Below, piece by piece: positions 1 to 64,000 of a stretch of DNA of 64,000 nucleotides (position 1 is its first letter; every line of letters starts with the position of its first letter). Position numbers and translations under genes: made by a program. Source of the DNA: a virus (taxonomy: Duplodnaviria; Caudoviricetes); the IMG/VR virus record IMGVR_UViG_3300029288_000065, positions 128,001 to 192,000 of that record. One strand, 5' to 3'. Below the pieces are notes generated by a model that was given only the letters and a program-made list of their open reading frames with translations, searched no databases and was not told the DNA's origin.

Positions 1-1
1 G

Positions 2-808
2 AGGATTTCAAAAAAATCAAGAAATTTACAACCTATTTTTATAAATCCAAAACTTACAAAACTTGAACCAAAAAGTATCGTTGAATCAAAAAATCATTTA
101 TTTTTGAGAAATAATTTATATAATACTAATCCATGTTTAGTTCATTGTCCTAATATAGGAAATTCATTGAACAAATTTCCAAATTTATTATTCCTCCAAG
201 ATTTTTTGGATCGGCCAGCAGTAAAAATAGACAGTAGTCAATATACTATTATATTTTATAATAACAAGAAAAATTCTATTCTTCAAAAAAGTATGCAAAG
301 ATGGAATTTTAAAAATATAATACATTTAGGGCAGGATCAGATTTGGGAAAATTTTATGCAAAGAATAAAATTATTAATTCAATCATTTTCAAAAATAAAA
401 ACTGAATTCTTTTTCTTTCTTGATGCTTTTGATGTTGTAATATGTAATGATTTAACTCAAGCTATAAAATCATTAACATCGAAAAAATGTGATGCATTAT
501 ATAATGCAGAAACAGCTCAATATCCAATTGACTTTTGTACAAAATCATTTGAAAGATCCATTATTAAAGAAAATCCACAATGTTTTTTAAATGCAGGTGT
601 ATCAGTTTGGAAGACCAAATTTTTTAAAGAAATTATGTCTGAATTTTTGGAAACCAGTATTGATAATGATCAATGTGTAATAAAGTTATTATATCAAAAA
701 TATTTTCCACGTATTCAAATTGACTCAAACAGTGAATCTTTCCAAGTTATTTCACCACCAAATTGGGGTATATATATGAGACCTTATTTGGAGATTTTAA
801 AATGTTAA
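2..808 (+). CDS. PLOD/LH3-GT-like glycosyltransferase (GT-A), 5'-truncated by the window edge
   Basis: Frame is open from position 2. Motifs FLDAFDVV (DxxD), YNAE..YP, FLNAGV, DNDQ and IQIDS..FQ match procollagen-lysine GT-domain-like proteins. Confidence 0.7.
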   Translation, partial: RISKKSRNLQPIFINPKLTKLEPKSIVESKNHLFLRNNLYNTNPCLVHCPNIGNSLNKFPNLLFLQDFLDRPAVKIDSSQYTIIFYNNKKNSILQKSMQRWNFKNIIHLGQDQIWENFMQRIKLLIQSFSKIKTEFFFFLDAFDVVICNDLTQAIKSLTSKKCDALYNAETAQYPIDFCTKSFERSIIKENPQCFLNAGVSVWKTKFFKEIMSEFLETSIDNDQCVIKLLYQKYFPRIQIDSNSESFQVISPPNWGIYMRPYLEILKC

Positions 809-1593
809 AATCAATGATAAAACCTGGATTTCCGAAATTACGTCGGCAATTTGTTTCTCCTACTCTTTCGAAAATTCAAAAATCCGGTGCTATTGTTTTA
901 ACTGCATCTTTTATTGCTAATACGCCTACTCATGATCATAAAATTAAAGATGAATACAATAGAATTAGACAATATATATATTGTTTGCTTTCTTGGCCAA
1001 ATACTAATATACAAGACATAATATTTTGTGAAAACAATATAAAATTCCCATTTGATTTTAACGATTTGATAAGTATCTGCAATTCTAAGGGTACAAAACT
1101 TGAAATTCTTAGATTTGATAGTTCAAAACAAGATAAATATAAAGGATATGGTTTTCTGGAACATAATATTTTAAAATATGTTTTTGAAAATTCAAAATTT
1201 TTATTAAAACATAAAAATTTTTTTAAAGTGACAGGTCGTCTATTTATAGAAAATTTTAATGAAATAAATACAATGAATTTAACCAATAATAATGTATTTT
1301 CAAAATGCTATTTTGACAATCGTTTTTTGGATACAAGATTTTTCAAAATGTCATGTGATTTTTTTAGAGAAAATTTATATAATATACCTGAAGATCGTTT
1401 TGATTTTGCCAAAAATCATATAGAAAGTGTGTATACGCAACACATAAAAGACTTTGATTTTTTCAAAGAGAAACCAATAATTGTTGGTAGAGAAGCTTAT
1501 CATAATATTATTTATGATAAGGATTATTCTCAGGAACTGATCACATTTTCACAAAAATTTATCCCAGAGAGACCAATTAACCAAAAACGCTAA
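802..1593 (+). CDS. Glycan-biosynthesis-associated protein (GT-like)
   Basis: GGAG precedes ATG 802. Motifs LTAS, R..QY...L, IIFCEN, KGYG.LE and FFKVTGR are typical of a conserved polysaccharide-locus/phage family. Confidence 0.55.
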   Translation: MLKSMIKPGFPKLRRQFVSPTLSKIQKSGAIVLTASFIANTPTHDHKIKDEYNRIRQYIYCLLSWPNTNIQDIIFCENNIKFPFDFNDLISICNSKGTKLEILRFDSSKQDKYKGYGFLEHNILKYVFENSKFLLKHKNFFKVTGRLFIENFNEINTMNLTNNNVFSKCYFDNRFLDTRFFKMSCDFFRENLYNIPEDRFDFAKNHIESVYTQHIKDFDFFKEKPIIVGREAYHNIIYDKDYSQELITFSQKFIPERPINQKR

Positions 1594-2248
1594 GAACCTT
1601 CGCCAATCTATCACTTAAAGCAGGTCTCACGACATCACGATGTGATCTCTTAGGATGAAAATGCACCACTCTGGCTGGTAATTGCGCGGTCTTAAACCTT
1701 TCCTGAAAACCAGTCACACCAATATTATATGTATTATCCAAGAAAGTAACCCTATCATTCTCGGAAAGAACCTCAAAAAGCGCCCTTTCCTCTCTTGGAT
1801 AATTACATTCCATGATTCTGTTTGTAACTTTCTCAATCAAATCTTTTGCTGAATCCCTAAGGAAGATACTCCCACCAGCCAATCTCTTGGTTGGGTATTT
1901 ACAAAGTGCCATATCTTTAAATTCTGGTTCTTCAAAAAATACATTCTGCCAAGCATCCAAATCGTGTAACCAGATACTGTCATTTATTGGTAAAATTTTT
2001 AAAATCCCAAATAATTTGCTTCCAGTTGGACAAATTTTATTCAATTCATAGACTCTAGATGCTATTCCTTGATATTCATATGGGAAATTTGATATTATTA
2101 TTATATCATCTTTTTCCCATCCTAGTGATAAACTATTTTCTATCTGTAATTCTAGATATTTCTTCATTCGTGCTATAAATCGCATTGAATCTTGGACTTT
2201 GTATATGTCTTCTACTGGTTGGATATTGACGACCATGACGTTTTTCAT
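1577..2248 (-). CDS. GT-A (GT8-like) glycosyltransferase
   Basis: HDLDAW (DxD), GGSIF, EERAL, LDNTYN and VVHFHP occur in the GT-A order. Confidence 0.6.
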   Translation of the reverse strand: MKNVMVVNIQPVEDIYKVQDSMRFIARMKKYLELQIENSLSLGWEKDDIIIISNFPYEYQGIASRVYELNKICPTGSKLFGILKILPINDSIWLHDLDAWQNVFFEEPEFKDMALCKYPTKRLAGGSIFLRDSAKDLIEKVTNRIMECNYPREERALFEVLSENDRVTFLDNTYNIGVTGFQERFKTAQLPARVVHFHPKRSHRDVVRPALSDRLAKVLSVFG

Positions 2249-2895
2249 ATATCATACTTTAATTTCAACGTGTCTTCCCAAACTTTTTCTTCTGATTGTT
2301 CCGCATCTATGAATTGAATAGAATGTGGGCGTTCCCAGTTTCTCATTAGGTGGAGTGCGTTGTCCCAGAGTGTAGAAAGTGGGCGAGATATCTCTGTATA
2401 GGCATTACTTACTGCTTCGAAGTAGGTATCCCCTCGGGATTCTATCTTATCCAGGGTTGCTCTTGTTTGGATGCGTTTTTTGGCTATCTCCCATTTACAG
2501 AGATATATTATTAGTAGGTCAATTCGTGGTGTTTCAATCATCTTTTGAAGTTCAAGAAATCGTGAATCTAATTTTCCTGCTGCATATCCGTAGGCCAATC
2601 CTCCTATTAGATTGGATCTGTCACAAATTACTATTTTTCCTTCTTCTAGGGCTGGTTTGTGGATTTGGTTTGTGAAGCTAGTTAGGTCTGCCAGCATTAA
2701 TATTTGTTCTGTATATCTGTCTATTGTTACTTCTGGATCGTGTTTTACCAGGTGTCTTATTTTTTGTCCTAAGATGGTTGCTCCTGGATGTTTGGTATGG
2801 ATTGCTGTGTCACCCAGGTGGTTTTTGAGCCTGAGGCTCATGGTTGATTTGCCGCTTCCATCTATTCCTTCGAAGACTATGGTTTTCCCTGTCAT
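2245..2895 (-). CDS. tmk: Thymidylate kinase
   Basis: IVFEGIDGSGKST P-loop, VICDR, LAYG, DKIES. Confidence 0.93.
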   Translation of the reverse strand: MTGKTIVFEGIDGSGKSTMSLRLKNHLGDTAIHTKHPGATILGQKIRHLVKHDPEVTIDRYTEQILMLADLTSFTNQIHKPALEEGKIVICDRSNLIGGLAYGYAAGKLDSRFLELQKMIETPRIDLLIIYLCKWEIAKKRIQTRATLDKIESRGDTYFEAVSNAYTEISRPLSTLWDNALHLMRNWERPHSIQFIDAEQSEEKVWEDTLKLKYDI

Positions 2896-3104
2896 GTTTG
2901 TTTGTATCCTTTTTGTTTGTATCCTTTTATTTCACTACCGTCTTTCATATGGATTAGGACAAAATGTGGTATTCCTAGTGATGATGGGCAATATCCAGAA
3001 TTTTTTCTGGCCCAAGAGATTTCTTCGGGGTTTACCAGAACTCTTTGATATGATGCGTCTGGTCCTGGTACTTTATTGTCGATTGGGCCTATTTCAATTA
3101 GCAT
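2892..3104 (-). CDS. Hypothetical protein
   Basis: 4-nt overlap with the tmk start; C-terminal KGYKQ tandem duplication. Confidence 0.55.
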   Translation of the reverse strand: MLIEIGPIDNKVPGPDASYQRVLVNPEEISWARKNSGYCPSSLGIPHFVLIHMKDGSEIKGYKQKGYKQT

Positions 3105-3118
3105 AATTCTTAAATACT

Positions 3119-3152
3119 GCGCGGCCCCTGATAGCCAATCCAGGGGCCGCGC
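3119..3152 (-). terminator. GC-rich hairpin, probable terminator
   Basis: Perfect 12-bp inverted repeat gcgcggcccctg / caggggccgcgc just after the 3159 stop; U-tail is weak. Confidence 0.6.
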
Positions 3153-3158
3153 TGTTAA

Positions 3159-3989
3159 TTACGACAGCCAATCCTTCTTCTCTAATTCTTGGATGTCCAA
3201 AGTTTTGGCTTCGGGTGGTATGGTGATATTGAAGATGGTTTCATTGTATTGTTGGTCCATAAGTACTTCACTGAAGTTGAATGTAATTTTGGCATCCTCG
3301 GTTACTGAGAAGGATACTTGGTGTGGGATTAGTTGTCCGTTTATTGTTTTGTAGTTGTCGAAAGAAATAATTCCTGTTAGGTCGCCGTTTTCGTCGTATT
3401 TGTAGATGTTTGTTATGATGATTTTTCCATCTGTTGTTCGTCCGAACACTACTTTCTTTAGTACTTTTACTATGTCTCCAGTGGTATTGATGACTACCAT
3501 CGTATTCTTTTCTCGGATATATCTCCTTTGCGTTGCGTTGGCGTCCCACGCGTTTGGAAACATCAGAGAGTACCCACACAGCTCTGATGTTAGTAAAGAG
3601 AACCAGCTTTTTAATTTACAGACGTCTACTTTGCTTCCGGTGAATACTACGTCCTTTCTTGGAAGGAATATTGTTGCTTTTTCTCCTGTTACTGAATAGT
3701 CTATTACTTGGGCTATTTCTGCGTAATTTATTCTGATTCTGGTGCTTTGGTTGGTGGTGAATACTACTGCATTTAGGTTTGTGTCTTTCCCTTTACTGTT
3801 TATGACTACTGTTCCTTTTACTAGGAGGTTGTCTAGTCCGTAGCCGCGTGTTTCCATGTCACAGATTTGTTGGTGATCTGTGTGGCTCGTGACTGCTGTT
3901 GTGAGGGGTATGTTGTTCATGGCTAGGTCTTGGGACAGACATAGACATGGTGATGCCACTACCGCGAGTAGCAGTAATTTCGTATTCAT
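3159..3989 (-). CDS. Secreted LolA-like/DUF4292-like protein
   Basis: AGGAG RBS; signal peptide MNTKLLLLAVVASPC; C-terminal FDNYKTINGQLIP..V and FNITIPP motifs of LolA-fold proteins. Confidence 0.55.
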   Translation of the reverse strand: MNTKLLLLAVVASPCLCLSQDLAMNNIPLTTAVTSHTDHQQICDMETRGYGLDNLLVKGTVVINSKGKDTNLNAVVFTTNQSTRIRINYAEIAQVIDYSVTGEKATIFLPRKDVVFTGSKVDVCKLKSWFSLLTSELCGYSLMFPNAWDANATQRRYIREKNTMVVINTTGDIVKVLKKVVFGRTTDGKIIITNIYKYDENGDLTGIISFDNYKTINGQLIPHQVSFSVTEDAKITFNFSEVLMDQQYNETIFNITIPPEAKTLDIQELEKKDWLS

Positions 3990-4006
3990 CGTGTCTCCTG
4001 TTTGTC

Positions 4007-4720
4007 TCACTTCTTGGGTGGTGGGAATTTTTCGCCTAAGGTGGAATTCACCCTAAGCTCTTCGGTTGCTGATTTCTCCTTTACGGCTTTCTGTAACTCC
4101 TGGACTGTAGTTGTTAGCTGTCGAAATGCTTGATCTTGTCTCGTTGCATTTTCTTTGATGCTTGAGACAATGGTTTCGACATTCTTATTAGAGGACACAC
4201 TCGTGCTGAGTGATGTCAGTGCTGTTTTGATTTCTGTCAGGTCTACTGGTCCTCCTTCCTTTGGGATGGAATCGAGCTTCTCCCCCAGACTTACGATCTG
4301 TTCTTGGACTTTGGCGAATTTCTGGTTGACGGCATCAACCAGCTTGTTCATGTTCTGGCTTGTTCCGTCAAGTGAAGTCGCAATTGTCCCCAGTGCGTGT
4401 TCTGTTCTCTGTGTTGCCTCCTTACTTGGTTCAACGCGTAGAACGGTTGGTGTTTGCGGAGCTTGGGCTGGTGCTGGTGCCATCTTTTGTTGCATGTTTT
4501 GGAGTACGGTCTGACCTGTGATTGTCAGGTAGTGCCCCAAAAAGATTGCAAAGAGACAAATCAACATGAAAACAGCTGCCCACAGAAATGGTAAGCCACG
4601 TTGTTCTTGATGTGGTTGGAAGGCACCTGCGACCTTATTGGTGAAACTTTCTCTCAGACCTTCTTTCATTTCCTTTGCCATTACTGCACTACTCTTGGCA
4701 ACTTCATTTTGTTGTTCCAT
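4007..4720 (-). CDS. Single-pass membrane coiled-coil protein
   Basis: GGAG RBS before MEQQ; hydrophobic FLWAAVFMLICLFAIFLG followed by a heptad-rich region. Confidence 0.7.
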   Translation of the reverse strand: MEQQNEVAKSSAVMAKEMKEGLRESFTNKVAGAFQPHQEQRGLPFLWAAVFMLICLFAIFLGHYLTITGQTVLQNMQQKMAPAPAQAPQTPTVLRVEPSKEATQRTEHALGTIATSLDGTSQNMNKLVDAVNQKFAKVQEQIVSLGEKLDSIPKEGGPVDLTEIKTALTSLSTSVSSNKNVETIVSSIKENATRQDQAFRQLTTTVQELQKAVKEKSATEELRVNSTLGEKFPPPKK

Positions 4721-4925
4721 CGTACTCTCCTTTTTGTGATGATTTTTATCGCACCCGATAATTCTACCTGTTCTCCGAATTTGGTGAAGTATCGGATATT
4801 GACAACAGCGAACCAATGCGTTGTCTCATCGTACATCCTCCTCTATGTGTTATCAGGGCCTCAGCCCTGAAAGTACAGAAATCGGTCCATCAAATACATA
4901 CATTACGAAAATGTTGTTACATATT

Positions 4926-4950
4926 CTATCTTATTTTTGACAAAATGCAA
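4926..4950 (-). promoter_or_regulatory. Promoter TTGCAT-N14-GATAG(AAT), overlapped by a 12-bp inverted repeat (4928-4939/4963-4974)
   Basis: Intergenic; also reads as TTGCAT-16-TAGAAT. The repeat atcttatttttg / caaaaataagat could be an operator. Confidence 0.55.
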
Positions 4951-5003
4951 GTATTCAGAAACCAAAAATAAGATTATCAAACATCAATATTGACATTCAT
5001 CCG

Positions 5004-5378
5004 TTAGAGAGCTAATGAATTTTTGATATGTAATATATTTACTCTTTTGAAAATAACATCATCATGCCATTTGCCATCATAATTCGTCTTTACACGGTCA
5101 AAATACTTCAATTTTTGCCAAGTCTCAGCCAAAACTCTGACATCTTCGACATCTGACCACCCGGAAACATACTTGCCGGCTAACCACGGACTTCTTTTCA
5201 ATCCGACCCAATCACAAATATCACTCATCATACCCTGCCAGGACCAAGAAAAACCAACATCCAACTCCTTAAAAGACTGACAGAAAGGTCTATCAATCTG
5301 ATTATAAAAGTAAACGCAAAAACTATCCCAAAGTTTCTCAGGATCAACTTTAGGATCACGAATATCAATGTTCATCAT
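5004..5378 (-). CDS. DP-motif family protein (N-terminal motif type)
   Basis: ATG 5378 overlaps the stop of the upstream Zn-finger ORF; begins MMNIDIRDPKVDPEKLW. Confidence 0.7.
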   Translation of the reverse strand: MMNIDIRDPKVDPEKLWDSFCVYFYNQIDRPFCQSFKELDVGFSWSWQGMMSDICDWVGLKRSPWLAGKYVSGWSDVEDVRVLAETWQKLKYFDRVKTNYDGKWHDDVIFKRVNILHIKNSLAL

Positions 5379-5548
5379 TCGAAAATCCCGTACAAACCAA
5401 GATGTGCATTGGCCAAAGCTTGGAGTCGAACAATGTAAAAATCTTGCTTTCGAAGTCTCTCCAAACAATTTCTACACAACCAAAAACCACAAAGCTGGAT
5501 TTCAGCTTCTTGTTCCCAACCATTATCAAGACATGCTCTACACTTCAC
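5375..5548 (-). CDS. Small zinc-finger protein (57 aa, not in the ORF track)
   Basis: GTG start after GGAGG; MKCRAC...LCRNCL gives two CxxC; its stop overlaps the next ATG. Confidence 0.65.
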   Translation of the reverse strand: MKCRACLDNGWEQEAEIQLCGFWLCRNCLERLRKQDFYIVRLQALANAHLGLYGIFE

Positions 5549-5549
5549 C

Positions 5550-6353
5550 TTATCCCTCCTTTTTATAGTTCGCCTTTATGTTGGCATCCGCGTAATCCCA
5601 GAACTTGTTCTTGATGTAGTATCTCTGATTCGCGGCTGTCACCTTCTTGAGAATCTTTTGTAGGAGATCAGTCCATTTGATCTTCTTGTGAATTTCCGGA
5701 TTCCACCTTGGATCAACCACTCCGATCTTTAGCTTTCCGGTTTTCCCACAGAGCATATCAACCACGTCCAATGCTTCCTTTTCGTCCATGATTGGCTCGA
5801 TACTTACCCAGGTTTTTTGTCCATCTTTGTGGGCTTGCCAGATCGCGTCAACTCTGCTCTGGATGCTGCTTGCGTTTGGCTCCCAGATTTGTCTTTGTGT
5901 TTCACTTGCCCAGACTATTGTCGTTGCTAGTTCGGTGTCATATCGCCGGATTAGGTCGTAGTCGTTTGAGATTGCCATTCCTGGATTTTTGGTTAGGATC
6001 GTTACTTTCATGTTGTTTTCGCCGAGGATTTCCAGAACTCGCCTGGTCATTCTCCATTCTTGTTCTAGAGGTTGGTATGGGTCGCTGGTGAAGCTTAGGA
6101 GGACTCTTCGTTTGTCATTTTTCATTTTCTTGGCTTTGTTGGTTAGTTTTCGGAAGAAGATCTTTTTCTTTTCATCGAAGGTTGCATCTGTTGGTCCGAT
6201 TAGTCCGAGTGTTGAGTCTACTTTCTTTCCTCCGATCATTTCCAGGAATCCTGGTACGTAGCAATATTTGCAGTTGTGTCCGCATCCTTTGTAGTAGTTT
6301 AGTGCCAGTGGGGCGTATTCCAGGGCTGGTCCTTTTGGTGCGTAGATTGGCAT
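5550..6353 (-). CDS. Radical SAM protein, SplB-like/COG1533 family
   Basis: NYYKGCGHNCKYCY (CxxxCxxC), TSDPYQP, ILTK, SIEP; AAGGAG before ATG 6353. Confidence 0.85.
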   Translation of the reverse strand: MPIYAPKGPALEYAPLALNYYKGCGHNCKYCYVPGFLEMIGGKKVDSTLGLIGPTDATFDEKKKIFFRKLTNKAKKMKNDKRRVLLSFTSDPYQPLEQEWRMTRRVLEILGENNMKVTILTKNPGMAISNDYDLIRRYDTELATTIVWASETQRQIWEPNASSIQSRVDAIWQAHKDGQKTWVSIEPIMDEKEALDVVDMLCGKTGKLKIGVVDPRWNPEIHKKIKWTDLLQKILKKVTAANQRYYIKNKFWDYADANIKANYKKEG

Positions 6354-6396
6354 TTCGTTCTCCTTGTTGATAATATATCTCAGCGCGGCCATTCTT

Positions 6397-6921
6397 AAAT
6401 TCCACGTATTTGAGTCTCTATGAAAGCAAACGATTTCTGGTTAAGGTTGATTGAAAAAGCGAGATTTCTCCATCCACGACGCATTTTTGTTGTATCGTTT
6501 GGATTGTATACTGCTTTCAATAATTGTAGAAGTGGAGAAAGACGACCACAAAATCCCAATCCTCTTCAAGAACTCTTATATTTAATGAATAAAACAGAAG
6601 AAATATCGACATTAATTGCTACTCCTGCCAATAGCGAAAAACAAGATCGTTTTTTAAATGAAGTTGCGGTCTTAAAAAGAGAAGCAATTGTACCAAGAGT
6701 TGAGGTTAGAATACATCCACATAATCATTCGAAAATTATAATATTCATTTGTGGTAATAAATTAAGTGATGTACACATTTGGAATGGTAGTTTAAATTTC
6801 AGTAGTTCAAATAATAATCATTTTTATGACTTTTTATCAACTGTTACACTAAAAGAAGAAAAGATCCAGAGTCTCACTCTTTGTACGAAGATTCTTAAAG
6901 AATCAAAAATTCCACGTATTT
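6397..6921. repeat. 15-bp direct repeats flanking the PLD-like gene
   Basis: aaattccacgtattt at 6397-6411 and 6907-6921. Confidence 0.8.
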
Positions 6922-6923
6922 AA
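6420..6923 (+). CDS. Phospholipase D-like (single HxK motif) nuclease
   Basis: HSKIII...WNGSLNFS matches HxK...GSxN; the canonical Asp is absent. Confidence 0.65.
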   Translation: MKANDFWLRLIEKARFLHPRRIFVVSFGLYTAFNNCRSGERRPQNPNPLQELLYLMNKTEEISTLIATPANSEKQDRFLNEVAVLKREAIVPRVEVRIHPHNHSKIIIFICGNKLSDVHIWNGSLNFSSSNNNHFYDFLSTVTLKEEKIQSLTLCTKILKESKIPRI

Positions 6924-6958
6924 CTTCCGAGAATTTGGTACGTTAAAGGAGATAAAAA

Positions 6959-7147
6959 ATGGAAAGAACGCTTGATGCCACGATTGCAGATGATCTCCTA
7001 TCCAGGATAAACCCAAGTACGCAAGCAGACAGGCTGAGTAATGCCGTACGAGCTTGTAACATGGGTTCAAAACAGGCAGAGAGAGTAATACTTCGGGGTC
7101 TTGAACTCGTAGCGAAAGAAGCGAAAGAAAAGAAGGAAGAAAAATGA
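6959..7147 (+). CDS. Hypothetical protein
   Basis: AAGGAG RBS; ATGA overlap with the next ORF. Confidence 0.6.
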   Translation: MERTLDATIADDLLSRINPSTQADRLSNAVRACNMGSKQAERVILRGLELVAKEAKEKKEEK

Positions 7148-7290
7148 CGCCAGAAGAATTCCAACAGATTATAGCACGTCTGAATGAAGAACACGAAGAA
7201 AACAACAAGAAAATAGATAGAAGCTTCCGAAATATGATGATCTTACTGGTGGTGGTAGTAGTATTAGCATTAATAATTATGTGTATTTAA
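7144..7290 (+). CDS. Small membrane protein (48 aa, not in the ORF track)
   Basis: MTPEEFQQII...MMILLVVVVVLALIIMCI with a C-terminal TM segment. Confidence 0.55.
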   Translation: MTPEEFQQIIARLNEEHEENNKKIDRSFRNMMILLVVVVVLALIIMCI

Positions 7291-8353
7291 GAACATCACC
7301 AGAATAATACATCTCAATCTTCTCAATTACTTCCTCAGCAGAAATCATATCCATACACTTAGCAATAGAAATTGGACCCTTTTTTACCGGAGAAGGACAG
7401 AAATCAGTGACATCAGACTTATCATTGTCTCCTACTTTTTGACATCTGCTCTTCCAACACCCCCCATTATTGCAACACCACATAGTACCAACTCTATGGA
7501 GATATTGATGAAAAGGATAAGCCTCCCATTGAACAGGTTCTCTCCCACCAGCAATAACAATACAAGGACGGTGATTTGGTAATCTATTCCCAAAATTATC
7601 AACATCTCTCATTGGTGTAGCAGCAGCCAAATGCATAGCGAAAGTAATAGGACAAATCACTCCAACACTATGATACATTAAACGAACGAATTGCCTAATA
7701 TCAGTCTTCCCGACCAAATTAAGAACACCTTTCAACTTGGGATGGAAGTGATTTTTCTCACCACATTGTACGAACAATATTTTCTTTCTAAAGTGATCAA
7801 CAATCTTTTGATATTTCTGCGGGTCCCACCATTTGGTTGTAAAGTCAAATTTTCCACCAGCCATTAAAATCCAAAAATTTCTCTTTATCCCTCTTTCTTC
7901 TATTTGTGACATCCATCCTCGCTCTTCATCAGATAAGTGGATATCACCATTAAATTCAGTCATCGGTATTCTTATCCCCAATTTATTTTCCAGATCTTGG
8001 AGATATCCATGGATAAAGTGATAAGCACTGGAATTACAATAATTTATTGATGCTGGAAACTCACCATCATACACACATTTTATAATCTCTATTTTCTCAA
8101 ATTTTCTTATTTTAAATTTATGTTCATGGATCATTTCTTCATTCGATCTAACTTCCTCATCTGTATTCTCAACATCAAACTTCTTCCATTTGAGACTCGT
8201 AATATACGGATTGTTCTCGAATAGTTCTGGTACTGATGTTTCTATATCTGTTTTGAATTGTTTTGGATAGGCTTTGTGGAGTTCGCGGACTGCAGCCGTC
8301 AGCATCAATATATCACCAGGTGACAAGTGACATACAAGGAGTAACTTGCGCAT
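7277..8353 (-). CDS. GT9 (ADP-heptose:LPS heptosyltransferase-like) glycosyltransferase
   Basis: SPGDILMLTAAVRELHKAYP, KWW, NLVGKTDIRQ, MHLAAA, GGREP. Confidence 0.85.
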   Translation of the reverse strand: MRKLLLVCHLSPGDILMLTAAVRELHKAYPKQFKTDIETSVPELFENNPYITSLKWKKFDVENTDEEVRSNEEMIHEHKFKIRKFEKIEIIKCVYDGEFPASINYCNSSAYHFIHGYLQDLENKLGIRIPMTEFNGDIHLSDEERGWMSQIEERGIKRNFWILMAGGKFDFTTKWWDPQKYQKIVDHFRKKILFVQCGEKNHFHPKLKGVLNLVGKTDIRQFVRLMYHSVGVICPITFAMHLAAATPMRDVDNFGNRLPNHRPCIVIAGGREPVQWEAYPFHQYLHRVGTMWCCNNGGCWKSRCQKVGDNDKSDVTDFCPSPVKKGPISIAKCMDMISAEEVIEKIEMYYSGDVLKYT

Positions 8354-8393
8354 AATTTTGAAATACGATATAATTTCAGCCGGAGGATTCTCA

Positions 8394-9149
8394 ATGCATA
8401 AGAAGACGCGCATCTGGTGGACCGACATCGAAAAAGAGGAAATAACAAAACGAGCAGCCAATATCATTTTTAAGAACCCCGGTACTTCTCAACTTGATGC
8501 TCTACGTCGTTCCCAGGAGTCTTTCCTTCCCAAGGAACGACGACGTGTAGTGATTACTATTTCTTCCGTTCCTTGGTTTCCTGAGCTTTTGAATAAGGAA
8601 ATGGACGCCTTGAAGAAGGCTTTGGCTCAACCTCCTGAGAGGGAGGTTATTGAGCAAGTTATCTTCGAACCCATGAAGTTGACTGAAGTCCCTACTGAAC
8701 ATTTGATTTCTGAATTGATCCGGAGAATCTTGACTGCAGGTGGAAGTGGTCTGGTTTCTCAAGTAAACAATACCATTGCCCAGACGATCCACAACGAGTT
8801 GCCTGGTGCCATTTCGAGGTTGCGTGAGAAGACAAATGTTGTTTCTAGGGAACATCTGAAGAAGATTTTGGTTATTGGTCTTCTTCCTGAGCAAATCAAT
8901 GAAGTTCAGAAGATGTTTGATACTAGTTTTGAGTTGTCTTTCTGGACCGATGGTGATTCCAAGTCTCTGCAGCAGAAGGCTCCACACCAGGATAAGATCT
9001 ATATTATGAAGAGGTTTATTAGTCATAATGTGTATGACATGTTGAAGTCTGCGAAGGTGTCATACACGATTGTTCCTGGTGCTACGTCTGAATTGTGTGC
9101 CGTGATGGAGAAATATTTCTTTGAATTAAATCCTCTTACGGCTGGATGA
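8394..9149 (+). CDS. Hypothetical protein with DUF2325-like C-terminal domain
   Basis: GGAGG RBS and upstream TTGCGC-17-TATAAT; KILVIG...RFISH...VPG..SEL pattern. Confidence 0.6.
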   Translation: MHKKTRIWWTDIEKEEITKRAANIIFKNPGTSQLDALRRSQESFLPKERRRVVITISSVPWFPELLNKEMDALKKALAQPPEREVIEQVIFEPMKLTEVPTEHLISELIRRILTAGGSGLVSQVNNTIAQTIHNELPGAISRLREKTNVVSREHLKKILVIGLLPEQINEVQKMFDTSFELSFWTDGDSKSLQQKAPHQDKIYIMKRFISHNVYDMLKSAKVSYTIVPGATSELCAVMEKYFFELNPLTAG

Positions 9150-9152
9150 GAT

Positions 9153-9557
9153 ATGACAAGTTCAATTGATATAGTATTAAGATTGGTCCGAAAAACACTC
9201 CAAAGGTACAAAATTAAATATCTTGAATCCTCATTTGCCTTGCAAAAAAAGAATAAAATCATTTTTATACAGTTTAACAAACAGGTAAAGAAATGCCGCA
9301 AATGTGCTCAACAAGATGAAATTAAAATGACGCAAAGAACAGAACATAGCCAAAACACATATTTCTGGGTACATGACCATGGGCAAAATGAATTTGAATT
9401 AGGATTTAAATATTATCTCTGGCCTGAACCGTTTACAATAAAATTCTTCCAGCATCAAACTTCTTTTAATTTGTGTGATCCAAAATCATTTCAAAAAATT
9501 CACGAATTCATTTCTCCGCATTTACGCAAGATAAGGAGAAAACCATGTGGGTCTTGA
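9153..9557 (+). CDS. DP-motif family protein
   Basis: C-terminal FNLCDPKSFQKIHEFI. Confidence 0.65.
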   Translation: MTSSIDIVLRLVRKTLQRYKIKYLESSFALQKKNKIIFIQFNKQVKKCRKCAQQDEIKMTQRTEHSQNTYFWVHDHGQNEFELGFKYYLWPEPFTIKFFQHQTSFNLCDPKSFQKIHEFISPHLRKIRRKPCGS

Positions 9558-10204
9558 TAACCAAGAAAATACCTTGTGAAGTATCACCACCAAAAATGTC
9601 AGTCTTCTGGTCAACTCCCTGGCCACATCGAGAATGGGCAGAAAGACAAGCAGAGAAAAATGAGGTTGGTGAGAAAGAACTCGTCCCGACAGATAAATCA
9701 TATGCCGTATCAGAAGACGCTATTTTCGGTTTGGAGCCAAATTGGAATGGAGCACGACGAATTAGATTTGATGATAAGGATGTCCGAATTTTCCCGCACG
9801 AATTCAGCCCAATACCTCCAGAACGTCTTCGGCTTTATCTGGATGAAGGTGTTTTCGAACTTATCTCAGAAGGTGTAGCTAGTGAGCAAGTAATCAACGA
9901 TCTAATGGAGGGCGATAAGAGAGTTCTTTGGGAGCATGCTTTGGTTGATGGTTGTACAGATTCCGAAGCAAGAATGGTTGCTCTTGGTATGGATATTTCC
10001 ATACCAGATGCTGAGATTCCACCTGTTGGGTGGTTTAGGTGCAAGAAGGAATTTGCTCGATTTTTCTGTGAAGAGAATGAGATGGTTGAGACCAGGACTC
10101 ATGCTCCGCCTATGCCTGTCGCAAAGTCAATAGCGCCAGAGAAGAAAACCAGAGTAAGAAAAGTTCCTTTGAAGAAAACTACTTCATGTACTTCCCGAAA
10201 ATAG
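9545..10204 (+). CDS. Hypothetical protein
   Basis: AAGGAG RBS; 219-aa globular-looking ORF. Confidence 0.75.
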   Translation: MWVLITKKIPCEVSPPKMSVFWSTPWPHREWAERQAEKNEVGEKELVPTDKSYAVSEDAIFGLEPNWNGARRIRFDDKDVRIFPHEFSPIPPERLRLYLDEGVFELISEGVASEQVINDLMEGDKRVLWEHALVDGCTDSEARMVALGMDISIPDAEIPPVGWFRCKKEFARFFCEENEMVETRTHAPPMPVAKSIAPEKKTRVRKVPLKKTTSCTSRK

Positions 10205-10472
10205 AATTTCTTCCGATCCATCCGTTTATAAATCCATGATTATTTCCAATCTGGTATCTATTATCTTGAATGGCTTTAACCAGGTGTAGATATTCTTTCC
10301 CATGAACCTTACAGAGAACAATATCACCGACAGTGATTTCATCTTTAATAGGAGTTACTGTACATAATTGTCCTGATTCAATCTTTCCGGTCATGGAATT
10401 CCCATGAGGTCTGAATGTGACGGTCTCACCTGCTTGCAATTTTTCTATGTAATGTGAAGCCCACCCCATCAT
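10179..10472 (-). CDS. S24/S26 peptidase-like protein
   Basis: GNSM, VGDIVLCKV, YLHLVKA, IGNN.G.INGW. Confidence 0.65.
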   Translation of the reverse strand: MMGWASHYIEKLQAGETVTFRPHGNSMTGKIESGQLCTVTPIKDEITVGDIVLCKVHGKEYLHLVKAIQDNRYQIGNNHGFINGWIGRNSIFGKYMK

Positions 10473-10477
10473 TCACC

Positions 10478-10693
10478 TCAACATGAAACCCTTACCAATC
10501 TAATTTCAAGAAAATGACTGGTTACTGGATTTTCTAAAAGTATTCTGTGTGATATCTCTCTGACTTCAAATTTCCGCCAAATCTTCTTTTTGTTTTCCCA
10601 AAAAGCCAATTCAACAGTCTCACCTTTTCGAGGAACACATGGTAATTCACAGAAGATAGGATCAAAATCCCCTACGAAGTTCACTTTGTTCAT
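10478..10693 (-). CDS. Hypothetical protein
   Basis: GGAG RBS; LPCVPRKGETV motif. Confidence 0.6.
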   Translation of the reverse strand: MNKVNFVGDFDPIFCELPCVPRKGETVELAFWENKKKIWRKFEVREISHRILLENPVTSHFLEIRLVRVSC

Positions 10694-10748
10694 ATTATCT
10701 CCGATAGGAAACCTCCAGTATCATATCGATCGTCAATTCAAGAGGGAA

Positions 10749-10964
10749 TTACTTCTTTGTACTGATCGAAGTAAACTTCTTCAGATTCTTCAAAGACTTG
10801 TCATCTTTCTTGACAACAGCAGGAGTAGATGGTTTCGGAGACTTAGTCGGACCCTCGTTATGAGTTACCAGACCACTCCGCTTCAGTTGCTTGTTTACCT
10901 TGGCACCCCTGGCCTCAACAACGTTTCTTCTGGTTATTGGCGTGATTATCTTTACACCTATCAT
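10749..10964 (-). CDS. Small basic protein
   Basis: AAGGAG RBS; Lys-rich. Confidence 0.55.
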   Translation of the reverse strand: MIGVKIITPITRRNVVEARGAKVNKQLKRSGLVTHNEGPTKSPKPSTPAVVKKDDKSLKNLKKFTSISTKK

Positions 10965-10977
10965 GGTCTCACTCCTT

Positions 10978-11688
10978 TTAATCTATATTTACACTAACCC
11001 TCTTAAAATGATTAATATTAGCCTCCCTACATTCCTGTAAAGCATTCGGGAAGGTTTCAATCTCATCCTTAATAAAATTAAAATCATCAAGAGTAATATC
11101 CCTACACACAGGAACTCTATACTTCATATAATTAAATTTATTATACTGACTAACACATAATACTTTCTTTCCCAATAACGTAGCCCAATAAACACCATGG
11201 TAAGAATTGGTTATAACAATATTAGCAGATCCAAGGAATTCGATTATCTCTTCAAATTGTCGATTATTATCTAATGTTCTGAAAGTAAAATTTGGTAATG
11301 GTTGTTTGGTATGCTTCAACATGACTACATCTTCTTTAATTGGGTATACTTTATCAAAAAGTTTACTCATACAACTTGCACAAGGAACCCAAGTGGAATT
11401 TGGGTATATATCACGAATTCCCTCCAATTTTAGATCTGGAGGAGATGTATTATTTATACCGACTCCCCAAAAACAATATCTATTTATTGCACATATTCCT
11501 TTTATGATTTCAATCCAACCTGGCCGAAATAAACCGCCACCACCAAAAATTACCAGCCCATGGTAATCCTGTATTTGTGCAGTCTGAATATCTATTCTTA
11601 TTGATGGTCCTAGATCAAAATAATCCAAAGGACTTGAAGCCATATCTCCAGTATTGTTATGATTTATTCTGTGTATGTTGACTATCAT
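10978..11688 (-). CDS. Polysaccharide pyruvyl transferase family protein
   Basis: NTGD, IFGGGGL, WGVG, VPCASCM, ITNSYHGVYWATLLGK. Confidence 0.8.
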   Translation of the reverse strand: MIVNIHRINHNNTGDMASSPLDYFDLGPSIRIDIQTAQIQDYHGLVIFGGGGLFRPGWIEIIKGICAINRYCFWGVGINNTSPPDLKLEGIRDIYPNSTWVPCASCMSKLFDKVYPIKEDVVMLKHTKQPLPNFTFRTLDNNRQFEEIIEFLGSANIVITNSYHGVYWATLLGKKVLCVSQYNKFNYMKYRVPVCRDITLDDFNFIKDEIETFPNALQECREANINHFKRVSVNID

Positions 11689-11702
11689 ATATTATTTAAT
11701 TT

Positions 11703-11711
11703 CAAAAATAT
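11703..11711 (+). promoter_or_regulatory. Candidate late promoter CAAAAATAT
   Basis: Begins 12 nt before ATG 11715; same motif at 12319, 23238(-), 29702(-) and 42556. Confidence 0.6.
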
Positions 11712-11714
11712 TTT

Positions 11715-12317
11715 ATGAAGCTTTCGAAATTAAGATCTCCAATAATGGAGGATTCTGGTAGAAAGAAAGTAATGTTTGTAAAAGTATATGAAATTGCCAA
11801 CAAAATTCATGAACTTCTCTCATCCCTTGACTCCAAAATAGCAGTATCAGATGAAGATTTCCATAAGATATCAAACTTATATGCTAGATTAAATCTAATG
11901 ATTAATGAGACCTTTCCGTCAGAAGGTGATCTGAACAAGATAATGAGGAGAATTTCATATCTTCTCCAGAGTAGTTGGACACCACAAAGTCAAACTATGC
12001 TATCTCCACAAGAAGTATCCCAGATGTTTGAAAGCACCACAACAATCTTCGCAGGGAAAATTCCAAAGATAAAACATATGATCTTTAAGATAAAGAATAT
12101 ATGTAATGAGATAATTATTGGCGATCCATCTTCCTGGGGTACAAATAGTAGACGTTGGAAGAATCACGTTCAACCAGCCTTTGACTTACTGGATGATATT
12201 ATGGCTGAAATTCAGAATTATGCCAAATATGATCCGGAATCAAGATTATTCGCCTCTACTGCCAGATTATCAGATACGAAAGTTCTACCAGCAATAGGTA
12301 AGAGACAAGCAAGTTAA
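11715..12317 (+). CDS. Putative internal head protein
   Basis: N-terminus MKLSKLRSPIMED (MKL..L...IxE type); preceded by CAAAAATAT. Confidence 0.6.
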   Translation: MKLSKLRSPIMEDSGRKKVMFVKVYEIANKIHELLSSLDSKIAVSDEDFHKISNLYARLNLMINETFPSEGDLNKIMRRISYLLQSSWTPQSQTMLSPQEVSQMFESTTTIFAGKIPKIKHMIFKIKNICNEIIIGDPSSWGTNSRRWKNHVQPAFDLLDDIMAEIQNYAKYDPESRLFASTARLSDTKVLPAIGKRQAS

Positions 12318-12318
12318 T

Positions 12319-12327
12319 CAAAAATAT
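12319..12327 (+). promoter_or_regulatory. Candidate late promoter CAAAAATAT
   Basis: Begins 12 nt before ATG 12331, the same spacing as the 11703 copy; no SD. Confidence 0.6.
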
Positions 12328-12330
12328 CGT

Positions 12331-13521
12331 ATGAAGCTTAGGAATTTATCATCTCTTATTTGCGAAGTTGTTCAAGCATCAGTAGCAAAAGGTACCTACC
12401 CAGATCATGGTGACGGTAATCGACGAAGACGTTATTGGATGGTCTTGGGAAAATATGTTGATCCAAGAACACCAGAAAAAGGTGAACATATAGCGGTTAT
12501 TGATCTTAGAGGTGTCGTAAACGGAGGTATTAGAAAGAAGAAAGGGAAGAATAAGGAAACAGCTCTTCCTGGTTTTGGTGTTGAAGGTCTACAGAAACTT
12601 CGGATGTATCTCCCAGAGATTCTTGGCTTTGTGTCTGACAAAGAGTTGACAAAGAAACCGCAAGTATCAGTAGCAATGGTAACAGATATAATGGATAAAT
12701 ATGGTGAAGAGGGTGTAGAGAGATTAGGACAGATGTTGAAAGATCCAGAGATATTAAAAGACCCAACCAAAATTTTACGTCATGAGAAAATAAAGTATGA
12801 CAGGATGACGAAAGATATTTTAAATCAGATTGAGAATTTATCCTCTATGAAGATGAAACCAAGGCCTTTAAAGGGTACTACAGCCAGCAGTGGTAGGTAT
12901 CAGATGGGGAGGCATGTTGTTCCTGATTCGACTGTAAATGCAATTTTTGAACATTGGTATAGAACACCACTTCTGAGTGAATTTGGCGATATTTCCCATG
13001 ACGTTCTGACTGCTTTGGAGAAGCCTTCTGATCAAGAGCAAGCGAAGGAATTATTTAAAATTGCTGAGAGTCAAATTCGGGAGGTGGAGAAGGAAGTTCC
13101 GGAGATTACCAAACCTGAAGCTCCACCAGAAGAATTGGAACCTGAAGTTCCGGAAGCTCCTCCTGAAGAACCAGAGGTTGCAACACCGGAGGAACCTCTT
13201 TATGCTAAACCTGAGGAAAAGCCAGAAACGGCTACAAAGAAAATTGATCCTCAGAGAATTTTGAAGGCTCCAGCTCCCAAATTAAAACCTGAATTACAAC
13301 GGAAACCTGGTCAACCTGAGGCTGAAGTCGGGTTTGAGCCTACGACTGAACCACCAATTTCTGAACCTGAACAGAAAGAGATTGAGTCCAGGGCTAAAGA
13401 GACTATTAAGCGTGCTGATTTGCGTCCTGGGAGAGTTCCTGTACCAAAGAAACCTATTCTTAAAGCTACTCCAAAGAAGCCCCCTATTGAACCAGAGGAG
13501 ACTGAACCGGGGGTATTATAA
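12331..13521 (+). CDS. Putative internal head protein with Pro/Glu-rich tail
   Basis: N-terminus MKLRNLSSLICE; PEAPPEE repeats. Confidence 0.65.
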   Translation: MKLRNLSSLICEVVQASVAKGTYPDHGDGNRRRRYWMVLGKYVDPRTPEKGEHIAVIDLRGVVNGGIRKKKGKNKETALPGFGVEGLQKLRMYLPEILGFVSDKELTKKPQVSVAMVTDIMDKYGEEGVERLGQMLKDPEILKDPTKILRHEKIKYDRMTKDILNQIENLSSMKMKPRPLKGTTASSGRYQMGRHVVPDSTVNAIFEHWYRTPLLSEFGDISHDVLTALEKPSDQEQAKELFKIAESQIREVEKEVPEITKPEAPPEELEPEVPEAPPEEPEVATPEEPLYAKPEEKPETATKKIDPQRILKAPAPKLKPELQRKPGQPEAEVGFEPTTEPPISEPEQKEIESRAKETIKRADLRPGRVPVPKKPILKATPKKPPIEPEETEPGVL

Positions 13522-13522
13522 A

Positions 13523-14122
13523 ATGGAGAAAATTGATCCTTTTCTTACTGATGATGAGATGGCACAAACTTGGGGTAAATCTCCACGGACTATTAGATTG
13601 TGGAAAAATGCTCAGGGGATATTTGGTAAACAGATTTCTGATAAGCATAAGACACCTCCTCGGAAACCAGTGACGAAGATTTTGGATACTAAAATTTGGA
13701 ATAATAGGGAGTGGCTTTTTGAGATGTATGTTAATCGTCGTATGGGTATTAGATCAATTGCCAGGGTTATTGATAGGTCTTATTTGGCTACGAGATTGCG
13801 GTTGATTCATTTTAAGATTCCAATTCGGTCTTTTGATGCTTCTACAAGGCCGACTCATCCTTGTTTTAGTGTTGAGTGGCTTGAGGATAATTATGAACTT
13901 CAGGGTATGTCTCGGAAGAAGTGTGCTGCGAAAGCTGGTGTTTCGACGAAGACTATTGGTAGTTGGTTGGTTTATTTTAAGTTCGAGATGCGAGATAATT
14001 ACGAACAACTTATGGGCGAACGTAATCCATCATTTGGTAAGAAGTGTATAATAAAGAAAGATGTTACCGTACATCAAAAGACGTCGAATGCTTCGGGTGG
14101 TCCAGGACAGACTCAGACATGA
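13523..14122 (+). CDS. Multi-HTH DNA-binding protein with NUMOD3-like tail
   Basis: Repeated WL.E.Y....S....A...VS..TI..WL modules; MGERNPSFGKK. Confidence 0.65.
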   Translation: MEKIDPFLTDDEMAQTWGKSPRTIRLWKNAQGIFGKQISDKHKTPPRKPVTKILDTKIWNNREWLFEMYVNRRMGIRSIARVIDRSYLATRLRLIHFKIPIRSFDASTRPTHPCFSVEWLEDNYELQGMSRKKCAAKAGVSTKTIGSWLVYFKFEMRDNYEQLMGERNPSFGKKCIIKKDVTVHQKTSNASGGPGQTQT

Positions 14123-15083
14123 GCCTATTGTAGAGAAAGTAGAGTTTAATTGTCGTAGAATTAGGATTACTTTCAAAACTGGGTTACGCGAATCGTGGTG
14201 GCATAGGAATCCTGCAATTGTTAATCGTCATATAGATATTCCTGATGATCCTTTCCTTGGAAATGCGTTACATCTAACTACTCAGAAGAGTGTCTATAAT
14301 TGTGATACAAGTAAGCTTCATTTTATTTCTTTAGAGAAATGGTTTTCTGGTAACTTTTATGATCAGAGATTAATTATTCATAAATTAATAAATCAATATA
14401 TTGTTGATGGATATGTTGATATGAAATATATTCCTGAGGAATGTTTCCATGATTTAAAACGTCTTCAGAATTTTAATTATGGGAAATTAATTAGTAATAA
14501 TGTTTTCTTTCGAAGAGGATTTAAACATCCTCCTGGATTAAAGGTCATAGATCAATATTCAGACTGGGGAGAAAGCATTAAGAACTTTTGGACCCCCCGA
14601 AATATCTATTGGGCCATTTACAAATGCTTCAAGACCAATCGTGACCCCACAAGAGGGTCAGTGGGAAGGATAGTCGGACGTAGAAATGGTCTCTGGTTTC
14701 ACACACCACTATATTATATTACTATCTTAAGAACCCTTGGTATCTCTTCTGGGTCTATCTTGGACCCATACCCTACTCCAATAAAAGCTGTTGCTGCTAC
14801 AATTGTGGGATGCAAGTATCAGACACCCAAGGACTTTTCTGATTTATCATCCTTCCTGGGGACGAAGTTTGAGGCACCTGGTAGAGCAAATTTTTTGTTG
14901 TTAGACTATAATATTAGATCGTTTGGGAATTGGGCTGATGATGTTAGACTTTGGGGTAGGCAGACTGATTTCCAGATTATCCTTTCGAGGGATAGGATAA
15001 AGGGTGCTCTTAGGTATCTTCAGGTGGTTTTACGGCCTGATGATATACAGGGCTGGTTTTCTGTTTTGAGGATGCCAAAGTGA
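14061..15083 (+). CDS. Hypothetical protein resembling a degenerate DNA methyltransferase
   Basis: GSILDPYPT...AATIVGCKY sits where motif I (ILDPxxGxG) is expected, but the glycines are lost. Confidence 0.45.
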   Translation: MLPYIKRRRMLRVVQDRLRHEPIVEKVEFNCRRIRITFKTGLRESWWHRNPAIVNRHIDIPDDPFLGNALHLTTQKSVYNCDTSKLHFISLEKWFSGNFYDQRLIIHKLINQYIVDGYVDMKYIPEECFHDLKRLQNFNYGKLISNNVFFRRGFKHPPGLKVIDQYSDWGESIKNFWTPRNIYWAIYKCFKTNRDPTRGSVGRIVGRRNGLWFHTPLYYITILRTLGISSGSILDPYPTPIKAVAATIVGCKYQTPKDFSDLSSFLGTKFEAPGRANFLLLDYNIRSFGNWADDVRLWGRQTDFQIILSRDRIKGALRYLQVVLRPDDIQGWFSVLRMPK

Positions 15084-15352
15084 GATATTTCTATATTGGT
15101 GTAATAACTTCAGATAAGGGTATTTTGGAACTTCGTGGAGTTCACGATAGTATTGATAAAACTACGGCAGAGAAGGAATTATCAAGTTGTGGCTTGAATG
15201 TTATTGAGCTTAGGGAAGCAACACAAATTGATGATCGTCTCGAAAGATTAAAGAAACTTCGTAGAAATTTAATTACACCGCCAACCAAAAATATGATAGG
15301 ACCAGGACCCTCCAAGAGATCTATCTGGGATTGGTTGTTCCGGAGGAGATGA
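15080..15352 (+). CDS. Hypothetical protein
   Basis: GTGA overlap with the upstream stop; N-terminus loosely resembles the N-terminal segment of PilC/GspF. Confidence 0.6.
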   Translation: MRYFYIGVITSDKGILELRGVHDSIDKTTAEKELSSCGLNVIELREATQIDDRLERLKKLRRNLITPPTKNMIGPGPSKRSIWDWLFRRR

Positions 15353-15561
15353 TGCTGTGCAGGAACTGCAAGACACAAAATCCCTGTCCAAAGCATTGGG
15401 TAAATGATCAGATTGTTCTCTGTAACCTATGCTATAAAGCTCTTATGAAATTACAAAGAGAGAGTCCAGAGACATTCACAGCAATTTTGGCGATGCTAAT
15501 GGGAGCGGATTCACATTGCGTAATCCCTATAGATCAAATTGACTTAAACAGCGAACAATGA
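15349..15561 (+). CDS. Zinc-finger protein
   Basis: CRNC...CNLC; GGAGG RBS. Confidence 0.6.
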   Translation: MMLCRNCKTQNPCPKHWVNDQIVLCNLCYKALMKLQRESPETFTAILAMLMGADSHCVIPIDQIDLNSEQ

Positions 15562-15573
15562 TAATAATTACCT

Positions 15574-16035
15574 ATGGAATGTGTACCGAAACCGAGATAC
15601 TTTGCCAAAAACCGAGATTGTAATATCTACAAGATATTCGTAGAATCAATAGTTACAGTAACTGAGAAAGGCGAGGTAACTCAGAAATTTATAAATGACC
15701 CAGAAGTAGAAGATTTCTGGTTTGTAGTAAAGCTTCATAATGATGGAAAATGCGCTTATGGAAAGCATTGTAAGTTCCATGAATTTGAGTATAGTAAATG
15801 GCATAAAAATTGGATTAAAGCTGATTCAAAGAGTGTTTATGTGGTACATCGTGATTTTGAAAAATATCATCATGTTGGATGTTGGGATATAAGAGATATT
15901 ATTTTTTGGCCGTCATCCAAAATGAATTTTTCGCGGGTTATACAGGGAATATGGCAGCCTGAATTGGGACCAAAGAATAGGATAAAGATAAAGACTGCTA
16001 TTCGGAAGTATTTGGAGCGGATTGTTCATGGTTAA
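15574..16035 (+). CDS. Hypothetical protein
   Basis: 153-aa ORF in the + strand operon. Confidence 0.65.
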   Translation: MECVPKPRYFAKNRDCNIYKIFVESIVTVTEKGEVTQKFINDPEVEDFWFVVKLHNDGKCAYGKHCKFHEFEYSKWHKNWIKADSKSVYVVHRDFEKYHHVGCWDIRDIIFWPSSKMNFSRVIQGIWQPELGPKNRIKIKTAIRKYLERIVHG

Positions 16036-16498
16036 TGTAGGATTTTTTGAAGCGCTCTTCAATAAAGTAAAATGCCCACCGCACCTTTATATGATAAACG
16101 CACTCACTGCCTCATTCTCTCATGTAAAATTCAATTTTGTAAACCAACATGAGGAAACAAGTTTTTTTAATAGAGACATTAAAATAGACCAAATCCAATC
16201 AACCCCAACTATTTGGCTTTTTGAGTTACGATTGCCGGTCTTTTGGAATAAAATAAGTATCCTGGTGGGCGACACTTATACAGTGCAGGATAGAAAAATC
16301 GGGGTATTAGGTTACCAAGATCACAATTTGGCATTCTCAACAATTGATTTATACCGAGAATGGAATATCGCAGACCCAAATTTTGACCCAGAAGAACTAA
16401 TTAAAAGAATAGAAGCTCTACTCCCACGTCCAGGTTTGAGCTACGACCAACCCGCCCCTAATTATACTGAGCCAACTGATCGTTCTTCGCACTCCTAA
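16028..16498 (+). CDS. DP-motif family protein
   Basis: WNIADPNFDPEELIKRI. Confidence 0.7.
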   Translation: MVNVGFFEALFNKVKCPPHLYMINALTASFSHVKFNFVNQHEETSFFNRDIKIDQIQSTPTIWLFELRLPVFWNKISILVGDTYTVQDRKIGVLGYQDHNLAFSTIDLYREWNIADPNFDPEELIKRIEALLPRPGLSYDQPAPNYTEPTDRSSHS

Positions 16499-16937
16499 AA
16501 CCAATATAGAAGAAAGTTAATAATAAATTCTTCTGAGGACAATAAGAAAACTTATCTATCTTGAAATGATTATGAGCCTTGTTCAAACCAGCAATCGCCA
16601 TGCTCCCAACACCATCAATCGTCAAACCAGCAACAATCAAAGCCTTTTTCTTGACCAACCGAACCTTCATCCTAACGCTGGAAATCAGAAACGTAGCAAC
16701 TGGGGTATGTCCTTTTTCAAAGAAATCATACCCCATCTTGAACATCAAGCAACATTGCCTCTTTCTTGATCTTGGTAATCCCTGTGCAAAATCTATTGGC
16801 AATGTCTCAAGTGATTCATCTTCATCGTTTGAAACAATTATGTTTATTCTGGGTATCACCCTCGTAACTTTTCTGCTCTTGAAAATTTTTTCAGTCTCTT
16901 CGGTGTGTAACTGGAGGTACTCTTGAAACTGAAACAT
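16458..16937 (-). CDS. Hypothetical protein
   Basis: Follows the lipoprotein gene in the same operon. Confidence 0.6.
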   Translation of the reverse strand: MFQFQEYLQLHTEETEKIFKSRKVTRVIPRINIIVSNDEDESLETLPIDFAQGLPRSRKRQCCLMFKMGYDFFEKGHTPVATFLISSVRMKVRLVKKKALIVAGLTIDGVGSMAIAGLNKAHNHFKIDKFSYCPQKNLLLTFFYIGFRSAKNDQLAQYN

Positions 16938-16942
16938 GGTGT

Positions 16943-17842
16943 CTACCCCGTGTCTGGTTTTTGGGAACTCATTTCCTTACTAAGTTCCCTGGCCCTGGTT
17001 GGCTCCATCTCCCCCATTGCTCTAGAAAGTAGACGCATCGCTTGATCAGCTCTCTCACTCTGATTCTTACCATGATCACTAAGTCTCGTCAGAGTAATCT
17101 TACCCCACATAAAAATACCAACTGCAATAATTGCCATCCAAAGAACATTCGTAGCAATAATAGTCCACATCATCTGAGTAGTAAACTGAGTAACATCCCT
17201 CCCGGCCTCAGTCTTCACAGTATCAATCTTATTGCTTAAACCGACCTGAGCCGCCACCTGAGCATCCAATCTGGCCTTCAACTCAGCATTCAACTTAATC
17301 TCACTCTCCAACTTCGCAGTCAAATCCCCAACCTGACTCTTAAATTCAGTCTTAATCTGGCCAATAGTATTGGTAAACTCAGCCCGCATATCATTCGTCA
17401 ACTTTATCTGATTGGTCAACGCCATTTCCATCTTATTTGTCAGAGTAATCTGGTTGTTCAATTTGGCATCCACATCGCCTACCTTACTTTCCAATTTATC
17501 TGCTACCTTTACAGTATTATTCATGGTGGCTTCAATACCTGTGAGTTTCCCAATGGTACTGGAGAGTGTAGCATCAAGGCCGGTCAATTTCTCGGCCAGC
17601 TTCCCAATTGGGACTCCGAAGAGTGCATTATTATTTTGTTGAATGGCGTTCTGACTGTCTGCTATCTTGGAATCGGTATATTTCTTGGCATCTTCACCTA
17701 CGGAAGCTTTTACTTTCTCGGCCACTTCTTGTTTTGCTTTTTCGATAAAATTGTTTATCTCTGGTTTTGATTCTGCGTTTTTCTGCTCTGCCGTGAAGCA
17801 ACCCGCCAAGAACACCAACGCCAGCAGAGGTAGGCATTTCAT
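16943..17842 (-). CDS. Lipoprotein with coiled coil and C-terminal TM (unimolecular-spanin-like topology)
   Basis: Lipobox LAGC; long heptad region; TM WTIIATNVLWMAIIAVGIFMWG. Confidence 0.7.
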   Translation of the reverse strand: MKCLPLLALVFLAGCFTAEQKNAESKPEINNFIEKAKQEVAEKVKASVGEDAKKYTDSKIADSQNAIQQNNNALFGVPIGKLAEKLTGLDATLSSTIGKLTGIEATMNNTVKVADKLESKVGDVDAKLNNQITLTNKMEMALTNQIKLTNDMRAEFTNTIGQIKTEFKSQVGDLTAKLESEIKLNAELKARLDAQVAAQVGLSNKIDTVKTEAGRDVTQFTTQMMWTIIATNVLWMAIIAVGIFMWGKITLTRLSDHGKNQSERADQAMRLLSRAMGEMEPTRARELSKEMSSQKPDTG

Positions 17843-17852
17843 ACTTTTATCC

Positions 17853-20800
17853 TCAGACCATGTTATTGATGAAATACTCGAACAGGAGTTTTCTATCTTC
17901 CATTGTCATATTAACACATGCCAGACAATGATTCTTTGTTGTATTGTAAAGTTTCGCCATCCGAACCTCATCTCCCTCCTCCAAATATCTAACAACCCTA
18001 TTCTTGATAGGAGCACTGACGACACATTCAACGATCAACTTGGCCATTTCTCTTAGAGTTGGCTCTACATCTTCAAGATATAGGTTGTATATGTTCTGTT
18101 TGACTGTTTCGTCCTCTTTCTCCCAGGCGTTCAATGCTTCTTGTTCAATTTTGGCATGGAGGTGTTCTACTTCTTTCCTCTTTTCCTCATTTTCTTCGAA
18201 AGACTTATTTGGGTCAGGTTCAAATTCAAATCTCTTGTTTAGACGTTCTACTACATCATCAATATCCAGGAGTTGCCATCCCTTACTGGCGTCTGCTTCT
18301 TGTTCTTGCTGCCATTTGGCTTCCTTTTCTTCCTCTTCTTCCTGTTCTTGTGAGAGAGGTGTGAAACCGTATAATTTTCCTCTTCTGTCCTTTTCTTGTA
18401 GGAACATTGGCATATGGATTCTTGCCCATTCTGCCATGGCAGCAGGATCTTCACCGAATTTATACCGGAGGGCATATTGCCAGAATCTGTCCAAGTCCCA
18501 GTTAAAGAATACTCTAAATGTTGCGCGAGTACTTTCAACACCGGCATAAGGTTCGTTTTCTTGACGGTAAGAATCTGCAACGTCTCTGATCAATCCTATT
18601 GATTCATCCTCAGTCTCAGTTGCGAACAGCTTTTTCTCAGGCTCACTTTTCAGATCTATCACTTTACCAAGCAACTGAGTATTCCCACCAAATACCTTCT
18701 TCTTCCATTCATCTCTTGACATATAAGGATCACCCCATGAAGAAACAATAGCTGGATCATAAAGTAATACCAACTTTTTGAAGATTCTCTGTGCTCTGGC
18801 TGGACTAATTTCAAGTTGCATAGCCTTCCCGATGAAATTAATCTCTTTCTTCTTAATCATCTGAGCACGTGCGGCCAAGAAATCATCTCCAATTGGACCA
18901 CCATAAACCTTAGACTTCTGGTCAATATATTCCTTGTAAACTTTGGTCATATATTCATCGAATTTATCTCTAATAAAAGAACCTTCCTCGCCAGCAATAG
19001 AATCAGGTAAGCCGAATTTAATCCTATTGGCTTCAGCTCTGTAAAAATCATTCTTCCACAGGTTCTTATCGGCCTTTTGGTAGGTTCTGAGAACAGAATC
19101 ATTTATATCAAAATCGACATTATGGAGACCGAACCTATCCCCAACATTTACCTTTATACCCCTTGGGCCTGTGTAGGATACAGTACCAGTCTCTGGATCA
19201 AAATCTGTAACTTCAACTGTACCATTTGGAAGATCAACAGAAACATTCTCTCGGAAATTGACGTTTTGGTCAATCAGATCTTCTGAAGTGAATTTGTTGT
19301 GCGCTGGGACACTAGAAACATAACCAGTAATTACAGGATTCTTAAACTGTGAAACCAACTGTTCCTCAATAGCATTTCTAAGGCCTTCATGAGTGGTTAA
19401 TGTTTCTTGGTAAGTAGGATCGTTCTTGTCACTTGGTAATTCTATTCCCTTTATTGTCTTTCTTGGGATAGTAATATACATCTCATATTTCATATCTTTC
19501 TCACTCTCAATTTCTTTTTTGAAATAACGGGTGAACATTTCTACTTTTTTCTCAATGGGAACTTTTGCCATATTCTCTTGGAACTCTTCAAAATCAGTAA
19601 TACCATACTTGACAAAATCGTCCTTGTGCTGTTCCCAAGTCATCCTCTCATATTTCTCGATGTTGGACGTATTCCATCTAAATTTGGCACCTGCTACCCT
19701 ATCAACCGAGATGCCTGTTCCATTGGAAACCATAATATATGCTCTGTACATCCTGCCATTGACGTTTACTGCTTGTGGTTCTGGTAGATGTATTACCGTG
19801 AAACCTACGCCCTTCTTCATCAGTTCTGGTGGTGGTGGCTGATTCAGGACTACTTCACCTGTCTCAGGATTAAACAAGAAATCACCGTTGGTATCTCTCT
19901 TGACGTGGTAGGTTCCAGACCCAAGTTTGATAATGGTTGATTCATCTTTTAGGATCTTGCTAATTGTTGGAGTACTGGCACTTCTACCTCTTGCTTTGGA
20001 GAATGTAGCAGAGGTAATACTTGGGAGTTCAGGATTGGCGTCGTCAATTTTTCCATGGATCAGGTTTAGGTCGTCTATATCATATCCCTTCTTTAAATTC
20101 TTAAAGATAGTTGAGGTTACGTCATTGGCTAGTTGGACATAAGTTCTATCAGTAACATTTAATTCTTTGACATCACGGCTTACTTTCTCAAGTTCTCCTT
20201 GGATTAATTTGAACAGGCGTGGTCCATTGAATACTGAATTACCAGAGTGAATCATACCAGGAGGCATTTTCTGGTTTTTCTGAATATAACCATAGAGTTC
20301 TTTTTCGGAGAAGTCTTCCGCTGGTGTTTCAATAATCTGATCTACCATTTGGGATATTTCATCTCGTGCTGTGAAAAATTTCCCAGCAGCTTGACGCTTC
20401 GTTTTAGCTAATTTATACATATCCATTATGTCTTTTGGATTCTGTTTGGCGTCAAAGTCTTGCATGAACGCCATTAAATCTTTCTCCATCTGTGACATAA
20501 CCACCTTGAATTGTTGGATATAATCGTCACTTGTGCTTAGATCAAGAAATTCTCGTTTTGGAATATAGATCCAAAGTTCGTAATGTGCTGGAATTTTATT
20601 GCGTGGTGTAGAAGCTCGTTCAATTCTCTTGAATGGTTCCAGACCCTGTTCCTTCGAAGTTGGTGAAATCATATCTTCAGCATAGTATTGGTATATTTTC
20701 TCCAGAGTGTCCCGTAACATCTCATATTCAGCAATTTGTTCCTCGTTGAAACCTGAATTCTCAATGGAATAAAGTGATCTTCTTGAGCCATCAGATTCTT

Positions 20801-23213
20801 CACCCAGATCCATTAAAGTCCGTTCGTAGGAAGCTTTTCTAAATGCGTTTAATCTGTCAACGATATCTGTTAGATAAGAATCAAAAAATACTTCCTTTTC
20901 TGTCTCTTCCAATGGGAGAGATACTGGACGCTTCTTATTTCGCATGATTAGATTCTTCTGGTCATCGAACCACGACCCATATTTCTCAAACGCCGCAATA
21001 ATATAATCTTGGGTGGCTTTCCCAGAATCTGGGTCATTAAGCATCTCATCTAACGATGACGAAATCCTATCCAGGTATAATCTGACAAGCATTTTCTTCT
21101 TGGTTTCGCGGTCTTTTCTATACTCCTTACGAATTCTTCTATCATGATCTCTAACTTCTGGTGATTCCTTTATAGACTGGATCATATACATCCAGGATGG
21201 GTAAGATCTCCCACCACGAGTGAAAGGCTTAGATTTGTCAACTTTTTTCTGGATTGGAGGGGCAGCACCCTCAGCTTCACAAATTACTTGTTCCAAATGC
21301 TTAAAAATATCCTCTGCAACTGCTGGCATTTTGGATTTCTTTTGCTTTAATTCAGCTGGCAGTAGTTCCTCCAAAGATCGTCGTGATGTAAAAGGATCTT
21401 CCTTATCGCTATCTGTTTTCTTTATCTCAATCTTTAACTTTGGATTCCCAGAGATTACAGCCACCAAATTAAAAATCGTCCTACCCAAAGCAACTGTACC
21501 CAGTTCATACTTCGGCAATGTCCCCTCTTTCAATTTTCTGGTATCAACATTGGTATCAGCCAATTTCTCGACAACGGTCGCAGAGAGAGCAACAATGGGA
21601 TCTTTGGATGTCTTGTAAGAGTCAAAGTTCGCAGTTACAGATTCCTTGACATTATCCATCTGTTTCTTTTTGTGAGCTTGGAATTTCTCAAGAAGTCCTT
21701 TTATATAATTTAGATCATCGAGAGTGTCAATTTTCCCGATCTTTATCCGTTTAAGGAATTCTGGGTCTAAATTTTGTGACCCTATTTCTTTTACTGCTTC
21801 TCTGGTTGTATCGATAATATCTTCAAATCTTGCTGAACCACCAACTTTTCTATACTCATCCTGTAGAGTTTTTAGATCACCATTCTTTTTGGCTGTTGTT
21901 AATTTCTGGAGTAATGCTGTTTTCTCTTGTGAACCATACTCAACATATAATGTTTTTAGGCTTTCCAATGCCTTCATGTATTTTTCTTTTGTGTTTGGAT
22001 AAAGTTCCATTGCTCTCTTTGGGAGGTCTCCTATGCTCTTTAGGAGATCATTATATTCATCTTGGGTGATCATTTTTTGTTCGAGATTATACTTCAGTAG
22101 ATCGGAAGTATTCTTTTGGAGTCTCTTTAAAGCTGTCTGTAGGTCGCCTGATCTAACTTGGGACATTTCATTGAATAATTCCAATGTGAATTGGTCAGTT
22201 AATATATCTCTGAATTCGTCAAGTGTAATGTCACCAGCATCACTAAAGTCCAGTTTGATATTTTTTAGAATATCAACTTGTTCTCCTGAGAAGAGATCTG
22301 GTCTTGTTAATAATGCTGATAGCATTGTCATTGCATCGGCAGATCCAAGATTTTTCTCTTGGAGGAAATCTATTTGCCCATCTGATAATTTACTTCCACC
22401 AGAACCTATAAATGCTTTTCCACTTATCCTTATTGTGTTAAAACTAATCTGGTTTATGATTTGATTTATTCTCTGTACAGCTTCTGGATTTATTCCCTTG
22501 TCATTTCGTACATCGTTTATTCTATTTGTCAGAAATACTTCGTTGTCAATTTCATCTTGGGTTGTTGCCTGTTTCTTGGCTTTCATAATATTATCAATGA
22601 TGTTGTTTATAGTACATTTCCCTATTTTGTCATTAATATCATCATATTCACTCTTGACCTGATCAAAATCTTTCTTTGCTTTGATATATGATTGGTATGA
22701 TTTCTTACTGTGTTCTGTTGGTCTCGATACAAAGTCACTCCATGAGGAACCATACTCTTTTAAGAAGTACCTGATCTTCTCAATTGCTTTTTGTGTTTCG
22801 GCGTTTACTGCGTCACTGCCTTTCTTTTCATCAGTTGGTAGGATTGGATTATTTGGGAACCTGTCATTGTAGAGTTTCCAGAGTTCTGTTCCTGTGAATT
22901 CTGCGTGGGACCACTGGGTACTTTGGTCGCCACGTCGAAGTGCATCATATAATGCTGCTCCGAGGACTGCTTGCTGGATTTCTGGGTCCCAGTCTTTTCC
23001 AAGTTTTCTGGAGATTAGCTGAACTTGGCGTAGGATTTGTTTGCGTCGTCTGGCGTTCTGTAATCCTGTCTTTAGATTCTTGGTATCTTCGTCTCCTGTT
23101 TCTTCTGGTTCTATACTGGGGTCTACTCTTTTCCTTTGTTCTTCTTCTCCGGCTTCTGATAGTATACTGGGTCCATGGCTTGACAGCGGTAGAAACTTAT
23201 TCTTCACAGTCAT
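17853..23213 (-). CDS. Giant protein (1786 aa), putative virion internal/ejection protein
   Basis: CAAAAATAT plus GGAG upstream; ILSE/VICE/LIVE motifs; no recognisable enzyme domain. Confidence 0.75.
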   Translation of the reverse strand: MTVKNKFLPLSSHGPSILSEAGEEEQRKRVDPSIEPEETGDEDTKNLKTGLQNARRRKQILRQVQLISRKLGKDWDPEIQQAVLGAALYDALRRGDQSTQWSHAEFTGTELWKLYNDRFPNNPILPTDEKKGSDAVNAETQKAIEKIRYFLKEYGSSWSDFVSRPTEHSKKSYQSYIKAKKDFDQVKSEYDDINDKIGKCTINNIIDNIMKAKKQATTQDEIDNEVFLTNRINDVRNDKGINPEAVQRINQIINQISFNTIRISGKAFIGSGGSKLSDGQIDFLQEKNLGSADAMTMLSALLTRPDLFSGEQVDILKNIKLDFSDAGDITLDEFRDILTDQFTLELFNEMSQVRSGDLQTALKRLQKNTSDLLKYNLEQKMITQDEYNDLLKSIGDLPKRAMELYPNTKEKYMKALESLKTLYVEYGSQEKTALLQKLTTAKKNGDLKTLQDEYRKVGGSARFEDIIDTTREAVKEIGSQNLDPEFLKRIKIGKIDTLDDLNYIKGLLEKFQAHKKKQMDNVKESVTANFDSYKTSKDPIVALSATVVEKLADTNVDTRKLKEGTLPKYELGTVALGRTIFNLVAVISGNPKLKIEIKKTDSDKEDPFTSRRSLEELLPAELKQKKSKMPAVAEDIFKHLEQVICEAEGAAPPIQKKVDKSKPFTRGGRSYPSWMYMIQSIKESPEVRDHDRRIRKEYRKDRETKKKMLVRLYLDRISSSLDEMLNDPDSGKATQDYIIAAFEKYGSWFDDQKNLIMRNKKRPVSLPLEETEKEVFFDSYLTDIVDRLNAFRKASYERTLMDLGEESDGSRRSLYSIENSGFNEEQIAEYEMLRDTLEKIYQYYAEDMISPTSKEQGLEPFKRIERASTPRNKIPAHYELWIYIPKREFLDLSTSDDYIQQFKVVMSQMEKDLMAFMQDFDAKQNPKDIMDMYKLAKTKRQAAGKFFTARDEISQMVDQIIETPAEDFSEKELYGYIQKNQKMPPGMIHSGNSVFNGPRLFKLIQGELEKVSRDVKELNVTDRTYVQLANDVTSTIFKNLKKGYDIDDLNLIHGKIDDANPELPSITSATFSKARGRSASTPTISKILKDESTIIKLGSGTYHVKRDTNGDFLFNPETGEVVLNQPPPPELMKKGVGFTVIHLPEPQAVNVNGRMYRAYIMVSNGTGISVDRVAGAKFRWNTSNIEKYERMTWEQHKDDFVKYGITDFEEFQENMAKVPIEKKVEMFTRYFKKEIESEKDMKYEMYITIPRKTIKGIELPSDKNDPTYQETLTTHEGLRNAIEEQLVSQFKNPVITGYVSSVPAHNKFTSEDLIDQNVNFRENVSVDLPNGTVEVTDFDPETGTVSYTGPRGIKVNVGDRFGLHNVDFDINDSVLRTYQKADKNLWKNDFYRAEANRIKFGLPDSIAGEEGSFIRDKFDEYMTKVYKEYIDQKSKVYGGPIGDDFLAARAQMIKKKEINFIGKAMQLEISPARAQRIFKKLVLLYDPAIVSSWGDPYMSRDEWKKKVFGGNTQLLGKVIDLKSEPEKKLFATETEDESIGLIRDVADSYRQENEPYAGVESTRATFRVFFNWDLDRFWQYALRYKFGEDPAAMAEWARIHMPMFLQEKDRRGKLYGFTPLSQEQEEEEEKEAKWQQEQEADASKGWQLLDIDDVVERLNKRFEFEPDPNKSFEENEEKRKEVEHLHAKIEQEALNAWEKEDETVKQNIYNLYLEDVEPTLREMAKLIVECVVSAPIKNRVVRYLEEGDEVRMAKLYNTTKNHCLACVNMTMEDRKLLFEYFINNMV

Positions 23214-23237
23214 ATGAATTCTCCGTTCTGTCTCTAT

Positions 23238-23246
23238 ATATTTTTG
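23238..23246 (-). promoter_or_regulatory. Candidate late promoter CAAAAATAT
   Basis: In the short gap between the two giant genes. Confidence 0.6.
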
Positions 23247-23258
23247 AATATAATTGTT

Positions 23259-26200
23259 TTAGATCTCTTCGAAATCACCACTTGGTCCAGGTTTCAGACC
23301 CAGTTGTCGTAATTTCTCTTGCCTCTTCAACTCTTGCTCACGAGATGCAGACTTTCCTGTAGGAATTGTAACCTTGGCACCAGGACGAGCCTCAATGCCA
23401 TAGTACCCATGTGGAGGTGCAGGAGATGGAGTAATAACCTCTTCTTCCTCACCCTCCTCACCCTTTTCAGGATGATATTTCGCAGGGCCAACATACCTCT
23501 GTAATACCTTCTTAACATTCGGATCTGTCTCCTTCTGATAGAGATCCCAAATCTTATCAAAAGATGTATTCTTCCACTTTCCACCACCAACCATCAAGCT
23601 CTTCAGAGCTGTCAACATAGTCTCATCCGGGCCAGCATCCAAAATTCTTGAGATTGTACTATCGACCATTTCCTGATTTGGTTCTTTTAGACGGTCAATA
23701 AGTGACACTGCAGTATTTTCAGAGATTCTACCACCACTATCAGCTGCGAAATGTGCTGAAGTAAGATTCTTGGAAATATATCCAGCTTCATCCCTCAATG
23801 CCAATAGGAAATCCTCTTCATTATCATAAGTATTTATATTCTCGTCCCCAACCCTATGAGCTTGGAATTTTACTTCCAAATCATCAGCCAAAGGACCAAT
23901 ATTGGCATTTGACAATTCATTTGCAATTGCAACCAAATCCTCATCGCTCATTTCTGATAGAGCTTTTATCTGCTTTTTGGAATTCTTTAATGATAGAAGA
24001 ATTGCTCTCTCATCGTCTTTATCTGGGAAAGTAACACCATACTTCTTACTATAATACTTGACATATCTAACATCCTTTGAGATATCAAGCTGAATATCAG
24101 CAATATCAGATGAAGAATAATATTTTCCAGTCTTTGAATCATAAAAATTCCTGGAATTCTTCAACTGTTCCAGTAACTTTTCTTGATCTGCCAAATCTCT
24201 TGTCAATTTGGCCTCTTCTGGACCTGGTTCAGCATTTCTCAATTTTGTCCTAATGGTAGAAATTGTACCATTAACTTTCTTGATTCTTTCTGTGTCAATA
24301 GCTGGACCAACTTTCCTCTTTTCTGGAGTAGTTGATACTTCTCGGAGTTTTAATCTCTTGGCTATCTCCTGTGCCTGACTAGCAATATTGGCTTTATATT
24401 CTTCTGTGTCTACCTTGGCCAGTCTTCCTGTTATTTCACCTGCGAACATCATAATGGCATTGGAAATCTGTTGTGGGTCAATAGCTTCACCAGTTTTTGC
24501 TGATTGTCTCTTTATAGCTGCTACCTTTTGACGTGTAGCGTAAAGTTCCAAGTCTGTGTCCAGGGAAGCCATTAGATTTTGGTGTACTAGTCGTCGTACA
24601 TCTTCTGGATTCTGTTGTGGGTCCATCCCTTCTGGGAGAGAGATAGCGAAGTTACTCTCTTTATCTTGCCAAGAGTTTGAAGCTTTCCTGCGTAGTAGTT
24701 CTCTTCTAACATCATCAGTCAATTTTATAAGGATTGGATCGTTTGGATTTTTTGGATCTGGTTCTCTTGGTTGTACGCTTTCAAGTCTATCTATAATCTC
24801 ATCGAATAATTTCATTGGATCATCTCCTTTTCGGAGGGATCCAATCATTTTCAACATGGTATCAACTTCTGTGTCAGTAAACTTTCTTACGCCTTGATCG
24901 TCTTGGACGCCACGGAGGGCATTTTTCATGATTTTTGGATCTGTTATTTGTTCGGTGTCAAATCGTTCTTTTATGTTCCTTGCGTGTTCGACCAGTTCGT
25001 CAAAGTCTGGACGAATTAGTTCTCTGAAGTATTCATCATCTGGGTCGAATGTTGGTGATGCCTCAAATGACATACCAGTCTCTGGATCTCTCCAGAGATT
25101 CTTGTTCGCTGGCATCTTGAAGCCAGTTACAGGATCATGCCACTCATACTTGAATACCTTTTTGGTACCAAGGAGATCTCTAAAGAAACCAACTTTGGCC
25201 TGATCGTCATGAAGTCCAAATTTTAACATCAATAGATTTCTCTCACGGTCTGTGAGAGATGGAATTTTCATTATCATGTCAACGGTATCATGAATTTGGG
25301 CTATTGTGTCTGGCGTTGGTACGCTTAGGGATTTCTGTGTATCTATTAATTGTTCTCTCTTATCGCCGGCTCCTTGTATTTCTTGGTCAAGTGATAGAGT
25401 TGTTGACAATGGGATTGGACGTACGAAAACAAATTTGTTCAAGTACCTCTTCATGTTCCAATCACTACTTAAGTCCAACAGAGCAACATTCTTGGCACTG
25501 TTGAGGGTTTGACTTCGACCTTCCTCATCCTTTACCTTGTCAGCATAACCATTAAGTACCTGTCTAATGGTTTTATTAACCTGGCGTATCTTATCTCTGA
25601 ACTCCTGAGAAGAAGATCTCCCCTCGGATCTCTCATAATCATTTCGGATAACATAAGGCTTCCCGCCACGACCAGCAACTCGAATAGGACCAAATCCTTC
25701 CGTAAAATGCTTCCCATTGAGTACATCTTCCACAGTCTTTGGTATATCCTTATCAGGAATCTTACCAGTCTCTTTAAGACGTATGCCATCATGAGAGTAA
25801 AGTTTTCCATCTTGTGGGTTTAGGAATGTGTAAATCCACATTACGTAAGCTTGTACTGGGGCACTTACAATCAAGACATCCCAAGTTCCACCGGCTGGGT
25901 GAGCTGTAATTCGTCTTGATGGACCAGCCATAAACCGGTTGGACAATTCTTTATTAATAGTGAATAATACATACCTGACAAAACCGGGATTGGACCTCTC
26001 CATCCTTCTTCCTTCCGGTCCTTCCCTGAGTTCGTTTACCTTCTCTTCAACCTTCTTGGTAGTGAAGTTCTTATTGGACACCAATTTCTTGGCAACTTCC
26101 ATTGGAGTTACATCTTTCCACCATGTTGGTCGACCATTTTCCAGAATATCATCCGTCCAATATAACGATCCTTCTATGAATTCCAATCCGTCATATACCT

Positions 26201-29200
26201 TCTTAGCTTGATCTGTAACATACTTTTCATCTTCTGGCGCTGTTCCTCTCAGAGAAGCTCTGATTACTCTTGTAATTTCATCCAAAGACGGTTTTTGATT
26301 TTCACCCTCACCTTTAAAGTATGAAGGTTTTCCATTCCCCTTTTGATACACCCACACATTTTGCTGTGGGTGGAATTCTGCTGTTTCAGCTACTTCAAGT
26401 GCCTCTTCAGGAGTTAATTTTACTGATCTCATAACTATATCACGGAGTTGGTCTTTATCAGGCTTCGTTGGATCTTGTGGATCATTATCCAAATCGGTGT
26501 AATACCGGTCTGATTGTGGGTCGAACCAAGTATTTCTGCGTTTATCATTCTCAAGTGCTTTGAAGACCAGTTTTCTAGCTTCTTCACGTACATCGTCAAG
26601 TTCTTGCTGTTTCTTATAGAGTTGGAACTTGTAATATATTCTGTCCGCTGCTGCGTCAACCAATCCACCAATTGTGTCGAAGATCTGTTCGACTGTCCAA
26701 CCAGTACCTTGGAGTTTTTGATCCAACCATCTTTGGTAGGAATCATCATCTGAGAATGCTCTGGCAGAGAAAGGATCTGAGGGATCCAATTTCTGTTTGT
26801 AATCGTTTGGATTTACTACATCGGAAGACTGCATTATATCAGTAATTCTGTCTAAGGTACGGAGTGAACGTGGGTTTTCATAATTTGAGATTACAAGTTT
26901 GCGCCCGCTTCTCGTCTCATATTCCACTTGTTCTCTTCCATGTGATACTTCCATGGTCTGGCTTGGGTCTTGTGGATTTCTGGTACGAGGTCTATATCCC
27001 AATTGTGCGCCAAAGAGAGAAAGTGCGAGTTCAGCATCTCTCAGTGTCTGGAATGCGAAAAGTTTTTCTGGAGCTGTATCGTCATTCTCGATACTTCCAT
27101 CTTCAGCACGCTTAAGACCTATAGGAGCTTCAAAGTCAATCTTTCCGTTTTCATCAGAGAGGTAGATGCCCCAAAGGTAATCACCTGGTGTATTCCAAAT
27201 TTTCCTACCACCAACACCTCTCTTGGGTATAAATGGACTCTTTCCACCAGACTTCTTAACAACTACTTTTAGTAAGAGTGCTATTGGGTCTATGGTTTCT
27301 TCTGTTTCCATTGCATCTACTTCAAGTCTGTTATCAATATCACCAAATTTGGCCCTGGCATAATTCATAGCGTTTTCTTCAGCTGTCTTATTTCCATTTC
27401 TGGATGGGCCAGTAAAAACTTCCCGTTCTCTTTCTTGACCATCAAGATCTGTATATTTTACAATATACTTCCTGAATGGAATTACATTACCTTCTTGATC
27501 GGAATAAGTTTCTTGAATATTCCTAACAGATTCAGGATCGAAGCCTATCTTTGTGATTTCTCCACTACCAGGAGGGAATTCAACCGAGATTGGTCTACTA
27601 AAGAGACTATTATAAATCCTTTGCTTAACCTCATCGGTCAGTCTATTCCCGTAAAGGTTCAACAGGAATGATGCTTCGTTTTCTGCCTCATCACCAGATG
27701 AAGTTCTGGAGATCTTTATGTCATTCCTTCTAACTACAGCAAGGTCTAATGGTTCTCCGTAGTACAATCCTTTGATTGTAGCAAGTTGTTCATCGTTATT
27801 CACCCATTGGAATTCTTCAACTGAGATGGGGGTATGTTTCTCTGCTAGTTTTCCACCCTCTTCAACTTCTGTTCTAAACTGTGTACATGCTGCTATGATC
27901 TTGGGTTTTGCAGCTTTAAAGTCTGCAAAATAGATTCTGTTCTTGATTGCATTATAATTCTCATATAAGCTTTCTTTTTCTTGAGTATTCATTGGTTGAA
28001 TACCAAGGATGTCTCTGCGGACTTTGGATACCCATGGTCTTAGGTTTTCTGGTAGTTTGGATTCGACTTCTTCATCCGATGAAGGTGGTGCGTAGACTAT
28101 TTTTGGTTTTTTCTGGAATTTTATTTCATATGCGATTAGTCGTTCTGTGGTCTGTTCGTCTATTTCTTCATCCGACACTGATAATCCTTGATCGCGGCGG
28201 TAAAGCAATTCGTCCATCGCTTGTTCTTTAATAATCTTGACAGTCCATTCTGCGTCTTCTTCGTCATACTCTCCAGATTCCATTATCCTGGCACGTTCCT
28301 CTGGTTCCACTCTGAAGTATAATTCTTTGATGGAGTCAAGGGCATTTCTGGCGAACATTGTTGCCAGATGCTTTTTGGTTTCGTCCTGGAGGTCCCCTTC
28401 AATAATATTATAGACAGGTTGCTGAAGTCCAGGGGGTGGTACTTTTGATGCTGCTATCTGGAGTGTATCTGTGGGTGAGAGAGCTTCCAGATCTTGTGCT
28501 TCAGCCTTCTTCAGTTTTTCCAATGACAAAGTTAGAGCTTTTTGAGCATTTTCTATGCCTGAACCGGTCTGCTTGGCATTATTTAGGGTTTCCCTTTTTT
28601 CTATTACGTCTTGTTGTGCTCTGTCTACGTAGATTGCTACTAGGCCAGTTAGATTATGTTTCTTGAGGGCATTCTTTATGTCTGCGACGTATGTTGCTAT
28701 TTCTTGGGTCGTTGGTGTTTCGAGGTGTGTTGCTTGTTCTGCTGCTGATGCCCATTCGGATACTTTGGTCTTTATGTGGTTGGCTATGCTTTGGAGTACT
28801 GGTACTTGTTTTTCGTCAGTTGGGTCCATTCTTCGTACGATACCATCTATGGTTAGTCTGCCGTTACTCCATTCGGCATCTTTATCGCGTCTTAGGAATC
28901 TATCTGCCCATCGTCCTGCTGGTACCCAGGCACCGGTAGTACTTATGTCTTTTCTGGTGGCTGCTTTTTCTGTCTTTGCTTGTGGGATTACTCTATATCC
29001 CATCATGACTTTTAGGATATTGTCTGAGATTGTGGAGACCATTCTGTTTATTGGTGGTGTGAAATCTCTATTGTTGGTTGTTAGGTATGTGTTGATTGCT
29101 GGCAACATTCTTTGTAGTCTGGTGTACATCTGTTCTTTGTTGGCAGTTATTTCTGTTTCTTCTTCGGTTTCTGCCATCCCTGCCAATTCTGGGTGTTCTT

Positions 29201-29681
29201 CCTCTTCTCCTTCTGGGGTTTCTTCTTCTTTGTTGATTTCTGTTTCTTGGATTTTCTCCATTCCGATTGTAATTGCGGTTTGGAGTCCTTCGATAAATCC
29301 TACTGGATCTCCCCATCCCAGTCTTTGGAGTGTTTCTACGTCAAGTGTTTTTACGTCGCTTGATGGTAATCCCCGATTATCTTCGTCTTCTTCATCTATT
29401 GGGCTGTATATTTCTTCTGTGATCATATGGGGGTGTTTTTCTTTGATGTATTCATATACTATTCGTGCTTCTTGTTTAATTTCGTTGATTATTCCTTTGG
29501 GTCTGGCGCAACCGATGTGGACCAGTCCGATGCTTCTGAAGATGTGTCCCAGGTCTATTACTGATTCGCAGAGGGTACAAAAGTCTCTTTGGTATGCTAT
29601 TTCTTCCAGTACGCTGATTGGTAGACAGGAGTAATACTTTGGTTTGATTATCCAATTCTTCTTCCCTAATACAGTTGACAT
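23259..29681 (-). CDS. Giant protein (2140 aa) containing dispersed sigma70-like regions 2, 3.2 and 4
   Basis: LDDVREEARKLVFKALE, FVRYVLFTINKEL, LSLDQEIQG...LID, LTDRERNLLMLKFGL; GGAGG RBS. Confidence 0.65.
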   Translation of the reverse strand: MSTVLGKKNWIIKPKYYSCLPISVLEEIAYQRDFCTLCESVIDLGHIFRSIGLVHIGCARPKGIINEIKQEARIVYEYIKEKHPHMITEEIYSPIDEEDEDNRGLPSSDVKTLDVETLQRLGWGDPVGFIEGLQTAITIGMEKIQETEINKEEETPEGEEEEHPELAGMAETEEETEITANKEQMYTRLQRMLPAINTYLTTNNRDFTPPINRMVSTISDNILKVMMGYRVIPQAKTEKAATRKDISTTGAWVPAGRWADRFLRRDKDAEWSNGRLTIDGIVRRMDPTDEKQVPVLQSIANHIKTKVSEWASAAEQATHLETPTTQEIATYVADIKNALKKHNLTGLVAIYVDRAQQDVIEKRETLNNAKQTGSGIENAQKALTLSLEKLKKAEAQDLEALSPTDTLQIAASKVPPPGLQQPVYNIIEGDLQDETKKHLATMFARNALDSIKELYFRVEPEERARIMESGEYDEEDAEWTVKIIKEQAMDELLYRRDQGLSVSDEEIDEQTTERLIAYEIKFQKKPKIVYAPPSSDEEVESKLPENLRPWVSKVRRDILGIQPMNTQEKESLYENYNAIKNRIYFADFKAAKPKIIAACTQFRTEVEEGGKLAEKHTPISVEEFQWVNNDEQLATIKGLYYGEPLDLAVVRRNDIKISRTSSGDEAENEASFLLNLYGNRLTDEVKQRIYNSLFSRPISVEFPPGSGEITKIGFDPESVRNIQETYSDQEGNVIPFRKYIVKYTDLDGQEREREVFTGPSRNGNKTAEENAMNYARAKFGDIDNRLEVDAMETEETIDPIALLLKVVVKKSGGKSPFIPKRGVGGRKIWNTPGDYLWGIYLSDENGKIDFEAPIGLKRAEDGSIENDDTAPEKLFAFQTLRDAELALSLFGAQLGYRPRTRNPQDPSQTMEVSHGREQVEYETRSGRKLVISNYENPRSLRTLDRITDIMQSSDVVNPNDYKQKLDPSDPFSARAFSDDDSYQRWLDQKLQGTGWTVEQIFDTIGGLVDAAADRIYYKFQLYKKQQELDDVREEARKLVFKALENDKRRNTWFDPQSDRYYTDLDNDPQDPTKPDKDQLRDIVMRSVKLTPEEALEVAETAEFHPQQNVWVYQKGNGKPSYFKGEGENQKPSLDEITRVIRASLRGTAPEDEKYVTDQAKKVYDGLEFIEGSLYWTDDILENGRPTWWKDVTPMEVAKKLVSNKNFTTKKVEEKVNELREGPEGRRMERSNPGFVRYVLFTINKELSNRFMAGPSRRITAHPAGGTWDVLIVSAPVQAYVMWIYTFLNPQDGKLYSHDGIRLKETGKIPDKDIPKTVEDVLNGKHFTEGFGPIRVAGRGGKPYVIRNDYERSEGRSSSQEFRDKIRQVNKTIRQVLNGYADKVKDEEGRSQTLNSAKNVALLDLSSDWNMKRYLNKFVFVRPIPLSTTLSLDQEIQGAGDKREQLIDTQKSLSVPTPDTIAQIHDTVDMIMKIPSLTDRERNLLMLKFGLHDDQAKVGFFRDLLGTKKVFKYEWHDPVTGFKMPANKNLWRDPETGMSFEASPTFDPDDEYFRELIRPDFDELVEHARNIKERFDTEQITDPKIMKNALRGVQDDQGVRKFTDTEVDTMLKMIGSLRKGDDPMKLFDEIIDRLESVQPREPDPKNPNDPILIKLTDDVRRELLRRKASNSWQDKESNFAISLPEGMDPQQNPEDVRRLVHQNLMASLDTDLELYATRQKVAAIKRQSAKTGEAIDPQQISNAIMMFAGEITGRLAKVDTEEYKANIASQAQEIAKRLKLREVSTTPEKRKVGPAIDTERIKKVNGTISTIRTKLRNAEPGPEEAKLTRDLADQEKLLEQLKNSRNFYDSKTGKYYSSSDIADIQLDISKDVRYVKYYSKKYGVTFPDKDDERAILLSLKNSKKQIKALSEMSDEDLVAIANELSNANIGPLADDLEVKFQAHRVGDENINTYDNEEDFLLALRDEAGYISKNLTSAHFAADSGGRISENTAVSLIDRLKEPNQEMVDSTISRILDAGPDETMLTALKSLMVGGGKWKNTSFDKIWDLYQKETDPNVKKVLQRYVGPAKYHPEKGEEGEEEEVITPSPAPPHGYYGIEARPGAKVTIPTGKSASREQELKRQEKLRQLGLKPGPSGDFEEI

Positions 29682-29701
29682 GTTGGTCCTCCGATTTATC
29701 T

Positions 29702-29710
29702 ATATTTTTG
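29702..29710 (-). promoter_or_regulatory. Candidate late promoter CAAAAATAT
   Basis: About 20 nt upstream of ATG 29681. Confidence 0.6.
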
Positions 29711-29727
29711 CTTATTTTCGGAGGATA

Positions 29728-30345
29728 TTACTTTTTGGGCAATGTTGGGAGAGGTTTTTTGTTTACTGTATCTTTATCTCCCACCAATTTTTCTTGTCTG
29801 GGTATTGCTGCAAGTGGAATACCCAATTTCTTTAATGTATCGACACTACCAGCTCTTCGTCCTCGCTCTATTTTACTTAATTCTGCTGAGCTGATTCCTA
29901 CTTTGTCTGCTAATTCTTTTCTGGTTCCACCTTTTAGTTTCTTTTCTACTGCTTGTGATACTGCTTTGATGGTTGGTGTTTTTGCTTCACCTTCGAATAA
30001 TTCTTTGACTTTCTCTGCTGTTGGTTTTTCCAGGAATATGTTATTTGGGATTCGTTCAACTGCTTCTTGGACGATTTGGTATATTTCTTTTTCTGCTGGT
30101 ACTCCTCTGAAGTTAAAGATTTTGCGGACGAGGATATGGAGATCTTCGGCGGTTATTGCTGGTGGGATTATTTGTCTGCATTCACAGAGTTGAATATAGT
30201 TCTTTACTATTGCTAGAATATCTTCTGAAGTGAATGTATTTTTCAGTTCTTTTGATAATCTTTCCCAGAGTGGTCCTTTTAGTAATCCTCTGTAGAGGTC
30301 TATTTCGTCCAGGGCTACGGTTAGTTCTTGATCAAAGTTTCCCAT
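29728..30345 (-). CDS. XRE-family HTH protein
   Basis: TRKELADKVGISSAELSKIERGRR. Confidence 0.8.
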   Translation of the reverse strand: MGNFDQELTVALDEIDLYRGLLKGPLWERLSKELKNTFTSEDILAIVKNYIQLCECRQIIPPAITAEDLHILVRKIFNFRGVPAEKEIYQIVQEAVERIPNNIFLEKPTAEKVKELFEGEAKTPTIKAVSQAVEKKLKGGTRKELADKVGISSAELSKIERGRRAGSVDTLKKLGIPLAAIPRQEKLVGDKDTVNKKPLPTLPKK

Positions 30346-30349
30346 GCTC

Positions 30350-30727
30350 TTATTTTTGCTTTATAATTTTACGACAATATTTCATCATAGTTTTCTTCTC
30401 TTTGTCTCTGAGTTCTGTTATAAATGAGAAACCTTTTTGGAATGGTGTTACTGTTTTCTTGGTGAAATTCACGCACCAATGTGATAATCCTGATTGTACT
30501 TCGAAACATATATCATTCTTTGGATTATTGTAATCCCACCCATCCATCGTGTATACTTCGCAGTGTGCTTTTCTAATTCTGTTGTTTAGTCTCTCCCATA
30601 TTATCATATAGAAATTACCAATCATATTGTGCTCGTGTTCTCTTCGGTACGACATGATGGGGTTTACTTGTGGGAGTGGTGTTACAACTAATAACTTCTT
30701 CGCGACACTGGGGTAATTTAGTGCCAT
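30350..30727 (-). CDS. Hypothetical protein
   Basis: Operon spacing and RBS; N-terminus LLVVTPLP. Confidence 0.6.
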   Translation of the reverse strand: MALNYPSVAKKLLVVTPLPQVNPIMSYRREHEHNMIGNFYMIIWERLNNRIRKAHCEVYTMDGWDYNNPKNDICFEVQSGLSHWCVNFTKKTVTPFQKGFSFITELRDKEKKTMMKYCRKIIKQK

Positions 30728-31071
30728 GGTTCACCTTTGGAGTTATTTATAATATATTCTATAATAAATTGGCTTATATTTTCAAACATTTTAGGGTTAG
30801 CGATTTCAAAATATTTGCAGTCTGAATGTGTGGAATTATATTTTGTGAGTTTGGTAAACACATATAACATGTCTCTTTCCCATGAGAAATCTACATGCCA
30901 ATGGTATTTCCCTTTATAAATTACATTCCACCATACCCATTGAATTGGTATTGAAGATCTGACACAAAAGAATTCCGCTTCTTTCTCTATTTCGGTCATT
31001 GTCGTTTCAGCGATTTTTTCTACCAGATCTCTTTCTTTAAAATTATCCTTCATTGAGAACATTTTTCCCAT
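30718..31071 (-). CDS. DP-motif family protein
   Basis: YFEIANPKMFENISQFI. Confidence 0.65.
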   Translation of the reverse strand: MGKMFSMKDNFKERDLVEKIAETTMTEIEKEAEFFCVRSSIPIQWVWWNVIYKGKYHWHVDFSWERDMLYVFTKLTKYNSTHSDCKYFEIANPKMFENISQFIIEYIINNSKGEPWH

Positions 31072-32320
31072 CCTTTACTGTCGCCTGGAAGAACTTTTGT
31101 GCGGCTGTTTCAAGATGTTTATTTTGGTTCTTCCAGGCGGTCAGTTCATTGATTTCTTTATCGAGCATTTCCCTTTCTCTTGAAATGTCAACCAATCTCT
31201 GAGTATATCTGATGTAGGTGATAACTTCGTCGATTGTAGGCTGGATGGATTCTCCTGGCTCTGGATGGATGATTGACGGTTGTTGTTCTACTATTGGCGC
31301 AATCTTGACTTCCGGAGCCATCTTCTGTAGAACAGATCCAATCTTCTCTGTAGTTTCAGTTGCCTTTTGAAGGATTTGTGATGTTATTGGTATTCCTATT
31401 TCAATTAACCCTTCTTGGGTTAATGTGAAATGATCCCCTTTCTTTTCTAGGAATGGTTTCCATTTCACCGCTGTGTAAAGAGATCTAAATATACAAACAA
31501 CACCTCTTTTAGCAACATCCTTTGCATTATACTTGGTTTTTAACCAAGCAATCATATAATCATATGCTTCTTCCTTTTGTGCTGGTTTATCTCCAAATTT
31601 TGCAAAAAATGCTTCCAAAAATTCAATCCGTCTTTTAGGAAGTTTTGTATATGCAAGAAGTTCCAAATGTCCATCAGGATTTGGGATACCTGTAAAGACA
31701 TCGTTCTTGTCTGGATTTTCAGCGATACCGCTGGGAATGAAGCATTTATATGGTTCTTTTTTGTTGTCTGCAATTCCTACTCGGATGATCTTCCCGACTG
31801 GAAATTTATATAAGTCATTTCTGTCATAACTTTCCGATACTGACGGATCAGAGAGATCTACGAATCCTTTGTGTCTCTCATCGATTAGAATTTCCATTCC
31901 GTATCCTTTGTGTGCTATTACTTTGGCTGTTTTGAATTGGTTGACGGAAAATTCTGTTTCTTGTTGTGGTTCTTCAGTCGTGGTTTCTGCTTGTTCAACT
32001 TGGAGAAGGACATCAATGAAGGATTGCCCAAATGATTTCCCTTCGGGTGGCTTAATTGCTATTTCCCAACTGGAATCCTTATCAAATGGTTTGATGATAT
32101 AGACTGCATATTTCTCTTCTTTATTGAAGGACATGAACTTGATTTTGTCTACGTTTTCTCCTGAGAACTTGATGGCATATGCTTCCCAGGTTCCACCGTT
32201 TTGGAATGCTTTGTGTTTTCGGAAGAAGTAATTCTGGATGATTTGCTTCATTCTTCTAAAATAACGTGCTTTTATTCGTCTATCAGGAGAGAATTTTATG
32301 TTGAGACTCATGGTCATCAA
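31043..32320 (-). CDS. Hypothetical protein with S1/OB-like domain
   Basis: AKVIAHKGYGMEILID..HKGFV....VGKIIRV resembles an S1 domain. Confidence 0.6.
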   Translation of the reverse strand: MMTMSLNIKFSPDRRIKARYFRRMKQIIQNYFFRKHKAFQNGGTWEAYAIKFSGENVDKIKFMSFNKEEKYAVYIIKPFDKDSSWEIAIKPPEGKSFGQSFIDVLLQVEQAETTTEEPQQETEFSVNQFKTAKVIAHKGYGMEILIDERHKGFVDLSDPSVSESYDRNDLYKFPVGKIIRVGIADNKKEPYKCFIPSGIAENPDKNDVFTGIPNPDGHLELLAYTKLPKRRIEFLEAFFAKFGDKPAQKEEAYDYMIAWLKTKYNAKDVAKRGVVCIFRSLYTAVKWKPFLEKKGDHFTLTQEGLIEIGIPITSQILQKATETTEKIGSVLQKMAPEVKIAPIVEQQPSIIHPEPGESIQPTIDEVITYIRYTQRLVDISREREMLDKEINELTAWKNQNKHLETAAQKFFQATVKDGKNVLNEG

Positions 32321-32721
32321 CCCCTTTTGACCTTACTGTACTTTGCCAGGATCCCCTGAACCTCTGTGAGAGAGATTTGGATATTGACGATATGTGTTTG
32401 GATTTTGTTTATATCGTCAATATCCATTTGTACCTTGGCTCCCCCCAACTTGAACTCACATTTTGAATCTTTTATATCTCCTTTTCTGGAGATCTGTCCA
32501 CGTGCTTCCAGTATCCTAAGGTGTTTTAGAACTTCCCACCTAACGCCAAGATCAATTTGGTCTTCTAATGGTCTGTTACGTCCTTTCGGTGCTTTCTTAA
32601 TATAGAGTTGTGAGGCTATTTCTGGTGTAGTACTTTTTCTGGCGCAGGATAATATTTCCCCGATCCCATGCCATGCACCATCTTTTAGAAAATCAAGAAC
32701 TACTGCTCTTATTTCTATCAT
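32317..32721 (-). CDS. Winged-helix-like protein
   Basis: VLDFLKDGAWH..EI ... LRILEARGQISR. Confidence 0.55.
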   Translation of the reverse strand: MIEIRAVVLDFLKDGAWHGIGEILSCARKSTTPEIASQLYIKKAPKGRNRPLEDQIDLGVRWEVLKHLRILEARGQISRKGDIKDSKCEFKLGGAKVQMDIDDINKIQTHIVNIQISLTEVQGILAKYSKVKRG

Positions 32722-32722
32722 G

Positions 32723-33694
32723 TTAACTTCCTTTCTTGAGTTCTCTCAGCATGTTGATAATCTCGTTGGTCCCGGCTTTGAGTTTTTTCCGAGTCTTTTG
32801 GTCATTTGTTATTGCATCAATTGTCGGAAAAGCGTTCCCATCGTTCCCATTCAAGAGGGAATTCTTTATCCTGGTAAGTGTGTTGAATAGATTGGTTTCT
32901 GGTTTGTTTTTCTTACCAGTCTTTACGTTTTGGAGTTTCTTTCTCCATTCATCAATCACACATAATCGTTCCTTTTCCGTTCCTTTATTCTTTACATTTT
33001 TGACCAGTTCCGAGACTTCCGATCCAGTAAGTTTAAATTGCGTAATTAGATGGCCAACCGACTTTAGGACATTATCCAAGTCGGATATTGGGGATAGAGA
33101 CGCCAGGGTGGATGTACACATAATCTTCTTGTCTTTTACCTCTACTCCAAGACAGGAAAGTCTCTCTTGAATGGAATATGCCGAACAGTGTAGTCTGATG
33201 ACATCATAATATTCAGGTCGACCTGGGAAAAATATTGCAGCTAGATCTGTCATACTTCGTTGGATTGCACCTGGAACAGATTTCCACTTAAAATAGAGAC
33301 TTACTGCATGTTGAGTTTTCTCTTCATCGGTATTATTTTCACCATGTCTGGTGTTATCGACTCGGATAAATTCGTCGATTTGTTGCGGTGTGGGATTTAG
33401 AGCAACGTATGCATCAACCACCTGCAATCCTGCTTTTATAGCAGCGTCGATTCTATGGTTTCCGCCCATGATTTCTGCGGCTTCGGTGATGACGATAGCT
33501 GGGAATGTCGTTCCTTCTCTCATCTTTTGGGCCATATCAGCACTTCGGGTGATTTTGATTGGTTCATAGAATCTGGCGTTATTTTTCTTTGATTCTTCGA
33601 CCTTTAGGCCTGAAATTTTGATATTGGGGACGTACTTAAATTTGATGTTAAGCTTGTTCAGGATTTGTTCGGCTTCAAGATCTTTGTGCCACAT
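32723..33694 (-). CDS. ParB/Srx-like domain protein
   Basis: FPAIVI...IMGGNHRIDAA and DNTRHG; AAGGAG before MWHK. Confidence 0.75.
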   Translation of the reverse strand: MWHKDLEAEQILNKLNIKFKYVPNIKISGLKVEESKKNNARFYEPIKITRSADMAQKMREGTTFPAIVITEAAEIMGGNHRIDAAIKAGLQVVDAYVALNPTPQQIDEFIRVDNTRHGENNTDEEKTQHAVSLYFKWKSVPGAIQRSMTDLAAIFFPGRPEYYDVIRLHCSAYSIQERLSCLGVEVKDKKIMCTSTLASLSPISDLDNVLKSVGHLITQFKLTGSEVSELVKNVKNKGTEKERLCVIDEWRKKLQNVKTGKKNKPETNLFNTLTRIKNSLLNGNDGNAFPTIDAITNDQKTRKKLKAGTNEIINMLRELKKGS

Positions 33695-33745
33695 GTTCTC
33701 TCTCCTTGTGCCTGTGCGCGGGTTGCGCTGGCGAACAATTAATTT

Positions 33746-33770
33746 GTATCGAGGGTGGAAGGAGCTGCAA
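33746..33770 (-). promoter_or_regulatory. Candidate promoter TTGCAG-N14-GATAC
   Basis: Intergenic, upstream of the ParB-like gene; same architecture as the sites at 42161 and 44278. Confidence 0.5.
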
Positions 33771-33771
33771 T

Positions 33772-34125
33772 CTAGCGATACCACCACCGTTTTTGTCTTA
33801 GACGTCTTAATAAAACATCACGAGATTCACACGTTGGAAATTTGTTTCTTTTTGTGAATGGGATCCCTGATACTGTGTCAAAATACCATTTTTCCAGTTC
33901 ATTGCAAAAATCATACCATTCTGGCCATTTTTCAATTGGTGTACCAATAATTTTATCCTTTAAATCGCTGAGAGGTGTAATATTCATTTCTAACATCATA
34001 TGATATGAATTTATTATCTCTTTTGCAAATTTTTCTACTTGATTTTTGGGTACAGGTGATTTTGGTAAGAACCTACCAACTATTTTGATCAAAAAATCAC
34101 CAATCTTGATCAAAAAATCACTCAT
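33772..34125 (-). CDS. Hypothetical protein
   Basis: AAGGAG RBS; N-terminal DFLIKI tandem duplication. Confidence 0.6.
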   Translation of the reverse strand: MSDFLIKIGDFLIKIVGRFLPKSPVPKNQVEKFAKEIINSYHMMLEMNITPLSDLKDKIIGTPIEKWPEWYDFCNELEKWYFDTVSGIPFTKRNKFPTCESRDVLLRRLRQKRWWYR

Positions 34126-34135
34126 CTATTTCTCC

Positions 34136-34729
34136 TTAGATGTCAGTTTCCTTAATGCAAGGATCGTTCAACAACAACATCTTCAACACAAACGCATGAC
34201 CCATCTTCTTCGCAGGATCATTCAACACCTGCGACAACGACTTACCCTTGTGATCATACCCATCATAATCCCTCAAAATCAAATCAGTACCACCAGAATG
34301 CAACTGCCACAACTTCTTAAAAGCAGCAGTTTTAACCACAGCATGAGCATACAAAGGAGCATAAATCCTCTTCCTAGCCTCAATATAACCCAAATTCTTC
34401 CCATCCCAAAAACTATACAAAGGCTTAGCACCCTTACCCATAGGATACCTATGAGCAGTCTTATCAGACCACCCCTTCAAAGCCCATTGCCAATATGCCG
34501 TAGACGGAAGAAAACTCCCATCAACATGACTAGTATAGGTATGCTGCTTATAAACCTTCGCAAACTGCCACCCATTCTCAATATTAAACGCAACATAAGA
34601 AGCATACAAAGGACAAGGACCAAGAAGAAAAGGACTCAATTCCTTCCACTCACCAGAATGACTAGTAGTATCAACAACCTGCCCATTCATCCCCTTGAGC
34701 TTCTGGTAGAAACTAACAATCGTAATCAT
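34136..34729 (-). CDS. DUF6939-like (NADAR-related) protein
   Basis: ELSPFLLGP, NIENGWQFAKVY, LGYIEARKRIYAPLY, LRDYDG, MGHA. Confidence 0.65.
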   Translation of the reverse strand: MITIVSFYQKLKGMNGQVVDTTSHSGEWKELSPFLLGPCPLYASYVAFNIENGWQFAKVYKQHTYTSHVDGSFLPSTAYWQWALKGWSDKTAHRYPMGKGAKPLYSFWDGKNLGYIEARKRIYAPLYAHAVVKTAAFKKLWQLHSGGTDLILRDYDGYDHKGKSLSQVLNDPAKKMGHAFVLKMLLLNDPCIKETDI

Positions 34730-34731
34730 GA

Positions 34732-35028
34732 TTACAATCCTTTCAAAGCTTTGATTACATCGTCCAGGATCTTCTTATTCTCGGTAATATTTCTCCGAAC
34801 CTCTGCAAAAAGGTTGTGTGCCTGTGGATGACACTTAAATTCATCAATAATTCTACCCTTGTAAGTAAAGATCGTCAACGTTGGACATTCACCTTCCACC
34901 AAATCAAGACGATATTCCAAGACAGTAGCCATATATACTACTGGTTTTTCACTTACCTGGTCCCAATGAAGACCACCAATGGTTGTCTTCAGAATAAGAA
35001 TTTCAAAAAAGGAGTCTATTTTATCCAT
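34732..35028 (-). CDS. Hypothetical protein
   Basis: Tight operon spacing. Confidence 0.6.
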   Translation of the reverse strand: MDKIDSFFEILILKTTIGGLHWDQVSEKPVVYMATVLEYRLDLVEGECPTLTIFTYKGRIIDEFKCHPQAHNLFAEVRRNITENKKILDDVIKALKGL

Positions 35029-35031
35029 TTC

Positions 35032-35430
35032 CTATTCCTTGAAGAGAGGTTTTCGTCCTTCTCTGATGGCTGCTGCTTCAAACATGTCTACATCATCCAT
35101 AATCGAATCCAACAAAACTGCTTCATCGGCGGACACACTCTTTTTCAGATTTTGGAGTAACAACACCTTGTCATATTGTCGGTGCATAGTGTTTTTAATT
35201 TTCTTTGCACGTTCCTCTTCCGAACGCTTACGCTCATCCTTGTAAGTACTATCGTCAAGAACAATCTTTCCACCGCAGTGAGAACAATACTCACCAACCG
35301 CAATGGGTAGAGGGGCAAATGACATTCCAACCTCTTCTGGGGCATCGTACCGGATCTTTTTGCCACATGCCGTCTCCCAATCGTCCCCGTAAGGATCAGA
35401 ACTCTTTTTAGTGTAGACGCATTTCTTCAT
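35032..35430 (-). CDS. Zinc-ribbon hypothetical protein
   Basis: WETACG...YCSHCGGKI. Confidence 0.65.
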   Translation of the reverse strand: MKKCVYTKKSSDPYGDDWETACGKKIRYDAPEEVGMSFAPLPIAVGEYCSHCGGKIVLDDSTYKDERKRSEEERAKKIKNTMHRQYDKVLLLQNLKKSVSADEAVLLDSIMDDVDMFEAAAIREGRKPLFKE

Positions 35431-36557
35431 TATGAATTCCTATCCTTTGGCTCAAGCCACTCAATTCCCAGAACATCCAAAATCTCACGCTCCGTAGACT
35501 GAGCAATCACCCTCCCATCACGCAAATCCTCCAACCCATACCTCGTCAACTTCATACCAAGATGCTTCGCCCTCGCCCTACACCTAATGTTGAACTCAGC
35601 ACTCCCAGTAAAAAACAACAAACCAGAACCATAACACTTCTTCGGAACAATCCTCAAATCAATCTGAACACCATCCCTGGCAACAGCCAAAGCCCTCTCA
35701 CTAAGATTCAAATCTGCACCAAGATTCTTACAGAACTTAGCATACTCTCCATCCCCATCATCCCCAGCAATAAGAATATCAATATCCTTGGGATTCTTAC
35801 CCCTTCTTAGGGAGCCGGCAACCTGAACAATAGCATCAGGGAACTTGGCAGAAATAGCACTTACTATCTTATTCGCAATCTCCATAGCATCTTCATGAGG
35901 ATATCTCTTTTTCAACTTGGTTTCCGCCAACTCTTCCAAAAGTTTTGTAGTACCAGTTGTCCTAAGATCATTGATAGTCCTACAAAGAGCAGCTCCCAGA
36001 CCTGGCAATTGCTTTAATTGCTCTTCCGTCAGTTGTTCAAAATTCCTTGCTCTTTGTATAATTCCTGCAGCAGATTTGTAGGATCTAACTCTAAATTCAT
36101 TATCCTCTCCTGAGGATTGCAATCGTTCTGCAATTTCTTGCAGCTTCCCTACAATCTCTGTCTTGGTTAGGATACTTGGGATAGTTTCTGTTCCTGTGAT
36201 TTCGATCTGGCTACTGAGGTACCATTTGGTTCCATCATCACGAACGAGACACCAGGACCCTTTGAGTTTTCCTTCATTGATGTGGAATCGTACCAGGTCT
36301 GGTGTCCGTTCGTCCAGGGTCAATTGGCCTTTTTCCCAGATTTCTACTGTTCCGGCACCGTAACCAGAGGGAATTGTTCCTTCCCAGTCCATATAGGATA
36401 TTTCGTGGTCTTGGACTTGGATTGCGATGCGGATTTTGTCCTTGGAGAATCCTTTTGGGACTGCCCAGGATGGTGCTACTCCGTTTTCTTCAAACCTGAA
36501 GTCGAAATGAAGTCCCGCTCTCAGCGCCTGATGTTTCTGGACTACGAATTTTACCAT
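35430..36557 (-). CDS. LigD-type 3'-phosphoesterase fused to family X DNA polymerase
   Basis: PE domain: VVQKH..R..HFDFR, SWAVPKG, QVQDH...Y, YGAG. PolX: GSLRRG..KDID, QIDLR, FTGS..FN. GGAGG before ATG 36557. Confidence 0.9.
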   Translation of the reverse strand: MVKFVVQKHQALRAGLHFDFRFEENGVAPSWAVPKGFSKDKIRIAIQVQDHEISYMDWEGTIPSGYGAGTVEIWEKGQLTLDERTPDLVRFHINEGKLKGSWCLVRDDGTKWYLSSQIEITGTETIPSILTKTEIVGKLQEIAERLQSSGEDNEFRVRSYKSAAGIIQRARNFEQLTEEQLKQLPGLGAALCRTINDLRTTGTTKLLEELAETKLKKRYPHEDAMEIANKIVSAISAKFPDAIVQVAGSLRRGKNPKDIDILIAGDDGDGEYAKFCKNLGADLNLSERALAVARDGVQIDLRIVPKKCYGSGLLFFTGSAEFNIRCRARAKHLGMKLTRYGLEDLRDGRVIAQSTEREILDVLGIEWLEPKDRNS

Positions 36558-36990
36558 TGTTGTAGTCCTCCCAGATCGGTTCCAATTCCTCACGAACAGA
36601 GTCCCTAAATTCGACATATTTCTTACCTGATAGTTCTTTGATGCGTGGGAGGAAGATTTCGTTGTAGAACTGTTCACCCATTCGACGGACGATATCCTTA
36701 TCATACATTTCGTCCGTTTGTTCCACTCCACTTAGATTCTTCCAGTAGGATTCAGATTGTTCTGGTACACCATCAAATAGTGGTGTATCTCCTGACTTAC
36801 AAGCACAGTGTTTGGCGGCATTTACTTTCTTGTTGTCGAGAGCGCCACCACCGACTTTGACCCTCTTCCCACCAGCTACGTGTTTGGCTAGCCAGATTGC
36901 TTCTCCTTTGGATTTGTCGTCTGGCATTCCTTTCTTGAGGTTGTTGACGTAGTTGTAGACTGCGAATACGTCAAATCGTCGTAGCATCAT
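36490..36990 (-). CDS. Conserved hypothetical protein
   Basis: AGGAG RBS; RRFDVFAVYNY, IVRRMGEQFY, YVEFRDSVR. Confidence 0.7.
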   Translation of the reverse strand: MMLRRFDVFAVYNYVNNLKKGMPDDKSKGEAIWLAKHVAGGKRVKVGGGALDNKKVNAAKHCACKSGDTPLFDGVPEQSESYWKNLSGVEQTDEMYDKDIVRRMGEQFYNEIFLPRIKELSGKKYVEFRDSVREELEPIWEDYNNGKIRSPETSGAESGTSFRLQV

Positions 36991-37286
36991 GGTTTTTCTC
37001 CTTTGTAGGCGCGGAGTAGGTTTTGGCATTTTACCTGGAATAGGTCATCGACGTCTGATAGAAACTGACTATGATCTCTCTGGAGTTGGTCTAATTTCCT
37101 TTGGAGTTGTTTCCCTTGTCTTAGACCAAGTGTACAGATTATATCTTTAGGCTGGAGTAATTCAAATAAATTTGGACGGTAATATCTGTCTTTTATACAA
37201 TAACTGGTATTGTATTTGGTTGCCTCTTTTACTTGGACGAATGGGTATTGTGGATGAGAGATCACAATTGTTATTTTCTTTCTCAT
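36987..37286 (-). CDS. Hypothetical protein
   Basis: GAGGAG RBS; ATGA overlap. Confidence 0.6.
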   Translation of the reverse strand: MRKKITIVISHPQYPFVQVKEATKYNTSYCIKDRYYRPNLFELLQPKDIICTLGLRQGKQLQRKLDQLQRDHSQFLSDVDDLFQVKCQNLLRAYKGEKP

Positions 37287-37301
37287 GATCTTTCTCCTCT
37301 C

Positions 37302-38015
37302 CTATTCGTAGTATCCAATGGCATTCTTGTACAGAACGCCGAGATTGTCTTCCAGTCCACATTTATTGCACTTCATATTACACACATTATTTGTTAGTTC
37401 TTCCAGAGTTGAGTCAACTGATCCAATCTTGTAACAGAATGGAGTTTCACCAGCTACTATACTCCCATCAATGTTTATTGAAGGAGTACACATCTTCATG
37501 CGTTGTCTTATGATATTGATGCCTTCTGTGATACTTCCGCATGTTCTTGTTGTACTTCTGAGGTTGAAACACATTGGGGCAGTTCTGTCACTTGGGATTT
37601 CATTTTCAATAGCTCTTCCAAGGGCTGTAATTGTTCGGATATGGTCTTCATAGGTGAATAATGGGTGTTCGAATTTTTCTACTTTTGTTTTATAGTAACG
37701 TGGGTCATTGGTTACCTGGACGCAAATTCCCAGTCCGATTATTGCGTCTCTGAGTTTTACATTCCCGATAAATGTGCCATTACTTAGTAATATTACCATT
37801 TTGAAGTTTTCTTTTGATAATTTTAGGAATTCGAGGATTTGTGGATGTTCTGTCGGTTCTCCGCCTGAGATTAGTATAATTGGGAGAGTATTTCTAGATA
37901 CGAAGGAAACTACTTTCTTGAATGTCTCCATTGTCATGTGTTCACCGTCTGGTTTGGCGTCAACCATACAGTGAGAGCATCCCATGTGGCATCTCTGTGT
38001 GATTCTGACTAGCAT
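37302..38015 (-). CDS. Radical SAM protein with Cys-rich (SPASM/twitch-like) C-terminus
   Basis: CHMGCSHC, ISGGEPTEHP, LSNG, CTPSINIDG, CNMKCNKC. Confidence 0.85.
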   Translation of the reverse strand: MLVRITQRCHMGCSHCMVDAKPDGEHMTMETFKKVVSFVSRNTLPIILISGGEPTEHPQILEFLKLSKENFKMVILLSNGTFIGNVKLRDAIIGLGICVQVTNDPRYYKTKVEKFEHPLFTYEDHIRTITALGRAIENEIPSDRTAPMCFNLRSTTRTCGSITEGINIIRQRMKMCTPSINIDGSIVAGETPFCYKIGSVDSTLEELTNNVCNMKCNKCGLEDNLGVLYKNAIGYYE

Positions 38016-38016
38016 G

Positions 38017-38232
38017 TCAGATCTCCGTTAGGCTTAGGACTTTAGCACCTGCCAGAGCGATATCCTTACATTCTTCTTCACTTAGTCCTGTCAGATGTTG
38101 TATATCTCTTGGGTGAGTGTTTTCGTTGGCCAGTGCTGCGAAAGCATTTAACACTGTTTTCAGTGTCATTCCATGGCCTTCGAACACTGGCTTGTTTAGG
38201 ATTGCTCTTACGTGTGGGGTTAGTTTGGTCAT
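38017..38232 (-). CDS. Hypothetical protein
   Basis: Operon spacing. Confidence 0.55.
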   Translation of the reverse strand: MTKLTPHVRAILNKPVFEGHGMTLKTVLNAFAALANENTHPRDIQHLTGLSEEECKDIALAGAKVLSLTEI

Positions 38233-38233
38233 G

Positions 38234-38521
38234 TCATTTCCCTTTCAATGCCACTGGTTCATCAAAGAAACCGGTGAATGCTTTTTTGTTGCGCCATAGC
38301 ATGACCTGTTCATGACTCCCATAAACGGCGTGGTGGACGGTATGCTTTCCTTTAACTTGGCAGTATGTTTTGGATTGGTGTCCTGGTCCGTGGTGGAGGA
38401 CTGCCAGACAGAGGCCTTCTTTTTTGCGCCTGGCTTCTGTTTTACAGATTGGGCATTTTGGTCCAAAGAATATGCTGTGTTTCTTGCAACTAGAGAGATG
38501 TCGTAGGTGTTGATTCCTCAT
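38234..38521 (-). CDS. Cys/His-rich metal-binding hypothetical protein
   Basis: GGAG before MRNQ; CKKH, CPIC, HHGPGHQS..YC...H..H. Confidence 0.6.
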   Translation of the reverse strand: MRNQHLRHLSSCKKHSIFFGPKCPICKTEARRKKEGLCLAVLHHGPGHQSKTYCQVKGKHTVHHAVYGSHEQVMLWRNKKAFTGFFDEPVALKGK

Positions 38522-38534
38522 GGTTTGTCTCCAG

Positions 38535-38822
38535 CTAGAAATATTTCTCAGCCTCTGCTCGTCGTACTGCACAAGAGATACCCCTTGAGGTAGCCTTGAA
38601 CTGAGAGAATGACCATCCTTCTTTACTTGGACAACATCGGGCGCTGACGGATATCTTACCATCGGAAACGGAAATAGTGACGCTTCCACGGTCAGTAGAA
38701 TACCCAATGCTTCGGATCAAACCATTCACTATATAGGGACTCCATCCAGAGGAGGTGTTGAGCTTTCTTAGAACCTGTCTTAGAAGATTGTCTTCCTGTC
38801 CTAGCTTTTTTAGGTTCCTCAT
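38535..38822 (-). CDS. Hypothetical protein
   Basis: ATGA overlap with the radical SAM gene. Confidence 0.5.
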   Translation of the reverse strand: MRNLKKLGQEDNLLRQVLRKLNTSSGWSPYIVNGLIRSIGYSTDRGSVTISVSDGKISVSARCCPSKEGWSFSQFKATSRGISCAVRRAEAEKYF

Positions 38823-39688
38823 GCCAATTCCTTTCTTGGGTCAACTGGTAGTCCTGTGTTCATATCTTCAGTTACTTTATTCTCGTGATCGCTCCAGATG
38901 GCATTGATTGTCTGGTTTCCGACTTTCTTCCAGGCGTCCATCCAGATTTTTCTTTGTTCTGCTTTCCATTTGGCATATTTCTCTTTGTCGGTTATAATTG
39001 GGGAGATTTGATTCCAACAGTCGATTCCTGCTTTGGACATGTTGATTACTGATTGTTTATAGGGCATCATTGGGTCTACGAAGAATTGGTGGATATTGGA
39101 TTGTACTGCTTCTAATAGGATTGTTTCTGCTAGTCCATCTGAGATTATTGGTACGATTGGGGCGATGTTTAGGTATACTCTTATTCCTGCTTGGGTGAAT
39201 TTTCTGACGACGTCAAACCTGGCAATATTACCTTGGGCATGCTCTAGGAGAGAGCGATATTTTTCGTGGATTGGTGTGATTGTCATGTGGAGGTTGGCGT
39301 TTGTCCCTTTCTTGAATAGGTCAAGATCTTCTAGGACTAGTGGCGATTTTGTGTATACTCCGGTTTTGGTTGATCCTGAGCCGATTAGTTTTGTTAGGAT
39401 GTGTCTGGTTAGGCGATATGTGGTTTCTGCTGGTTGGTAGGGGTCTGTGAAGGTTCCGATGCAGATTCGTTTTCCTTTGATATTTTTGAGTTCTTTGTCG
39501 AGTTTGGTTTTGATGTGTTCTCTGACTCGGACGAATTGTCCCCAGGCTTCGGGGTCTTTGATGAAGAATTGGACGTAGCAGTAGGCACATCCGTGTTCGC
39601 ATCCGACATATGGGTTACAGCACACGTCGTACCACCGAAAATTTGTGGGGGTAATAACTTTTGTCTTCCGAGCTTCTGTTATTTTCAT
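38819..39688 (-). CDS. Radical SAM protein, SplB-like/COG1533 family (second paralog)
   Basis: NPYVGCEHGCAYCY, TDPYQPAE, YTKSPLVLEDLD; AAGGAGG RBS. Confidence 0.88.
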   Translation of the reverse strand: MKITEARKTKVITPTNFRWYDVCCNPYVGCEHGCAYCYVQFFIKDPEAWGQFVRVREHIKTKLDKELKNIKGKRICIGTFTDPYQPAETTYRLTRHILTKLIGSGSTKTGVYTKSPLVLEDLDLFKKGTNANLHMTITPIHEKYRSLLEHAQGNIARFDVVRKFTQAGIRVYLNIAPIVPIISDGLAETILLEAVQSNIHQFFVDPMMPYKQSVINMSKAGIDCWNQISPIITDKEKYAKWKAEQRKIWMDAWKKVGNQTINAIWSDHENKVTEDMNTGLPVDPRKELA

Positions 39689-39736
39689 GCTGCCTCCTTG
39701 TTGGAGTAGTATCATTTTTTGTGAGAAGAGTGAAGA

Positions 39737-39885
39737 GGGGTGGCCAATGGGTGCCTCTCTACCAGTCAGCAATAGCTAAGGTAGCAGACATCCCCCAATC
39801 CTGTGGATCAGAGTGGTCCACAACATTTCCAGGGTCGCTGGATATGCTATACGCGAGACTGGAAGGAAGTCCACTGGTCACCCCC
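39737..39885. ncRNA. Candidate rod-like structured RNA (~150 nt)
   Basis: Nested complementary arms: ggggtggccaatgg/ccactggtcacccc, ccagtc/gactgg, atagc/gctat, tgtgga/tccaca. GC-rich island in an intergenic gap. Confidence 0.5.
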
Positions 39886-39893
39886 GTCCAACA

Positions 39894-40226
39894 CTAAAAT
39901 CCATCTCCAATCAATTCTCTCATATTATGAAATAATAATCTTATTTGTAAATATCTTTCAGTAGTTACTATATGACATATGTTATAAACAACATAATCAA
40001 TATTAAATTCGGCAGGATTTGCAAGATCCCAAGTCATGGTCCTGCATTTTCGTTGGAGAGTAAGAGTCAGATACTGACCAATGATTTCTATTCTACAATA
40101 TTGCATACCTTTTTTATCAGAAATTTGTAGACTTTGTGTATAGTTGGTTATCCACATTTCATCGTCTAATGTTGTCAGACGGTTCATTATTTCTTGTAAA
40201 ATTTTGTCCGTCTCAGATATTTCCAT
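39894..40226 (-). CDS. DP-motif family protein
   Basis: TWDLANPAEFNIDYV. Confidence 0.6.
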   Translation of the reverse strand: MEISETDKILQEIMNRLTTLDDEMWITNYTQSLQISDKKGMQYCRIEIIGQYLTLTLQRKCRTMTWDLANPAEFNIDYVVYNICHIVTTERYLQIRLLFHNMRELIGDGF

Positions 40227-40488
40227 CTCTTATCCCCAGTTCTTCTTTTATTGCTTTTTGTTGGTTTTTTCTACCAAGGTGGTAGGCGGCTGATAATAGT
40301 GGAGCAAGAGAACATGGAATTAGGTATGTCTGTAAGTTGACATATCCGCCTTTATCTGGTTCTCTGACGGTGATTTCCCACTCATGACCAAGCGGTTTTA
40401 GAGCAAGTTCTCGTGGTACCCAAAATTCGTGAGCGTTACGTAGACCTCTAACTTCCTTTTTGAGTCGTTTCATGGTTATTGTTTTCAT
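40213..40488 (-). CDS. Hypothetical protein
   Basis: GGAGG RBS. Confidence 0.6.
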   Translation of the reverse strand: MKTITMKRLKKEVRGLRNAHEFWVPRELALKPLGHEWEITVREPDKGGYVNLQTYLIPCSLAPLLSAAYHLGRKNQQKAIKEELGIRDGNI

Positions 40489-40867
40489 TTTGTCCTCCGA
40501 TGTGAATGTATTTCTTATGGAGTAACCCTGGTGGTGGGGGTATTATCTCACCAGGACACAATTTTATTATCCCTATTCTTTCCCATATTTCTAGCAATGT
40601 CCATCCTAATTCATAAGCGTCATCTGATGCATTGTAGAGATTGGAACTTGGGTAATGAACCATTTTTATCCAGAATATTACATCAAATTCACTGACTATA
40701 AGTTGTCCATTACCTGGGGATATATAATTTTTGGAATAATTATAGAATTGAAACCATATTTCTTGTACGTCACACTTTGGATCGTTTATGTCGAGATTTA
40801 GGTTTGGTGGCTGGTATCTTTCTTGTTCCAAACCGAGTCTCCAGTTTTCTGACATTGGCAGCCTCAA
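40448..40867 (-). CDS. DP-motif family protein (N-terminal motif type)
   Basis: LDINDPKCDVQEIWFQFYNY; start uncertain. Confidence 0.6.
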   Translation of the reverse strand: MRLPMSENWRLGLEQERYQPPNLNLDINDPKCDVQEIWFQFYNYSKNYISPGNGQLIVSEFDVIFWIKMVHYPSSNLYNASDDAYELGWTLLEIWERIGIIKLCPGEIIPPPPGLLHKKYIHIGGQNENNNHETTQKGS

Positions 40868-41264
40868 ACTCTGGTATATTATCTAGATAAGCGTTTCGAT
40901 CAATAAATGGCAAACATCCACCCATAGTCTCTACGGTATCTGGTTCTGCTACGCATAGTTCTTTGAAGATCTTTTCCCATAGGAATCCTATACCAGTCCA
41001 CCATCGTCTTGTCTTATGTCCTTCTTGTGGGAGTCGTTTTCGTTCTGATTTGAGGAATCTCGCTTGGTTTAGGTGTTCTTCTGTGTTGATGGTCCAGTTT
41101 ACCAGTGCTTCCATGGCGTAATCTGCTTTTTCGTCTGTTGTCAGATGTTCTTTTCGTTCTTTTACTTGGAATGCTTTGTGTGACCAGAATTTCTTGCATT
41201 TCTTACAGTAGGTGTTGTGTCTGAAGGTGATTAGGGTTTTGCATTCTGGGCATGGGATTTCCAT
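40770..41264 (-). CDS. Zinc-ribbon hypothetical protein
   Basis: CPEC...YCKKC; GGAG RBS. Confidence 0.6.
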   Translation of the reverse strand: MEIPCPECKTLITFRHNTYCKKCKKFWSHKAFQVKERKEHLTTDEKADYAMEALVNWTINTEEHLNQARFLKSERKRLPQEGHKTRRWWTGIGFLWEKIFKELCVAEPDTVETMGGCLPFIDRNAYLDNIPEFEAANVRKLETRFGTRKIPATKPKSRHKRSKV

Positions 41265-41386
41265 GATTTTCTCCCGTGTTTTTCACCAGCTAGAAATCCT
41301 GCTTTAAATGCTCTCTTTGATAAATCTGGATAATATCCAGAAAGTTTGGATCGTTCGAAAGATTTTCTCCATGGTGCTTTCTTCAT
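41231..41386 (-). CDS. Small hypothetical protein
   Basis: AGGAG RBS; AFKAGFLAG motif. Confidence 0.5.
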   Translation of the reverse strand: MKKAPWRKSFERSKLSGYYPDLSKRAFKAGFLAGEKHGRKSWKSHAQNAKP

Positions 41387-41401
41387 TTCTTCTCCTACAA
41401 A

Positions 41402-41432
41402 AATGGGGCTGGTATTACCTACCAGCCCCATT
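41402..41432 (-). terminator. Intrinsic terminator
   Basis: 13-bp perfect stem aatggggctggta/taccagccccatt, followed by a T-run on the minus strand. Confidence 0.75.
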
Positions 41433-41452
41433 GGTCCTTGAAGAAGGGTTGC

Positions 41453-42109
41453 TTAGACTTTCGTGTAACCCTTCTTCACATATTCAGCTTCGACTTCTTC
41501 GGCGGTCTTCTTGCCGATGCGGGTCTTGCTTTCCTCGTGCCCTTCCTTATTCTGGAAGCGCACGTTGAACCGCTTGCCCTTCAGGGGATATTTCTCCCCG
41601 CCAGCGTTCTTCTTTCCGAGGCTGAGGGTTCCATCCGGGTACTTGTAGGTGTTCAGGACGTGATAGATGAGGGACTTCGAGTCGATCATCACGTGGCTCG
41701 TGAGTTCGAAGTCTTTGCAGTCGAAGGAAGATTTCTTCTGGAGGTGGACCAGACCTGCTCCACCGTTTTCCTTCATCCAGGCGTCCATGTCGAACGGAAT
41801 GGGTGCCTTTTTGACTTTGGGCTTCTTTTCCTTCTTTTCCGAAGGCTTTTCTGCCTTTTCCGCCACTGCCGGTGCCGTTGCCTGAGTAACCATGTCCTTC
41901 TCCTTTCCCTTGTCGGGAAATGCTTGGCCCGCTTGGCTCTTCGCCTCATTGGGCATCTCTGCTCTACTCTTGTGAATCAGTGCCGTGACTCCGTCCTTGT
42001 CCTTGATCTTGATCGCGTTCTTGTCAATCTCTTTAACTATTTCGTATTCATCATCAAGTGTTCCCTCTGGGCCTTTGAGCTTGATCCTGGTTCCCGCTAC
42101 GTATTCCAT
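41453..42109 (-). CDS. Lys-rich hypothetical protein, probably highly expressed
   Basis: C/G-rich synonymous usage; own candidate promoter and terminator. Confidence 0.75.
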   Translation of the reverse strand: MEYVAGTRIKLKGPEGTLDDEYEIVKEIDKNAIKIKDKDGVTALIHKSRAEMPNEAKSQAGQAFPDKGKEKDMVTQATAPAVAEKAEKPSEKKEKKPKVKKAPIPFDMDAWMKENGGAGLVHLQKKSSFDCKDFELTSHVMIDSKSLIYHVLNTYKYPDGTLSLGKKNAGGEKYPLKGKRFNVRFQNKEGHEESKTRIGKKTAEEVEAEYVKKGYTKV

Positions 42110-42160
42110 GATCGCCTCTTCTGCTGTCGCTGCGCGCACCAATAATTGCGCATTACGCTT

Positions 42161-42185
42161 GTATCAGCATGAAGTCATTTGTCAA
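42161..42185 (-). promoter_or_regulatory. Candidate promoter TTGACA-N14-GATAC
   Basis: Intergenic; perfect -35 with a non-canonical -10. Confidence 0.55.
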
Positions 42186-42204
42186 TGGGTCAGAATGTGA
42201 CTTC

Positions 42205-42498
42205 TCAGCGACGCGAATTACTCTTCCTAAGACGCGTAAGCCAGCGCTTGGGCCGATCCAAACACCTAACTTGGCTATGTATCTTCCTATAGGTATCGGC
42301 TTCATGCTTGTGGCTTTTTGGTATGAACTCAAGTCCAGATTGACCAGTAGTAACAGTATAACAATACCAATCAGTCGGTACAATACATTCACCATGCCTA
42401 TTCTTATATTGTGGATATTCAGGGGTATCAGAAATATCCCCACCAGTAATAACTTGGACAGAAGATGAAGACACATTATAAGCAGGATATATATTCAT
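42205..42498 (-). CDS. Hypothetical protein
   Basis: GGAG RBS before MNIY. Confidence 0.5.
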   Translation of the reverse strand: MNIYPAYNVSSSSVQVITGGDISDTPEYPQYKNRHGECIVPTDWYCYTVTTGQSGLEFIPKSHKHEADTYRKIHSQVRCLDRPKRWLTRLRKSNSRR

Positions 42499-42555
42499 GA
42501 GAAGCTCCAATACTTAAATACATTTCTCATTATTATTCCTCCTAATGGTTATTGT

Positions 42556-42564
42556 CAAAAATAT
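42556..42564 (+). promoter_or_regulatory. Candidate late promoter CAAAAATAT
   Basis: Upstream of the two-gene + strand island. Confidence 0.6.
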
Positions 42565-42582
42565 CTAAAACAGGAGAGAACC

Positions 42583-42867
42583 ATGAAACTAGACGCTATA
42601 CAATCTGATCAAAGAAAAGTTGAAAATCTCATCAAAGAAAATGTCATAACCGAACAAGATGTCCAAGAAAAAGGTAATCTAAATACCGTAAAAAAACTAT
42701 CAGACTGGGTTGCAAAATATAACGAAGACATGAAAAAAGCCCTGGACCTGAACGATATTCGTAATGCCAGATTACACTTGGCAGAAGTTAAGTACGCTTG
42801 CTCACAAATGGAAGATCACTTGACGATGCTGGCGAAGGAGATGGGATTGCCAGACTTTGATTTCTAA
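42583..42867 (+). CDS. Putative internal head protein
   Basis: MKL start; LIKE/VITE motifs; AGGAG RBS. Confidence 0.6.
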   Translation: MKLDAIQSDQRKVENLIKENVITEQDVQEKGNLNTVKKLSDWVAKYNEDMKKALDLNDIRNARLHLAEVKYACSQMEDHLTMLAKEMGLPDFDF

Positions 42868-42874
42868 GGATACC

Positions 42875-43258
42875 ATGGAACCCTCTCAAATAGCATCGTT
42901 GATCACCGAAGACATCCATGATAATAATGGACTTATACTCGAACATAAATGGAAAGATATTAAATATTTGTTGTCAAATTGGAGACAGATACCAGTATTG
43001 GCTGATAGATATGGGAGACCATTATATAATCCTGAACTTATAAATGATAATGATTTTATGACCAATATTGTAGAAATACTCAACAAAGATGAATATTATC
43101 ATGGTACATTTGGTCAAGAACAAAATCTACAACTACTTGCTGATCGTTTGGCAGATGCGAAGAAATATCATAAGCCAGGTCTGATGGGTGCTGGACATTC
43201 TCCAGGTCGTTTGGAACGAAGCGGTTATGAGAAACGTCATCCAGTAGAGCGTGTTTGA
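42875..43258 (+). CDS. Putative internal head protein
   Basis: MEPSQIASLITED...LILE. Confidence 0.55.
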   Translation: MEPSQIASLITEDIHDNNGLILEHKWKDIKYLLSNWRQIPVLADRYGRPLYNPELINDNDFMTNIVEILNKDEYYHGTFGQEQNLQLLADRLADAKKYHKPGLMGAGHSPGRLERSGYEKRHPVERV

Positions 43259-43461
43259 ATTTCCAGAACCAATTCTTCTTCAGATTTAAATTCTCTAAGT
43301 TCTCCATTGAAGTAGAAGATTATATCTTCGCTTTCTGGATTTCCGTTTTGGTCTATTTTTATGATTGCTTCTTTACAGACGTTGTACTTTACATCTCTAA
43401 AGAGGATATTATATGTTCCACCGAGATCTTTGGCGCAGCATTGTTCCCAGGTGAATGTCAT
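43237..43461 (-). CDS. Hypothetical protein
   Basis: AGGAGG RBS. Confidence 0.55.
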   Translation of the reverse strand: MTFTWEQCCAKDLGGTYNILFRDVKYNVCKEAIIKIDQNGNPESEDIIFYFNGELREFKSEEELVLEIQTRSTG

Positions 43462-43482
43462 TTTATCCTCCTTTCAAGACTT

Positions 43483-43824
43483 CTATGATGACACCGTTCT
43501 GTATGGATCTTCCATTATCATCTTATCAATTACTTCCGAAATATATCTTGGGTTACAATCTGGGTCTGAGAAATCTTTTTCAAAAATAATTTCTCCAGGT
43601 TCTAATACTGGTTGGATAGAAAATTTATCCCTCCTAATAGTAATCCCACTATCAGTTATACTAAGGGAACCAAGGACATAATGGTTTTGTCCATCTTTGA
43701 TAATGAATATATCATGGTTATTGAAATGATTATTCGTATTATGAAACCAGATATATCCTTCCGTAAGTCTGATATGGTCCATAAAATCTCTAAGGATTAC
43801 TCTGGACATTTCCATCTTTTTCAC
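43483..43824 (-). CDS. DP-motif family protein
   Basis: KDFSDPDCNPRYISEVI. Confidence 0.65.
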   Translation of the reverse strand: MKKMEMSRVILRDFMDHIRLTEGYIWFHNTNNHFNNHDIFIIKDGQNHYVLGSLSITDSGITIRRDKFSIQPVLEPGEIIFEKDFSDPDCNPRYISEVIDKMIMEDPYRTVSS

Positions 43825-44206
43825 CCTCCGACTTAAATTGCTCTAGAATAATATCGATAGATTTGGGGTCATTGAGATTGGTTAATGGCAATTCTTTGGA
43901 CCATCCAGATGGCATTGTGTGACTTTCAATCCATTTTTGGTAAGAAACTTCTCCATTTATATGGACGACTACAATTATATCATAATAACAGATATTAAAT
44001 CCTATTGCTGGCCCAAGAGTTATACCACCTGGTCTTTCATATTCAACGTTTAAGAAGACTTCTCGCGTATTAACTTTTTCTATTACTTGTGTTACTAATT
44101 TTACTGCTAATGATGCTATTTCTTCTCCAAAAGATTTTCTGATCTCTACGTAACGGAGTTGGTTTCTTTTAAGCATATTTGGTCTTGCTGGTGATTTGTT
44201 CCACAT
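43790..44206 (-). CDS. DP-motif family protein
   Basis: TNLNDPKSIDIILEQF; GGAGG RBS. Confidence 0.65.
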   Translation of the reverse strand: MWNKSPARPNMLKRNQLRYVEIRKSFGEEIASLAVKLVTQVIEKVNTREVFLNVEYERPGGITLGPAIGFNICYYDIIVVVHINGEVSYQKWIESHTMPSGWSKELPLTNLNDPKSIDIILEQFKSEGEKDGNVQSNP

Positions 44207-44277
44207 GATGTATTCCTCCGAAAGCTTTTAGTATAATTTGGGCTGGTGGGTGCCGCTTCCTTGTCCCGAGATGACTA

Positions 44278-44302
44278 GTATCGCAGGTCATTCCCGACTC
44301 AA
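44278..44302 (-). promoter_or_regulatory. Candidate promoter TTGAGT-N14-GATAC
   Basis: Intergenic; same spacing as the 33746 and 42161 sites. Confidence 0.5.
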
Positions 44303-44337
44303 TGAGTTAGGTAGCCCACGCAATCGCCTTTCGGCTC

Positions 44338-44949
44338 TCATGGTGCGGGACGAGTTTGAAGAGGTCCACCAGCCCAAATGAGTATGTTCTTATCTTTGTG
44401 CCCTGTCTTATCAATCGCATAAATCGAAGCCAACTTCCAAAGTGGTTTCCTTTGTTTTAATATTCCCTTTATTTCTAGAGCAAACTCTGGATCTTTCATT
44501 TTCTCAATATTATTTTCATATCTACCAATATATAATGACTTTAATTCGTCATTTTCATTATAAGCCCATGCCTTAACTTTTAAGCCAGAATGACTGATTT
44601 CTTCTGATTTTAACGGTACGTATATTGGTGCTGCTTTTCGTTTGTTTAGGTGACGGTCCAGACAAATCTCAACTGTGACAATCATAGCATTCCAGACAAC
44701 AAATGTGAATAGTCCCGATCTGAAAAAGATTGTATCATTCCCATATCTTTTTAATCGGACTTTGTCTTTCGCAGTTAAATTGATAACTTTGTCAGCTTGA
44801 TGGAAGCGTTTACAGAATTCTTCAAGCATATTGGTTTTCTTCCCGTTGGGGAATAACCTTGCCCAACGAGAAGAAAACCGCCACATTGCATGGTCTGTAA
44901 TTCCAAGTGTAATTATTTTCCCTTTTTTGTTCTTGTAACTCGGAAGCAT
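44338..44949 (-). CDS. Hypothetical protein (N-terminal ITDHA..RF motif, RelE/BECR-like or DUF4258-like)
   Basis: ITDHAMWRF...FVV...IVTV pattern. Confidence 0.55.
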   Translation of the reverse strand: MLPSYKNKKGKIITLGITDHAMWRFSSRWARLFPNGKKTNMLEEFCKRFHQADKVINLTAKDKVRLKRYGNDTIFFRSGLFTFVVWNAMIVTVEICLDRHLNKRKAAPIYVPLKSEEISHSGLKVKAWAYNENDELKSLYIGRYENNIEKMKDPEFALEIKGILKQRKPLWKLASIYAIDKTGHKDKNILIWAGGPLQTRPAP

Positions 44950-45053
44950 AATTACCTATCCAGGAGGTAGCGCTCCACCAACCATCCTTCCTTACCTTTT
45001 TGTGGACCGGTTTGGACACGGACGTAGTAATCACGCCACACATCATTACTGTA

Positions 45054-47018
45054 TCAGCAGCGGATTGCGCGAAGAATCTTCATCTTCGCATTGTGGAGAA
45101 CCTGCCTAACATGCTTTAGATTAACGTCTCTTGCGGCTGCAACAGTCAAGACCCCAGGAATGGTCTTTTCCTTGGTACCGGTATCATCCTTCTCCTTAAT
45201 AGGAGACTTGAATACCAGAGGATACTGGTGAGCAATTTCCTCTACTTCCTTGATTTTCTGATGATCAAGGCCATAAGCCTGAGCGAACACCAGATTCTCT
45301 TCCAGAGTCAAACCAGCAAACTTCCTGGCCGTCTGGACCAGAGGGTAAAACTTCGGATCTTCCTCCAACTCCTCGAAAGAGAGATCCTGGAGCTTCTTGT
45401 CGCCAGCTTCCTGGAACTGGGCAATCCTCTGACGAGAAACGGTCCTGTTCTTGTTGGTATCATTGGTCAACTTGCCGAAGTTATTGGCTATCTCAGAACC
45501 AGCCAATTTCTCCTTCCCGTTGATCCCATAGATGTGCTCCAACACCACACGCTGCTTGTCAGAAAGGACTACTTGGGAAGTAAGCCTGCTTACCAGTTCT
45601 ACCATCTCATTCTGGCTAGCAATCTCATCCGGCTGAGCGAACGGAATACCAGTCTGGAATCCACCATCAGTCCTCTTGGCGAGCAAGTCAGCCTTCTGAG
45701 AATAGCTGACCGTACCAGTCAGGACTCCACCCTCTTCAGGATCTTCTGCCCCATCCAGACTCACAGGATTCCCATGGAAATCAGGATTAGTGGCGAAAAG
45801 CTGAACCAGGTCAGCCACGCATTGGACACGGTCAGAACTACTGGCATTTAGTGATACCTTCCTGGACCCAGGAGTATTGTTGAACTTCAAGTTTAGATAA
45901 TCAACCAGGTAATCCAGAACATCGCCATCCAGGTTTCTGAGGTTAAACTTCCCAGAAACTACCCAAATGTAGACGTTCTTCTGACCAAGTTTCTGGATCA
46001 GTCGGTATTGCCAGTTGGGAGGAGTACCGATTCCCAGACCATCAGTCCCGTTGATAATTTCATAGGACTTGTCAGACTTTGACAGTTCAAGATATGAATT
46101 GAAACCCTGGTCCTTAGCAATTTCGTCCAGTTCTCTGGACCCGATAGGCCCCAGGAAGTTCTCTTCCCAATAAATTATCTCGTCGAGATATTCATATACT
46201 TTGTCCTTTATTTCTTGGATCTTTGTCTCGGATTTTACATCTTCGAAGGATTCATATTTTAGCGTCTGGGCATGCCTGTCCATTTCATGTTGCTTGACTT
46301 TTCCAGTCAGATAGATGGTGATTGCTTGTAGAACTTCGGTCACGGACGGGCGTTTTTCAGGAGTTTTTACGATTCCTGATTGGGCTGACGGGCGGCGTGT
46401 ACTGGTTCTGATTCTGCTGTAGCCGTGCTTGGCGAATGGTGCCATTCCTGCATCGGTCTTGATTGCGAACATCAGGCCTATTGCGCCGTTCTGTTTGCAT
46501 TCGTCCACGTCGCAGCGCTTGGAGTAGTAGCGTTTGGCGTTTTCTCCAATATAATTGCTCATTGCCTCTACGAGTTCGTCTTGTGTCCAGTTGTAGAGGA
46601 GTGGATGTTTGATCTTGTTGAGGGAGTCGAAGGTCTTGGGGAGCTTGCAGAATTCTTCGTATTCTTCCTTGGTCGGGAGGCCTTGGTAGCGGGTAATCTC
46701 GACTCCGTTCACTTTGACTTTTAGGATTTGTGTAATCTTCTTTAGAGTCTTGACTGAGCGTTGGACGTTGAAGAAGATTTGGATTTTTTCTTCCGGGACG
46801 CCGATGGAGAGCAGGTGGTCGCGGATGACTTTTTCGAGTTCTTGGTTTTTGCTGTTGTCTTCTTTCTTTTGTTTCTTGATGCTTTTCTTGTCATAGACGA
46901 TTTCGGCGCGGATGAATTGTTCTGCTTCTTTGTTTCCGATATTAGCCGTCAGGTTCTGACGGATTTCCTCTAGCAGAAGGGCATGATCAGAGACGATGAG
47001 GGGTGGTTCTTTGGACAT
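45054..47018 (-). CDS. Phage sigma70-family factor (654 aa) with insertion and duplicated region 4
   Basis: AKRY...VDECKQNGAIGLMFAI...FAKHGYSRIR (region 2); VSLDG (3.2); LSDKQRVVLEHIYG...EIA...VSRQRIAQ (4); AAGGAG before MSKE. Confidence 0.8.
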   Translation of the reverse strand: MSKEPPLIVSDHALLLEEIRQNLTANIGNKEAEQFIRAEIVYDKKSIKKQKKEDNSKNQELEKVIRDHLLSIGVPEEKIQIFFNVQRSVKTLKKITQILKVKVNGVEITRYQGLPTKEEYEEFCKLPKTFDSLNKIKHPLLYNWTQDELVEAMSNYIGENAKRYYSKRCDVDECKQNGAIGLMFAIKTDAGMAPFAKHGYSRIRTSTRRPSAQSGIVKTPEKRPSVTEVLQAITIYLTGKVKQHEMDRHAQTLKYESFEDVKSETKIQEIKDKVYEYLDEIIYWEENFLGPIGSRELDEIAKDQGFNSYLELSKSDKSYEIINGTDGLGIGTPPNWQYRLIQKLGQKNVYIWVVSGKFNLRNLDGDVLDYLVDYLNLKFNNTPGSRKVSLNASSSDRVQCVADLVQLFATNPDFHGNPVSLDGAEDPEEGGVLTGTVSYSQKADLLAKRTDGGFQTGIPFAQPDEIASQNEMVELVSRLTSQVVLSDKQRVVLEHIYGINGKEKLAGSEIANNFGKLTNDTNKNRTVSRQRIAQFQEAGDKKLQDLSFEELEEDPKFYPLVQTARKFAGLTLEENLVFAQAYGLDHQKIKEVEEIAHQYPLVFKSPIKEKDDTGTKEKTIPGVLTVAAARDVNLKHVRQVLHNAKMKILRAIRC

Positions 47019-47062
47019 GTTCGGCTCCTTTCGTCGCACGAACGGCACGAGATGACACGAGA

Positions 47063-47091
47063 ATTTTACCACATTTGGTGGTTTTTGTCAA
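47063..47091 (-). promoter_or_regulatory. Canonical sigma70 promoter TTGACA-17-TAAAAT driving the sigma gene
   Basis: Near-consensus, with an extended TG. Confidence 0.75.
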
Positions 47092-47118
47092 GTATCGAGT
47101 TTGTGCGAATACCAAGAG

Positions 47119-47805
47119 TTATTTTTGATTATAACTTACATTTAACTCTGATAACAGTGTTTCCCAGTTCGAACTGAAATATTTAATCAAAGTCAACAAG
47201 TGGTCAAGAGTTTTTCCTTTCGGATCTGCTAAGTCCGTTGGGATTATATGATCTGGATTACGGTGATTCTGTAACCTAAAGACGACATTCCCATCAACAA
47301 TCAGGATGAAGAAAGGCATAATAGTTGGACTTACGATAAGGTAAGGAACTTCTGAGTTATTATAATCCCGATAAGTGTATCGAGATACTTTGTAACCTTG
47401 TTCTTTCAAGAAGAATTTGATTACATTTAGGGTATCTGGGTTTTCCTTTAGTTGTTTCTTCTTTAGGATTTGTTTTCGGTCATCTTCGATATGTTCTATA
47501 ATCTTGTCACATAATCCGATATGTCCGTTGGTGTAGATTCTATCATGCCAGATATCTCTAAACCGTGCTGTTTGGATAGCCATATATAAGTTTGTTTCCG
47601 TTTCCGTAAAGATCACGAAATACTTCTCATTCTTATACTTTATAGTGAAGATATACTTGGTTTCAGTCCAAGTAGCACCTGGATATTTTGGTTCAGTAAT
47701 TACTCTAAAATCAGTAGTTTGAAACGATTTGCTGTCGTCCAGCCAAGTTTTAAATTCCTGCAATTTTCTCAGCTGTTCAGGATCTTCTTTTATGACGCCA
47801 CCCAT
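47119..47805 (-). CDS. DP-motif family protein (two-domain)
   Basis: TDLADPKGKTLDHLL; AGGAG before MGGV. Confidence 0.65.
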   Translation of the reverse strand: MGGVIKEDPEQLRKLQEFKTWLDDSKSFQTTDFRVITEPKYPGATWTETKYIFTIKYKNEKYFVIFTETETNLYMAIQTARFRDIWHDRIYTNGHIGLCDKIIEHIEDDRKQILKKKQLKENPDTLNVIKFFLKEQGYKVSRYTYRDYNNSEVPYLIVSPTIMPFFILIVDGNVVFRLQNHRNPDHIIPTDLADPKGKTLDHLLTLIKYFSSNWETLLSELNVSYNQK

Positions 47806-47999
47806 TCTCTGATCTCCTGTATGCTTTTCTTTGAACCCATGACAGTAAATCTCCAAACACCATTCCCAAGGTGCGTCGGATTTAATACCTTCACTCTGTA
47901 CCTGGGCCATCCCTGCACATCCATGATATTATCCTGTATTTCTCGTTTTCTGTTTTCAGTGTCGAATGTCCATTTCTGTTTCCAGGAGATTCTTTTCAT
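47790..47999 (-). CDS. Hypothetical protein
   Basis: AGGAG RBS; ATGA overlap. Confidence 0.55.
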   Translation of the reverse strand: MKRISWKQKWTFDTENRKREIQDNIMDVQGWPRYRVKVLNPTHLGNGVWRFTVMGSKKSIQEIREWVAS

Positions 48000-48496
48000 G
48001 GTGCTTCTCCTATCGCGAACATCTTCAAGAGTTTTCTGTTTTCTTCTGGAGATGGAGAATTCTTCCCAGCTTCATGAAGTGCTGTCCAAACTTGAGCATA
48101 AATTCCATTGCTCTTCCAAGCTTCCAGGATTGACATCAAACCATCAATTGAAATCTCATTGGCTGATTCAGCGGTCATTTGGGCATCAAAGAAAGCGCAT
48201 CCGAATGGTGCGTTTTTGTGAATCTTGCAACTCATATCATCACAGAAGAATCTACAACTCCCCTTTGCGTTTCTGGCAGGGACAAGAGTTGGTATCTTTA
48301 CAATTTCTCCATCCATTACTACTGTTGCTCCTGGACTAGCCAGTAGATTTTCCATCGCCCATTCCATAATCGGCTTCTTCCCGGCCATTCTCGGAAGATC
48401 ATTGGGAATAAGGTAGCCTGGGATGAAGACGCAATTCAGGATGTCATTCGTACTCGCGCTGCTTGTTCTAGTGTATCCGAATTCAGTCCTGGCCAT
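47996..48496 (-). CDS. YkgJ-like cysteine-cluster protein
   Basis: CRFF...CKIH..AP.GC..F. Confidence 0.65.
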   Translation of the reverse strand: MARTEFGYTRTSSASTNDILNCVFIPGYLIPNDLPRMAGKKPIMEWAMENLLASPGATVVMDGEIVKIPTLVPARNAKGSCRFFCDDMSCKIHKNAPFGCAFFDAQMTAESANEISIDGLMSILEAWKSNGIYAQVWTALHEAGKNSPSPEENRKLLKMFAIGEAP

Positions 48497-48771
48497 GTTA
48501 CCCCCAATTCTTTGAGTCTGTCGTAGTTGACTTTATAAAATCCAGGTATATTACTCTCAAATGTATGCAATATTCTGGATTTCAACCACACTAATATAAT
48601 GTTGTCGACATCTTGATCCAATTCTTCAAAATCATCATAATGGGATTTATATTTAAAAACCCAATAATTTTCAAATGATGTTTGGGTGAACCAAGTGCTG
48701 AAAGCGATATATTCCCAATATTCTTCAAAGATCTTGAGTAAATCACAGTTTGGATCGTGTATGTCTACCAT
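48436..48771 (-). CDS. DP-motif family protein (N-terminal motif type)
   Basis: MVDIHDPNCDLLKIFEEYWEY. Confidence 0.65.
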   Translation of the reverse strand: MVDIHDPNCDLLKIFEEYWEYIAFSTWFTQTSFENYWVFKYKSHYDDFEELDQDVDNIILVWLKSRILHTFESNIPGFYKVNYDRLKELGVTWPGLNSDTLEQAARVRMTS

Positions 48772-49121
48772 CGGCCTAACCTCGTTAGAAATTTCTTGTG
48801 GCTCATAATGTCTTTTGTAATATATCTCTTCATATTCTTAATTGAATTGGGATCTGAGAGTGGAAATAGATATGACCTATTTCCACACCATAATTTAAAA
48901 TTATCATCTTGGAAACATATATCCCAGTAGATTTCAGTATTACTCTTACAAAATCCTATCGATAATGTTGTTGGTCTTTGCATGAATGATAATTTATCGA
49001 CAAAAAAGAGCTTTGACTCAACTTCCCAGAATTTAAATTTCTTTTGACGATAATGTTTTTCCATGTCCTTCCTCAATTCATCCAATATCTTGTCTTCTGT
49101 TTTCATTTGATCGTACCACAT
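48765..49121 (-). CDS. DP-motif family protein
   Basis: FPLSDPNSIKNMKRYI. Confidence 0.65.
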   Translation of the reverse strand: MWYDQMKTEDKILDELRKDMEKHYRQKKFKFWEVESKLFFVDKLSFMQRPTTLSIGFCKSNTEIYWDICFQDDNFKLWCGNRSYLFPLSDPNSIKNMKRYITKDIMSHKKFLTRLGRW

Positions 49122-49642
49122 TTCCCAAGGAATTGTTGGACACTTGTGTTCAACTCTTTAAAGAATTTCTCATGTTCAGTCTTTTTCTGGTATGCCAGAT
49201 CAATAAGTCCAACTATCTTCTCTGGATCGAAGCATGGGTCTGATATAAGACATGTGTCTATATTCCAGTCGATTGATCCTTCGTCATCAGTGAAGATATT
49301 AATCTCTATATTAATAATATTATCATCATTTGGGTTTAAAAAGATGCGCATATCACTATCTCCATTATCTTTATGCCCAATATCTATGGAATAATTATTC
49401 CAATCTACATCATATTTAATTTTACGATTCTTGCAAATCATAACTATCTTAGAAAGAATCAGTTTCTTTACATCAGAATATTTAACAGCTTTATTTATGT
49501 GTAGTTGTTCATATTTCTTGTTCAACTCATCATTGTGTTTTAAAAGGGCTTCTGCAAGTTCTTTCATAGCTGTTGGTGAATATGGAATAGCAACATGTAC
49601 TCTCTTATTGTAACATAATTTTAAATCTACTGGTTTTCCCAA
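49103..49642 (-). CDS. DP-motif family protein
   Basis: CLISDPCFDPEKIVGLI. Confidence 0.65.
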   Translation of the reverse strand: MGKPVDLKLCYNKRVHVAIPYSPTAMKELAEALLKHNDELNKKYEQLHINKAVKYSDVKKLILSKIVMICKNRKIKYDVDWNNYSIDIGHKDNGDSDMRIFLNPNDDNIINIEINIFTDDEGSIDWNIDTCLISDPCFDPEKIVGLIDLAYQKKTEHEKFFKELNTSVQQFLGKCGTIK

Positions 49643-49866
49643 TTATCGCAATTAATATTCCACCTCCGACTATTTATAATAATTCTAATTGTATGATATC
49701 CGTTATGGGTCTCAGTACCATAATTTGCTTTAAAGGCGGGTTTACTTTCGTCGTCGATCCAATAACATAGCCTATCAAAAGCTATATCCCCAAAATTCCC
49801 CAATTCTTTTGAAATTCGCAGCGATATTTCTCTTGCTCTACGCCCATCAGCATCTATTGTCTCCAT
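49627..49866 (-). CDS. Hypothetical protein
   Basis: RBS and operon spacing. Confidence 0.5.
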   Translation of the reverse strand: METIDADGRRAREISLRISKELGNFGDIAFDRLCYWIDDESKPAFKANYGTETHNGYHTIRIIINSRRWNINCDNWENQ

Positions 49867-49877
49867 CCCTTTCTCTC

Positions 49878-50078
49878 CTAATCACACCATGGACCAAAAT
49901 GTTGTATCTTTTTGTCTTTATGGAGTTTGTGTAGAGATTCACTTAATGCATCCCAGAGTTGACGTTTTAGTTTTCTTGCCCCTGTCGTCGTTTCAATTTC
50001 AACCGAGAAGTCTTCAAAAATATTATCATCTTTTTCTGAGGACACAGTAACGTTGACGGTAAAATTTTTCTTTTTCAT
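49878..50078 (-). CDS. Hypothetical protein
   Basis: AGGAG RBS. Confidence 0.55.
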   Translation of the reverse strand: MKKKNFTVNVTVSSEKDDNIFEDFSVEIETTTGARKLKRQLWDALSESLHKLHKDKKIQHFGPWCD

Positions 50079-50087
50079 TTTATTCTC

Positions 50088-52004
50088 CTAACCAAGAAGC
50101 TTCCGGAAATCCTCCAAAGACACAACAGTGACACCCAAAGAAGCAGCCTTCTGCATCTTACTACTACCACTACCAACATCCTTAGCAACCAAATAATCCA
50201 GACCCTTAGCAACACCAGACTTCTCCTTGGCACCAGCAGCCTGGAATTTGGTAATCTCATCACCCTTCAACCGAACACCAGTAAAACAGACCGACTTCCC
50301 ACTCAGAGGATGACTGGTATTGACCTGAACCTTCTCAGGGAGGGTGATTGTAACATATTTAAGCAATTTCTCGATCTGTGGCTTGGCCTTCTGAATACCA
50401 GCCACAATACCAGGAGCCTTACTCCCTTCCTCACTGAAACCAGCCATATTCCTCAATTGATCAACCGTCACTGCCATAAACTTCTCCAGAGTATCAATCC
50501 CTTGACCCATCATAATCTCAGCTTGACGGCGACCCATGAACTGAATACCCAAGCTACCAATGAAATCGTTTAACTCACAAGACCTGGATTTGTTGATCTC
50601 CACCATAATCTGCTTACTTGCAGTACCAACAATCCCCTGACCCCTCTTGACCTTGTACAGATCTTCTTCCTTGATTGTGTACAGGTCAGCAGGAGTTAAG
50701 ATACTATGGTGGTTGAACAATTCAGCAAGAAGTTCATCGCCAACAAACTTAATCTCCCTTTTGGTAACCCAGTTTTTGAGCCGCTGGAAGGCTTTTCCAT
50801 CGCAGGCGTCATTCTTACAGGTCCAGTGGACTCCTTCCTTAACTAGGTCAGAGTTGCAAACGATACACTTGGTGGGAGGAACAATTGGTTTATTGGTAAT
50901 GTCGATCACCCTATTAACGTGTGGGATGACATCACCAGCACGTTCAACTTCGATTTGGCATCCTTCCGTGAGACCGAGTTCTTTGATATAGTCATAATTG
51001 TTCAGGAGTACATGGGAAATTGTAACACCGCCGACACGGACTGGCTTCAGGACGCCGGTAGGAATCATTGCCCCTGTGTGTCCCTGGGAAACCATGATCC
51101 CTTCAAGGATGGTGATTGCTTTCTGTGATGCAAATTTGACGCATCTTTGCCCCTTTGGCCGCATATCAGAACTCGCTCCGAGTGCAGCCTGGACGAAGAG
51201 ATAATTCGCTCTGACAATTACTCCGTCAATTTCAAAATCAACGAATTCTCGTTCATTCTCAAGATCTTTATAGGCTTTCCAGACTTCTGCTCCGTTGTTG
51301 AATTCTTTATGGTCAACTGTTTGGAATCCCAGTCCTTTGATGAACTCGATTCGTTCCGATTCTGTATCCCATTCTTTCCCGTTGCAGACATCGTAACAGA
51401 TGATATTGAAGTGCTTCTGGAGATCTCCACCTTTCCTGTCTCGGAGGAGTCCCGAGACGGTATTTCGTGGGTTTTGGTATCCCAGTGGTTCGAAGATTTC
51501 TTTAAATTTCTTGACTGCCAGGATGCCTTCGCCACGGATAGAGCCTGTGAAGTTGCTCTTGAGTTTCTTGGGGACGCCAGGGATTTTGAGGACGTTTTCT
51601 GTGATATCCTCTCCCTTGTACCCGTCTCCTCGTGTAACGGCGTTAATTAGTTTGCCGTTTTCGTAGTTGAGAGCTACGGAGTTACCGTCCAGTTTCCATT
51701 GCATGACCAGGATAGGTTTGTTTTCTCCTGTTGCGGAGACAATTCCGTCTACCCATTGGTCGAATTCTTCTCGGTCTTTGAGTTTCTCTTGGGAGCCCAT
51801 TGGGATTTTGTGTTCTACAACTTGTCCGAGTGGGGGCGCTCCGATTTCTTTTAGGACTGTATTTTCGGGGTCCAGGATTCGGAGTTCGTCTACCAGGATA
51901 TCGAAGTCTGAGTCTTGCATGATTGCTGTACCAGTATTATAGTAGGCATCAGATGCTTCTTTGATCTGTTTGGATAGTTGGGCGATGCGTTCTTTCTTTT
52001 CCAT
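50088..52004 (-). CDS. ligA: NAD-dependent DNA ligase
   Basis: AYYN...DSDFD, KLDG, TRGDG..GEDIT, NPRN, DGVI, RAGDVIP, zinc finger, HhH, and BRCT (VCFTG...DYLV). Confidence 0.95.
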   Translation of the reverse strand: MEKKERIAQLSKQIKEASDAYYNTGTAIMQDSDFDILVDELRILDPENTVLKEIGAPPLGQVVEHKIPMGSQEKLKDREEFDQWVDGIVSATGENKPILVMQWKLDGNSVALNYENGKLINAVTRGDGYKGEDITENVLKIPGVPKKLKSNFTGSIRGEGILAVKKFKEIFEPLGYQNPRNTVSGLLRDRKGGDLQKHFNIICYDVCNGKEWDTESERIEFIKGLGFQTVDHKEFNNGAEVWKAYKDLENEREFVDFEIDGVIVRANYLFVQAALGASSDMRPKGQRCVKFASQKAITILEGIMVSQGHTGAMIPTGVLKPVRVGGVTISHVLLNNYDYIKELGLTEGCQIEVERAGDVIPHVNRVIDITNKPIVPPTKCIVCNSDLVKEGVHWTCKNDACDGKAFQRLKNWVTKREIKFVGDELLAELFNHHSILTPADLYTIKEEDLYKVKRGQGIVGTASKQIMVEINKSRSCELNDFIGSLGIQFMGRRQAEIMMGQGIDTLEKFMAVTVDQLRNMAGFSEEGSKAPGIVAGIQKAKPQIEKLLKYVTITLPEKVQVNTSHPLSGKSVCFTGVRLKGDEITKFQAAGAKEKSGVAKGLDYLVAKDVGSGSSKMQKAASLGVTVVSLEDFRKLLG

Positions 52005-52061
52005 GGTTTCTCCCTTGTTTGTTGTCTTATTGGAAGTATCGTTTGGAAGTCTTTAAGTAAG

Positions 52062-52394
52062 CTATTTCTTTTTGAGTCGTGATATTGGTTCTGAAATTAT
52101 TTTGATAAATTCTGCTGGAGTACATTTGGGATCTTCTAATTCAAATGATACTTTGGGATCCCATTTTGATTTTCCGTTTATATAAGTAACTCGTCTTATA
52201 TGGTCATCAAATATTAATCTACCTATATCCTTCCCTCTCCAGGTTAGTTTCCATACTGTTACGTAATATGGTTTTGCTTCTCTGTTTTCGCTATGATCCC
52301 TAAAGGCAGAGAATCCAAATCCAGGTGGCATTCCTTCGATAATTTCATCCAAGAAATAATCTTTCCATGAGATATCAAGTATCGCTTCACTCAT
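52062..52394 (-). CDS. DP-motif family protein
   Basis: FELEDPKCTPAEFIKII. Confidence 0.65.
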   Translation of the reverse strand: MSEAILDISWKDYFLDEIIEGMPPGFGFSAFRDHSENREAKPYYVTVWKLTWRGKDIGRLIFDDHIRRVTYINGKSKWDPKVSFELEDPKCTPAEFIKIISEPISRLKKK

Positions 52395-53074
52395 TATGCT
52401 GCACCTTTGTAAACCTCGCGTCTTCCATCATCGCCCGAACGCCACTTAATCTTGATCAGAGTTGCCGACTTCTTACACTCAACTCTGTCTCCAACGATCG
52501 TATCATTTTTATGACGGAGGACTATACCTTCCGTCCATGAAATACTCTTCATCTCCTCAAAAAATTCACTGAATTTTTGACCTTCCTTAGGTCGGATTGG
52601 AAGTCTTACATGATTATTTAGCTTGTTGACAGAGAAGAAAGTTTCTTTCCTCATAAACCAAGGAGTAGTACCCATCCACATATCCTTCCACCAAAGAACA
52701 TCCAAAAGGAACAAAGACTCAGGAATCTCACCAATAGTCCGACGATCCAACCACTCACTATCCAACATAGACAAATCAGGAAGCATCAAATTCTCGACAG
52801 TTTCAACAATCTCCTCCTTGACTGGGATATTAGTAGGACCACCCTTATCAATCCCACGCCGGCTAAGGAAGAAAAGATCCTTATTCTTACCACGTGCCCA
52901 ACTCAGATTTCCACCAGGATAGGACTTGATAATCCCCTGCGAAGCATCCCTACAAATCAGAGTACGCCAACCATCAACTTTGGAAGTACAATCCCATAGA
53001 TTTAGTTCCCCATCCATCTTGGGGAAGACCTGACGGAACATTTCGAGAGGCTTCATGGGAAATCGCAGAATCAT
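52394..53074 (-). CDS. Stand-alone ATP-dependent ligase-type nucleotidyltransferase domain
   Basis: Motif I KVDGWR, SRRG, III LDSEW, IIIa LLDVL, IV EGIVLR, V IKIK; no OB domain. Confidence 0.8.
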   Translation of the reverse strand: MILRFPMKPLEMFRQVFPKMDGELNLWDCTSKVDGWRTLICRDASQGIIKSYPGGNLSWARGKNKDLFFLSRRGIDKGGPTNIPVKEEIVETVENLMLPDLSMLDSEWLDRRTIGEIPESLFLLDVLWWKDMWMGTTPWFMRKETFFSVNKLNNHVRLPIRPKEGQKFSEFFEEMKSISWTEGIVLRHKNDTIVGDRVECKKSATLIKIKWRSGDDGRREVYKGAA

Positions 53075-53084
53075 GTCTTTCTCC

Positions 53085-53357
53085 TTACCACTCGTTGAAT
53101 TGTTTCAAGCCACCAAACTTTTTGAAAATCGGTGGTAGCTCCAAACCCAACTCTCTATCCATATCACCAGGCTGTAGATCAGGAGCTCTCTCGATAAATC
53201 TTTCCATTGTATTCAAAAGAATACGAAATTCTTCCTTTGTAAGATTCACGACCGTCACATCAGATTGGTTACACCCCAATTCTGATGCAGTTACACCTGC
53301 AATCTCATATTTGGAACTCTTACCCAACTTGTTTGACAGGACTATGACTCTTTTCAC
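53085..53357 (-). CDS. Hypothetical protein
   Basis: GAGG RBS; GTG start. Confidence 0.55.
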   Translation of the reverse strand: MKRVIVLSNKLGKSSKYEIAGVTASELGCNQSDVTVVNLTKEEFRILLNTMERFIERAPDLQPGDMDRELGLELPPIFKKFGGLKQFNEW

Positions 53358-54066
53358 TGTTCACCTCAAGTAATTTCTTGGTCATGTCATCATATTGCTG
53401 AGCAAACTCTCTTGCTTGTGCAAGAGACATATTTCGTGGACAATATGCCCGAGGATTACCGTATTTCTTATCAATGGTCCCTGGAATTGCCTGTAATCCT
53501 GTCACCAACTTTAACCATTGTTCATCTGCCCAAGGCGGAGTCCAGGAAGGCGATCTACAAATGAATACTACGTCATATTCACTCTTCGGAGGAAGACCGT
53601 AATGTACTTCGCATTTCTTTGAACCTTCCTCTTCGTGTCCTTTTCGCCATTCTGGGTAGTATAATTTGTATTTAGAGATAATTTTCTTCTTGACACCATG
53701 GTAGGCCCAGTTACTGCAGTCCAGGACTTTGGTTTGTTGGTAACCATAGTCGTGGTGAGCGTCTAAGTTGATTAGTTCGATTCCTCGTAGTTCTCTAAGT
53801 AGTCCGTAGATGTCTCGGTGTGATTCTGTTACGCAGATATGCATTGGTCGTGGTTTTACCACTTTATTCCAGAAAGTCTTTATTACTTCTGGATCTGGGT
53901 TGAAGATTTCACAGGCGTTGTTTTTGCCGTTTCTGTCTTTGGTGTTGGTTCTGGTTACCCAGATTAGTTCGTAGAATAATTCTCTGTCTTCGTGACTTCC
54001 CCAATCATACCAGGTTGGATCTGGGAAGAACCAATCCCAATCTACACTAAGGACTTTGATTGGCAT
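53320..54066 (-). CDS. UPF0489-like (arginase/deacetylase fold) protein
   Basis: LSVDWDWF, ESH, INLDAHHD, DCSNW, FICRSPSWTPP. Confidence 0.75.
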   Translation of the reverse strand: MPIKVLSVDWDWFFPDPTWYDWGSHEDRELFYELIWVTRTNTKDRNGKNNACEIFNPDPEVIKTFWNKVVKPRPMHICVTESHRDIYGLLRELRGIELINLDAHHDYGYQQTKVLDCSNWAYHGVKKKIISKYKLYYPEWRKGHEEEGSKKCEVHYGLPPKSEYDVVFICRSPSWTPPWADEQWLKLVTGLQAIPGTIDKKYGNPRAYCPRNMSLAQAREFAQQYDDMTKKLLEVNSEKSHSPVKQVG

Positions 54067-54985
54067 GTTTCACCTTTTGTTTGAAGCTCTTTTCTGCGTC
54101 TGATAATGCTTGCTTTTTGGTAAGCAAGTTTTCTAACTCTTTGTTGTGTTCTTTCAATTCTTCTTGAGCATTCTTTATAGCTTCTTCATCGTCTTTAATA
54201 TCTCTTTCTGTATTGTCAACGTTCCATTGGTTTGACTTTTTGATTCGTTTGAAGATTAGGGATGCAAATTGTTCGAAACATTTTGGATCAGAAATATGGA
54301 TATCTACATTATCGAATTGTATTAAGTCATTTACCTGTTGGATATCATCAGAGATTTCATCTGTTGTCCAAGGGCTATTCAAGACTAAAGTGTATCCATA
54401 TGTTTTACATCCATCAGTAGACCCAATATTTCCATTTCTTAATCCGATCTTGACTTCTGGTATTAGTTTGGATACCTCTTCCATGAAGTCTTTTATAATG
54501 TTTCCTTCTGTCGTTGGTACTCTTTTCTTGGCTTCTTCTATTACTTTTTCAATCTCTTCCCATGGGAAAATTAGTTTCGATGTTTTTCGTCCTTCATCTT
54601 CACCATAACTATTATATCTGAAATCAAAGAAATTTATGATCAGTTTCCAGGTGTTGGTTGGCGGATTTTCTTTATCATGATAATGATAAACATCTTTCGC
54701 TACCCTAATTCGTACAAGTCGTGGAAGGTTAATTCTAAACTCTATTTCTTTCCATATTTCTCTTTTATCACCCCATGTTTCATAACTTAATCGTTCGACG
54801 GTTATTCTTCCACCAAATCGATCATAAATTATCTTTACGATTTCTTTACCCCGTTTATCAATTTCTTTACTGATTTGTTCTCTAATTGGTTGGTCTAAAT
54901 CGTAATTCTTACTCTTCTGATCGGGATCTTTTGTATAAGCTGTCATCTTGGGGAACGGTTTATCCAGGATTTCATCAATGGTCAT
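54047..54985 (-). CDS. DP-motif family protein with coiled-coil tail
   Basis: IHISDPKCFEQFASLI; AGGAG RBS. Confidence 0.7.
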   Translation of the reverse strand: MTIDEILDKPFPKMTAYTKDPDQKSKNYDLDQPIREQISKEIDKRGKEIVKIIYDRFGGRITVERLSYETWGDKREIWKEIEFRINLPRLVRIRVAKDVYHYHDKENPPTNTWKLIINFFDFRYNSYGEDEGRKTSKLIFPWEEIEKVIEEAKKRVPTTEGNIIKDFMEEVSKLIPEVKIGLRNGNIGSTDGCKTYGYTLVLNSPWTTDEISDDIQQVNDLIQFDNVDIHISDPKCFEQFASLIFKRIKKSNQWNVDNTERDIKDDEEAIKNAQEELKEHNKELENLLTKKQALSDAEKSFKQKVKHANQSP

Positions 54986-55002
54986 GTTTTCTCCTACGTA
55001 TA

Positions 55003-55027
55003 GGGCGGGGGAAACTATCCCCCGCCC
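55003..55027 (-). terminator. GC-rich hairpin
   Basis: gggcggggga/tcccccgccc 10-bp stem. Confidence 0.55.
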
Positions 55028-55038
55028 GTCTTTCCTTT

Positions 55039-55203
55039 CTATACCAAGAACAATCCACGTCGTGCTTTTCTATCCACAATATTTAGTGGAGAAGGAGGCA
55101 CAATACAGGGACGAAACTTGGATTTCTCAACCTTATCTTTCTCATATTCCCTGGCCTTCTGAGCGACTTTGGAAATCCCAAAATCTCTCTGGAAAATCAT
55201 CAT
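55039..55203 (-). CDS. Small hypothetical protein (54 aa, not in the ORF track)
   Basis: GAAAGG RBS; MMIFQRDFGISKVAQK... Confidence 0.45.
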   Translation of the reverse strand: MMIFQRDFGISKVAQKAREYEKDKVEKSKFRPCIVPPSPLNIVDRKARRGLFLV

Positions 55204-55224
55204 GGTTTGCCTTTCTTCAAAGGT

Positions 55225-55899
55225 TTAAGCTACGAAATGAGGAGTCTGGGGTTTGATAACACCATCGTCAACCAGCTTCCGGTAAACCTGCGCCAGCTTC
55301 GGATCCAGCATCTGGTTGGCATGCAGGAAATTCGTCGGCTTGAGATTCTGAGCAACCTCGAAAATCTCAGTCCACGAATCAGCCTTGCCAGTAGCCTCGT
55401 CCGCAGCCTTCATCAGCAACGGAAGCAACGTCTCAATAAGCTTGAGACCCTTCTCCGTCAGAGTGATCTCAGTGTCAGTAATGACGCACTTATCGTACGC
55501 AGCCGCAGCCGCTTCCTTCCCGTAGACCGCTTCGAAAGCAGCCTTGATCTCATCTTCCTTGTCCACGCCGATCTTACTGTACTTCTCGACCTGGACGAAG
55601 GTGATGGGGCCTTCTTCACCGGCCTTGACCTTGACACTGGGGTGGAACTTGCCGGCTTCCTGACAGTGTTTGGTCTTGACATCGATACAAGCGGGTCGGA
55701 GGACAGCTTCAGCCTGCTTACGCAGGGATTCGGCGGTCTTTTCGACTTGCTTCTGTTCGATGATGGTCTTGATTGCAGAAACGATTTCGGGGGACTGTGG
55801 GAGTTCCAGAACCGGTGCCGCGTCCTTCTTGGGAGCGGGAGGGGCTGCCTTGGCAGCACTCTTCAGTAGACTTGCGACGTTCGCCTTCGCCATTGTCAT
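55225..55899 (-). CDS. Hypothetical protein, probably highly expressed
   Basis: AAGGAG RBS; C/G-rich synonymous codons. Confidence 0.8.
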   Translation of the reverse strand: MTMAKANVASLLKSAAKAAPPAPKKDAAPVLELPQSPEIVSAIKTIIEQKQVEKTAESLRKQAEAVLRPACIDVKTKHCQEAGKFHPSVKVKAGEEGPITFVQVEKYSKIGVDKEDEIKAAFEAVYGKEAAAAAYDKCVITDTEITLTEKGLKLIETLLPLLMKAADEATGKADSWTEIFEVAQNLKPTNFLHANQMLDPKLAQVYRKLVDDGVIKPQTPHFVA

Positions 55900-56273
55900 G
55901 TCTCCTTTTGGTTTTCGTCTTTTTGAGTGATATCGTTTGCTGAGGTCTCTGTCAACATCTGTTTCGCTTCTCGGAGTACATCATCATAATTTAATATATC
56001 AAATTTCTTTCCCTTCCATATTAGGGTATCATTCTCCAATGTAATAACCCTGGATACACTGGTAGTAACTCTACCTACTACATGTTGCATACACTCACAG
56101 AAGAATCTTACTTTCACCTCCTCTTTTGGGTTTGCGAGTTCCTTACTCCTAATCTTGAGTGAGATATTCATTACATAAGTTGCTTCCATGAAATGAGTTT
56201 GTTTGATGGTAATTCCTGCTGAGGCAGATCTTTCCTCTCTTTCAGTCATCACTGTCTGCCTTTGTACAACCAC
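55896..56273 (-). CDS. Hypothetical protein
   Basis: ATGA overlap; start uncertain. Confidence 0.5.
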   Translation of the reverse strand: MVVQRQTVMTEREERSASAGITIKQTHFMEATYVMNISLKIRSKELANPKEEVKVRFFCECMQHVVGRVTTSVSRVITLENDTLIWKGKKFDILNYDDVLREAKQMLTETSANDITQKDENQKET

Positions 56274-56484
56274 CAGAAACCTTCTCCCACCTACCCAATC
56301 TTCCTTCGTCTGGTTTGAACTGCTCTACCGTGACTCCACCACCGATACGGCACAACCATACCCGAATGGTTCCAGTATCAACCTTACAACTACAACATTG
56401 TCCTTGAAATAATGTTGGGAGATCCTTCAGTGCTTTCGCATCCCATTTAGCCATTTGGCGTCCCTTTCTCAGCATTTGACGCAA
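56242..56484 (-). CDS. Hypothetical protein
   Basis: Operon position; probable start at MAKW. Confidence 0.5.
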   Translation of the reverse strand: MRQMLRKGRQMAKWDAKALKDLPTLFQGQCCSCKVDTGTIRVWLCRIGGGVTVEQFKPDEGRLGRWEKVSGGCTKADSDD

Positions 56485-57601
56485 TCATAAAGTGCTCAAA
56501 CGTCGGGAATTCTTCACAGCTACCTTCAAGATCATATTCCTGAGAAACCAGATCACCGATATACCCCTGAAAGCGACGACTCGCCTCAGGATTCAGAATA
56601 TGGGTTGCCAACTCGGTGGTGAAATTCTGGATCGTATAAACCGTTGCCTTAGTCGGCAATGTCCGCATCCTCTTCTTGCTGATAGCGTCCAACTGAACCA
56701 CGCCATAAATTTCTTTAATATCACCACTTCGCTTGTAAAGATCAGCCAGGACTGCATTCCTCATATCGTCCTTTTCTGGCTTGGTATTCCCACAGATTTC
56801 TTTCATCATATCAGATTTGAAGTCATTCAGATTCAGCTTCCAGATGAATTGGGCCAGTCTAACAACCTCATTCACGGAGGCCCATGACTTCTGAGCCGAC
56901 TCAATTCTATTCCTAAGAGCAACAAAACCATCCTCATTACTATAACTCTCCAAAATCCGTTGGAGAGTCCCACCAATCTGGGTATCCCCAATGTTGATCC
57001 CGCTGTGGAATGCCTTACTGTAGGCAACCAGACCATTCTTACAGGCTTGTCGGAGAAGAGAGAGATATACTGACGGTTTTCCATAGCCGTCGATTGGGGC
57101 TTCCAGAGTTAGGCGCGGCTTGTGATCATCTTCACCGATCTTGAAAAGGACATCACTCCGTGGAGGGTGACGACTTACGATTACCCCACTTCGATACTCT
57201 ACGCCACGGGTATCCAAATTATTGAGCGTTGTGATTAGAGTCGTGCAGTCCAGGATATTCTTGTCAGGACCAGATACTCCAAGTAGGGTTGGCTTGAACG
57301 TCTTGGAGTCCTCTTGTTCTGATGGGGTTGTTTGGATTGCCACTCGAATATTGTCGTTCGGTACAGCGGCAGTGATCCTTGCGAATACTTCTGCATGGGT
57401 GAAGTATCGGAAGATTGATGGGCCGAATCCGAATCGGCTGCAGAGACTATCCCAGAATCTCTGGGATGGTTCGCAATATTGGCTGTCAATCTGGACGGAA
57501 GTTACTTCTTGTCTGCCTTTCTCGTCCTTTTCGACATTGACTTTGAAATCCTGGATGGACTTGATCTTGTAGTCGATCGCAGGAATCGTGACTTGTGCCA
57601 T
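56447..57601 (-). CDS. DUF932-like protein
   Basis: IDGYG...YLSLLRQACKNGLV, TVY...NF.TE.ATH. Confidence 0.65.
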   Translation of the reverse strand: MAQVTIPAIDYKIKSIQDFKVNVEKDEKGRQEVTSVQIDSQYCEPSQRFWDSLCSRFGFGPSIFRYFTHAEVFARITAAVPNDNIRVAIQTTPSEQEDSKTFKPTLLGVSGPDKNILDCTTLITTLNNLDTRGVEYRSGVIVSRHPPRSDVLFKIGEDDHKPRLTLEAPIDGYGKPSVYLSLLRQACKNGLVAYSKAFHSGINIGDTQIGGTLQRILESYSNEDGFVALRNRIESAQKSWASVNEVVRLAQFIWKLNLNDFKSDMMKEICGNTKPEKDDMRNAVLADLYKRSGDIKEIYGVVQLDAISKKRMRTLPTKATVYTIQNFTTELATHILNPEASRRFQGYIGDLVSQEYDLEGSCEEFPTFEHFMIASNAEKGTPNG

Positions 57602-57604
57602 TGT

Positions 57605-58768
57605 TTACCCTCCAAATCCAGAAAGCCTTGTGGACATATTCTTCTTCACCATTACCCCTTGTCTCTTTGTATACCGGATCGTATTTCCATTCCCTTCCAG
57701 AACCTTCGGTAACATTACTGGTTTGGGTAGAATATTCCGAATTACCACACTGGAAATTAACTCTATCTGATGGCCTCCTTTGATGGAGCGCCATTCCGTG
57801 TTATCCCAGATATATTGTTCTCTTGGCTTGGCTGTTTTGGCATAGGGATATGGGGTTTTGTCAGATTGTACGATTCTTGCTACTTTGGTCGGGTCTGCTG
57901 GATTCTTTCTTAGGACTCGACCTGACATCTGCATTGTTGGCAACTTCCCACTATCCCTTACCCAGACTGTCTGTAGATCTGGAGCATCAAATCCTTCGGT
58001 CAAGAGGTAAACATTGACGAGTGCTTTGAGTGCCCCCTCTTCGAACCTTGTATAAATATCGTCTTTTTGGGTTTGGGACAAGTTACCAAGAATTACTTCA
58101 CATTGCAGTCCTTTGTCTGCGACGTGTTTCTTGAATTCATAGCATTGGTCTGCGTTTTTGAAGTAGAAGATTGATTTCCCCCATTCGTCTGGTTTTTCCA
58201 GGTATCGTTGGGCGACGAAGTAGGGCGTCCATTCCGGGACTACGTATTGGTCGAAGTTGGCAAGATATCCTTGTTCGATTAGGAATCTGACACCACAGTC
58301 CGAAATTATTTTCTCGAATGCCAGTTTGATTTTGTCTGTTCGGAATGGTGTGGCTGTTAGTCCTAGGAAGTATAGTGCTTTCATATTATGGTGGAGTGCC
58401 AGGCACGTGTCGGCTGCGTCGTGTTGTGCTTCGTCGGTGATCATGAATTCCGCTTGGGGCGGGTTCTTGTCGAACATTGAAATAAATTTAATATTCTTAA
58501 CACCAATACGCTCATTTTCTTTCTTTGCCTGGTCTAGAAGTTTGCGGCGCATTGCCACCCAGTTTATTCGTATATTTAGTTCATCCTCCAGGAATTTACA
58601 TATAATAAGTCCCATAGAGCTTTTCCCTGATCCTGTTGGGCTTTCGATTAGAACTGATTTATTTATTTGGAATGCATCAAGTGCTTTTCCGATGATTCTA
58701 ATTTGATATTCTCTTGGTTCCAGGGTTGTGTTTTCTCTGATGAAGTTAAGAATTTTGTCTTGGTTCAT
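57605..58768 (-). CDS. Superfamily 2 (DEAD/DEAH-like) helicase
   Basis: PREYQ, SPTGSGKS, DEAQH, GLTATPFR, LTEGFDAP, QMSGRVLR. Confidence 0.9.
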   Translation of the reverse strand: MNQDKILNFIRENTTLEPREYQIRIIGKALDAFQINKSVLIESPTGSGKSSMGLIICKFLEDELNIRINWVAMRRKLLDQAKKENERIGVKNIKFISMFDKNPPQAEFMITDEAQHDAADTCLALHHNMKALYFLGLTATPFRTDKIKLAFEKIISDCGVRFLIEQGYLANFDQYVVPEWTPYFVAQRYLEKPDEWGKSIFYFKNADQCYEFKKHVADKGLQCEVILGNLSQTQKDDIYTRFEEGALKALVNVYLLTEGFDAPDLQTVWVRDSGKLPTMQMSGRVLRKNPADPTKVARIVQSDKTPYPYAKTAKPREQYIWDNTEWRSIKGGHQIELISSVVIRNILPKPVMLPKVLEGNGNTIRYTKRQGVMVKKNMSTRLSGFGG

Positions 58769-59363
58769 TTTCTTCCTCCTTCTGGTGTGGACAATATCCG
58801 AATAAACCAATCGAGTAATTGCAATTTATACAAAGAACTCTGAAACCATCTGGCCATTTTTTGTTTCTAAGCCATCTATAAATTCCACCACTTCCACCTC
58901 CTATTTCTTTCCTGTGTACATTTCCTCCTCCATTCATATGATCAATCGTAAGGAATTCTAAATGGCATTCACCGCAACATGCACATTTGGGAGGAATACC
59001 ACCATATTTTTCTAATGCGTTCTTCTTATCACGGATATTCCTCTTTTTCCTAGCTTCACAATATATGGGTTTCATACACTTTTTACAGATATTATGTCTT
59101 GTTTCGGTTTGTGAATCTTTTTTGAAGAATTCTTTAATGGGCAATAACAATTTGCATTTTTTACAAATAATCTTATTTTTCTGTTTTTTACTCTTTTTCA
59201 AGCAACCACAACTCCGGATGCCACCTAATTGTGTTAAATGGTGACTTCTACATGTTGTTATCACACCACAATCGCAACGACATTTCCAAAGGGCTGTTTT
59301 ACCCTTTGACCCTGCGCGGCAAAGGACAAACAATTTTCCGAATCTTTGTCTTGTCAGATCCAT
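58746..59363 (-). mobile_element. Free-standing HNH homing endonuclease gene
   Basis: MDLT.QRFGKL.V...WKC.CDCG...SCGC N-terminus; CACCGE..FLTIDH.NG.G..HR...VLC.NCN...CPH. Confidence 0.85.
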
Positions 59364-59371
59364 GGTTTTCT

Positions 59372-59417
59372 CCTACGGTAAATGGTATGACACCCATTGC
59401 CTACCATCTACCGTAGG
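59372..59417 (-). promoter_or_regulatory. Hairpin occluding the HNH RBS
   Basis: 16-bp stem cctacggtagatggta/taccatttaccgtagg overlapping TAGGAG. Confidence 0.75.
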
Positions 59418-59463
59418 TTTGCCTTTCTACTTGTTGATATCGTGGTGAGACGCGGCATAAAAG

Positions 59464-59700
59464 CTAGCAGGTGATCGAATTCGTCCCGTTACTACAAAAG
59501 TAGCCACCTACTGGTGATACCGGTCCCCAAATCTCCGGAGGGATTGGTAATTCTCTGTTTCTTTTGATGTCCCATACTCGTACTTCTTCGGTCTTATAAA
59601 ATTTCTTGACGGCATCTACCTGGGCTAGTGCTAGTCCAGGTAGTGTTGCGGTTACTTTGTCTTCCCAGCCAGATTCTGTTTTGATCTGGATCTCGTACAT
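59464..59700 (-). CDS. Hypothetical protein
   Basis: Operon spacing. Confidence 0.5.
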   Translation of the reverse strand: MYEIQIKTESGWEDKVTATLPGLALAQVDAVKKFYKTEEVRVWDIKRNRELPIPPEIWGPVSPVGGYFCSNGTNSITC

Positions 59701-59704
59701 TTTA

Positions 59705-59917
59705 TTACCCTTGTTTGGGAGGTGATGTTCTCAACAATAATGACATTGGAATCCAACGGAATTCCCCTGCAACATTTGCCATAAGGAATTCCGTCCTGGT
59801 CTTACCATCATCAAGATCAATAACTGAGGTGTCGAAAACTGGATAATGACCATTCTCCTTGAAGCCGTCTGGGATTTGTACACCTTTCTTAAAGTGTACG
59901 AAAAGTTGACCCGTCAT
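59705..59917 (-). CDS. Hypothetical protein
   Basis: AAGGAG RBS; ATGA overlap. Confidence 0.6.
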   Translation of the reverse strand: MTGQLFVHFKKGVQIPDGFKENGHYPVFDTSVIDLDDGKTRTEFLMANVAGEFRWIPMSLLLRTSPPKQG

Positions 59918-60237
59918 GCGCTCTCCTTGATTACCATCGGGTGCTTACTGGCCCCGCGAACAATACCACAAAACTTTGTGGTATAAATCCCAAGCTCGTC
60001 AAACAACTTTGCTGTTTTGGATGTCCTGACCAGGATAGGAATCCTCTGCTGTTCTCGGATTTGCCTCATTAGGAAAGCATCGGGACGCTCGTTAGTCTGA
60101 ACTCCCTTCAGATCCAGACGAGTAATTTCGTCCCATATATATTCAAAGGATTCCTTGTCTACCACCAGCGAGGTGATTGGCTCTTCTTCAGTTGGCTCCG
60201 AAACCAGGTGGGAGGTGATAGATTCAAGCTTCAGCAT
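59914..60237 (-). CDS. Hypothetical protein
   Basis: AAGGAG RBS. Confidence 0.65.
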   Translation of the reverse strand: MLKLESITSHLVSEPTEEEPITSLVVDKESFEYIWDEITRLDLKGVQTNERPDAFLMRQIREQQRIPILVRTSKTAKLFDELGIYTTKFCGIVRGASKHPMVIKESA

Positions 60238-60259
60238 GTGATTCTCCTTGGCACGTCAT

Positions 60260-60997
60260 TTAGAGGTCAAGGACCCGATGCCCCAACGCGGCGAACTTGG
60301 CAACGACCTGCTGGCTAGCGCCAGCTTCTGCGACAGTAGAATAGACCTCCTGCATGACCGGAGCGACGCTCTGCTCGTTCTCGTCTTCGTCGTCTCCGAG
60401 GTTAAGTTTGCGTGCCCCGATAGCAGCAAACTTAACCGACATTACTTCCTTGACCTTACTGTACAACCGCTTGAGGTAGGCACGTACTGCTTCGACAAAC
60501 TTATGCCCTTCTCCGGAGGCTACGTCTGCTCTACCAAATTTGATCTTTCGTCCTTCTTCTTGTATCTCACCCTCGAGAATCAAGGAATCGGTCTTGTTCA
60601 GCAAGAGCCGAGTAGTTTCCTTGGTCCAACTATTAAGGATTTCTACGTAGACGTACCTGGTGGGATCATAGTTACCAATAAACGTGAGATTATTCCCCAT
60701 CCTGGACACCCATTGAATCCGACCGATCTTGTTCTGGGTACCCAATTCCTGGGCAGTCTTGACTTCCTGCTGAAGCTGTTCAGAGGTGACCAGCTTGTAG
60801 CCCTTTGCTTCCTTTTCAGCTACTTTCTTGTCAATGAATCGGTCGCGGGCGCTTTGGCTTCCGAAGTCTTTGATTTGTTCTTGGCCGGTTTCTCCGACTC
60901 GTCCCCATTGGATTCGGACTTGGTCGCTGCCGATTTCTTCATAACTCCATGACTTGTTGTGATGGTCCTCCTGGCAGACGTAATTGTGTTTTGCCAT
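60260..60997 (-). CDS. WGR-domain protein
   Basis: HNKSWSYE...IQWGRVGETGQ.Q.K.F...EKEAKGY. Confidence 0.85.
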   Translation of the reverse strand: MAKHNYVCQEDHHNKSWSYEEIGSDQVRIQWGRVGETGQEQIKDFGSQSARDRFIDKKVAEKEAKGYKLVTSEQLQQEVKTAQELGTQNKIGRIQWVSRMGNNLTFIGNYDPTRYVYVEILNSWTKETTRLLLNKTDSLILEGEIQEEGRKIKFGRADVASGEGHKFVEAVRAYLKRLYSKVKEVMSVKFAAIGARKLNLGDDEDENEQSVAPVMQEVYSTVAEAGASQQVVAKFAALGHRVLDL

Positions 60998-61352
60998 CTT
61001 CCTGTCTCCTTTTTTCGTGTGGACAAATACCATAAATATTCTTGGCACAGTTACAATTCCAACATAATGGTTGGAGATCTTTTGGAAAATTATTCTTAAT
61101 TACCCACCTATAGAAAGCATCTCCTCCAGCTTTTGGTCTTCCTAATTGCTTCCTGTGTTCGGCACCATTGTTGTTTATATGGTCCAGGGTTAAGAAGTCA
61201 ATTCCCTCTCCACAACAAACACATTTTCTTCCATAATGATTAAAAACTATTTCTCTCAATTTAAAAAGATGGAGGAAAGAACATCCAGAAGAGTTTTGTC
61301 TTATTTCTCCAAGACCTTGTTTTCGTCCAACTTCTTCCCATCCTTTACCCAA
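60939..61352 (-). mobile_element. Second HNH endonuclease, probably N-terminally truncated
   Basis: YGRKCVCCGE..FLTLDHINNNG..HR...LCWNCN...CPH; no convincing start or RBS. Confidence 0.7.
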
Positions 61353-61552
61353 TAAACCGAATTCTGTCCAGGCAATGATTGCTGACTATACCCCTGCTCC
61401 ATGGCCTTCTCTCTAATCATCCTCTCCCCATGATTATAAGAGATAACTATTGCGGTAATGCATACGCCAATAATAAGAATACCAAACACGACCCAAAATT
61501 CTTGTTGTTTGACGAGAGAGTTCCAAAATCCCTTTTCTTCTTCTTGTGCCAT
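61301..61552 (-). CDS. Small membrane protein
   Basis: TM FWVVFGILIIGVCITAIVISY. Confidence 0.65.
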   Translation of the reverse strand: MAQEEEKGFWNSLVKQQEFWVVFGILIIGVCITAIVISYNHGERMIREKAMEQGYSQQSLPGQNSVYWVKDGKKLDENKVLEK

Positions 61553-62025
61553 TACTTCCTCACTTTCTTGGCTTGTTCCATCAGAATCTCTGAAACTTCA
61601 GCGATGTTTCCTACGTTTATTACCTTCCCTTTCATGTCCCAGAAAGTCTTCGTCTCAGGGTCAAATAAAAAAGGCATCCTGGTAATATTGCACTTCCCTT
61701 TCAGAACAATCAACAATAGTCCAGCAATACCAAGAGAAGCATCTGGTGATGCCAATTCCTCCGTTACAATCCTTAGATTGGTTAATCCTACTATATTGTC
61801 GTTGCCGAAGTTCCTTCCCTTCAGTTTTAATGCCGTTCGTTTCTCTAAGAACTTTAGGAAATTGCTTTTGAGACTCACCTCATAAAATGGTGCATCAATA
61901 TCACTTTTGTTTAAGGTAATAACAGAATCGGCTCCGTATCCTAGTTTCTTGAGACTTATACTAACCTTTCCATTCCCCAAGTCCTCATAACAAGACATAT
62001 ATTCTTCAAGGAGCTTCGGTCTCAT
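61552..62025 (-). CDS. Hypothetical protein
   Basis: RBS and operon spacing. Confidence 0.6.
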   Translation of the reverse strand: MRPKLLEEYMSCYEDLGNGKVSISLKKLGYGADSVITLNKSDIDAPFYEVSLKSNFLKFLEKRTALKLKGRNFGNDNIVGLTNLRIVTEELASPDASLGIAGLLLIVLKGKCNITRMPFLFDPETKTFWDMKGKVINVGNIAEVSEILMEQAKKVRK

Positions 62026-62698
62026 CTTCCCTCTCCAATCCCAAGTATTGTAGACCGAATGGATGTTTCATTATACCATTGTCTACGCAACCGTTGGGGT
62101 CAGGAAGGATAACTCTCAGGATTGGGCGGTCGGTCTCAGTGAAACCAGCTTTGAATGTGATTGGATATTCACCAAGTAACGAGTAGTCACGTTCACCTGG
62201 CAGAAAAACTTTTCCATTCTTGATTTGGTTTGTGAGATTATGGAGAATCTCATTTGCCATCTTATTTGGTAGTGGAACTACGATTTGGAGATCAAGATGA
62301 TTCCATTTCTCCTTGATACCATGAGTATGGATATTTACCATTTGATGTTTATAACCTTCGCCTACATAATGGGCAAACCATCCAAACTTTTCAATACATT
62401 CTTTTTCCCATCTATCTTGTTCTTCATTTCCATACTTGCAGCGTGCACATTCACATTCCTCTTTTTCACACCCACATTCTTCTTCAGGTGCTTCTTCCAG
62501 GACAATTTTGCTGTTGACTTTTACAGCAATGTCGCCCATTGTCTTGGCTACCAAGATTTTATTCCCGTTTGGCATGACTACCATAACGGGGGAAGTATCA
62601 ATTGTTTCTTCTGTAACTGGAGCTGCCAATCTTTTGAATTCGTTGATTTCGTCCAGTGTGAATCCTGTTTTCCTTAGGTTTTTAATGTTTACCTTCAA
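62006..62698 (-). CDS. DUF4262-like protein
   Basis: FGWFAHYV...NIHTHG...HLDLQIV...LRVILPD.NG. Confidence 0.6.
   Translation of the reverse strand: MKVNIKNLRKTGFTLDEINEFKRLAAPVTEETIDTSPVMVVMPNGNKILVAKTMGDIAVKVNSKIVLEEAPEEECGCEKEECECARCKYGNEEQDRWEKECIEKFGWFAHYVGEGYKHQMVNIHTHGIKEKWNHLDLQIVVPLPNKMANEILHNLTNQIKNGKVFLPGERDYSLLGEYPITFKAGFTETDRPILRVILPDPNGCVDNGIMKHPFGLQYLGLEREDETEAP

Positions 62699-64000: not shown

Follow-up and report, generated by a model that had tools for sequence, protein, structure and literature searches.

Our analysis shows that the DNA of this phage lineage is under a lasting base-composition pressure that changes strand along each gene. The window, i.e. the 64,000-nucleotide stretch of DNA that was analysed, comprises bases 128001–192000 of one 233,959-bp contig from an uncultured T4-like phage (234 kb). 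A skew field of synonymous keto and amino bases extended over positions 1560–61600 of the window, with the G+T fraction at third codon positions (K3), read on the plus strand, going up within genes and down at gene borders. Genome-wide, K3 across the deciles of genes of at least 600 nt was 0.447, 0.461, 0.470, 0.532, 0.538, 0.576, 0.589, 0.603, 0.630 and 0.610. Codon position 1 shifted slightly over the same deciles (0.456 to about 0.52) and position 2 had no trend. The test of slopes along genes was restricted to genes of at least 200 codons. For the whole genome, 110 of 129 such genes had a positive K3 slope (53 significant) and 19 a negative one (0 significant); in the window, the slopes of 31 of 38 genes were positive (16 significant) and those of 7 were negative (0 significant). 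These results bear out the kilobase-scale amino/keto sawtooth at synonymous sites that had been proposed in a preliminary description of the window. Amino-acid composition, which that description had named as a possible refuting explanation, fails to account for the pattern: the share of G/T-ending codons was higher in the last than in the first third of genes for 18 of 18 degenerate amino acids, and fourfold sites alone were sufficient, their G+T content rising from 0.37–0.42 at codons 0–100 to 0.60–0.66 by codons 400–600. We conclude that the change from A/C to G/T within genes is real, strong and upheld through evolution.

The amplitude of the sawtooth was large. Plus-strand skew, scanned as (G+T-A-C)/N in 1-kb windows, reached extremes of -0.18 and +0.31. 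K3 took values anywhere between 0.16 and 0.91 in single 100-codon bins, with a standard deviation among bins of 0.144–0.146 compared to 0.050 under binomial sampling, and plus-strand K3 in 300-nt bins of the window extended from 0.11 to 0.91. The change in plus-strand K3 was +0.032 per 240 nt inside genes versus -0.057 over borders, and ramp and step models fitted about equally well (cost 6250 versus 6261). Distance to a gene's own start and stop accounted for only 17% of the excess variance among bins and strand for 26%, the remainder being gene- or region-specific. A plus-strand G+T excess irrespective of gene orientation was also present in the genome.

Comparison of change points with gene boundaries, as suggested in the preliminary description, revealed a clear association: 62–78% of sharp drops had a gene border no more than 100 nt away, versus 29% by chance. 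Sharp rises were located inside genes. The mean plus-strand drop was 0.06–0.09 at each junction type (++, --, +- and -+), none of the junction drops was below -0.25, and overlapping gene junctions showed a small drop too (0.076 ± 0.011). The skew pattern was its own reverse complement and was independent of gene strand; as had been noted before, the G/T-rich strand was the one with its 3' end toward the reset, which we found to be true of every one of the four junction types. Deviations from baseline at the two gene ends were 0.105 and 0.09 for plus-strand genes and 0.155 and 0.135 for minus-strand genes, and the flanks of a border were positively correlated (r = 0.29 to 0.69). K3 was predicted better by how far a site lies from the start and stop of its gene (dLL 420) than by distance within operon-like gene runs (142–266), which we defined for the present analysis by intergenic gap size.

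Sharp resets were identified at 10991 (J = 0.46; convergent gene border 6 nt away; plus-strand K3 0.65 to 0.20), 23193 (J = 0.48; 20 nt from the boundary between ORFs of 2140 and 1786 aa), 17003 (J = 0.42; gene border; plus-strand K3 0.55 to 0.15), 39746 (J = 0.38; start of a radical-SAM gene), 35436 (J = 0.34; PE-PolX gene end, 6 nt from a border) and 49840 (J = 0.34; immediately downstream of ligA). At the twelve reset coordinates given in the preliminary description the plus strand dropped without exception, by 0.12–0.39 at the named base and by at least 0.25 in eight cases. As resets are very common, the best drop found up to 400 nt to either side of random positions had itself a median of 0.24, and only four of the twelve exceeded the random 90th percentile. 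A sigma-70-like site is present on the minus strand (39951–39924), 180 nt upstream of the reset at 39746. A general link of resets to promoters or to an enriched motif, both of which had been raised as possibilities, was not observed; a strong sigma-70-like site lay within 200 nt of only 2 of 9 strong resets between 33.5 and 53.4 kb, and no k-mer was enriched at the 50 strongest resets. The drop was also no larger at terminator-like hairpins (0.083 versus 0.098).

The clearest ramp within one gene was that of ligA (50088–52004, minus strand), which encodes an NAD-dependent DNA ligase according to Pfam and PHROG matches. K3 in its successive 60-codon bins was 0.25, 0.22, 0.23, 0.30, 0.45, 0.43, 0.48, 0.62, 0.82, 0.75 and 0.95, and the two contrasting codon strings previously cited from this gene were found in frame at 51876–51890 and 50187–50219. 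The pattern had also been claimed for the PE-PolX gene and the 2140-aa ORF, and was found in both. PE-PolX (35430–36731, minus strand; Pfam LigD_N and PolX domains) is a LigD-type 3'-phosphoesterase (PE) fused to a PolX polymerase. K3 was 0.38 in its first half and 0.79 in its second (r = 0.40, p = 7e-18), the PE portion being A/C-rich and the PolX portion G/T-rich; the plus-strand bins were 0.11, 0.24, 0.62 and 0.66. In the 2140-aa ORF (23259–29681, minus strand; r = 0.23, p = 1e-26), whose family is unassigned and for which a Pfam search gave no match, K3 in 100-codon bins went from 0.21 to 0.75, remaining low for about 700 codons, reaching a plateau of 0.4–0.5 and climbing over the last 300 codons. 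The 1786-aa ORF (17853–23213, minus strand), also without an assigned family, had a weaker rise (bins 0.29 to 0.55) and intragenic oscillations, including a drop near 18528 (J = 0.34) with the nearest gene border 675 nt away. K3 switched in a step-like manner near 46.1 kb in a 672-aa ORF (45054–47072, minus strand; first-half K3 0.31, second-half K3 0.65, p = 4e-18) and ramped from 0.40 to 0.68 in a 384-aa ORF (56447–57601, minus strand; p = 3.5e-9). One ramp spanned three successive minus-strand genes (1577–4010); plus-strand K3 was 0.35 at 1501 and had reached 0.87 by 3601, dipping only slightly at the two places where one gene gives way to the next. K3 of the major capsid gene was flat (0.35–0.54).

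We conclude that the pressure targets nucleotides rather than codon choice. All four bases took part at fourfold sites along genes (A 0.42 to 0.25, C 0.20 to 0.13, T 0.26 to 0.46 and G 0.12 to 0.18), and at twofold sites T/(C+T) rose from 0.60 to 0.73 and G/(A+G) from 0.30 to 0.54. The synonymous first position of Leu codons behaved similarly, with TTR/(TTR+CTN) increasing from 0.36 to 0.51 (p = 2e-5), and the shift was identical in all neighbouring-base contexts (+0.18 to +0.22). Over 581 bins, positions 1 and 2 tracked position 3 with slopes of 0.18 (p = 4e-20) and 0.08 (p = 1e-5), in A/C-rich and G/T-rich blocks alike. Non-coding flanks correlated with the gene end next to them (r = 0.46 and 0.36), with an amplitude far below that of third positions (0.54 and 0.49 versus 0.67 and 0.385). 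Stop-codon choice was independent of local bias, TAA making up 0.42–0.49 in every class. Predicted mRNA folding per 90 nt was not weaker in native sequences (-16.26 kcal/mol) than after shuffling of synonymous codons along the gene (-15.68 kcal/mol). The shifts at positions 1 and 2 and in the flanks, together with the unweakened folding, argue against simple codon-level or mRNA-structure selection. With its flat capsid gene and native folding of this strength, the pattern does not look like translational selection.

The pattern was common to five sampled relatives and was absent from T4, RM378, XacN1, LR756511 (a 595-kb huge phage) and the relative L006; it is therefore lineage-specific. The ligA ramp was also found in the orthologues of L001, L002, L007 and L008 and, in weaker form, of L006. 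In the comparison with L001, the nearest relative, third-position changes between amino and keto classes were at 50–98% of saturation, and despite near-saturated synonymous sites the ligA profiles of the two phages coincided. Orthologues in L002, L004, L007 and L008 (39–64% protein identity) kept the low-to-high order next to different neighbours; K3 went from low to high in the 672-aa ORF orthologues of L002 and L004, and from 0.24 to 0.72 in the 384-aa ORF orthologue of L002. Independent assemblies of other samples carried the pattern as well. From these data we conclude that the pattern is evolutionarily maintained. Resets lie at borders and the profile moves with orthologues into new neighbourhoods, which suggests that genes, and not independent sites in the DNA, anchor it.

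Our best reading, which we hold tentatively and at somewhat less than even probability, is a gene-anchored, strand-switching mutation pressure. Early in a gene the template strand is G+T-rich, such that the coding strand reads A/C-rich; late in the gene the coding strand itself is G+T-rich, with a reset at the gene border. On our reading, the strand that suffers more damage or miscopying, by changes of the C to T and A to G type, would differ between gene start and gene end. Because the skew is anchored on genes, coupling to gene expression, i.e. to transcription units and their borders, is suggested. Mutation bias is probably a better description than codon selection, and weak selection on base composition is equally compatible with the present data; the near saturation of synonymous sites precludes a rate test that would separate the two. 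We count as points against a strand-switching mutation pressure the hairpin-independent drops, the 2 of 9 promoter-linked resets and the drops at overlapping junctions, as well as the bias-free stop codons, the small flank amplitude and the 17% of excess variance.

That no special process is at work, and that amino-acid composition, a gene-calling or assembly artefact or a mosaic of imported segments produced the pattern, is extremely improbable. The gene- or region-specific share of the excess variance exceeds one half, as this explanation would allow, but all degenerate amino acids shift alike, fourfold sites alone show the pattern, independent assemblies agree, and a random mosaic would have yielded some significantly negative genes. 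The many fixed replication segments of the preliminary description, read as lagging- or displaced-strand synthesis primed at fixed sites, would generate a sawtooth in single-stranded time, hence a kilobase-scale G+T sawtooth, and mitochondria provide precedents for replication-linked G+T gradients. By geometric reasoning, however, exposure would be longest right after the previous priming site and zero at the next. A gradual G+T fall and an upward jump are then expected for either fork direction, opposite in polarity to the observed gradual rise and sharp fall, and we regard this explanation as very unlikely, save for the case that A+C is what single-stranded DNA gains in this phage. By the standard reading of replication skew, the sharp jumps look like termini, not origins.

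The preliminary description also invoked resection at fixed breaks. Gene borders would be recurrent double-strand breaks or stalled forks, and 5'-to-3' resection would expose the 3'-ending strand to deamination, rendering it G+T-rich on both sides; in the stalled-fork variant, single-stranded DNA behind and ahead of the fork would expose the 3'-ending strand on either side. Recombination-dependent replication of the T4 type would provide many single-stranded 3' tails. Geometrically, this is the only DNA-level model with a fitting polarity at both sides of a reset. It also suits the mirror symmetry and irrelevance of gene orientation, the similar deviations at both gene ends, the importance of both start and stop distances (with the mid-gene plateau of the 2140-aa ORF), and the orientation-blind plus-strand excess, which shows that some DNA-level asymmetry exists in the genome. 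However, strong resets have no mark of a break site in k-mers or hairpins, and the positive correlation of border flanks is contrary to the negative one expected from unequal break frequencies. Sites would also be needed at borders of all orientations, persisting in relatives with other neighbours, and T4, despite its replication from resected ends and its many homing endonucleases, lacks the pattern. We consider this model unlikely. Selection on transcripts, favouring mRNAs with A/C-rich 5' and G/U-rich 3' ends, corresponds to the transcript-level alternative of the preliminary description and is likewise unlikely. Initiation regions that stay open, a scarcity of U-dependent RNase E sites close to the 5' end, the loading of Rho onto C-rich, G-poor RNA upon translation failure, and long-range 5'–3' pairing are candidate causes. 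Resets at gene borders, overlapping junctions included, a gene-bound profile conserved in orthologues amid synonymous turnover, the smaller amplitude in non-coding flanks and the unaffected stop codons are all in its favour, and E. coli genes are known to have a weak positive gradient in their codon and base usage (Hooper and Berg 2000, as cited by PMC2777431). Arguing against it, the gradient here is about ten times that of E. coli, no weakening of local folding is seen, the gene with the highest expression, that of the major capsid protein, lacks a gradient, amino-acid-determining positions are altered in both directions, one ramp covers several genes (1577–4010), and drops also occur inside ORFs.

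Several known skews share features with the one described here. Human N-domains have a replication-associated sawtooth of combined G-C and T-A skew, which is read as a record of the strand that is more often single-stranded. In N-domains the skew jumps up abruptly at the origin and otherwise declines slowly, whereas in this phage the abrupt step goes down and lies at gene borders, with units of 1–6 kb. Transcription induces a non-template G+T excess in enterobacteria and in phage T7 with T7 RNA polymerase, a gene-linked C>T and A>G asymmetry at silent sites as in this phage. That excess has one sign over the whole transcript and rises with expression, whereas here the sign flips inside single genes, and the capsid gene shows no trend. 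A plain transcription model with damage to the exposed non-template strand does not suffice; it predicts a G+T-rich coding strand throughout and leaves 5' K3 values of 0.1–0.25 unexplained, so that a second, opposite process would be needed, which also counts against our best reading. Hooper and Berg are said to have found that G at third positions increases along E. coli genes. Third-position usage varying with start-codon distance is common to E. coli (Hooper and Berg 2000; Qin et al. 2004; both as cited by PMC2777431) and this phage. The E. coli gradient of about 0.05 per kb, ascribed there to translational selection, compares with 0.1–0.6 per kb here, where the highly expressed capsid gene is without a gradient and the bias extends to codon positions 1 and 2.

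GRINS, described in 2021 (PMC8256042), likewise have intense correlated GC and TA skews that make sequence G+T-rich or C+A-rich, with both signs on one strand inside genes and within 1 kb, the strongest effect at third positions, and shifts of Gly/Val/Cys/Trp versus Pro/Thr/His/Gln. By definition they are repeats exceeding 500 bp in length and 80% in identity, and they are tied to gene conversion (PMC8256042); unlike GRINS, the window contained no repeats of at least 60 nt. GRINS also differ in having no reported polarity to gene ends and in not being genome-wide (PMC8256042). A transcription-coupled strand switch, if it operates in this phage, would resemble the proposal for the opposite 5' and 3' skews of fungal genes, for which mutational and adaptive causes have both been weighed by the authors. 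As here, the coding strand of fungal genes favours C towards the 5' end and G towards the 3' end and is intermediate in the middle, and the skew is seen at fourfold sites, alters amino-acid usage and extends into flanks. This is a virus of prokaryotes, without the phases of RNA polymerase II. AT skew is uniform in fungal genes, whereas here the A/T swap is larger and coupled to the G/C swap, and the amplitude is far above that in fungi, with bins of 0.1 to 0.95.

K3, the proportion of G+T at third codon positions, was followed along the genes of the window and of the single 233,959-bp contig (40% G+C) of which the window covers bases 128001–192000. Averaged by gene decile, K3 was 0.447 in decile one and reached 0.63 in decile nine; the second codon position was flat along genes and the first moved slightly, from 0.456 to 0.52. 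Fourfold degenerate sites went from 0.37–0.42 to 0.60–0.66 over about 500 codons. Slopes of genes with at least 200 codons were upward in 110 of 129 cases genome-wide (53 significantly upward, none significantly downward) and in 31 of 38 cases within the window (16 significantly upward, none significantly downward). The standard deviation (SD) of K3 among 100-codon bins was 0.144, compared to 0.050 from binomial sampling. Along ligA K3 rose from 0.25 to 0.95, and the two codon strings quoted from this gene in the preliminary description were both found in frame. Silent sites swing from 10% to 95% G+T within one gene, in the same direction relative to the gene ends. The sawtooth skew at synonymous sites proposed in that description was thus confirmed by the decile values, the fourfold sites and the slope counts. 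The same description had named amino-acid composition as a possible source of the skew. Composition is not the cause, because all 18 degenerate amino acids had a larger share of G/T-ending codons in the last third of genes than in the first; the fourfold sites alone likewise rule it out. Long ORFs started low, passed through a plateau and rose late. Position in the gene accounted for 17% of the excess K3 variance and strand for 26%, the remainder being gene- or region-specific.

A gene profile running from A/C-rich (5′) to G/T-rich (3′) is its own reverse complement. Therefore, plus-strand G+T always increases rightwards before it falls, whatever the strand of the gene, and it follows that the mean plus-strand drop was 0.06–0.09 at all four types of gene junction (++, −−, convergent and divergent). 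A rise exceeding 0.25 was found at none of the 292 junctions. Sharp drops (resets) lay no more than 100 nt from a gene border in 78% of cases in one test and in 62% by segmentation, compared to 29% of random sites; sharp rises lay inside genes, at a median of 331 nt from a border. Segmentation yielded 45 downward jumps, which fell at gene borders, and 18 upward jumps. Plus-strand K3 gained 0.032 per 240 nt inside genes and lost 0.057 across borders. The distances to a gene's own start and stop both mattered, and jointly they fitted better than distances within operon-like runs delimited by intergenic gap size, so that gap-defined operon-level units were rejected. Ramps may span several short genes (e.g. 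1577–4010), a few drops occur inside long ORFs, and ramp and step models fitted equally well and were not told apart. All 12 resets listed by eye in the preliminary description were drops, eight of them amounting to 0.25 or more at the position given, but the list was just moderately better than random positions because resets are so frequent.

Several sequence elements were considered as markers of the resets. The 8-mer CAAAAATA is present no more than 100 nt upstream of 25 genes genome-wide (2.8 expected), in the window for example near minus-strand gene starts, and may be the counterpart of the T4 late promoter TATAAATA. Junctions with and without this motif had comparable drops (0.108 and 0.095). 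Terminator-like hairpins had no effect on drops, and sigma-70-like sites (61 found versus 44.6 ± 7.1 expected) seldom coincided with resets. Comparing the resets with enriched motifs, as had been recommended, gave a null result: no k-mer remained significantly over-represented around the 50 strongest resets once multiple testing was corrected for.

The shift acts on individual nucleotides. At fourfold sites along genes A fell from 0.42 to 0.25 and C from 0.20 to 0.13, and T rose from 0.26 to 0.46 and G from 0.12 to 0.18. AT and GC skew at third positions were correlated with r = −0.62, i.e. TA and GC skew are positively correlated; in 1-kb windows AT skew reached −0.50 and GC skew ±0.33. Twofold codons ending in pyrimidines and those ending in purines both shifted, as did the synonymous first position of Leu codons. 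Across bins, the G+T fractions at positions 1 and 2 tracked K3 (slopes 0.18 and 0.08) in both A/C-rich and G/T-rich blocks. Skew in non-coding flanks was correlated with that of the gene end next to them (r = 0.46 and 0.36) at much reduced amplitude, and pooled flanks were about 0.50. The shift was equal in every neighbouring-base context, and so gave no sign of a deaminase with a specific target motif. In the nearest available relative (contig L001), ligA has 83% DNA identity and 93% protein identity to that of this phage. Third-position changes between the amino and keto classes have reached 50–98% of the saturation value, and the two ligA K3 profiles nevertheless coincide; the force must therefore be ongoing and position-specific. 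Such a force, local and very strong, is not predicted by standard replication or transcription models of strand asymmetry. It is strong enough to alter which amino acids are used, and codon-usage, host-prediction and dN/dS analyses will be distorted by it in such phages.

Plus-strand genes predominate in the first half of the genome, minus-strand genes in the other half. Irrespective of gene direction, silent sites of the plus strand are rich in G+T throughout the genome, window included: K3 was 0.60 for plus-strand genes and 0.47 for minus-strand genes (0.53 if read on the plus strand), and about 0.38 for those minus-strand genes that are interspersed in the first half. This excess looks like a one-directional asymmetry at the DNA level, distinct from the sawtooth. 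Two minus-strand radical-SAM genes (5550–6392 and 38819–39772) have a coding-strand K3 of about 0.2–0.3, among the lowest in the genome, and the orthologue of the latter in the related contig L002 is likewise low (0.31). The plus-strand gene for the gp23-like major capsid protein, which lies outside the window (50087–51649 of the whole contig), is flat and rather A/C-ending (K3 0.35–0.54), and its neighbours differ. This suggests that translational selection overrides the local bias at the capsid gene.

The window encodes an NAD-dependent ligase, a fusion of a LigD-type phosphoesterase (PE) and PolX, a helicase and many proteins without a known family. The major capsid protein encoded in the same genome is of the T4 gp23 type, with identities of no more than 40% (best to an uncultured 595-kb phage) and of about 31% to RM378 and XacN1; judged by such comparisons, no cultured phage is close. 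Relatives were obtained by protein search, as a search of viral contigs with the ligA pattern gave none. The skew pattern was present in contigs L002, L007, L004 and L008 (ligase identities of 64%, 59%, 50% and 45%), with bin SDs of 0.12–0.18; L004 has a strongly G+T-rich background and L008 is 55% G+C. It was weak or absent in L006 (46% ligase identity, 58% G+C), the 595-kb huge phage LR756511, XacN1, RM378 and T4, in which bin SDs were 0.05–0.08 and quintiles were flat. Orthologues in L002 and L004 kept the low-to-high order despite different neighbours. Relatives with and without the pattern provide a natural contrast that could pinpoint the repair, replication or transcription step responsible.

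In replication skew, the plus strand jumps sharply upward at origins, A+C-rich sequence giving way to G+T-rich sequence, with a gradual return between the jumps; the phage differs, since its downward jumps outnumber the upward ones and its within-gene slopes are positive. Transcription-associated asymmetry renders the coding strand G+T-rich along the entire transcript, to a degree that increases with expression, whereas the phage has A/C-rich 5′ ends and a flat capsid gene. Translational gradients of codon bias affect codon choice alone and peak in genes with high expression, but in the phage the flanks and the first two codon positions are shifted as well and the capsid gene is flat. A gradient along E. 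coli genes, ascribed to translational selection (PMC2777431), is about ten times weaker than the phage's. Our literature search found no published account of such a pattern in phages.

The nearest published parallels are the gene-end skews of fungi (McLean and Tirosh 2011, PMC3315797) and GRINS (Nivina et al. 2021, PMC8256042). In fungal genes the coding strand has a C bias at its 5′ end and a G bias at its 3′ end, fourfold sites included; the skews reach the untranslated flanks and their amplitude is small. The phage has the same C-to-G polarity and the same effect on fourfold sites and amino acids, but AT skew is uniform along fungal genes, whereas in the phage A falls and T rises. GRINS exceed 500 bp and have more than 80% DNA identity to a nearby region, a repeat or gene-conversion partner. 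Their GC and TA skews are intense and mutually correlated (mean absolute value above 0.15) and strongest at third codon positions, with visibly shifted amino-acid usage. The phage resembles them in its intense, correlated skews of G+T versus C+A character, in an effect that peaks at third positions and shifts amino-acid usage, and in abrupt changes inside genes. However, GRINS are defined by repeats, and no direct or inverted repeats of at least 60 nt were found within the 64-kb window; moreover, no polarity relative to gene ends, such as the phage pattern has, is reported for GRINS. The contrast among the phage's relatives could illuminate the unexplained skews of both systems.

We tentatively favour a pressure that is gene-anchored, strand-switching and exerted on nucleotides; its origin would most likely be mutational, with a link to gene expression or to gene borders, and we hold this reading to be possible rather than probable. 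A mutational cause would make the profile a free map of strand exposure during infection; which strand would be exposed, and by what process, we infer from the pattern. Break or stall sites at gene borders are an unlikely alternative. Breaks with 5′–3′ resection, or forks stalled at borders, would give the right polarity, and mirror symmetry would come with them. The preliminary description had proposed resection at fixed breaks, from which marked cut sites and oppositely deviating flanks are expected; instead, the strongest resets carry no marking k-mer, the hairpins are without effect and the two flanks of a border correlate positively. T4 replicates from resected ends, yet it does not have the pattern. 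It is rather improbable that in this giant T4-like clade gene borders are recurrent sites of DNA opening or breakage and that the skew is a fossil map of recombination-dependent replication. Borders would then be opened by breaks and 5′–3′ resection, or by forks halted at bound transcription complexes, and the 3′-ending strand on either side would be single-stranded for much of each infection. Silent-site skew would record, gene by gene, where recombination-dependent replication starts or stalls.

Fixed priming sites, of the Okazaki type or as in the single-strand sawtooth of displaced, mitochondrial-type strands, correspond to the many fixed replication segments also proposed earlier. On grounds of replication geometry, exposure of a lagging-strand template should be longest just past the previous priming site and zero at the next, whichever way the fork moves. 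G+T should then be highest after a priming site and fall thereafter, but the observed polarity is the reverse. Plain transcriptional damage to the non-template strand cannot yield the strongly A/C-rich 5′ parts (0.37–0.42 at fourfold sites and 0.1–0.25 in single bins), and no rise is seen in the capsid gene, which surely is transcribed more than any other. We also consider it doubtful that selection on mRNA composition generates the skew, even though the indifference of stop-codon choice to local bias and the attenuation in the flanks agree with it. Selection for weak local mRNA structure found no support, as the predicted folding of native genes was slightly stronger than in controls with synonymous codons shuffled along the gene. 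Selection on decoding, in which A/C-ending codons pair by Watson–Crick rules and G/U-ending codons by wobble, is weakened by the first position of Leu codons, positions 1 and 2, the flanks and the flat capsid gene. An error-prone PE-PolX acting as a lineage-specific mutator is unsupported by the distribution of homologues: there are only four close ones, each on a small contig, none of the matches listed was traced to the contigs carrying L004, L008, L006 or L002, and no homologue was found in LR756511.

Some further features were observed. Contigs L002 (JGI metagenome) and L003 (Logan assembly, SRR32234027) are 100% identical across 13,764 bases, and in both (L002:9008–9838; L003:1359–2255) the relative's ligA is interrupted by an opposite-strand LAGLIDADG homing endonuclease gene, with the Ia domain of the ligase as a separate small ORF upstream of it. 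In the window, a near-consensus sigma-70-like promoter on the minus strand (47091–47063; TTGACA, 17-nt spacer, TAAAAT, upstream TG) overlaps the longest-ORF start (47072) of a 672-aa gene, the true start codon of which is probably further downstream. The PE-PolX gene (35430–36731, minus strand) encodes 433 aa as its longest ORF, including the LigD-type phosphoesterase domain, and its close homologues of 371–376 aa contain both domains. The public gene call (P0121) consists of 320 aa with the PolX part only and is located on a 252,755-bp contig; the phage genome may also be about 19 kb longer than the 233,959-bp contig.

Follow-up and report, generated by a model that had tools for sequence, protein, structure and literature searches.

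Sigma factors hold core RNA polymerase through three parts: domain 2 on the clamp helices of the beta-prime subunit, region 3.2 in the RNA exit path and domain 4 at the tip of the beta flap. A phage that lacks a polymerase of its own is generally believed to redirect that of the host via small proteins made after infection, and, to our knowledge, the only packaged transcription tools described so far are either whole polymerases, as in N4, phiKZ-like and crAss-like phages, or enzymes of the kind of T4 Alt. In T4, gp33 is a mimic of sigma domain 4 on the beta flap and makes up, together with gp55, a 'split sigma' that serves late promoters (PMC2988020), and Alt and IPI-III are host-takeover proteins that are packaged in the head, processed by gp21 and ejected (PMC3012670, PMC5512222). 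The T4 capsid-targeting sequence is one precedent (PMC3012670). Another is the giant phage SPN3US, in which N-terminal propeptides of 20-254 residues with several cut sites occur on head proteins, many of them packaged with the genome and ejected (PMC10052503). In the literature searched, we came across no account of a sigma factor that is packaged; the word 'sigma' is absent from a survey of polyvalent injected proteins (PMC5512222), and the one mention in proteomics, for phage SU10, is a single peptide among many non-structural proteins (PMC4281155).

Here we analysed a stretch of 64,000 nucleotides (the window) from the 234-kb genome of an uncultured, T4-like jumbo phage. It encodes a giant protein, P0001 (Table 1), which, according to an earlier note, looks like a virion-packaged sigma factor. 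The open frame and the five segments quoted as sigma-like were all found where that note had put them (residues 1005-1055, 1234-1250, 1429-1447, 1476-1490 and 1771-1817). The centre of P0001 looks like a degenerate sigma70-type core that consists of a split, domain 2-like unit of four helices, an acidic 3.2 linker and region 4.1; of region 4.2, the helix that reads DNA is either absent or cannot be recognised. P0001 fails as a canonical sigma factor because no Pfam sigma model matches: the curated check that had been suggested (Sigma70_r2, r3 and r4) gave no match at E up to 10 in P0001 or its segments. Our preferred reading, to which we give slightly less than an even chance, is that this giant late protein carries a sigma-derived core for putative docking on RNA polymerase and is not a canonical sigma factor.

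Table 1. Features of the P0001 locus; positions are counted from the first nucleotide of the window
Feature	Residues	Position	Strand	Basis or remark
Giant gene 2 (P0002), 1786 aa, conserved tandem partner		17853..23213	-	In L001 and L015, its homologue follows that of giant gene 1
CAAAAATAT motif before giant gene 2		23238..23246	-	Motif search
Giant gene 1 (P0001), 2140 aa		23259..29681	-	Single open frame, GGAGGA ribosome site before ATG
Proposed region 4.2	1771-1817	24231..24371	-	Unsupported
Region 3.2 linker and region 4.1-like module	1425-1495	25197..25409	-	hhalign, PDB profile search
Region 2.3/2.4-like helix	1231-1255	25917..25991	-	AF2 helix 1234-1251
Insertion in 2.2/2.3 loop, ~175 aa	1056-1230	25992..26516	-	Between 'FDP' and 'NPGF'; structural alignments skip it
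Sigma domain 2-like helices (region 2.1/2.2-like)	979-1055	26517..26747	-	AF2, structural neighbours
Acidic tracts	96-178	29148..29396	-	DEEDED from 96, EEEE from 159, Glu-rich stretch
Propeptide-like N-terminus, clustered [ILV]xE	1-100	29382..29681	-	8 sites
AGCAAAAATATA promoter-like motif, 20 nt before P0001 ATG		29701..29712	-	Identical 12-mer precedes tail-sheath gene
HTH_3 regulator, 205 aa, directly upstream of P0001 gene		29728..30345	-	Pfam HTH_3 1.5e-8

According to the conservation profile, residues 1425-1495 are the best-conserved stretch of the P0001 family. Alignment of this family block with sigma alignments (hhalign) matched it to sigma70 regions 3.2-4.1 over 66-67 columns with scores of 36-45 (P 2e-6 to 9e-5); the probability was 60% when seven sigmas were used and 90% for five cellular-type sigmas. 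The full range for the module is 60-92%, with P 7e-7 to 9e-5. The null maxima were 19.6 (reversed sigma) and 21.6 (P0002 family), and every other 116-aa window of P0001 scored 19 or less. The same register was obtained from P0001, P0003 and P0004 singly and from the distant pair P0004 and P0005. Sigma region 4 chains were the top five in an HMM profile search of PDB sequences (E 0.036-0.37), and a sigma HMM ranked P0001 first among the 347 ORFs of the phage (E 0.014). With hhalign scores well above nulls of ~20-22, the placing of regions 3.2 and 4.1 at residues 1429-1447 and 1476-1490 is statistically supported. An AF2 model of the block alone had a pLDDT of 49 and showed no resemblance to sigma domain 4 in the VIA search; its Foldseek and VIA lists were mixed, with no family on top. 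In a comparison of language-model features, phage sigma70-family clusters were among the nearest neighbours of P0001 at 0.82-0.83, which is below the threshold, and the Atlas feature search with residues 1-840 gave no usable match.

The proposal of a displaced region 4.2 found no support. On its own, the segment aligned to the wrong part of sigma with a score of 13.4; joined to the 4.1 block, it added ~6 points, a gain no better than that from several other helical windows. Past the end of the 4.1 helix (F-G-L-D-D), hhalign confidence drops to zero and AF2 places strands. No window downstream of 4.1 stands out, and a -35-reading helix was not found there. Of a sigma70-type core with large insertions and its parts in the right order, the 3.2 linker and region 4.1, which is half of domain 4, are supported, domain 2 is supported by the fold of a low-confidence model, and region 4.2 is unsupported.

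The evidence for domain 2 comes from structure prediction. AF2 helices 979-989, 997-1018 and 1025-1045 (pLDDT 58-74) are joined across the insertion by helix 1234-1251, which packs on them and completes a sigma domain 2-like fold. When the AF2 model was compared with 48,161 chains by VIA-align, sigma domain 2 structures occupied 21 of 25 and 27 of 38 top rows. Among them were SigB (the highest match, Z 8.9), the SigE N-terminal domain (Z 8.0, rmsd 2.7 Å, 80 of 80 residues) and sigmaA domain 2 (Z 7.7, rmsd 2.2 Å, 64 residues), Z values of 8-9 being middling for helical models. Overall, these matches span 64-80 residues at 2.2-2.8 Å and cover model residues 140-416, corresponding to residues 979-1255 of P0001. 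The VIA search does not manufacture sigma hits, because the low-confidence model of the 3.2-4.1 block gave a mixed list with no family leading. Shape searches of the 721-residue AF2 model with Foldseek and ESM-Atlas gave low-TM global matches only. Both AF2 models have a mean pLDDT of ~50, and AF2 may be doing no more than reflecting those weak motifs that the sequence itself shows; their alignments of five sequences are shallow because the family has only five members.

In profile comparisons, the domain 2 segments scored at noise level (18 for 2.1/2.2 and 16 for 2.3/2.4). When the insertion was cut out, the hhalign score against a seven-sigma alignment (A7) rose from 18.1 and 15.9 to 26.0 and the match was collinear; overall, the insertion-removed segments scored 15-26. 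Four of the eight weak PDB sequence matches of residues 979-1055 were ECF sigma domain 2 (E ~1). An aromatic residue at the position aligned with sigma70 Y430 is kept in all four family sequences aligned; conservation within the family does not extend to W433 and W434, which in sigma70 are melting residues. The earlier assignment of regions 2.1/2.2 (1005-1055) and 2.3/2.4 (1234-1250) is supported by the fold of the low-confidence AF2 model, whose structural neighbours are overwhelmingly sigma domain 2, and not by sequence scores. Modelling of the centre of P0001, which had been suggested as a check, yielded the domain 2-like fold in a low-confidence model and no likeness to sigma domain 4.

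The order of domain 2-like unit, 3.2 and 4.1 is that of the two-domain sigma70-family proteins (groups 3-4 or ECF; SigE, SigW, AlgU and sigma28), and the likeness to the family extends to the acidic 3.2 motif (S-L-D ...) and the 4.1 helix (L-T-D-x-E/Q-x-x-L-L-x-L-K-F-G-L-D-D). Unlike these factors, P0001 is ~10 times larger, carries the ~175-aa insertion, has N- and C-terminal extensions of ~1500 residues in total without an assigned fold, and is without a detected region 4.2 helix or Pfam match. Neither P0001 as a whole nor any of its segments matched a Pfam or PHROG family, and besides the sigma-like block there was no PDB-sequence domain.

The P0001 family has five members, that is, P0001 and only four metagenomic proteins among ~15 billion (word-index and exhaustive profile search). 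Full-length homologues are P0003 (38% identity) and P0004 (~25% identity). Scans of IMG/VR and metagenomes added no further relatives, and tblastn against 50,697 phage records gave no match with either whole P0001 or its core as query. A second giant gene always follows the P0001-family gene; in its product, no known domain was revealed by domain searches or when PDB sequences were searched with a profile of the P0002 family. Genome-wide, we found no recognisable sigma factor, gp55 (phrog_234) or RNA polymerase, and Sigma70_r2 and r4 gave no match at E up to 10. A separate sigma gene near 44-47 kb of the window was not found either, Pfam and PHROG being empty for the 203-aa and 672-aa ORFs there. 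A phage without a recognisable sigma factor, gp55 or RNA polymerase must use the host enzyme.

Both giant genes, the tail-sheath gene and other structural genes have the AGCAAAAATATA-type motif upstream, and this sharing supports late co-expression of P0001 with the virion genes; the earlier note had proposed that it is made late. The claimed motif CAAAAATAT lies 20 nt upstream of the P0001 ATG and occurs nine times in the window (1.7 expected); AAA[AT]ATA is present 12-45 nt upstream of 26 of the 347 ORFs (5.7 expected), mostly structural genes. The N-terminal [ILV]xE cluster is also real: 8 sites fall within residues 1-100 against 1.8 expected (shuffle P ~0.0005), with the DEEDED and EEEE runs behind them. 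Such sites are frequent in the proteome, 167 of the 347 ORFs having one within their N-terminal 40 residues. In P0001, [VL][LI]E at residues 24-26 is kept in all three full-length orthologues, an N-terminal [IV][LI]SE-A of P0002 is conserved in three phages, and the major capsid protein has VLE at 26-28, just ahead of a PHROG match that starts at residue 30. A T4-type (S77) prohead protease is encoded between the portal and capsid genes (PF03420, E 7e-19).

According to our model, P0001 would be synthesised with the virion genes and loaded into the prohead. The S77 protease would then cut [ILV]xE sites in its N-terminus, and the trimmed protein would be ejected together with the DNA. It would dock on the core polymerase of the host instead of the cell's own sigma factor, and the polymerase would be drawn off host promoters to phage DNA with recognition of, at most, a -10-type element, as for T4 gp55 and gp33. 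We lean slightly towards P0001 binding polymerase; that it is packaged and ejected has, in our judgement, a little under an even chance, and that it does both is doubtful. A more specific version, in which P0001 and its giant partner are both head-loaded and ejected and P0001, cut at [ILV]xE, seizes the host polymerase before any phage gene expression, we consider rather unlikely. If the model is true, a giant protein that has a sigma-type docking core and is probably virion-borne would represent a third strategy and would explain how the programme starts in some of the jumbo phages that have no recognisable sigma factor or polymerase.

The gp55 and gp33 pair likewise serves a T4-type phage without its own polymerase (PMC2988020), and in P0001 a domain 2-like unit would similarly be paired with a flap-binding one that takes no part in reading DNA, at single-element promoters of virion genes. 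However, gp55 has no sequence match in the genome, the parts of P0001 are fused inside a giant protein, and no clamp-binding tail was identified. With Alt and IPI-III, P0001 would share late synthesis, a putative N-terminal leader with an L/I-x-E-type site, an S77 protease in the phage and a proposed action on polymerase at the start of infection; Alt is an ADP-ribosyltransferase, whereas P0001 is proposed to act by stoichiometric docking and its packaging is putative. Like the N4 virion RNA polymerase and the polyvalent injected proteins (PMC4496689, PMC5512222), the giant P0001 is proposed to enter with the DNA and set the viral programme going, but the searches detected in it no domain of a polymerase or another enzyme. 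Polyvalent proteins combine several recognisable effector or enzyme domains (Iyer et al. 2017), whereas P0001 has no Pfam, PHROG or PDB-sequence domain besides the sigma-like block.

Other explanations start from the same observations. P0001 might never be packaged and instead act in the cytoplasm, late in infection, as a specificity factor for AGCAAAAATATA-type promoters, a natural equivalent of a gp55-gp33 fusion. Engineered fusions of this kind work (PMC2988020), a single-element motif precedes the structural genes of a genome with no recognisable sigma or gp55, and P0001 has domain 2-like and 4.1-like parts and no region 4.2. However, its gene lies behind the same motif that it would need to recognise, 2140 aa and an obligatory giant partner are difficult to reconcile with a soluble initiation factor, no role is left for the cluster of N-terminal sites, and the relative L015 encodes a normal 302-aa sigma factor besides its giant protein. 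We regard this explanation as unlikely. The same holds for P0001 as head-internal or ejected cargo without any role at the polymerase, in which case the sigma likeness would reflect convergent helical motifs or an old, non-working captured fragment. The giant partner in tandem, with a cut-site motif in its N-terminus, suits a set of ejection proteins, and no curated sigma model matches, the AF2 models are of low confidence and most of P0001 has no assigned fold; yet no part of the family is better conserved than the 3.2-4.1-like block, which scores far above the calibrated nulls, and two separate sigma-like modules occur in sigma order.

We give little credence to a purely inhibitory core that blocks the sigma sites on the host polymerase and shuts off the host without any promoter specificity. 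Known phages use small proteins for such blocking, and the evidence does not separate inhibition from redirection; on the other hand, the recognisable parts of sigma are the polymerase-contacting ones only, no recognition helix is seen, the family keeps the Y430-equivalent aromatic but does not conserve W433 and W434, and phage factors that displace host sigma or act at the beta flap are known (PMC12276001, PMC3351154). Large size and a late-type motif would also fit a structural protein of the tail or capsid, or a virion RNA polymerase that has diverged strongly, readings which we take to be very improbable. A tape measure or fibre is disfavoured by composition and predicted helices, P0001 being charged, helix-rich and unlike fibres, and the tail and head modules are located elsewhere in the genome. 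The virion polymerase was rejected: no DxDGD-type motif or catalytic aspartate set is conserved, and searches for RNA polymerase families were empty.

A point against our preferred reading is that the gene for P0001, with its putative docking core, lies outside the head module, in the replication-gene half of the genome. The HTH_3 regulator next to it has a 39% identical orthologue at the equivalent position in L001.

Residues 1451-1500 are the most strongly conserved stretch of the family of P0001, the giant sigma-like protein. Used as a profile against PDB sequences, residues 1415-1530 gave sigma region 4 chains as the top five matches (E 0.036-0.37). As reference we aligned seven sigma70-family proteins, with five cellular-type sigmas as a subset. 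By hhalign, residues 1425-1495 matched the stretch from region 3.2 to region 4.1 of sigma in 66-67 aligned columns, with a probability of 60% (P 8.8e-5) for all seven sigmas together and 90% (P 1.8e-6, score 45) when only the five cellular-type ones were used. When 116-residue windows were slid across the whole family, this block scored 37.5 and 35.7, and no window elsewhere exceeded 19. The null maxima were 19.6 for a reversed sigma alignment and 21.6 for the unrelated family of P0002, the product of the tandem partner gene. Scores above both nulls thus bear out the earlier note, which had proposed regions 3.2 and 4.1 in P0001. The identical register was obtained from P0001 and its metagenomic homologues P0003 and P0004 singly (score 26-32), and the distant pair of P0004 and another homologue, P0005, reproduced it (score 30). 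With all filters off, the sigma HMM ranked P0001 first of the 347 phage ORFs. We consider descent of the central part of P0001 from a sigma70-type protein quite likely.

Two further segments had been read as regions 2.1/2.2 and 2.3/2.4. Their hhalign scores (18 and 16) were at noise level, yet they were placed on the correct part of sigma. Since only five sequences were available as input, the AlphaFold2 model of residues 840-1560 was poor (mean pLDDT 51); helices 979-989, 997-1018, 1025-1045 and 1234-1251 reached 58-74. A Foldseek search with this model returned nothing. In a Foldseek-independent structural alignment with 48,161 representative chains, sigma domain 2 structures filled 21 of the first 25 rows and 27 of the first 38. 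Matches to this low-confidence model included SigB (Z 8.9), pro-sigmaK (Z 8.3), SigW (Z 8.0), the SigE N-terminal domain (Z 8.0, rmsd 2.7 Å, 80 of 80 residues) and sigmaA domain 2 (Z 7.7, rmsd 2.2 Å, 64 residues), and since Z values of 8-9 are no more than middling as such, what counts is the uniformity of the list. Further matches were sigma70, sigma28, sigma32, RpoS, SigC, SigR, SigL, SigK and CnrH. The same search with another low-confidence model returned a heterogeneous list that no single family led. The sigma domain 2 matches all cover model residues 140-416 (residues 979-1255 of P0001), so in the model the helices of 2.1/2.2 and the helix of 2.3/2.4 pack together with an insertion of ~175 residues between them, as the earlier note had proposed. 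The low-confidence model speaks for region 2, and the profile scores of the two segments do not. Fainter sequence signals point the same way as the model. With the insertion removed, the hhalign score rose to 26.0, collinear, against the seven-sigma alignment but was still 15 against the five cellular sigmas. In a PDB search with the profile of residues 975-1060, four of the eight sub-threshold matches were ECF sigma domain 2. Language-model features placed phage sigma70-family clusters among the closest neighbours, below the threshold of the tool.

P0001 does not qualify as a canonical sigma factor: curated models failed to match it and no -35 recognition helix was found. Pfam sigma models, a check that the earlier note had suggested for Sigma70, gave no match to P0001, its segments or the rest of the genome even at E 10. 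The segment read as region 4.2 aligned with the wrong part of sigma (score 13), and this assignment is not supported. The sigma alignment of P0001 ends at F-G-L-D-D, and confidence is zero past that point. When 45-residue windows of the whole C-terminal third were added to the 4.1 block, ~6 points were gained at several places; the proposed 4.2 site is one of these, and none stands out. Overall, what had been observed was largely right and its interpretation is supported in part: on sequence and modelling grounds, P0001 is probably a giant late protein containing a sigma-derived, putatively polymerase-docking core.

The family is rare. P0003 (2176 aa, 38% identity, full length) was the only homologue to emerge when 5.8 billion clusters were searched by word index; exhaustive profile searching of 1.84 billion representatives then yielded P0004 (2381 aa) together with two fragments. 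Phage records, IMG/VR contigs and metagenome scans yielded no further relatives, and for the residues that flank the sigma-like centre on both sides, ~1500 in all, none were detectable. P0002, in which no domain was detectable, is conserved beside the giant sigma-like gene in three phages. A P0002 homologue comes next in L001 and in L015, the two contigs with a full-length P0001 homologue; in L001 it is broken into three ORFs of 74, 262 and 1565 aa. L001 also has an orthologue of the HTH_3 regulator (39% identical) at the equivalent place upstream of the giant gene.

Coordinates of the features discussed (G000:C1, whole phage genome; L015, contig with a homologous giant gene pair)
Feature	Position	Strand	Remarks
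P0001 ORF, 2140 residues	window 29681 to 23259	-	begins 45 nt past the HTH_3 regulator gene
P0002 ORF, 1786 aa	window 17853-23213	-	45 nt after the P0001 ORF
HTH_3 (XRE-type) regulator, 205 aa	window 29728-30345	-	directly upstream of the P0001 gene
Single-element motif (A/G)CAAA(A/T)ATA, candidate late promoter	e.g. window 23238-23246, 29701-29712; G000:C1 28998, 64690, 86336		upstream of mainly structural genes
203-aa and 672-aa ORFs	window 44338-47072	-	checked as possible sigma gene
Major capsid protein	G000:C1:50087-51649	+	outside the window; V-L-E at residues 26-28 directly before the PHROG match
1138-aa ORF	G000:C1:45088-48504	+	outside the window; flanked by the genes for the portal and the S77 prohead protease
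Canonical sigma factor, 302 aa	L015:8347-9255		Sigma70_r4, 2.7e-12; two genes upstream of the giant gene

The motif CAAAAATAT occurs nine times in the window (1.7 expected) and sits upstream of the P0001 and P0002 genes, 20 nt and 24 nt from their start codons, respectively. P0001 and the tail-sheath gene are preceded by the identical 12-mer AGCAAAAATATA. Of the 347 ORFs, 26 have the looser AAA[AT]ATA at 12-45 nt upstream (5.7 expected), mostly large genes in the structural half of the genome. The single-element form, which is similar to the T4 type, is a candidate for a late promoter. Its presence upstream of both the giant genes and these structural-half genes supports the view that the giant genes would be co-expressed with virion genes.

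The source record is a linear IMG/VR sequence of 233,959 bp (completeness estimate 89%), of which the window covers bases 128,001-192,000. It carries T4-type morphogenesis genes (baseplate wedge, tail sheath, large terminase, portal and gp23-type major capsid protein), with an S77 prohead protease gene between the portal and capsid genes. The capsid protein shares just 28-40% identity with those already known, the closest (40%) being in LR756511.1, a 595-kb uncultured huge phage. Among the jumbo phages of one survey, every member of the gp23-type group ('group 2') had sigma factors (PMC7824862). In the 234-kb genome, Sigma70_r2, Sigma70_r4, gp55 (phrog_234), RNA polymerase beta or another multisubunit polymerase and a T7-type polymerase were not detectable; therefore, the host polymerase must serve this phage, with specificity factors that are unrecognised. 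The 203-aa and 672-aa ORFs had no Pfam or PHROG match, the latter giving only scattered sub-threshold matches to the sigma HMM built here. This need for the host polymerase and the unrecognised specificity factors leave room for P0001 both as a packaged factor and as a cytoplasmic 'fused gp55-gp33' factor (PMC2988020), after the two proteins of the T4 late 'split sigma'. In the literature searched, no paper reported delivery of a sigma factor by the virion; SU10 proteomics detected a sigma factor by one peptide, alongside polymerase and other non-structural proteins (PMC4281155).

The N-terminal cluster of [ILV]xE sites with an acidic tract after it, described in the earlier note, is confirmed: eight such sites fall within residues 1-100 of P0001 (1.8 expected, P about 0.0005), and acidic tracts follow. 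The site at residues 24-26 is kept in all three full-length orthologues, and in three phages the P0002 family keeps [IV][LI]-S-E-A, located within residues 12-24, despite differing flanks. Cleavage of the gp21 type occurs after L/I-x-E. The N-terminal sites of P0001 and P0002 agree with this pattern and with T4-type capsid targeting by a capsid-targeting sequence (PMC3012670), and also with ejection proteins of giant phages, whose N-terminal propeptides are cut multiple times (PMC10052503). Because [ILV]xE is unspecific (present within the first 40 residues of 167 of the 347 phage ORFs) and the giant genes sit outside the head module, packaging of P0001 in the virion may be called plausible, somewhat short of probable. 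We regard its delivery by the virion as a serious possibility.

In the head module, the V-L-E of the major capsid protein is likely a maturation site. The 1138-aa ORF, without any family match, is preceded by the CGCAAAAATAAT motif and is a candidate for another large head-internal protein.
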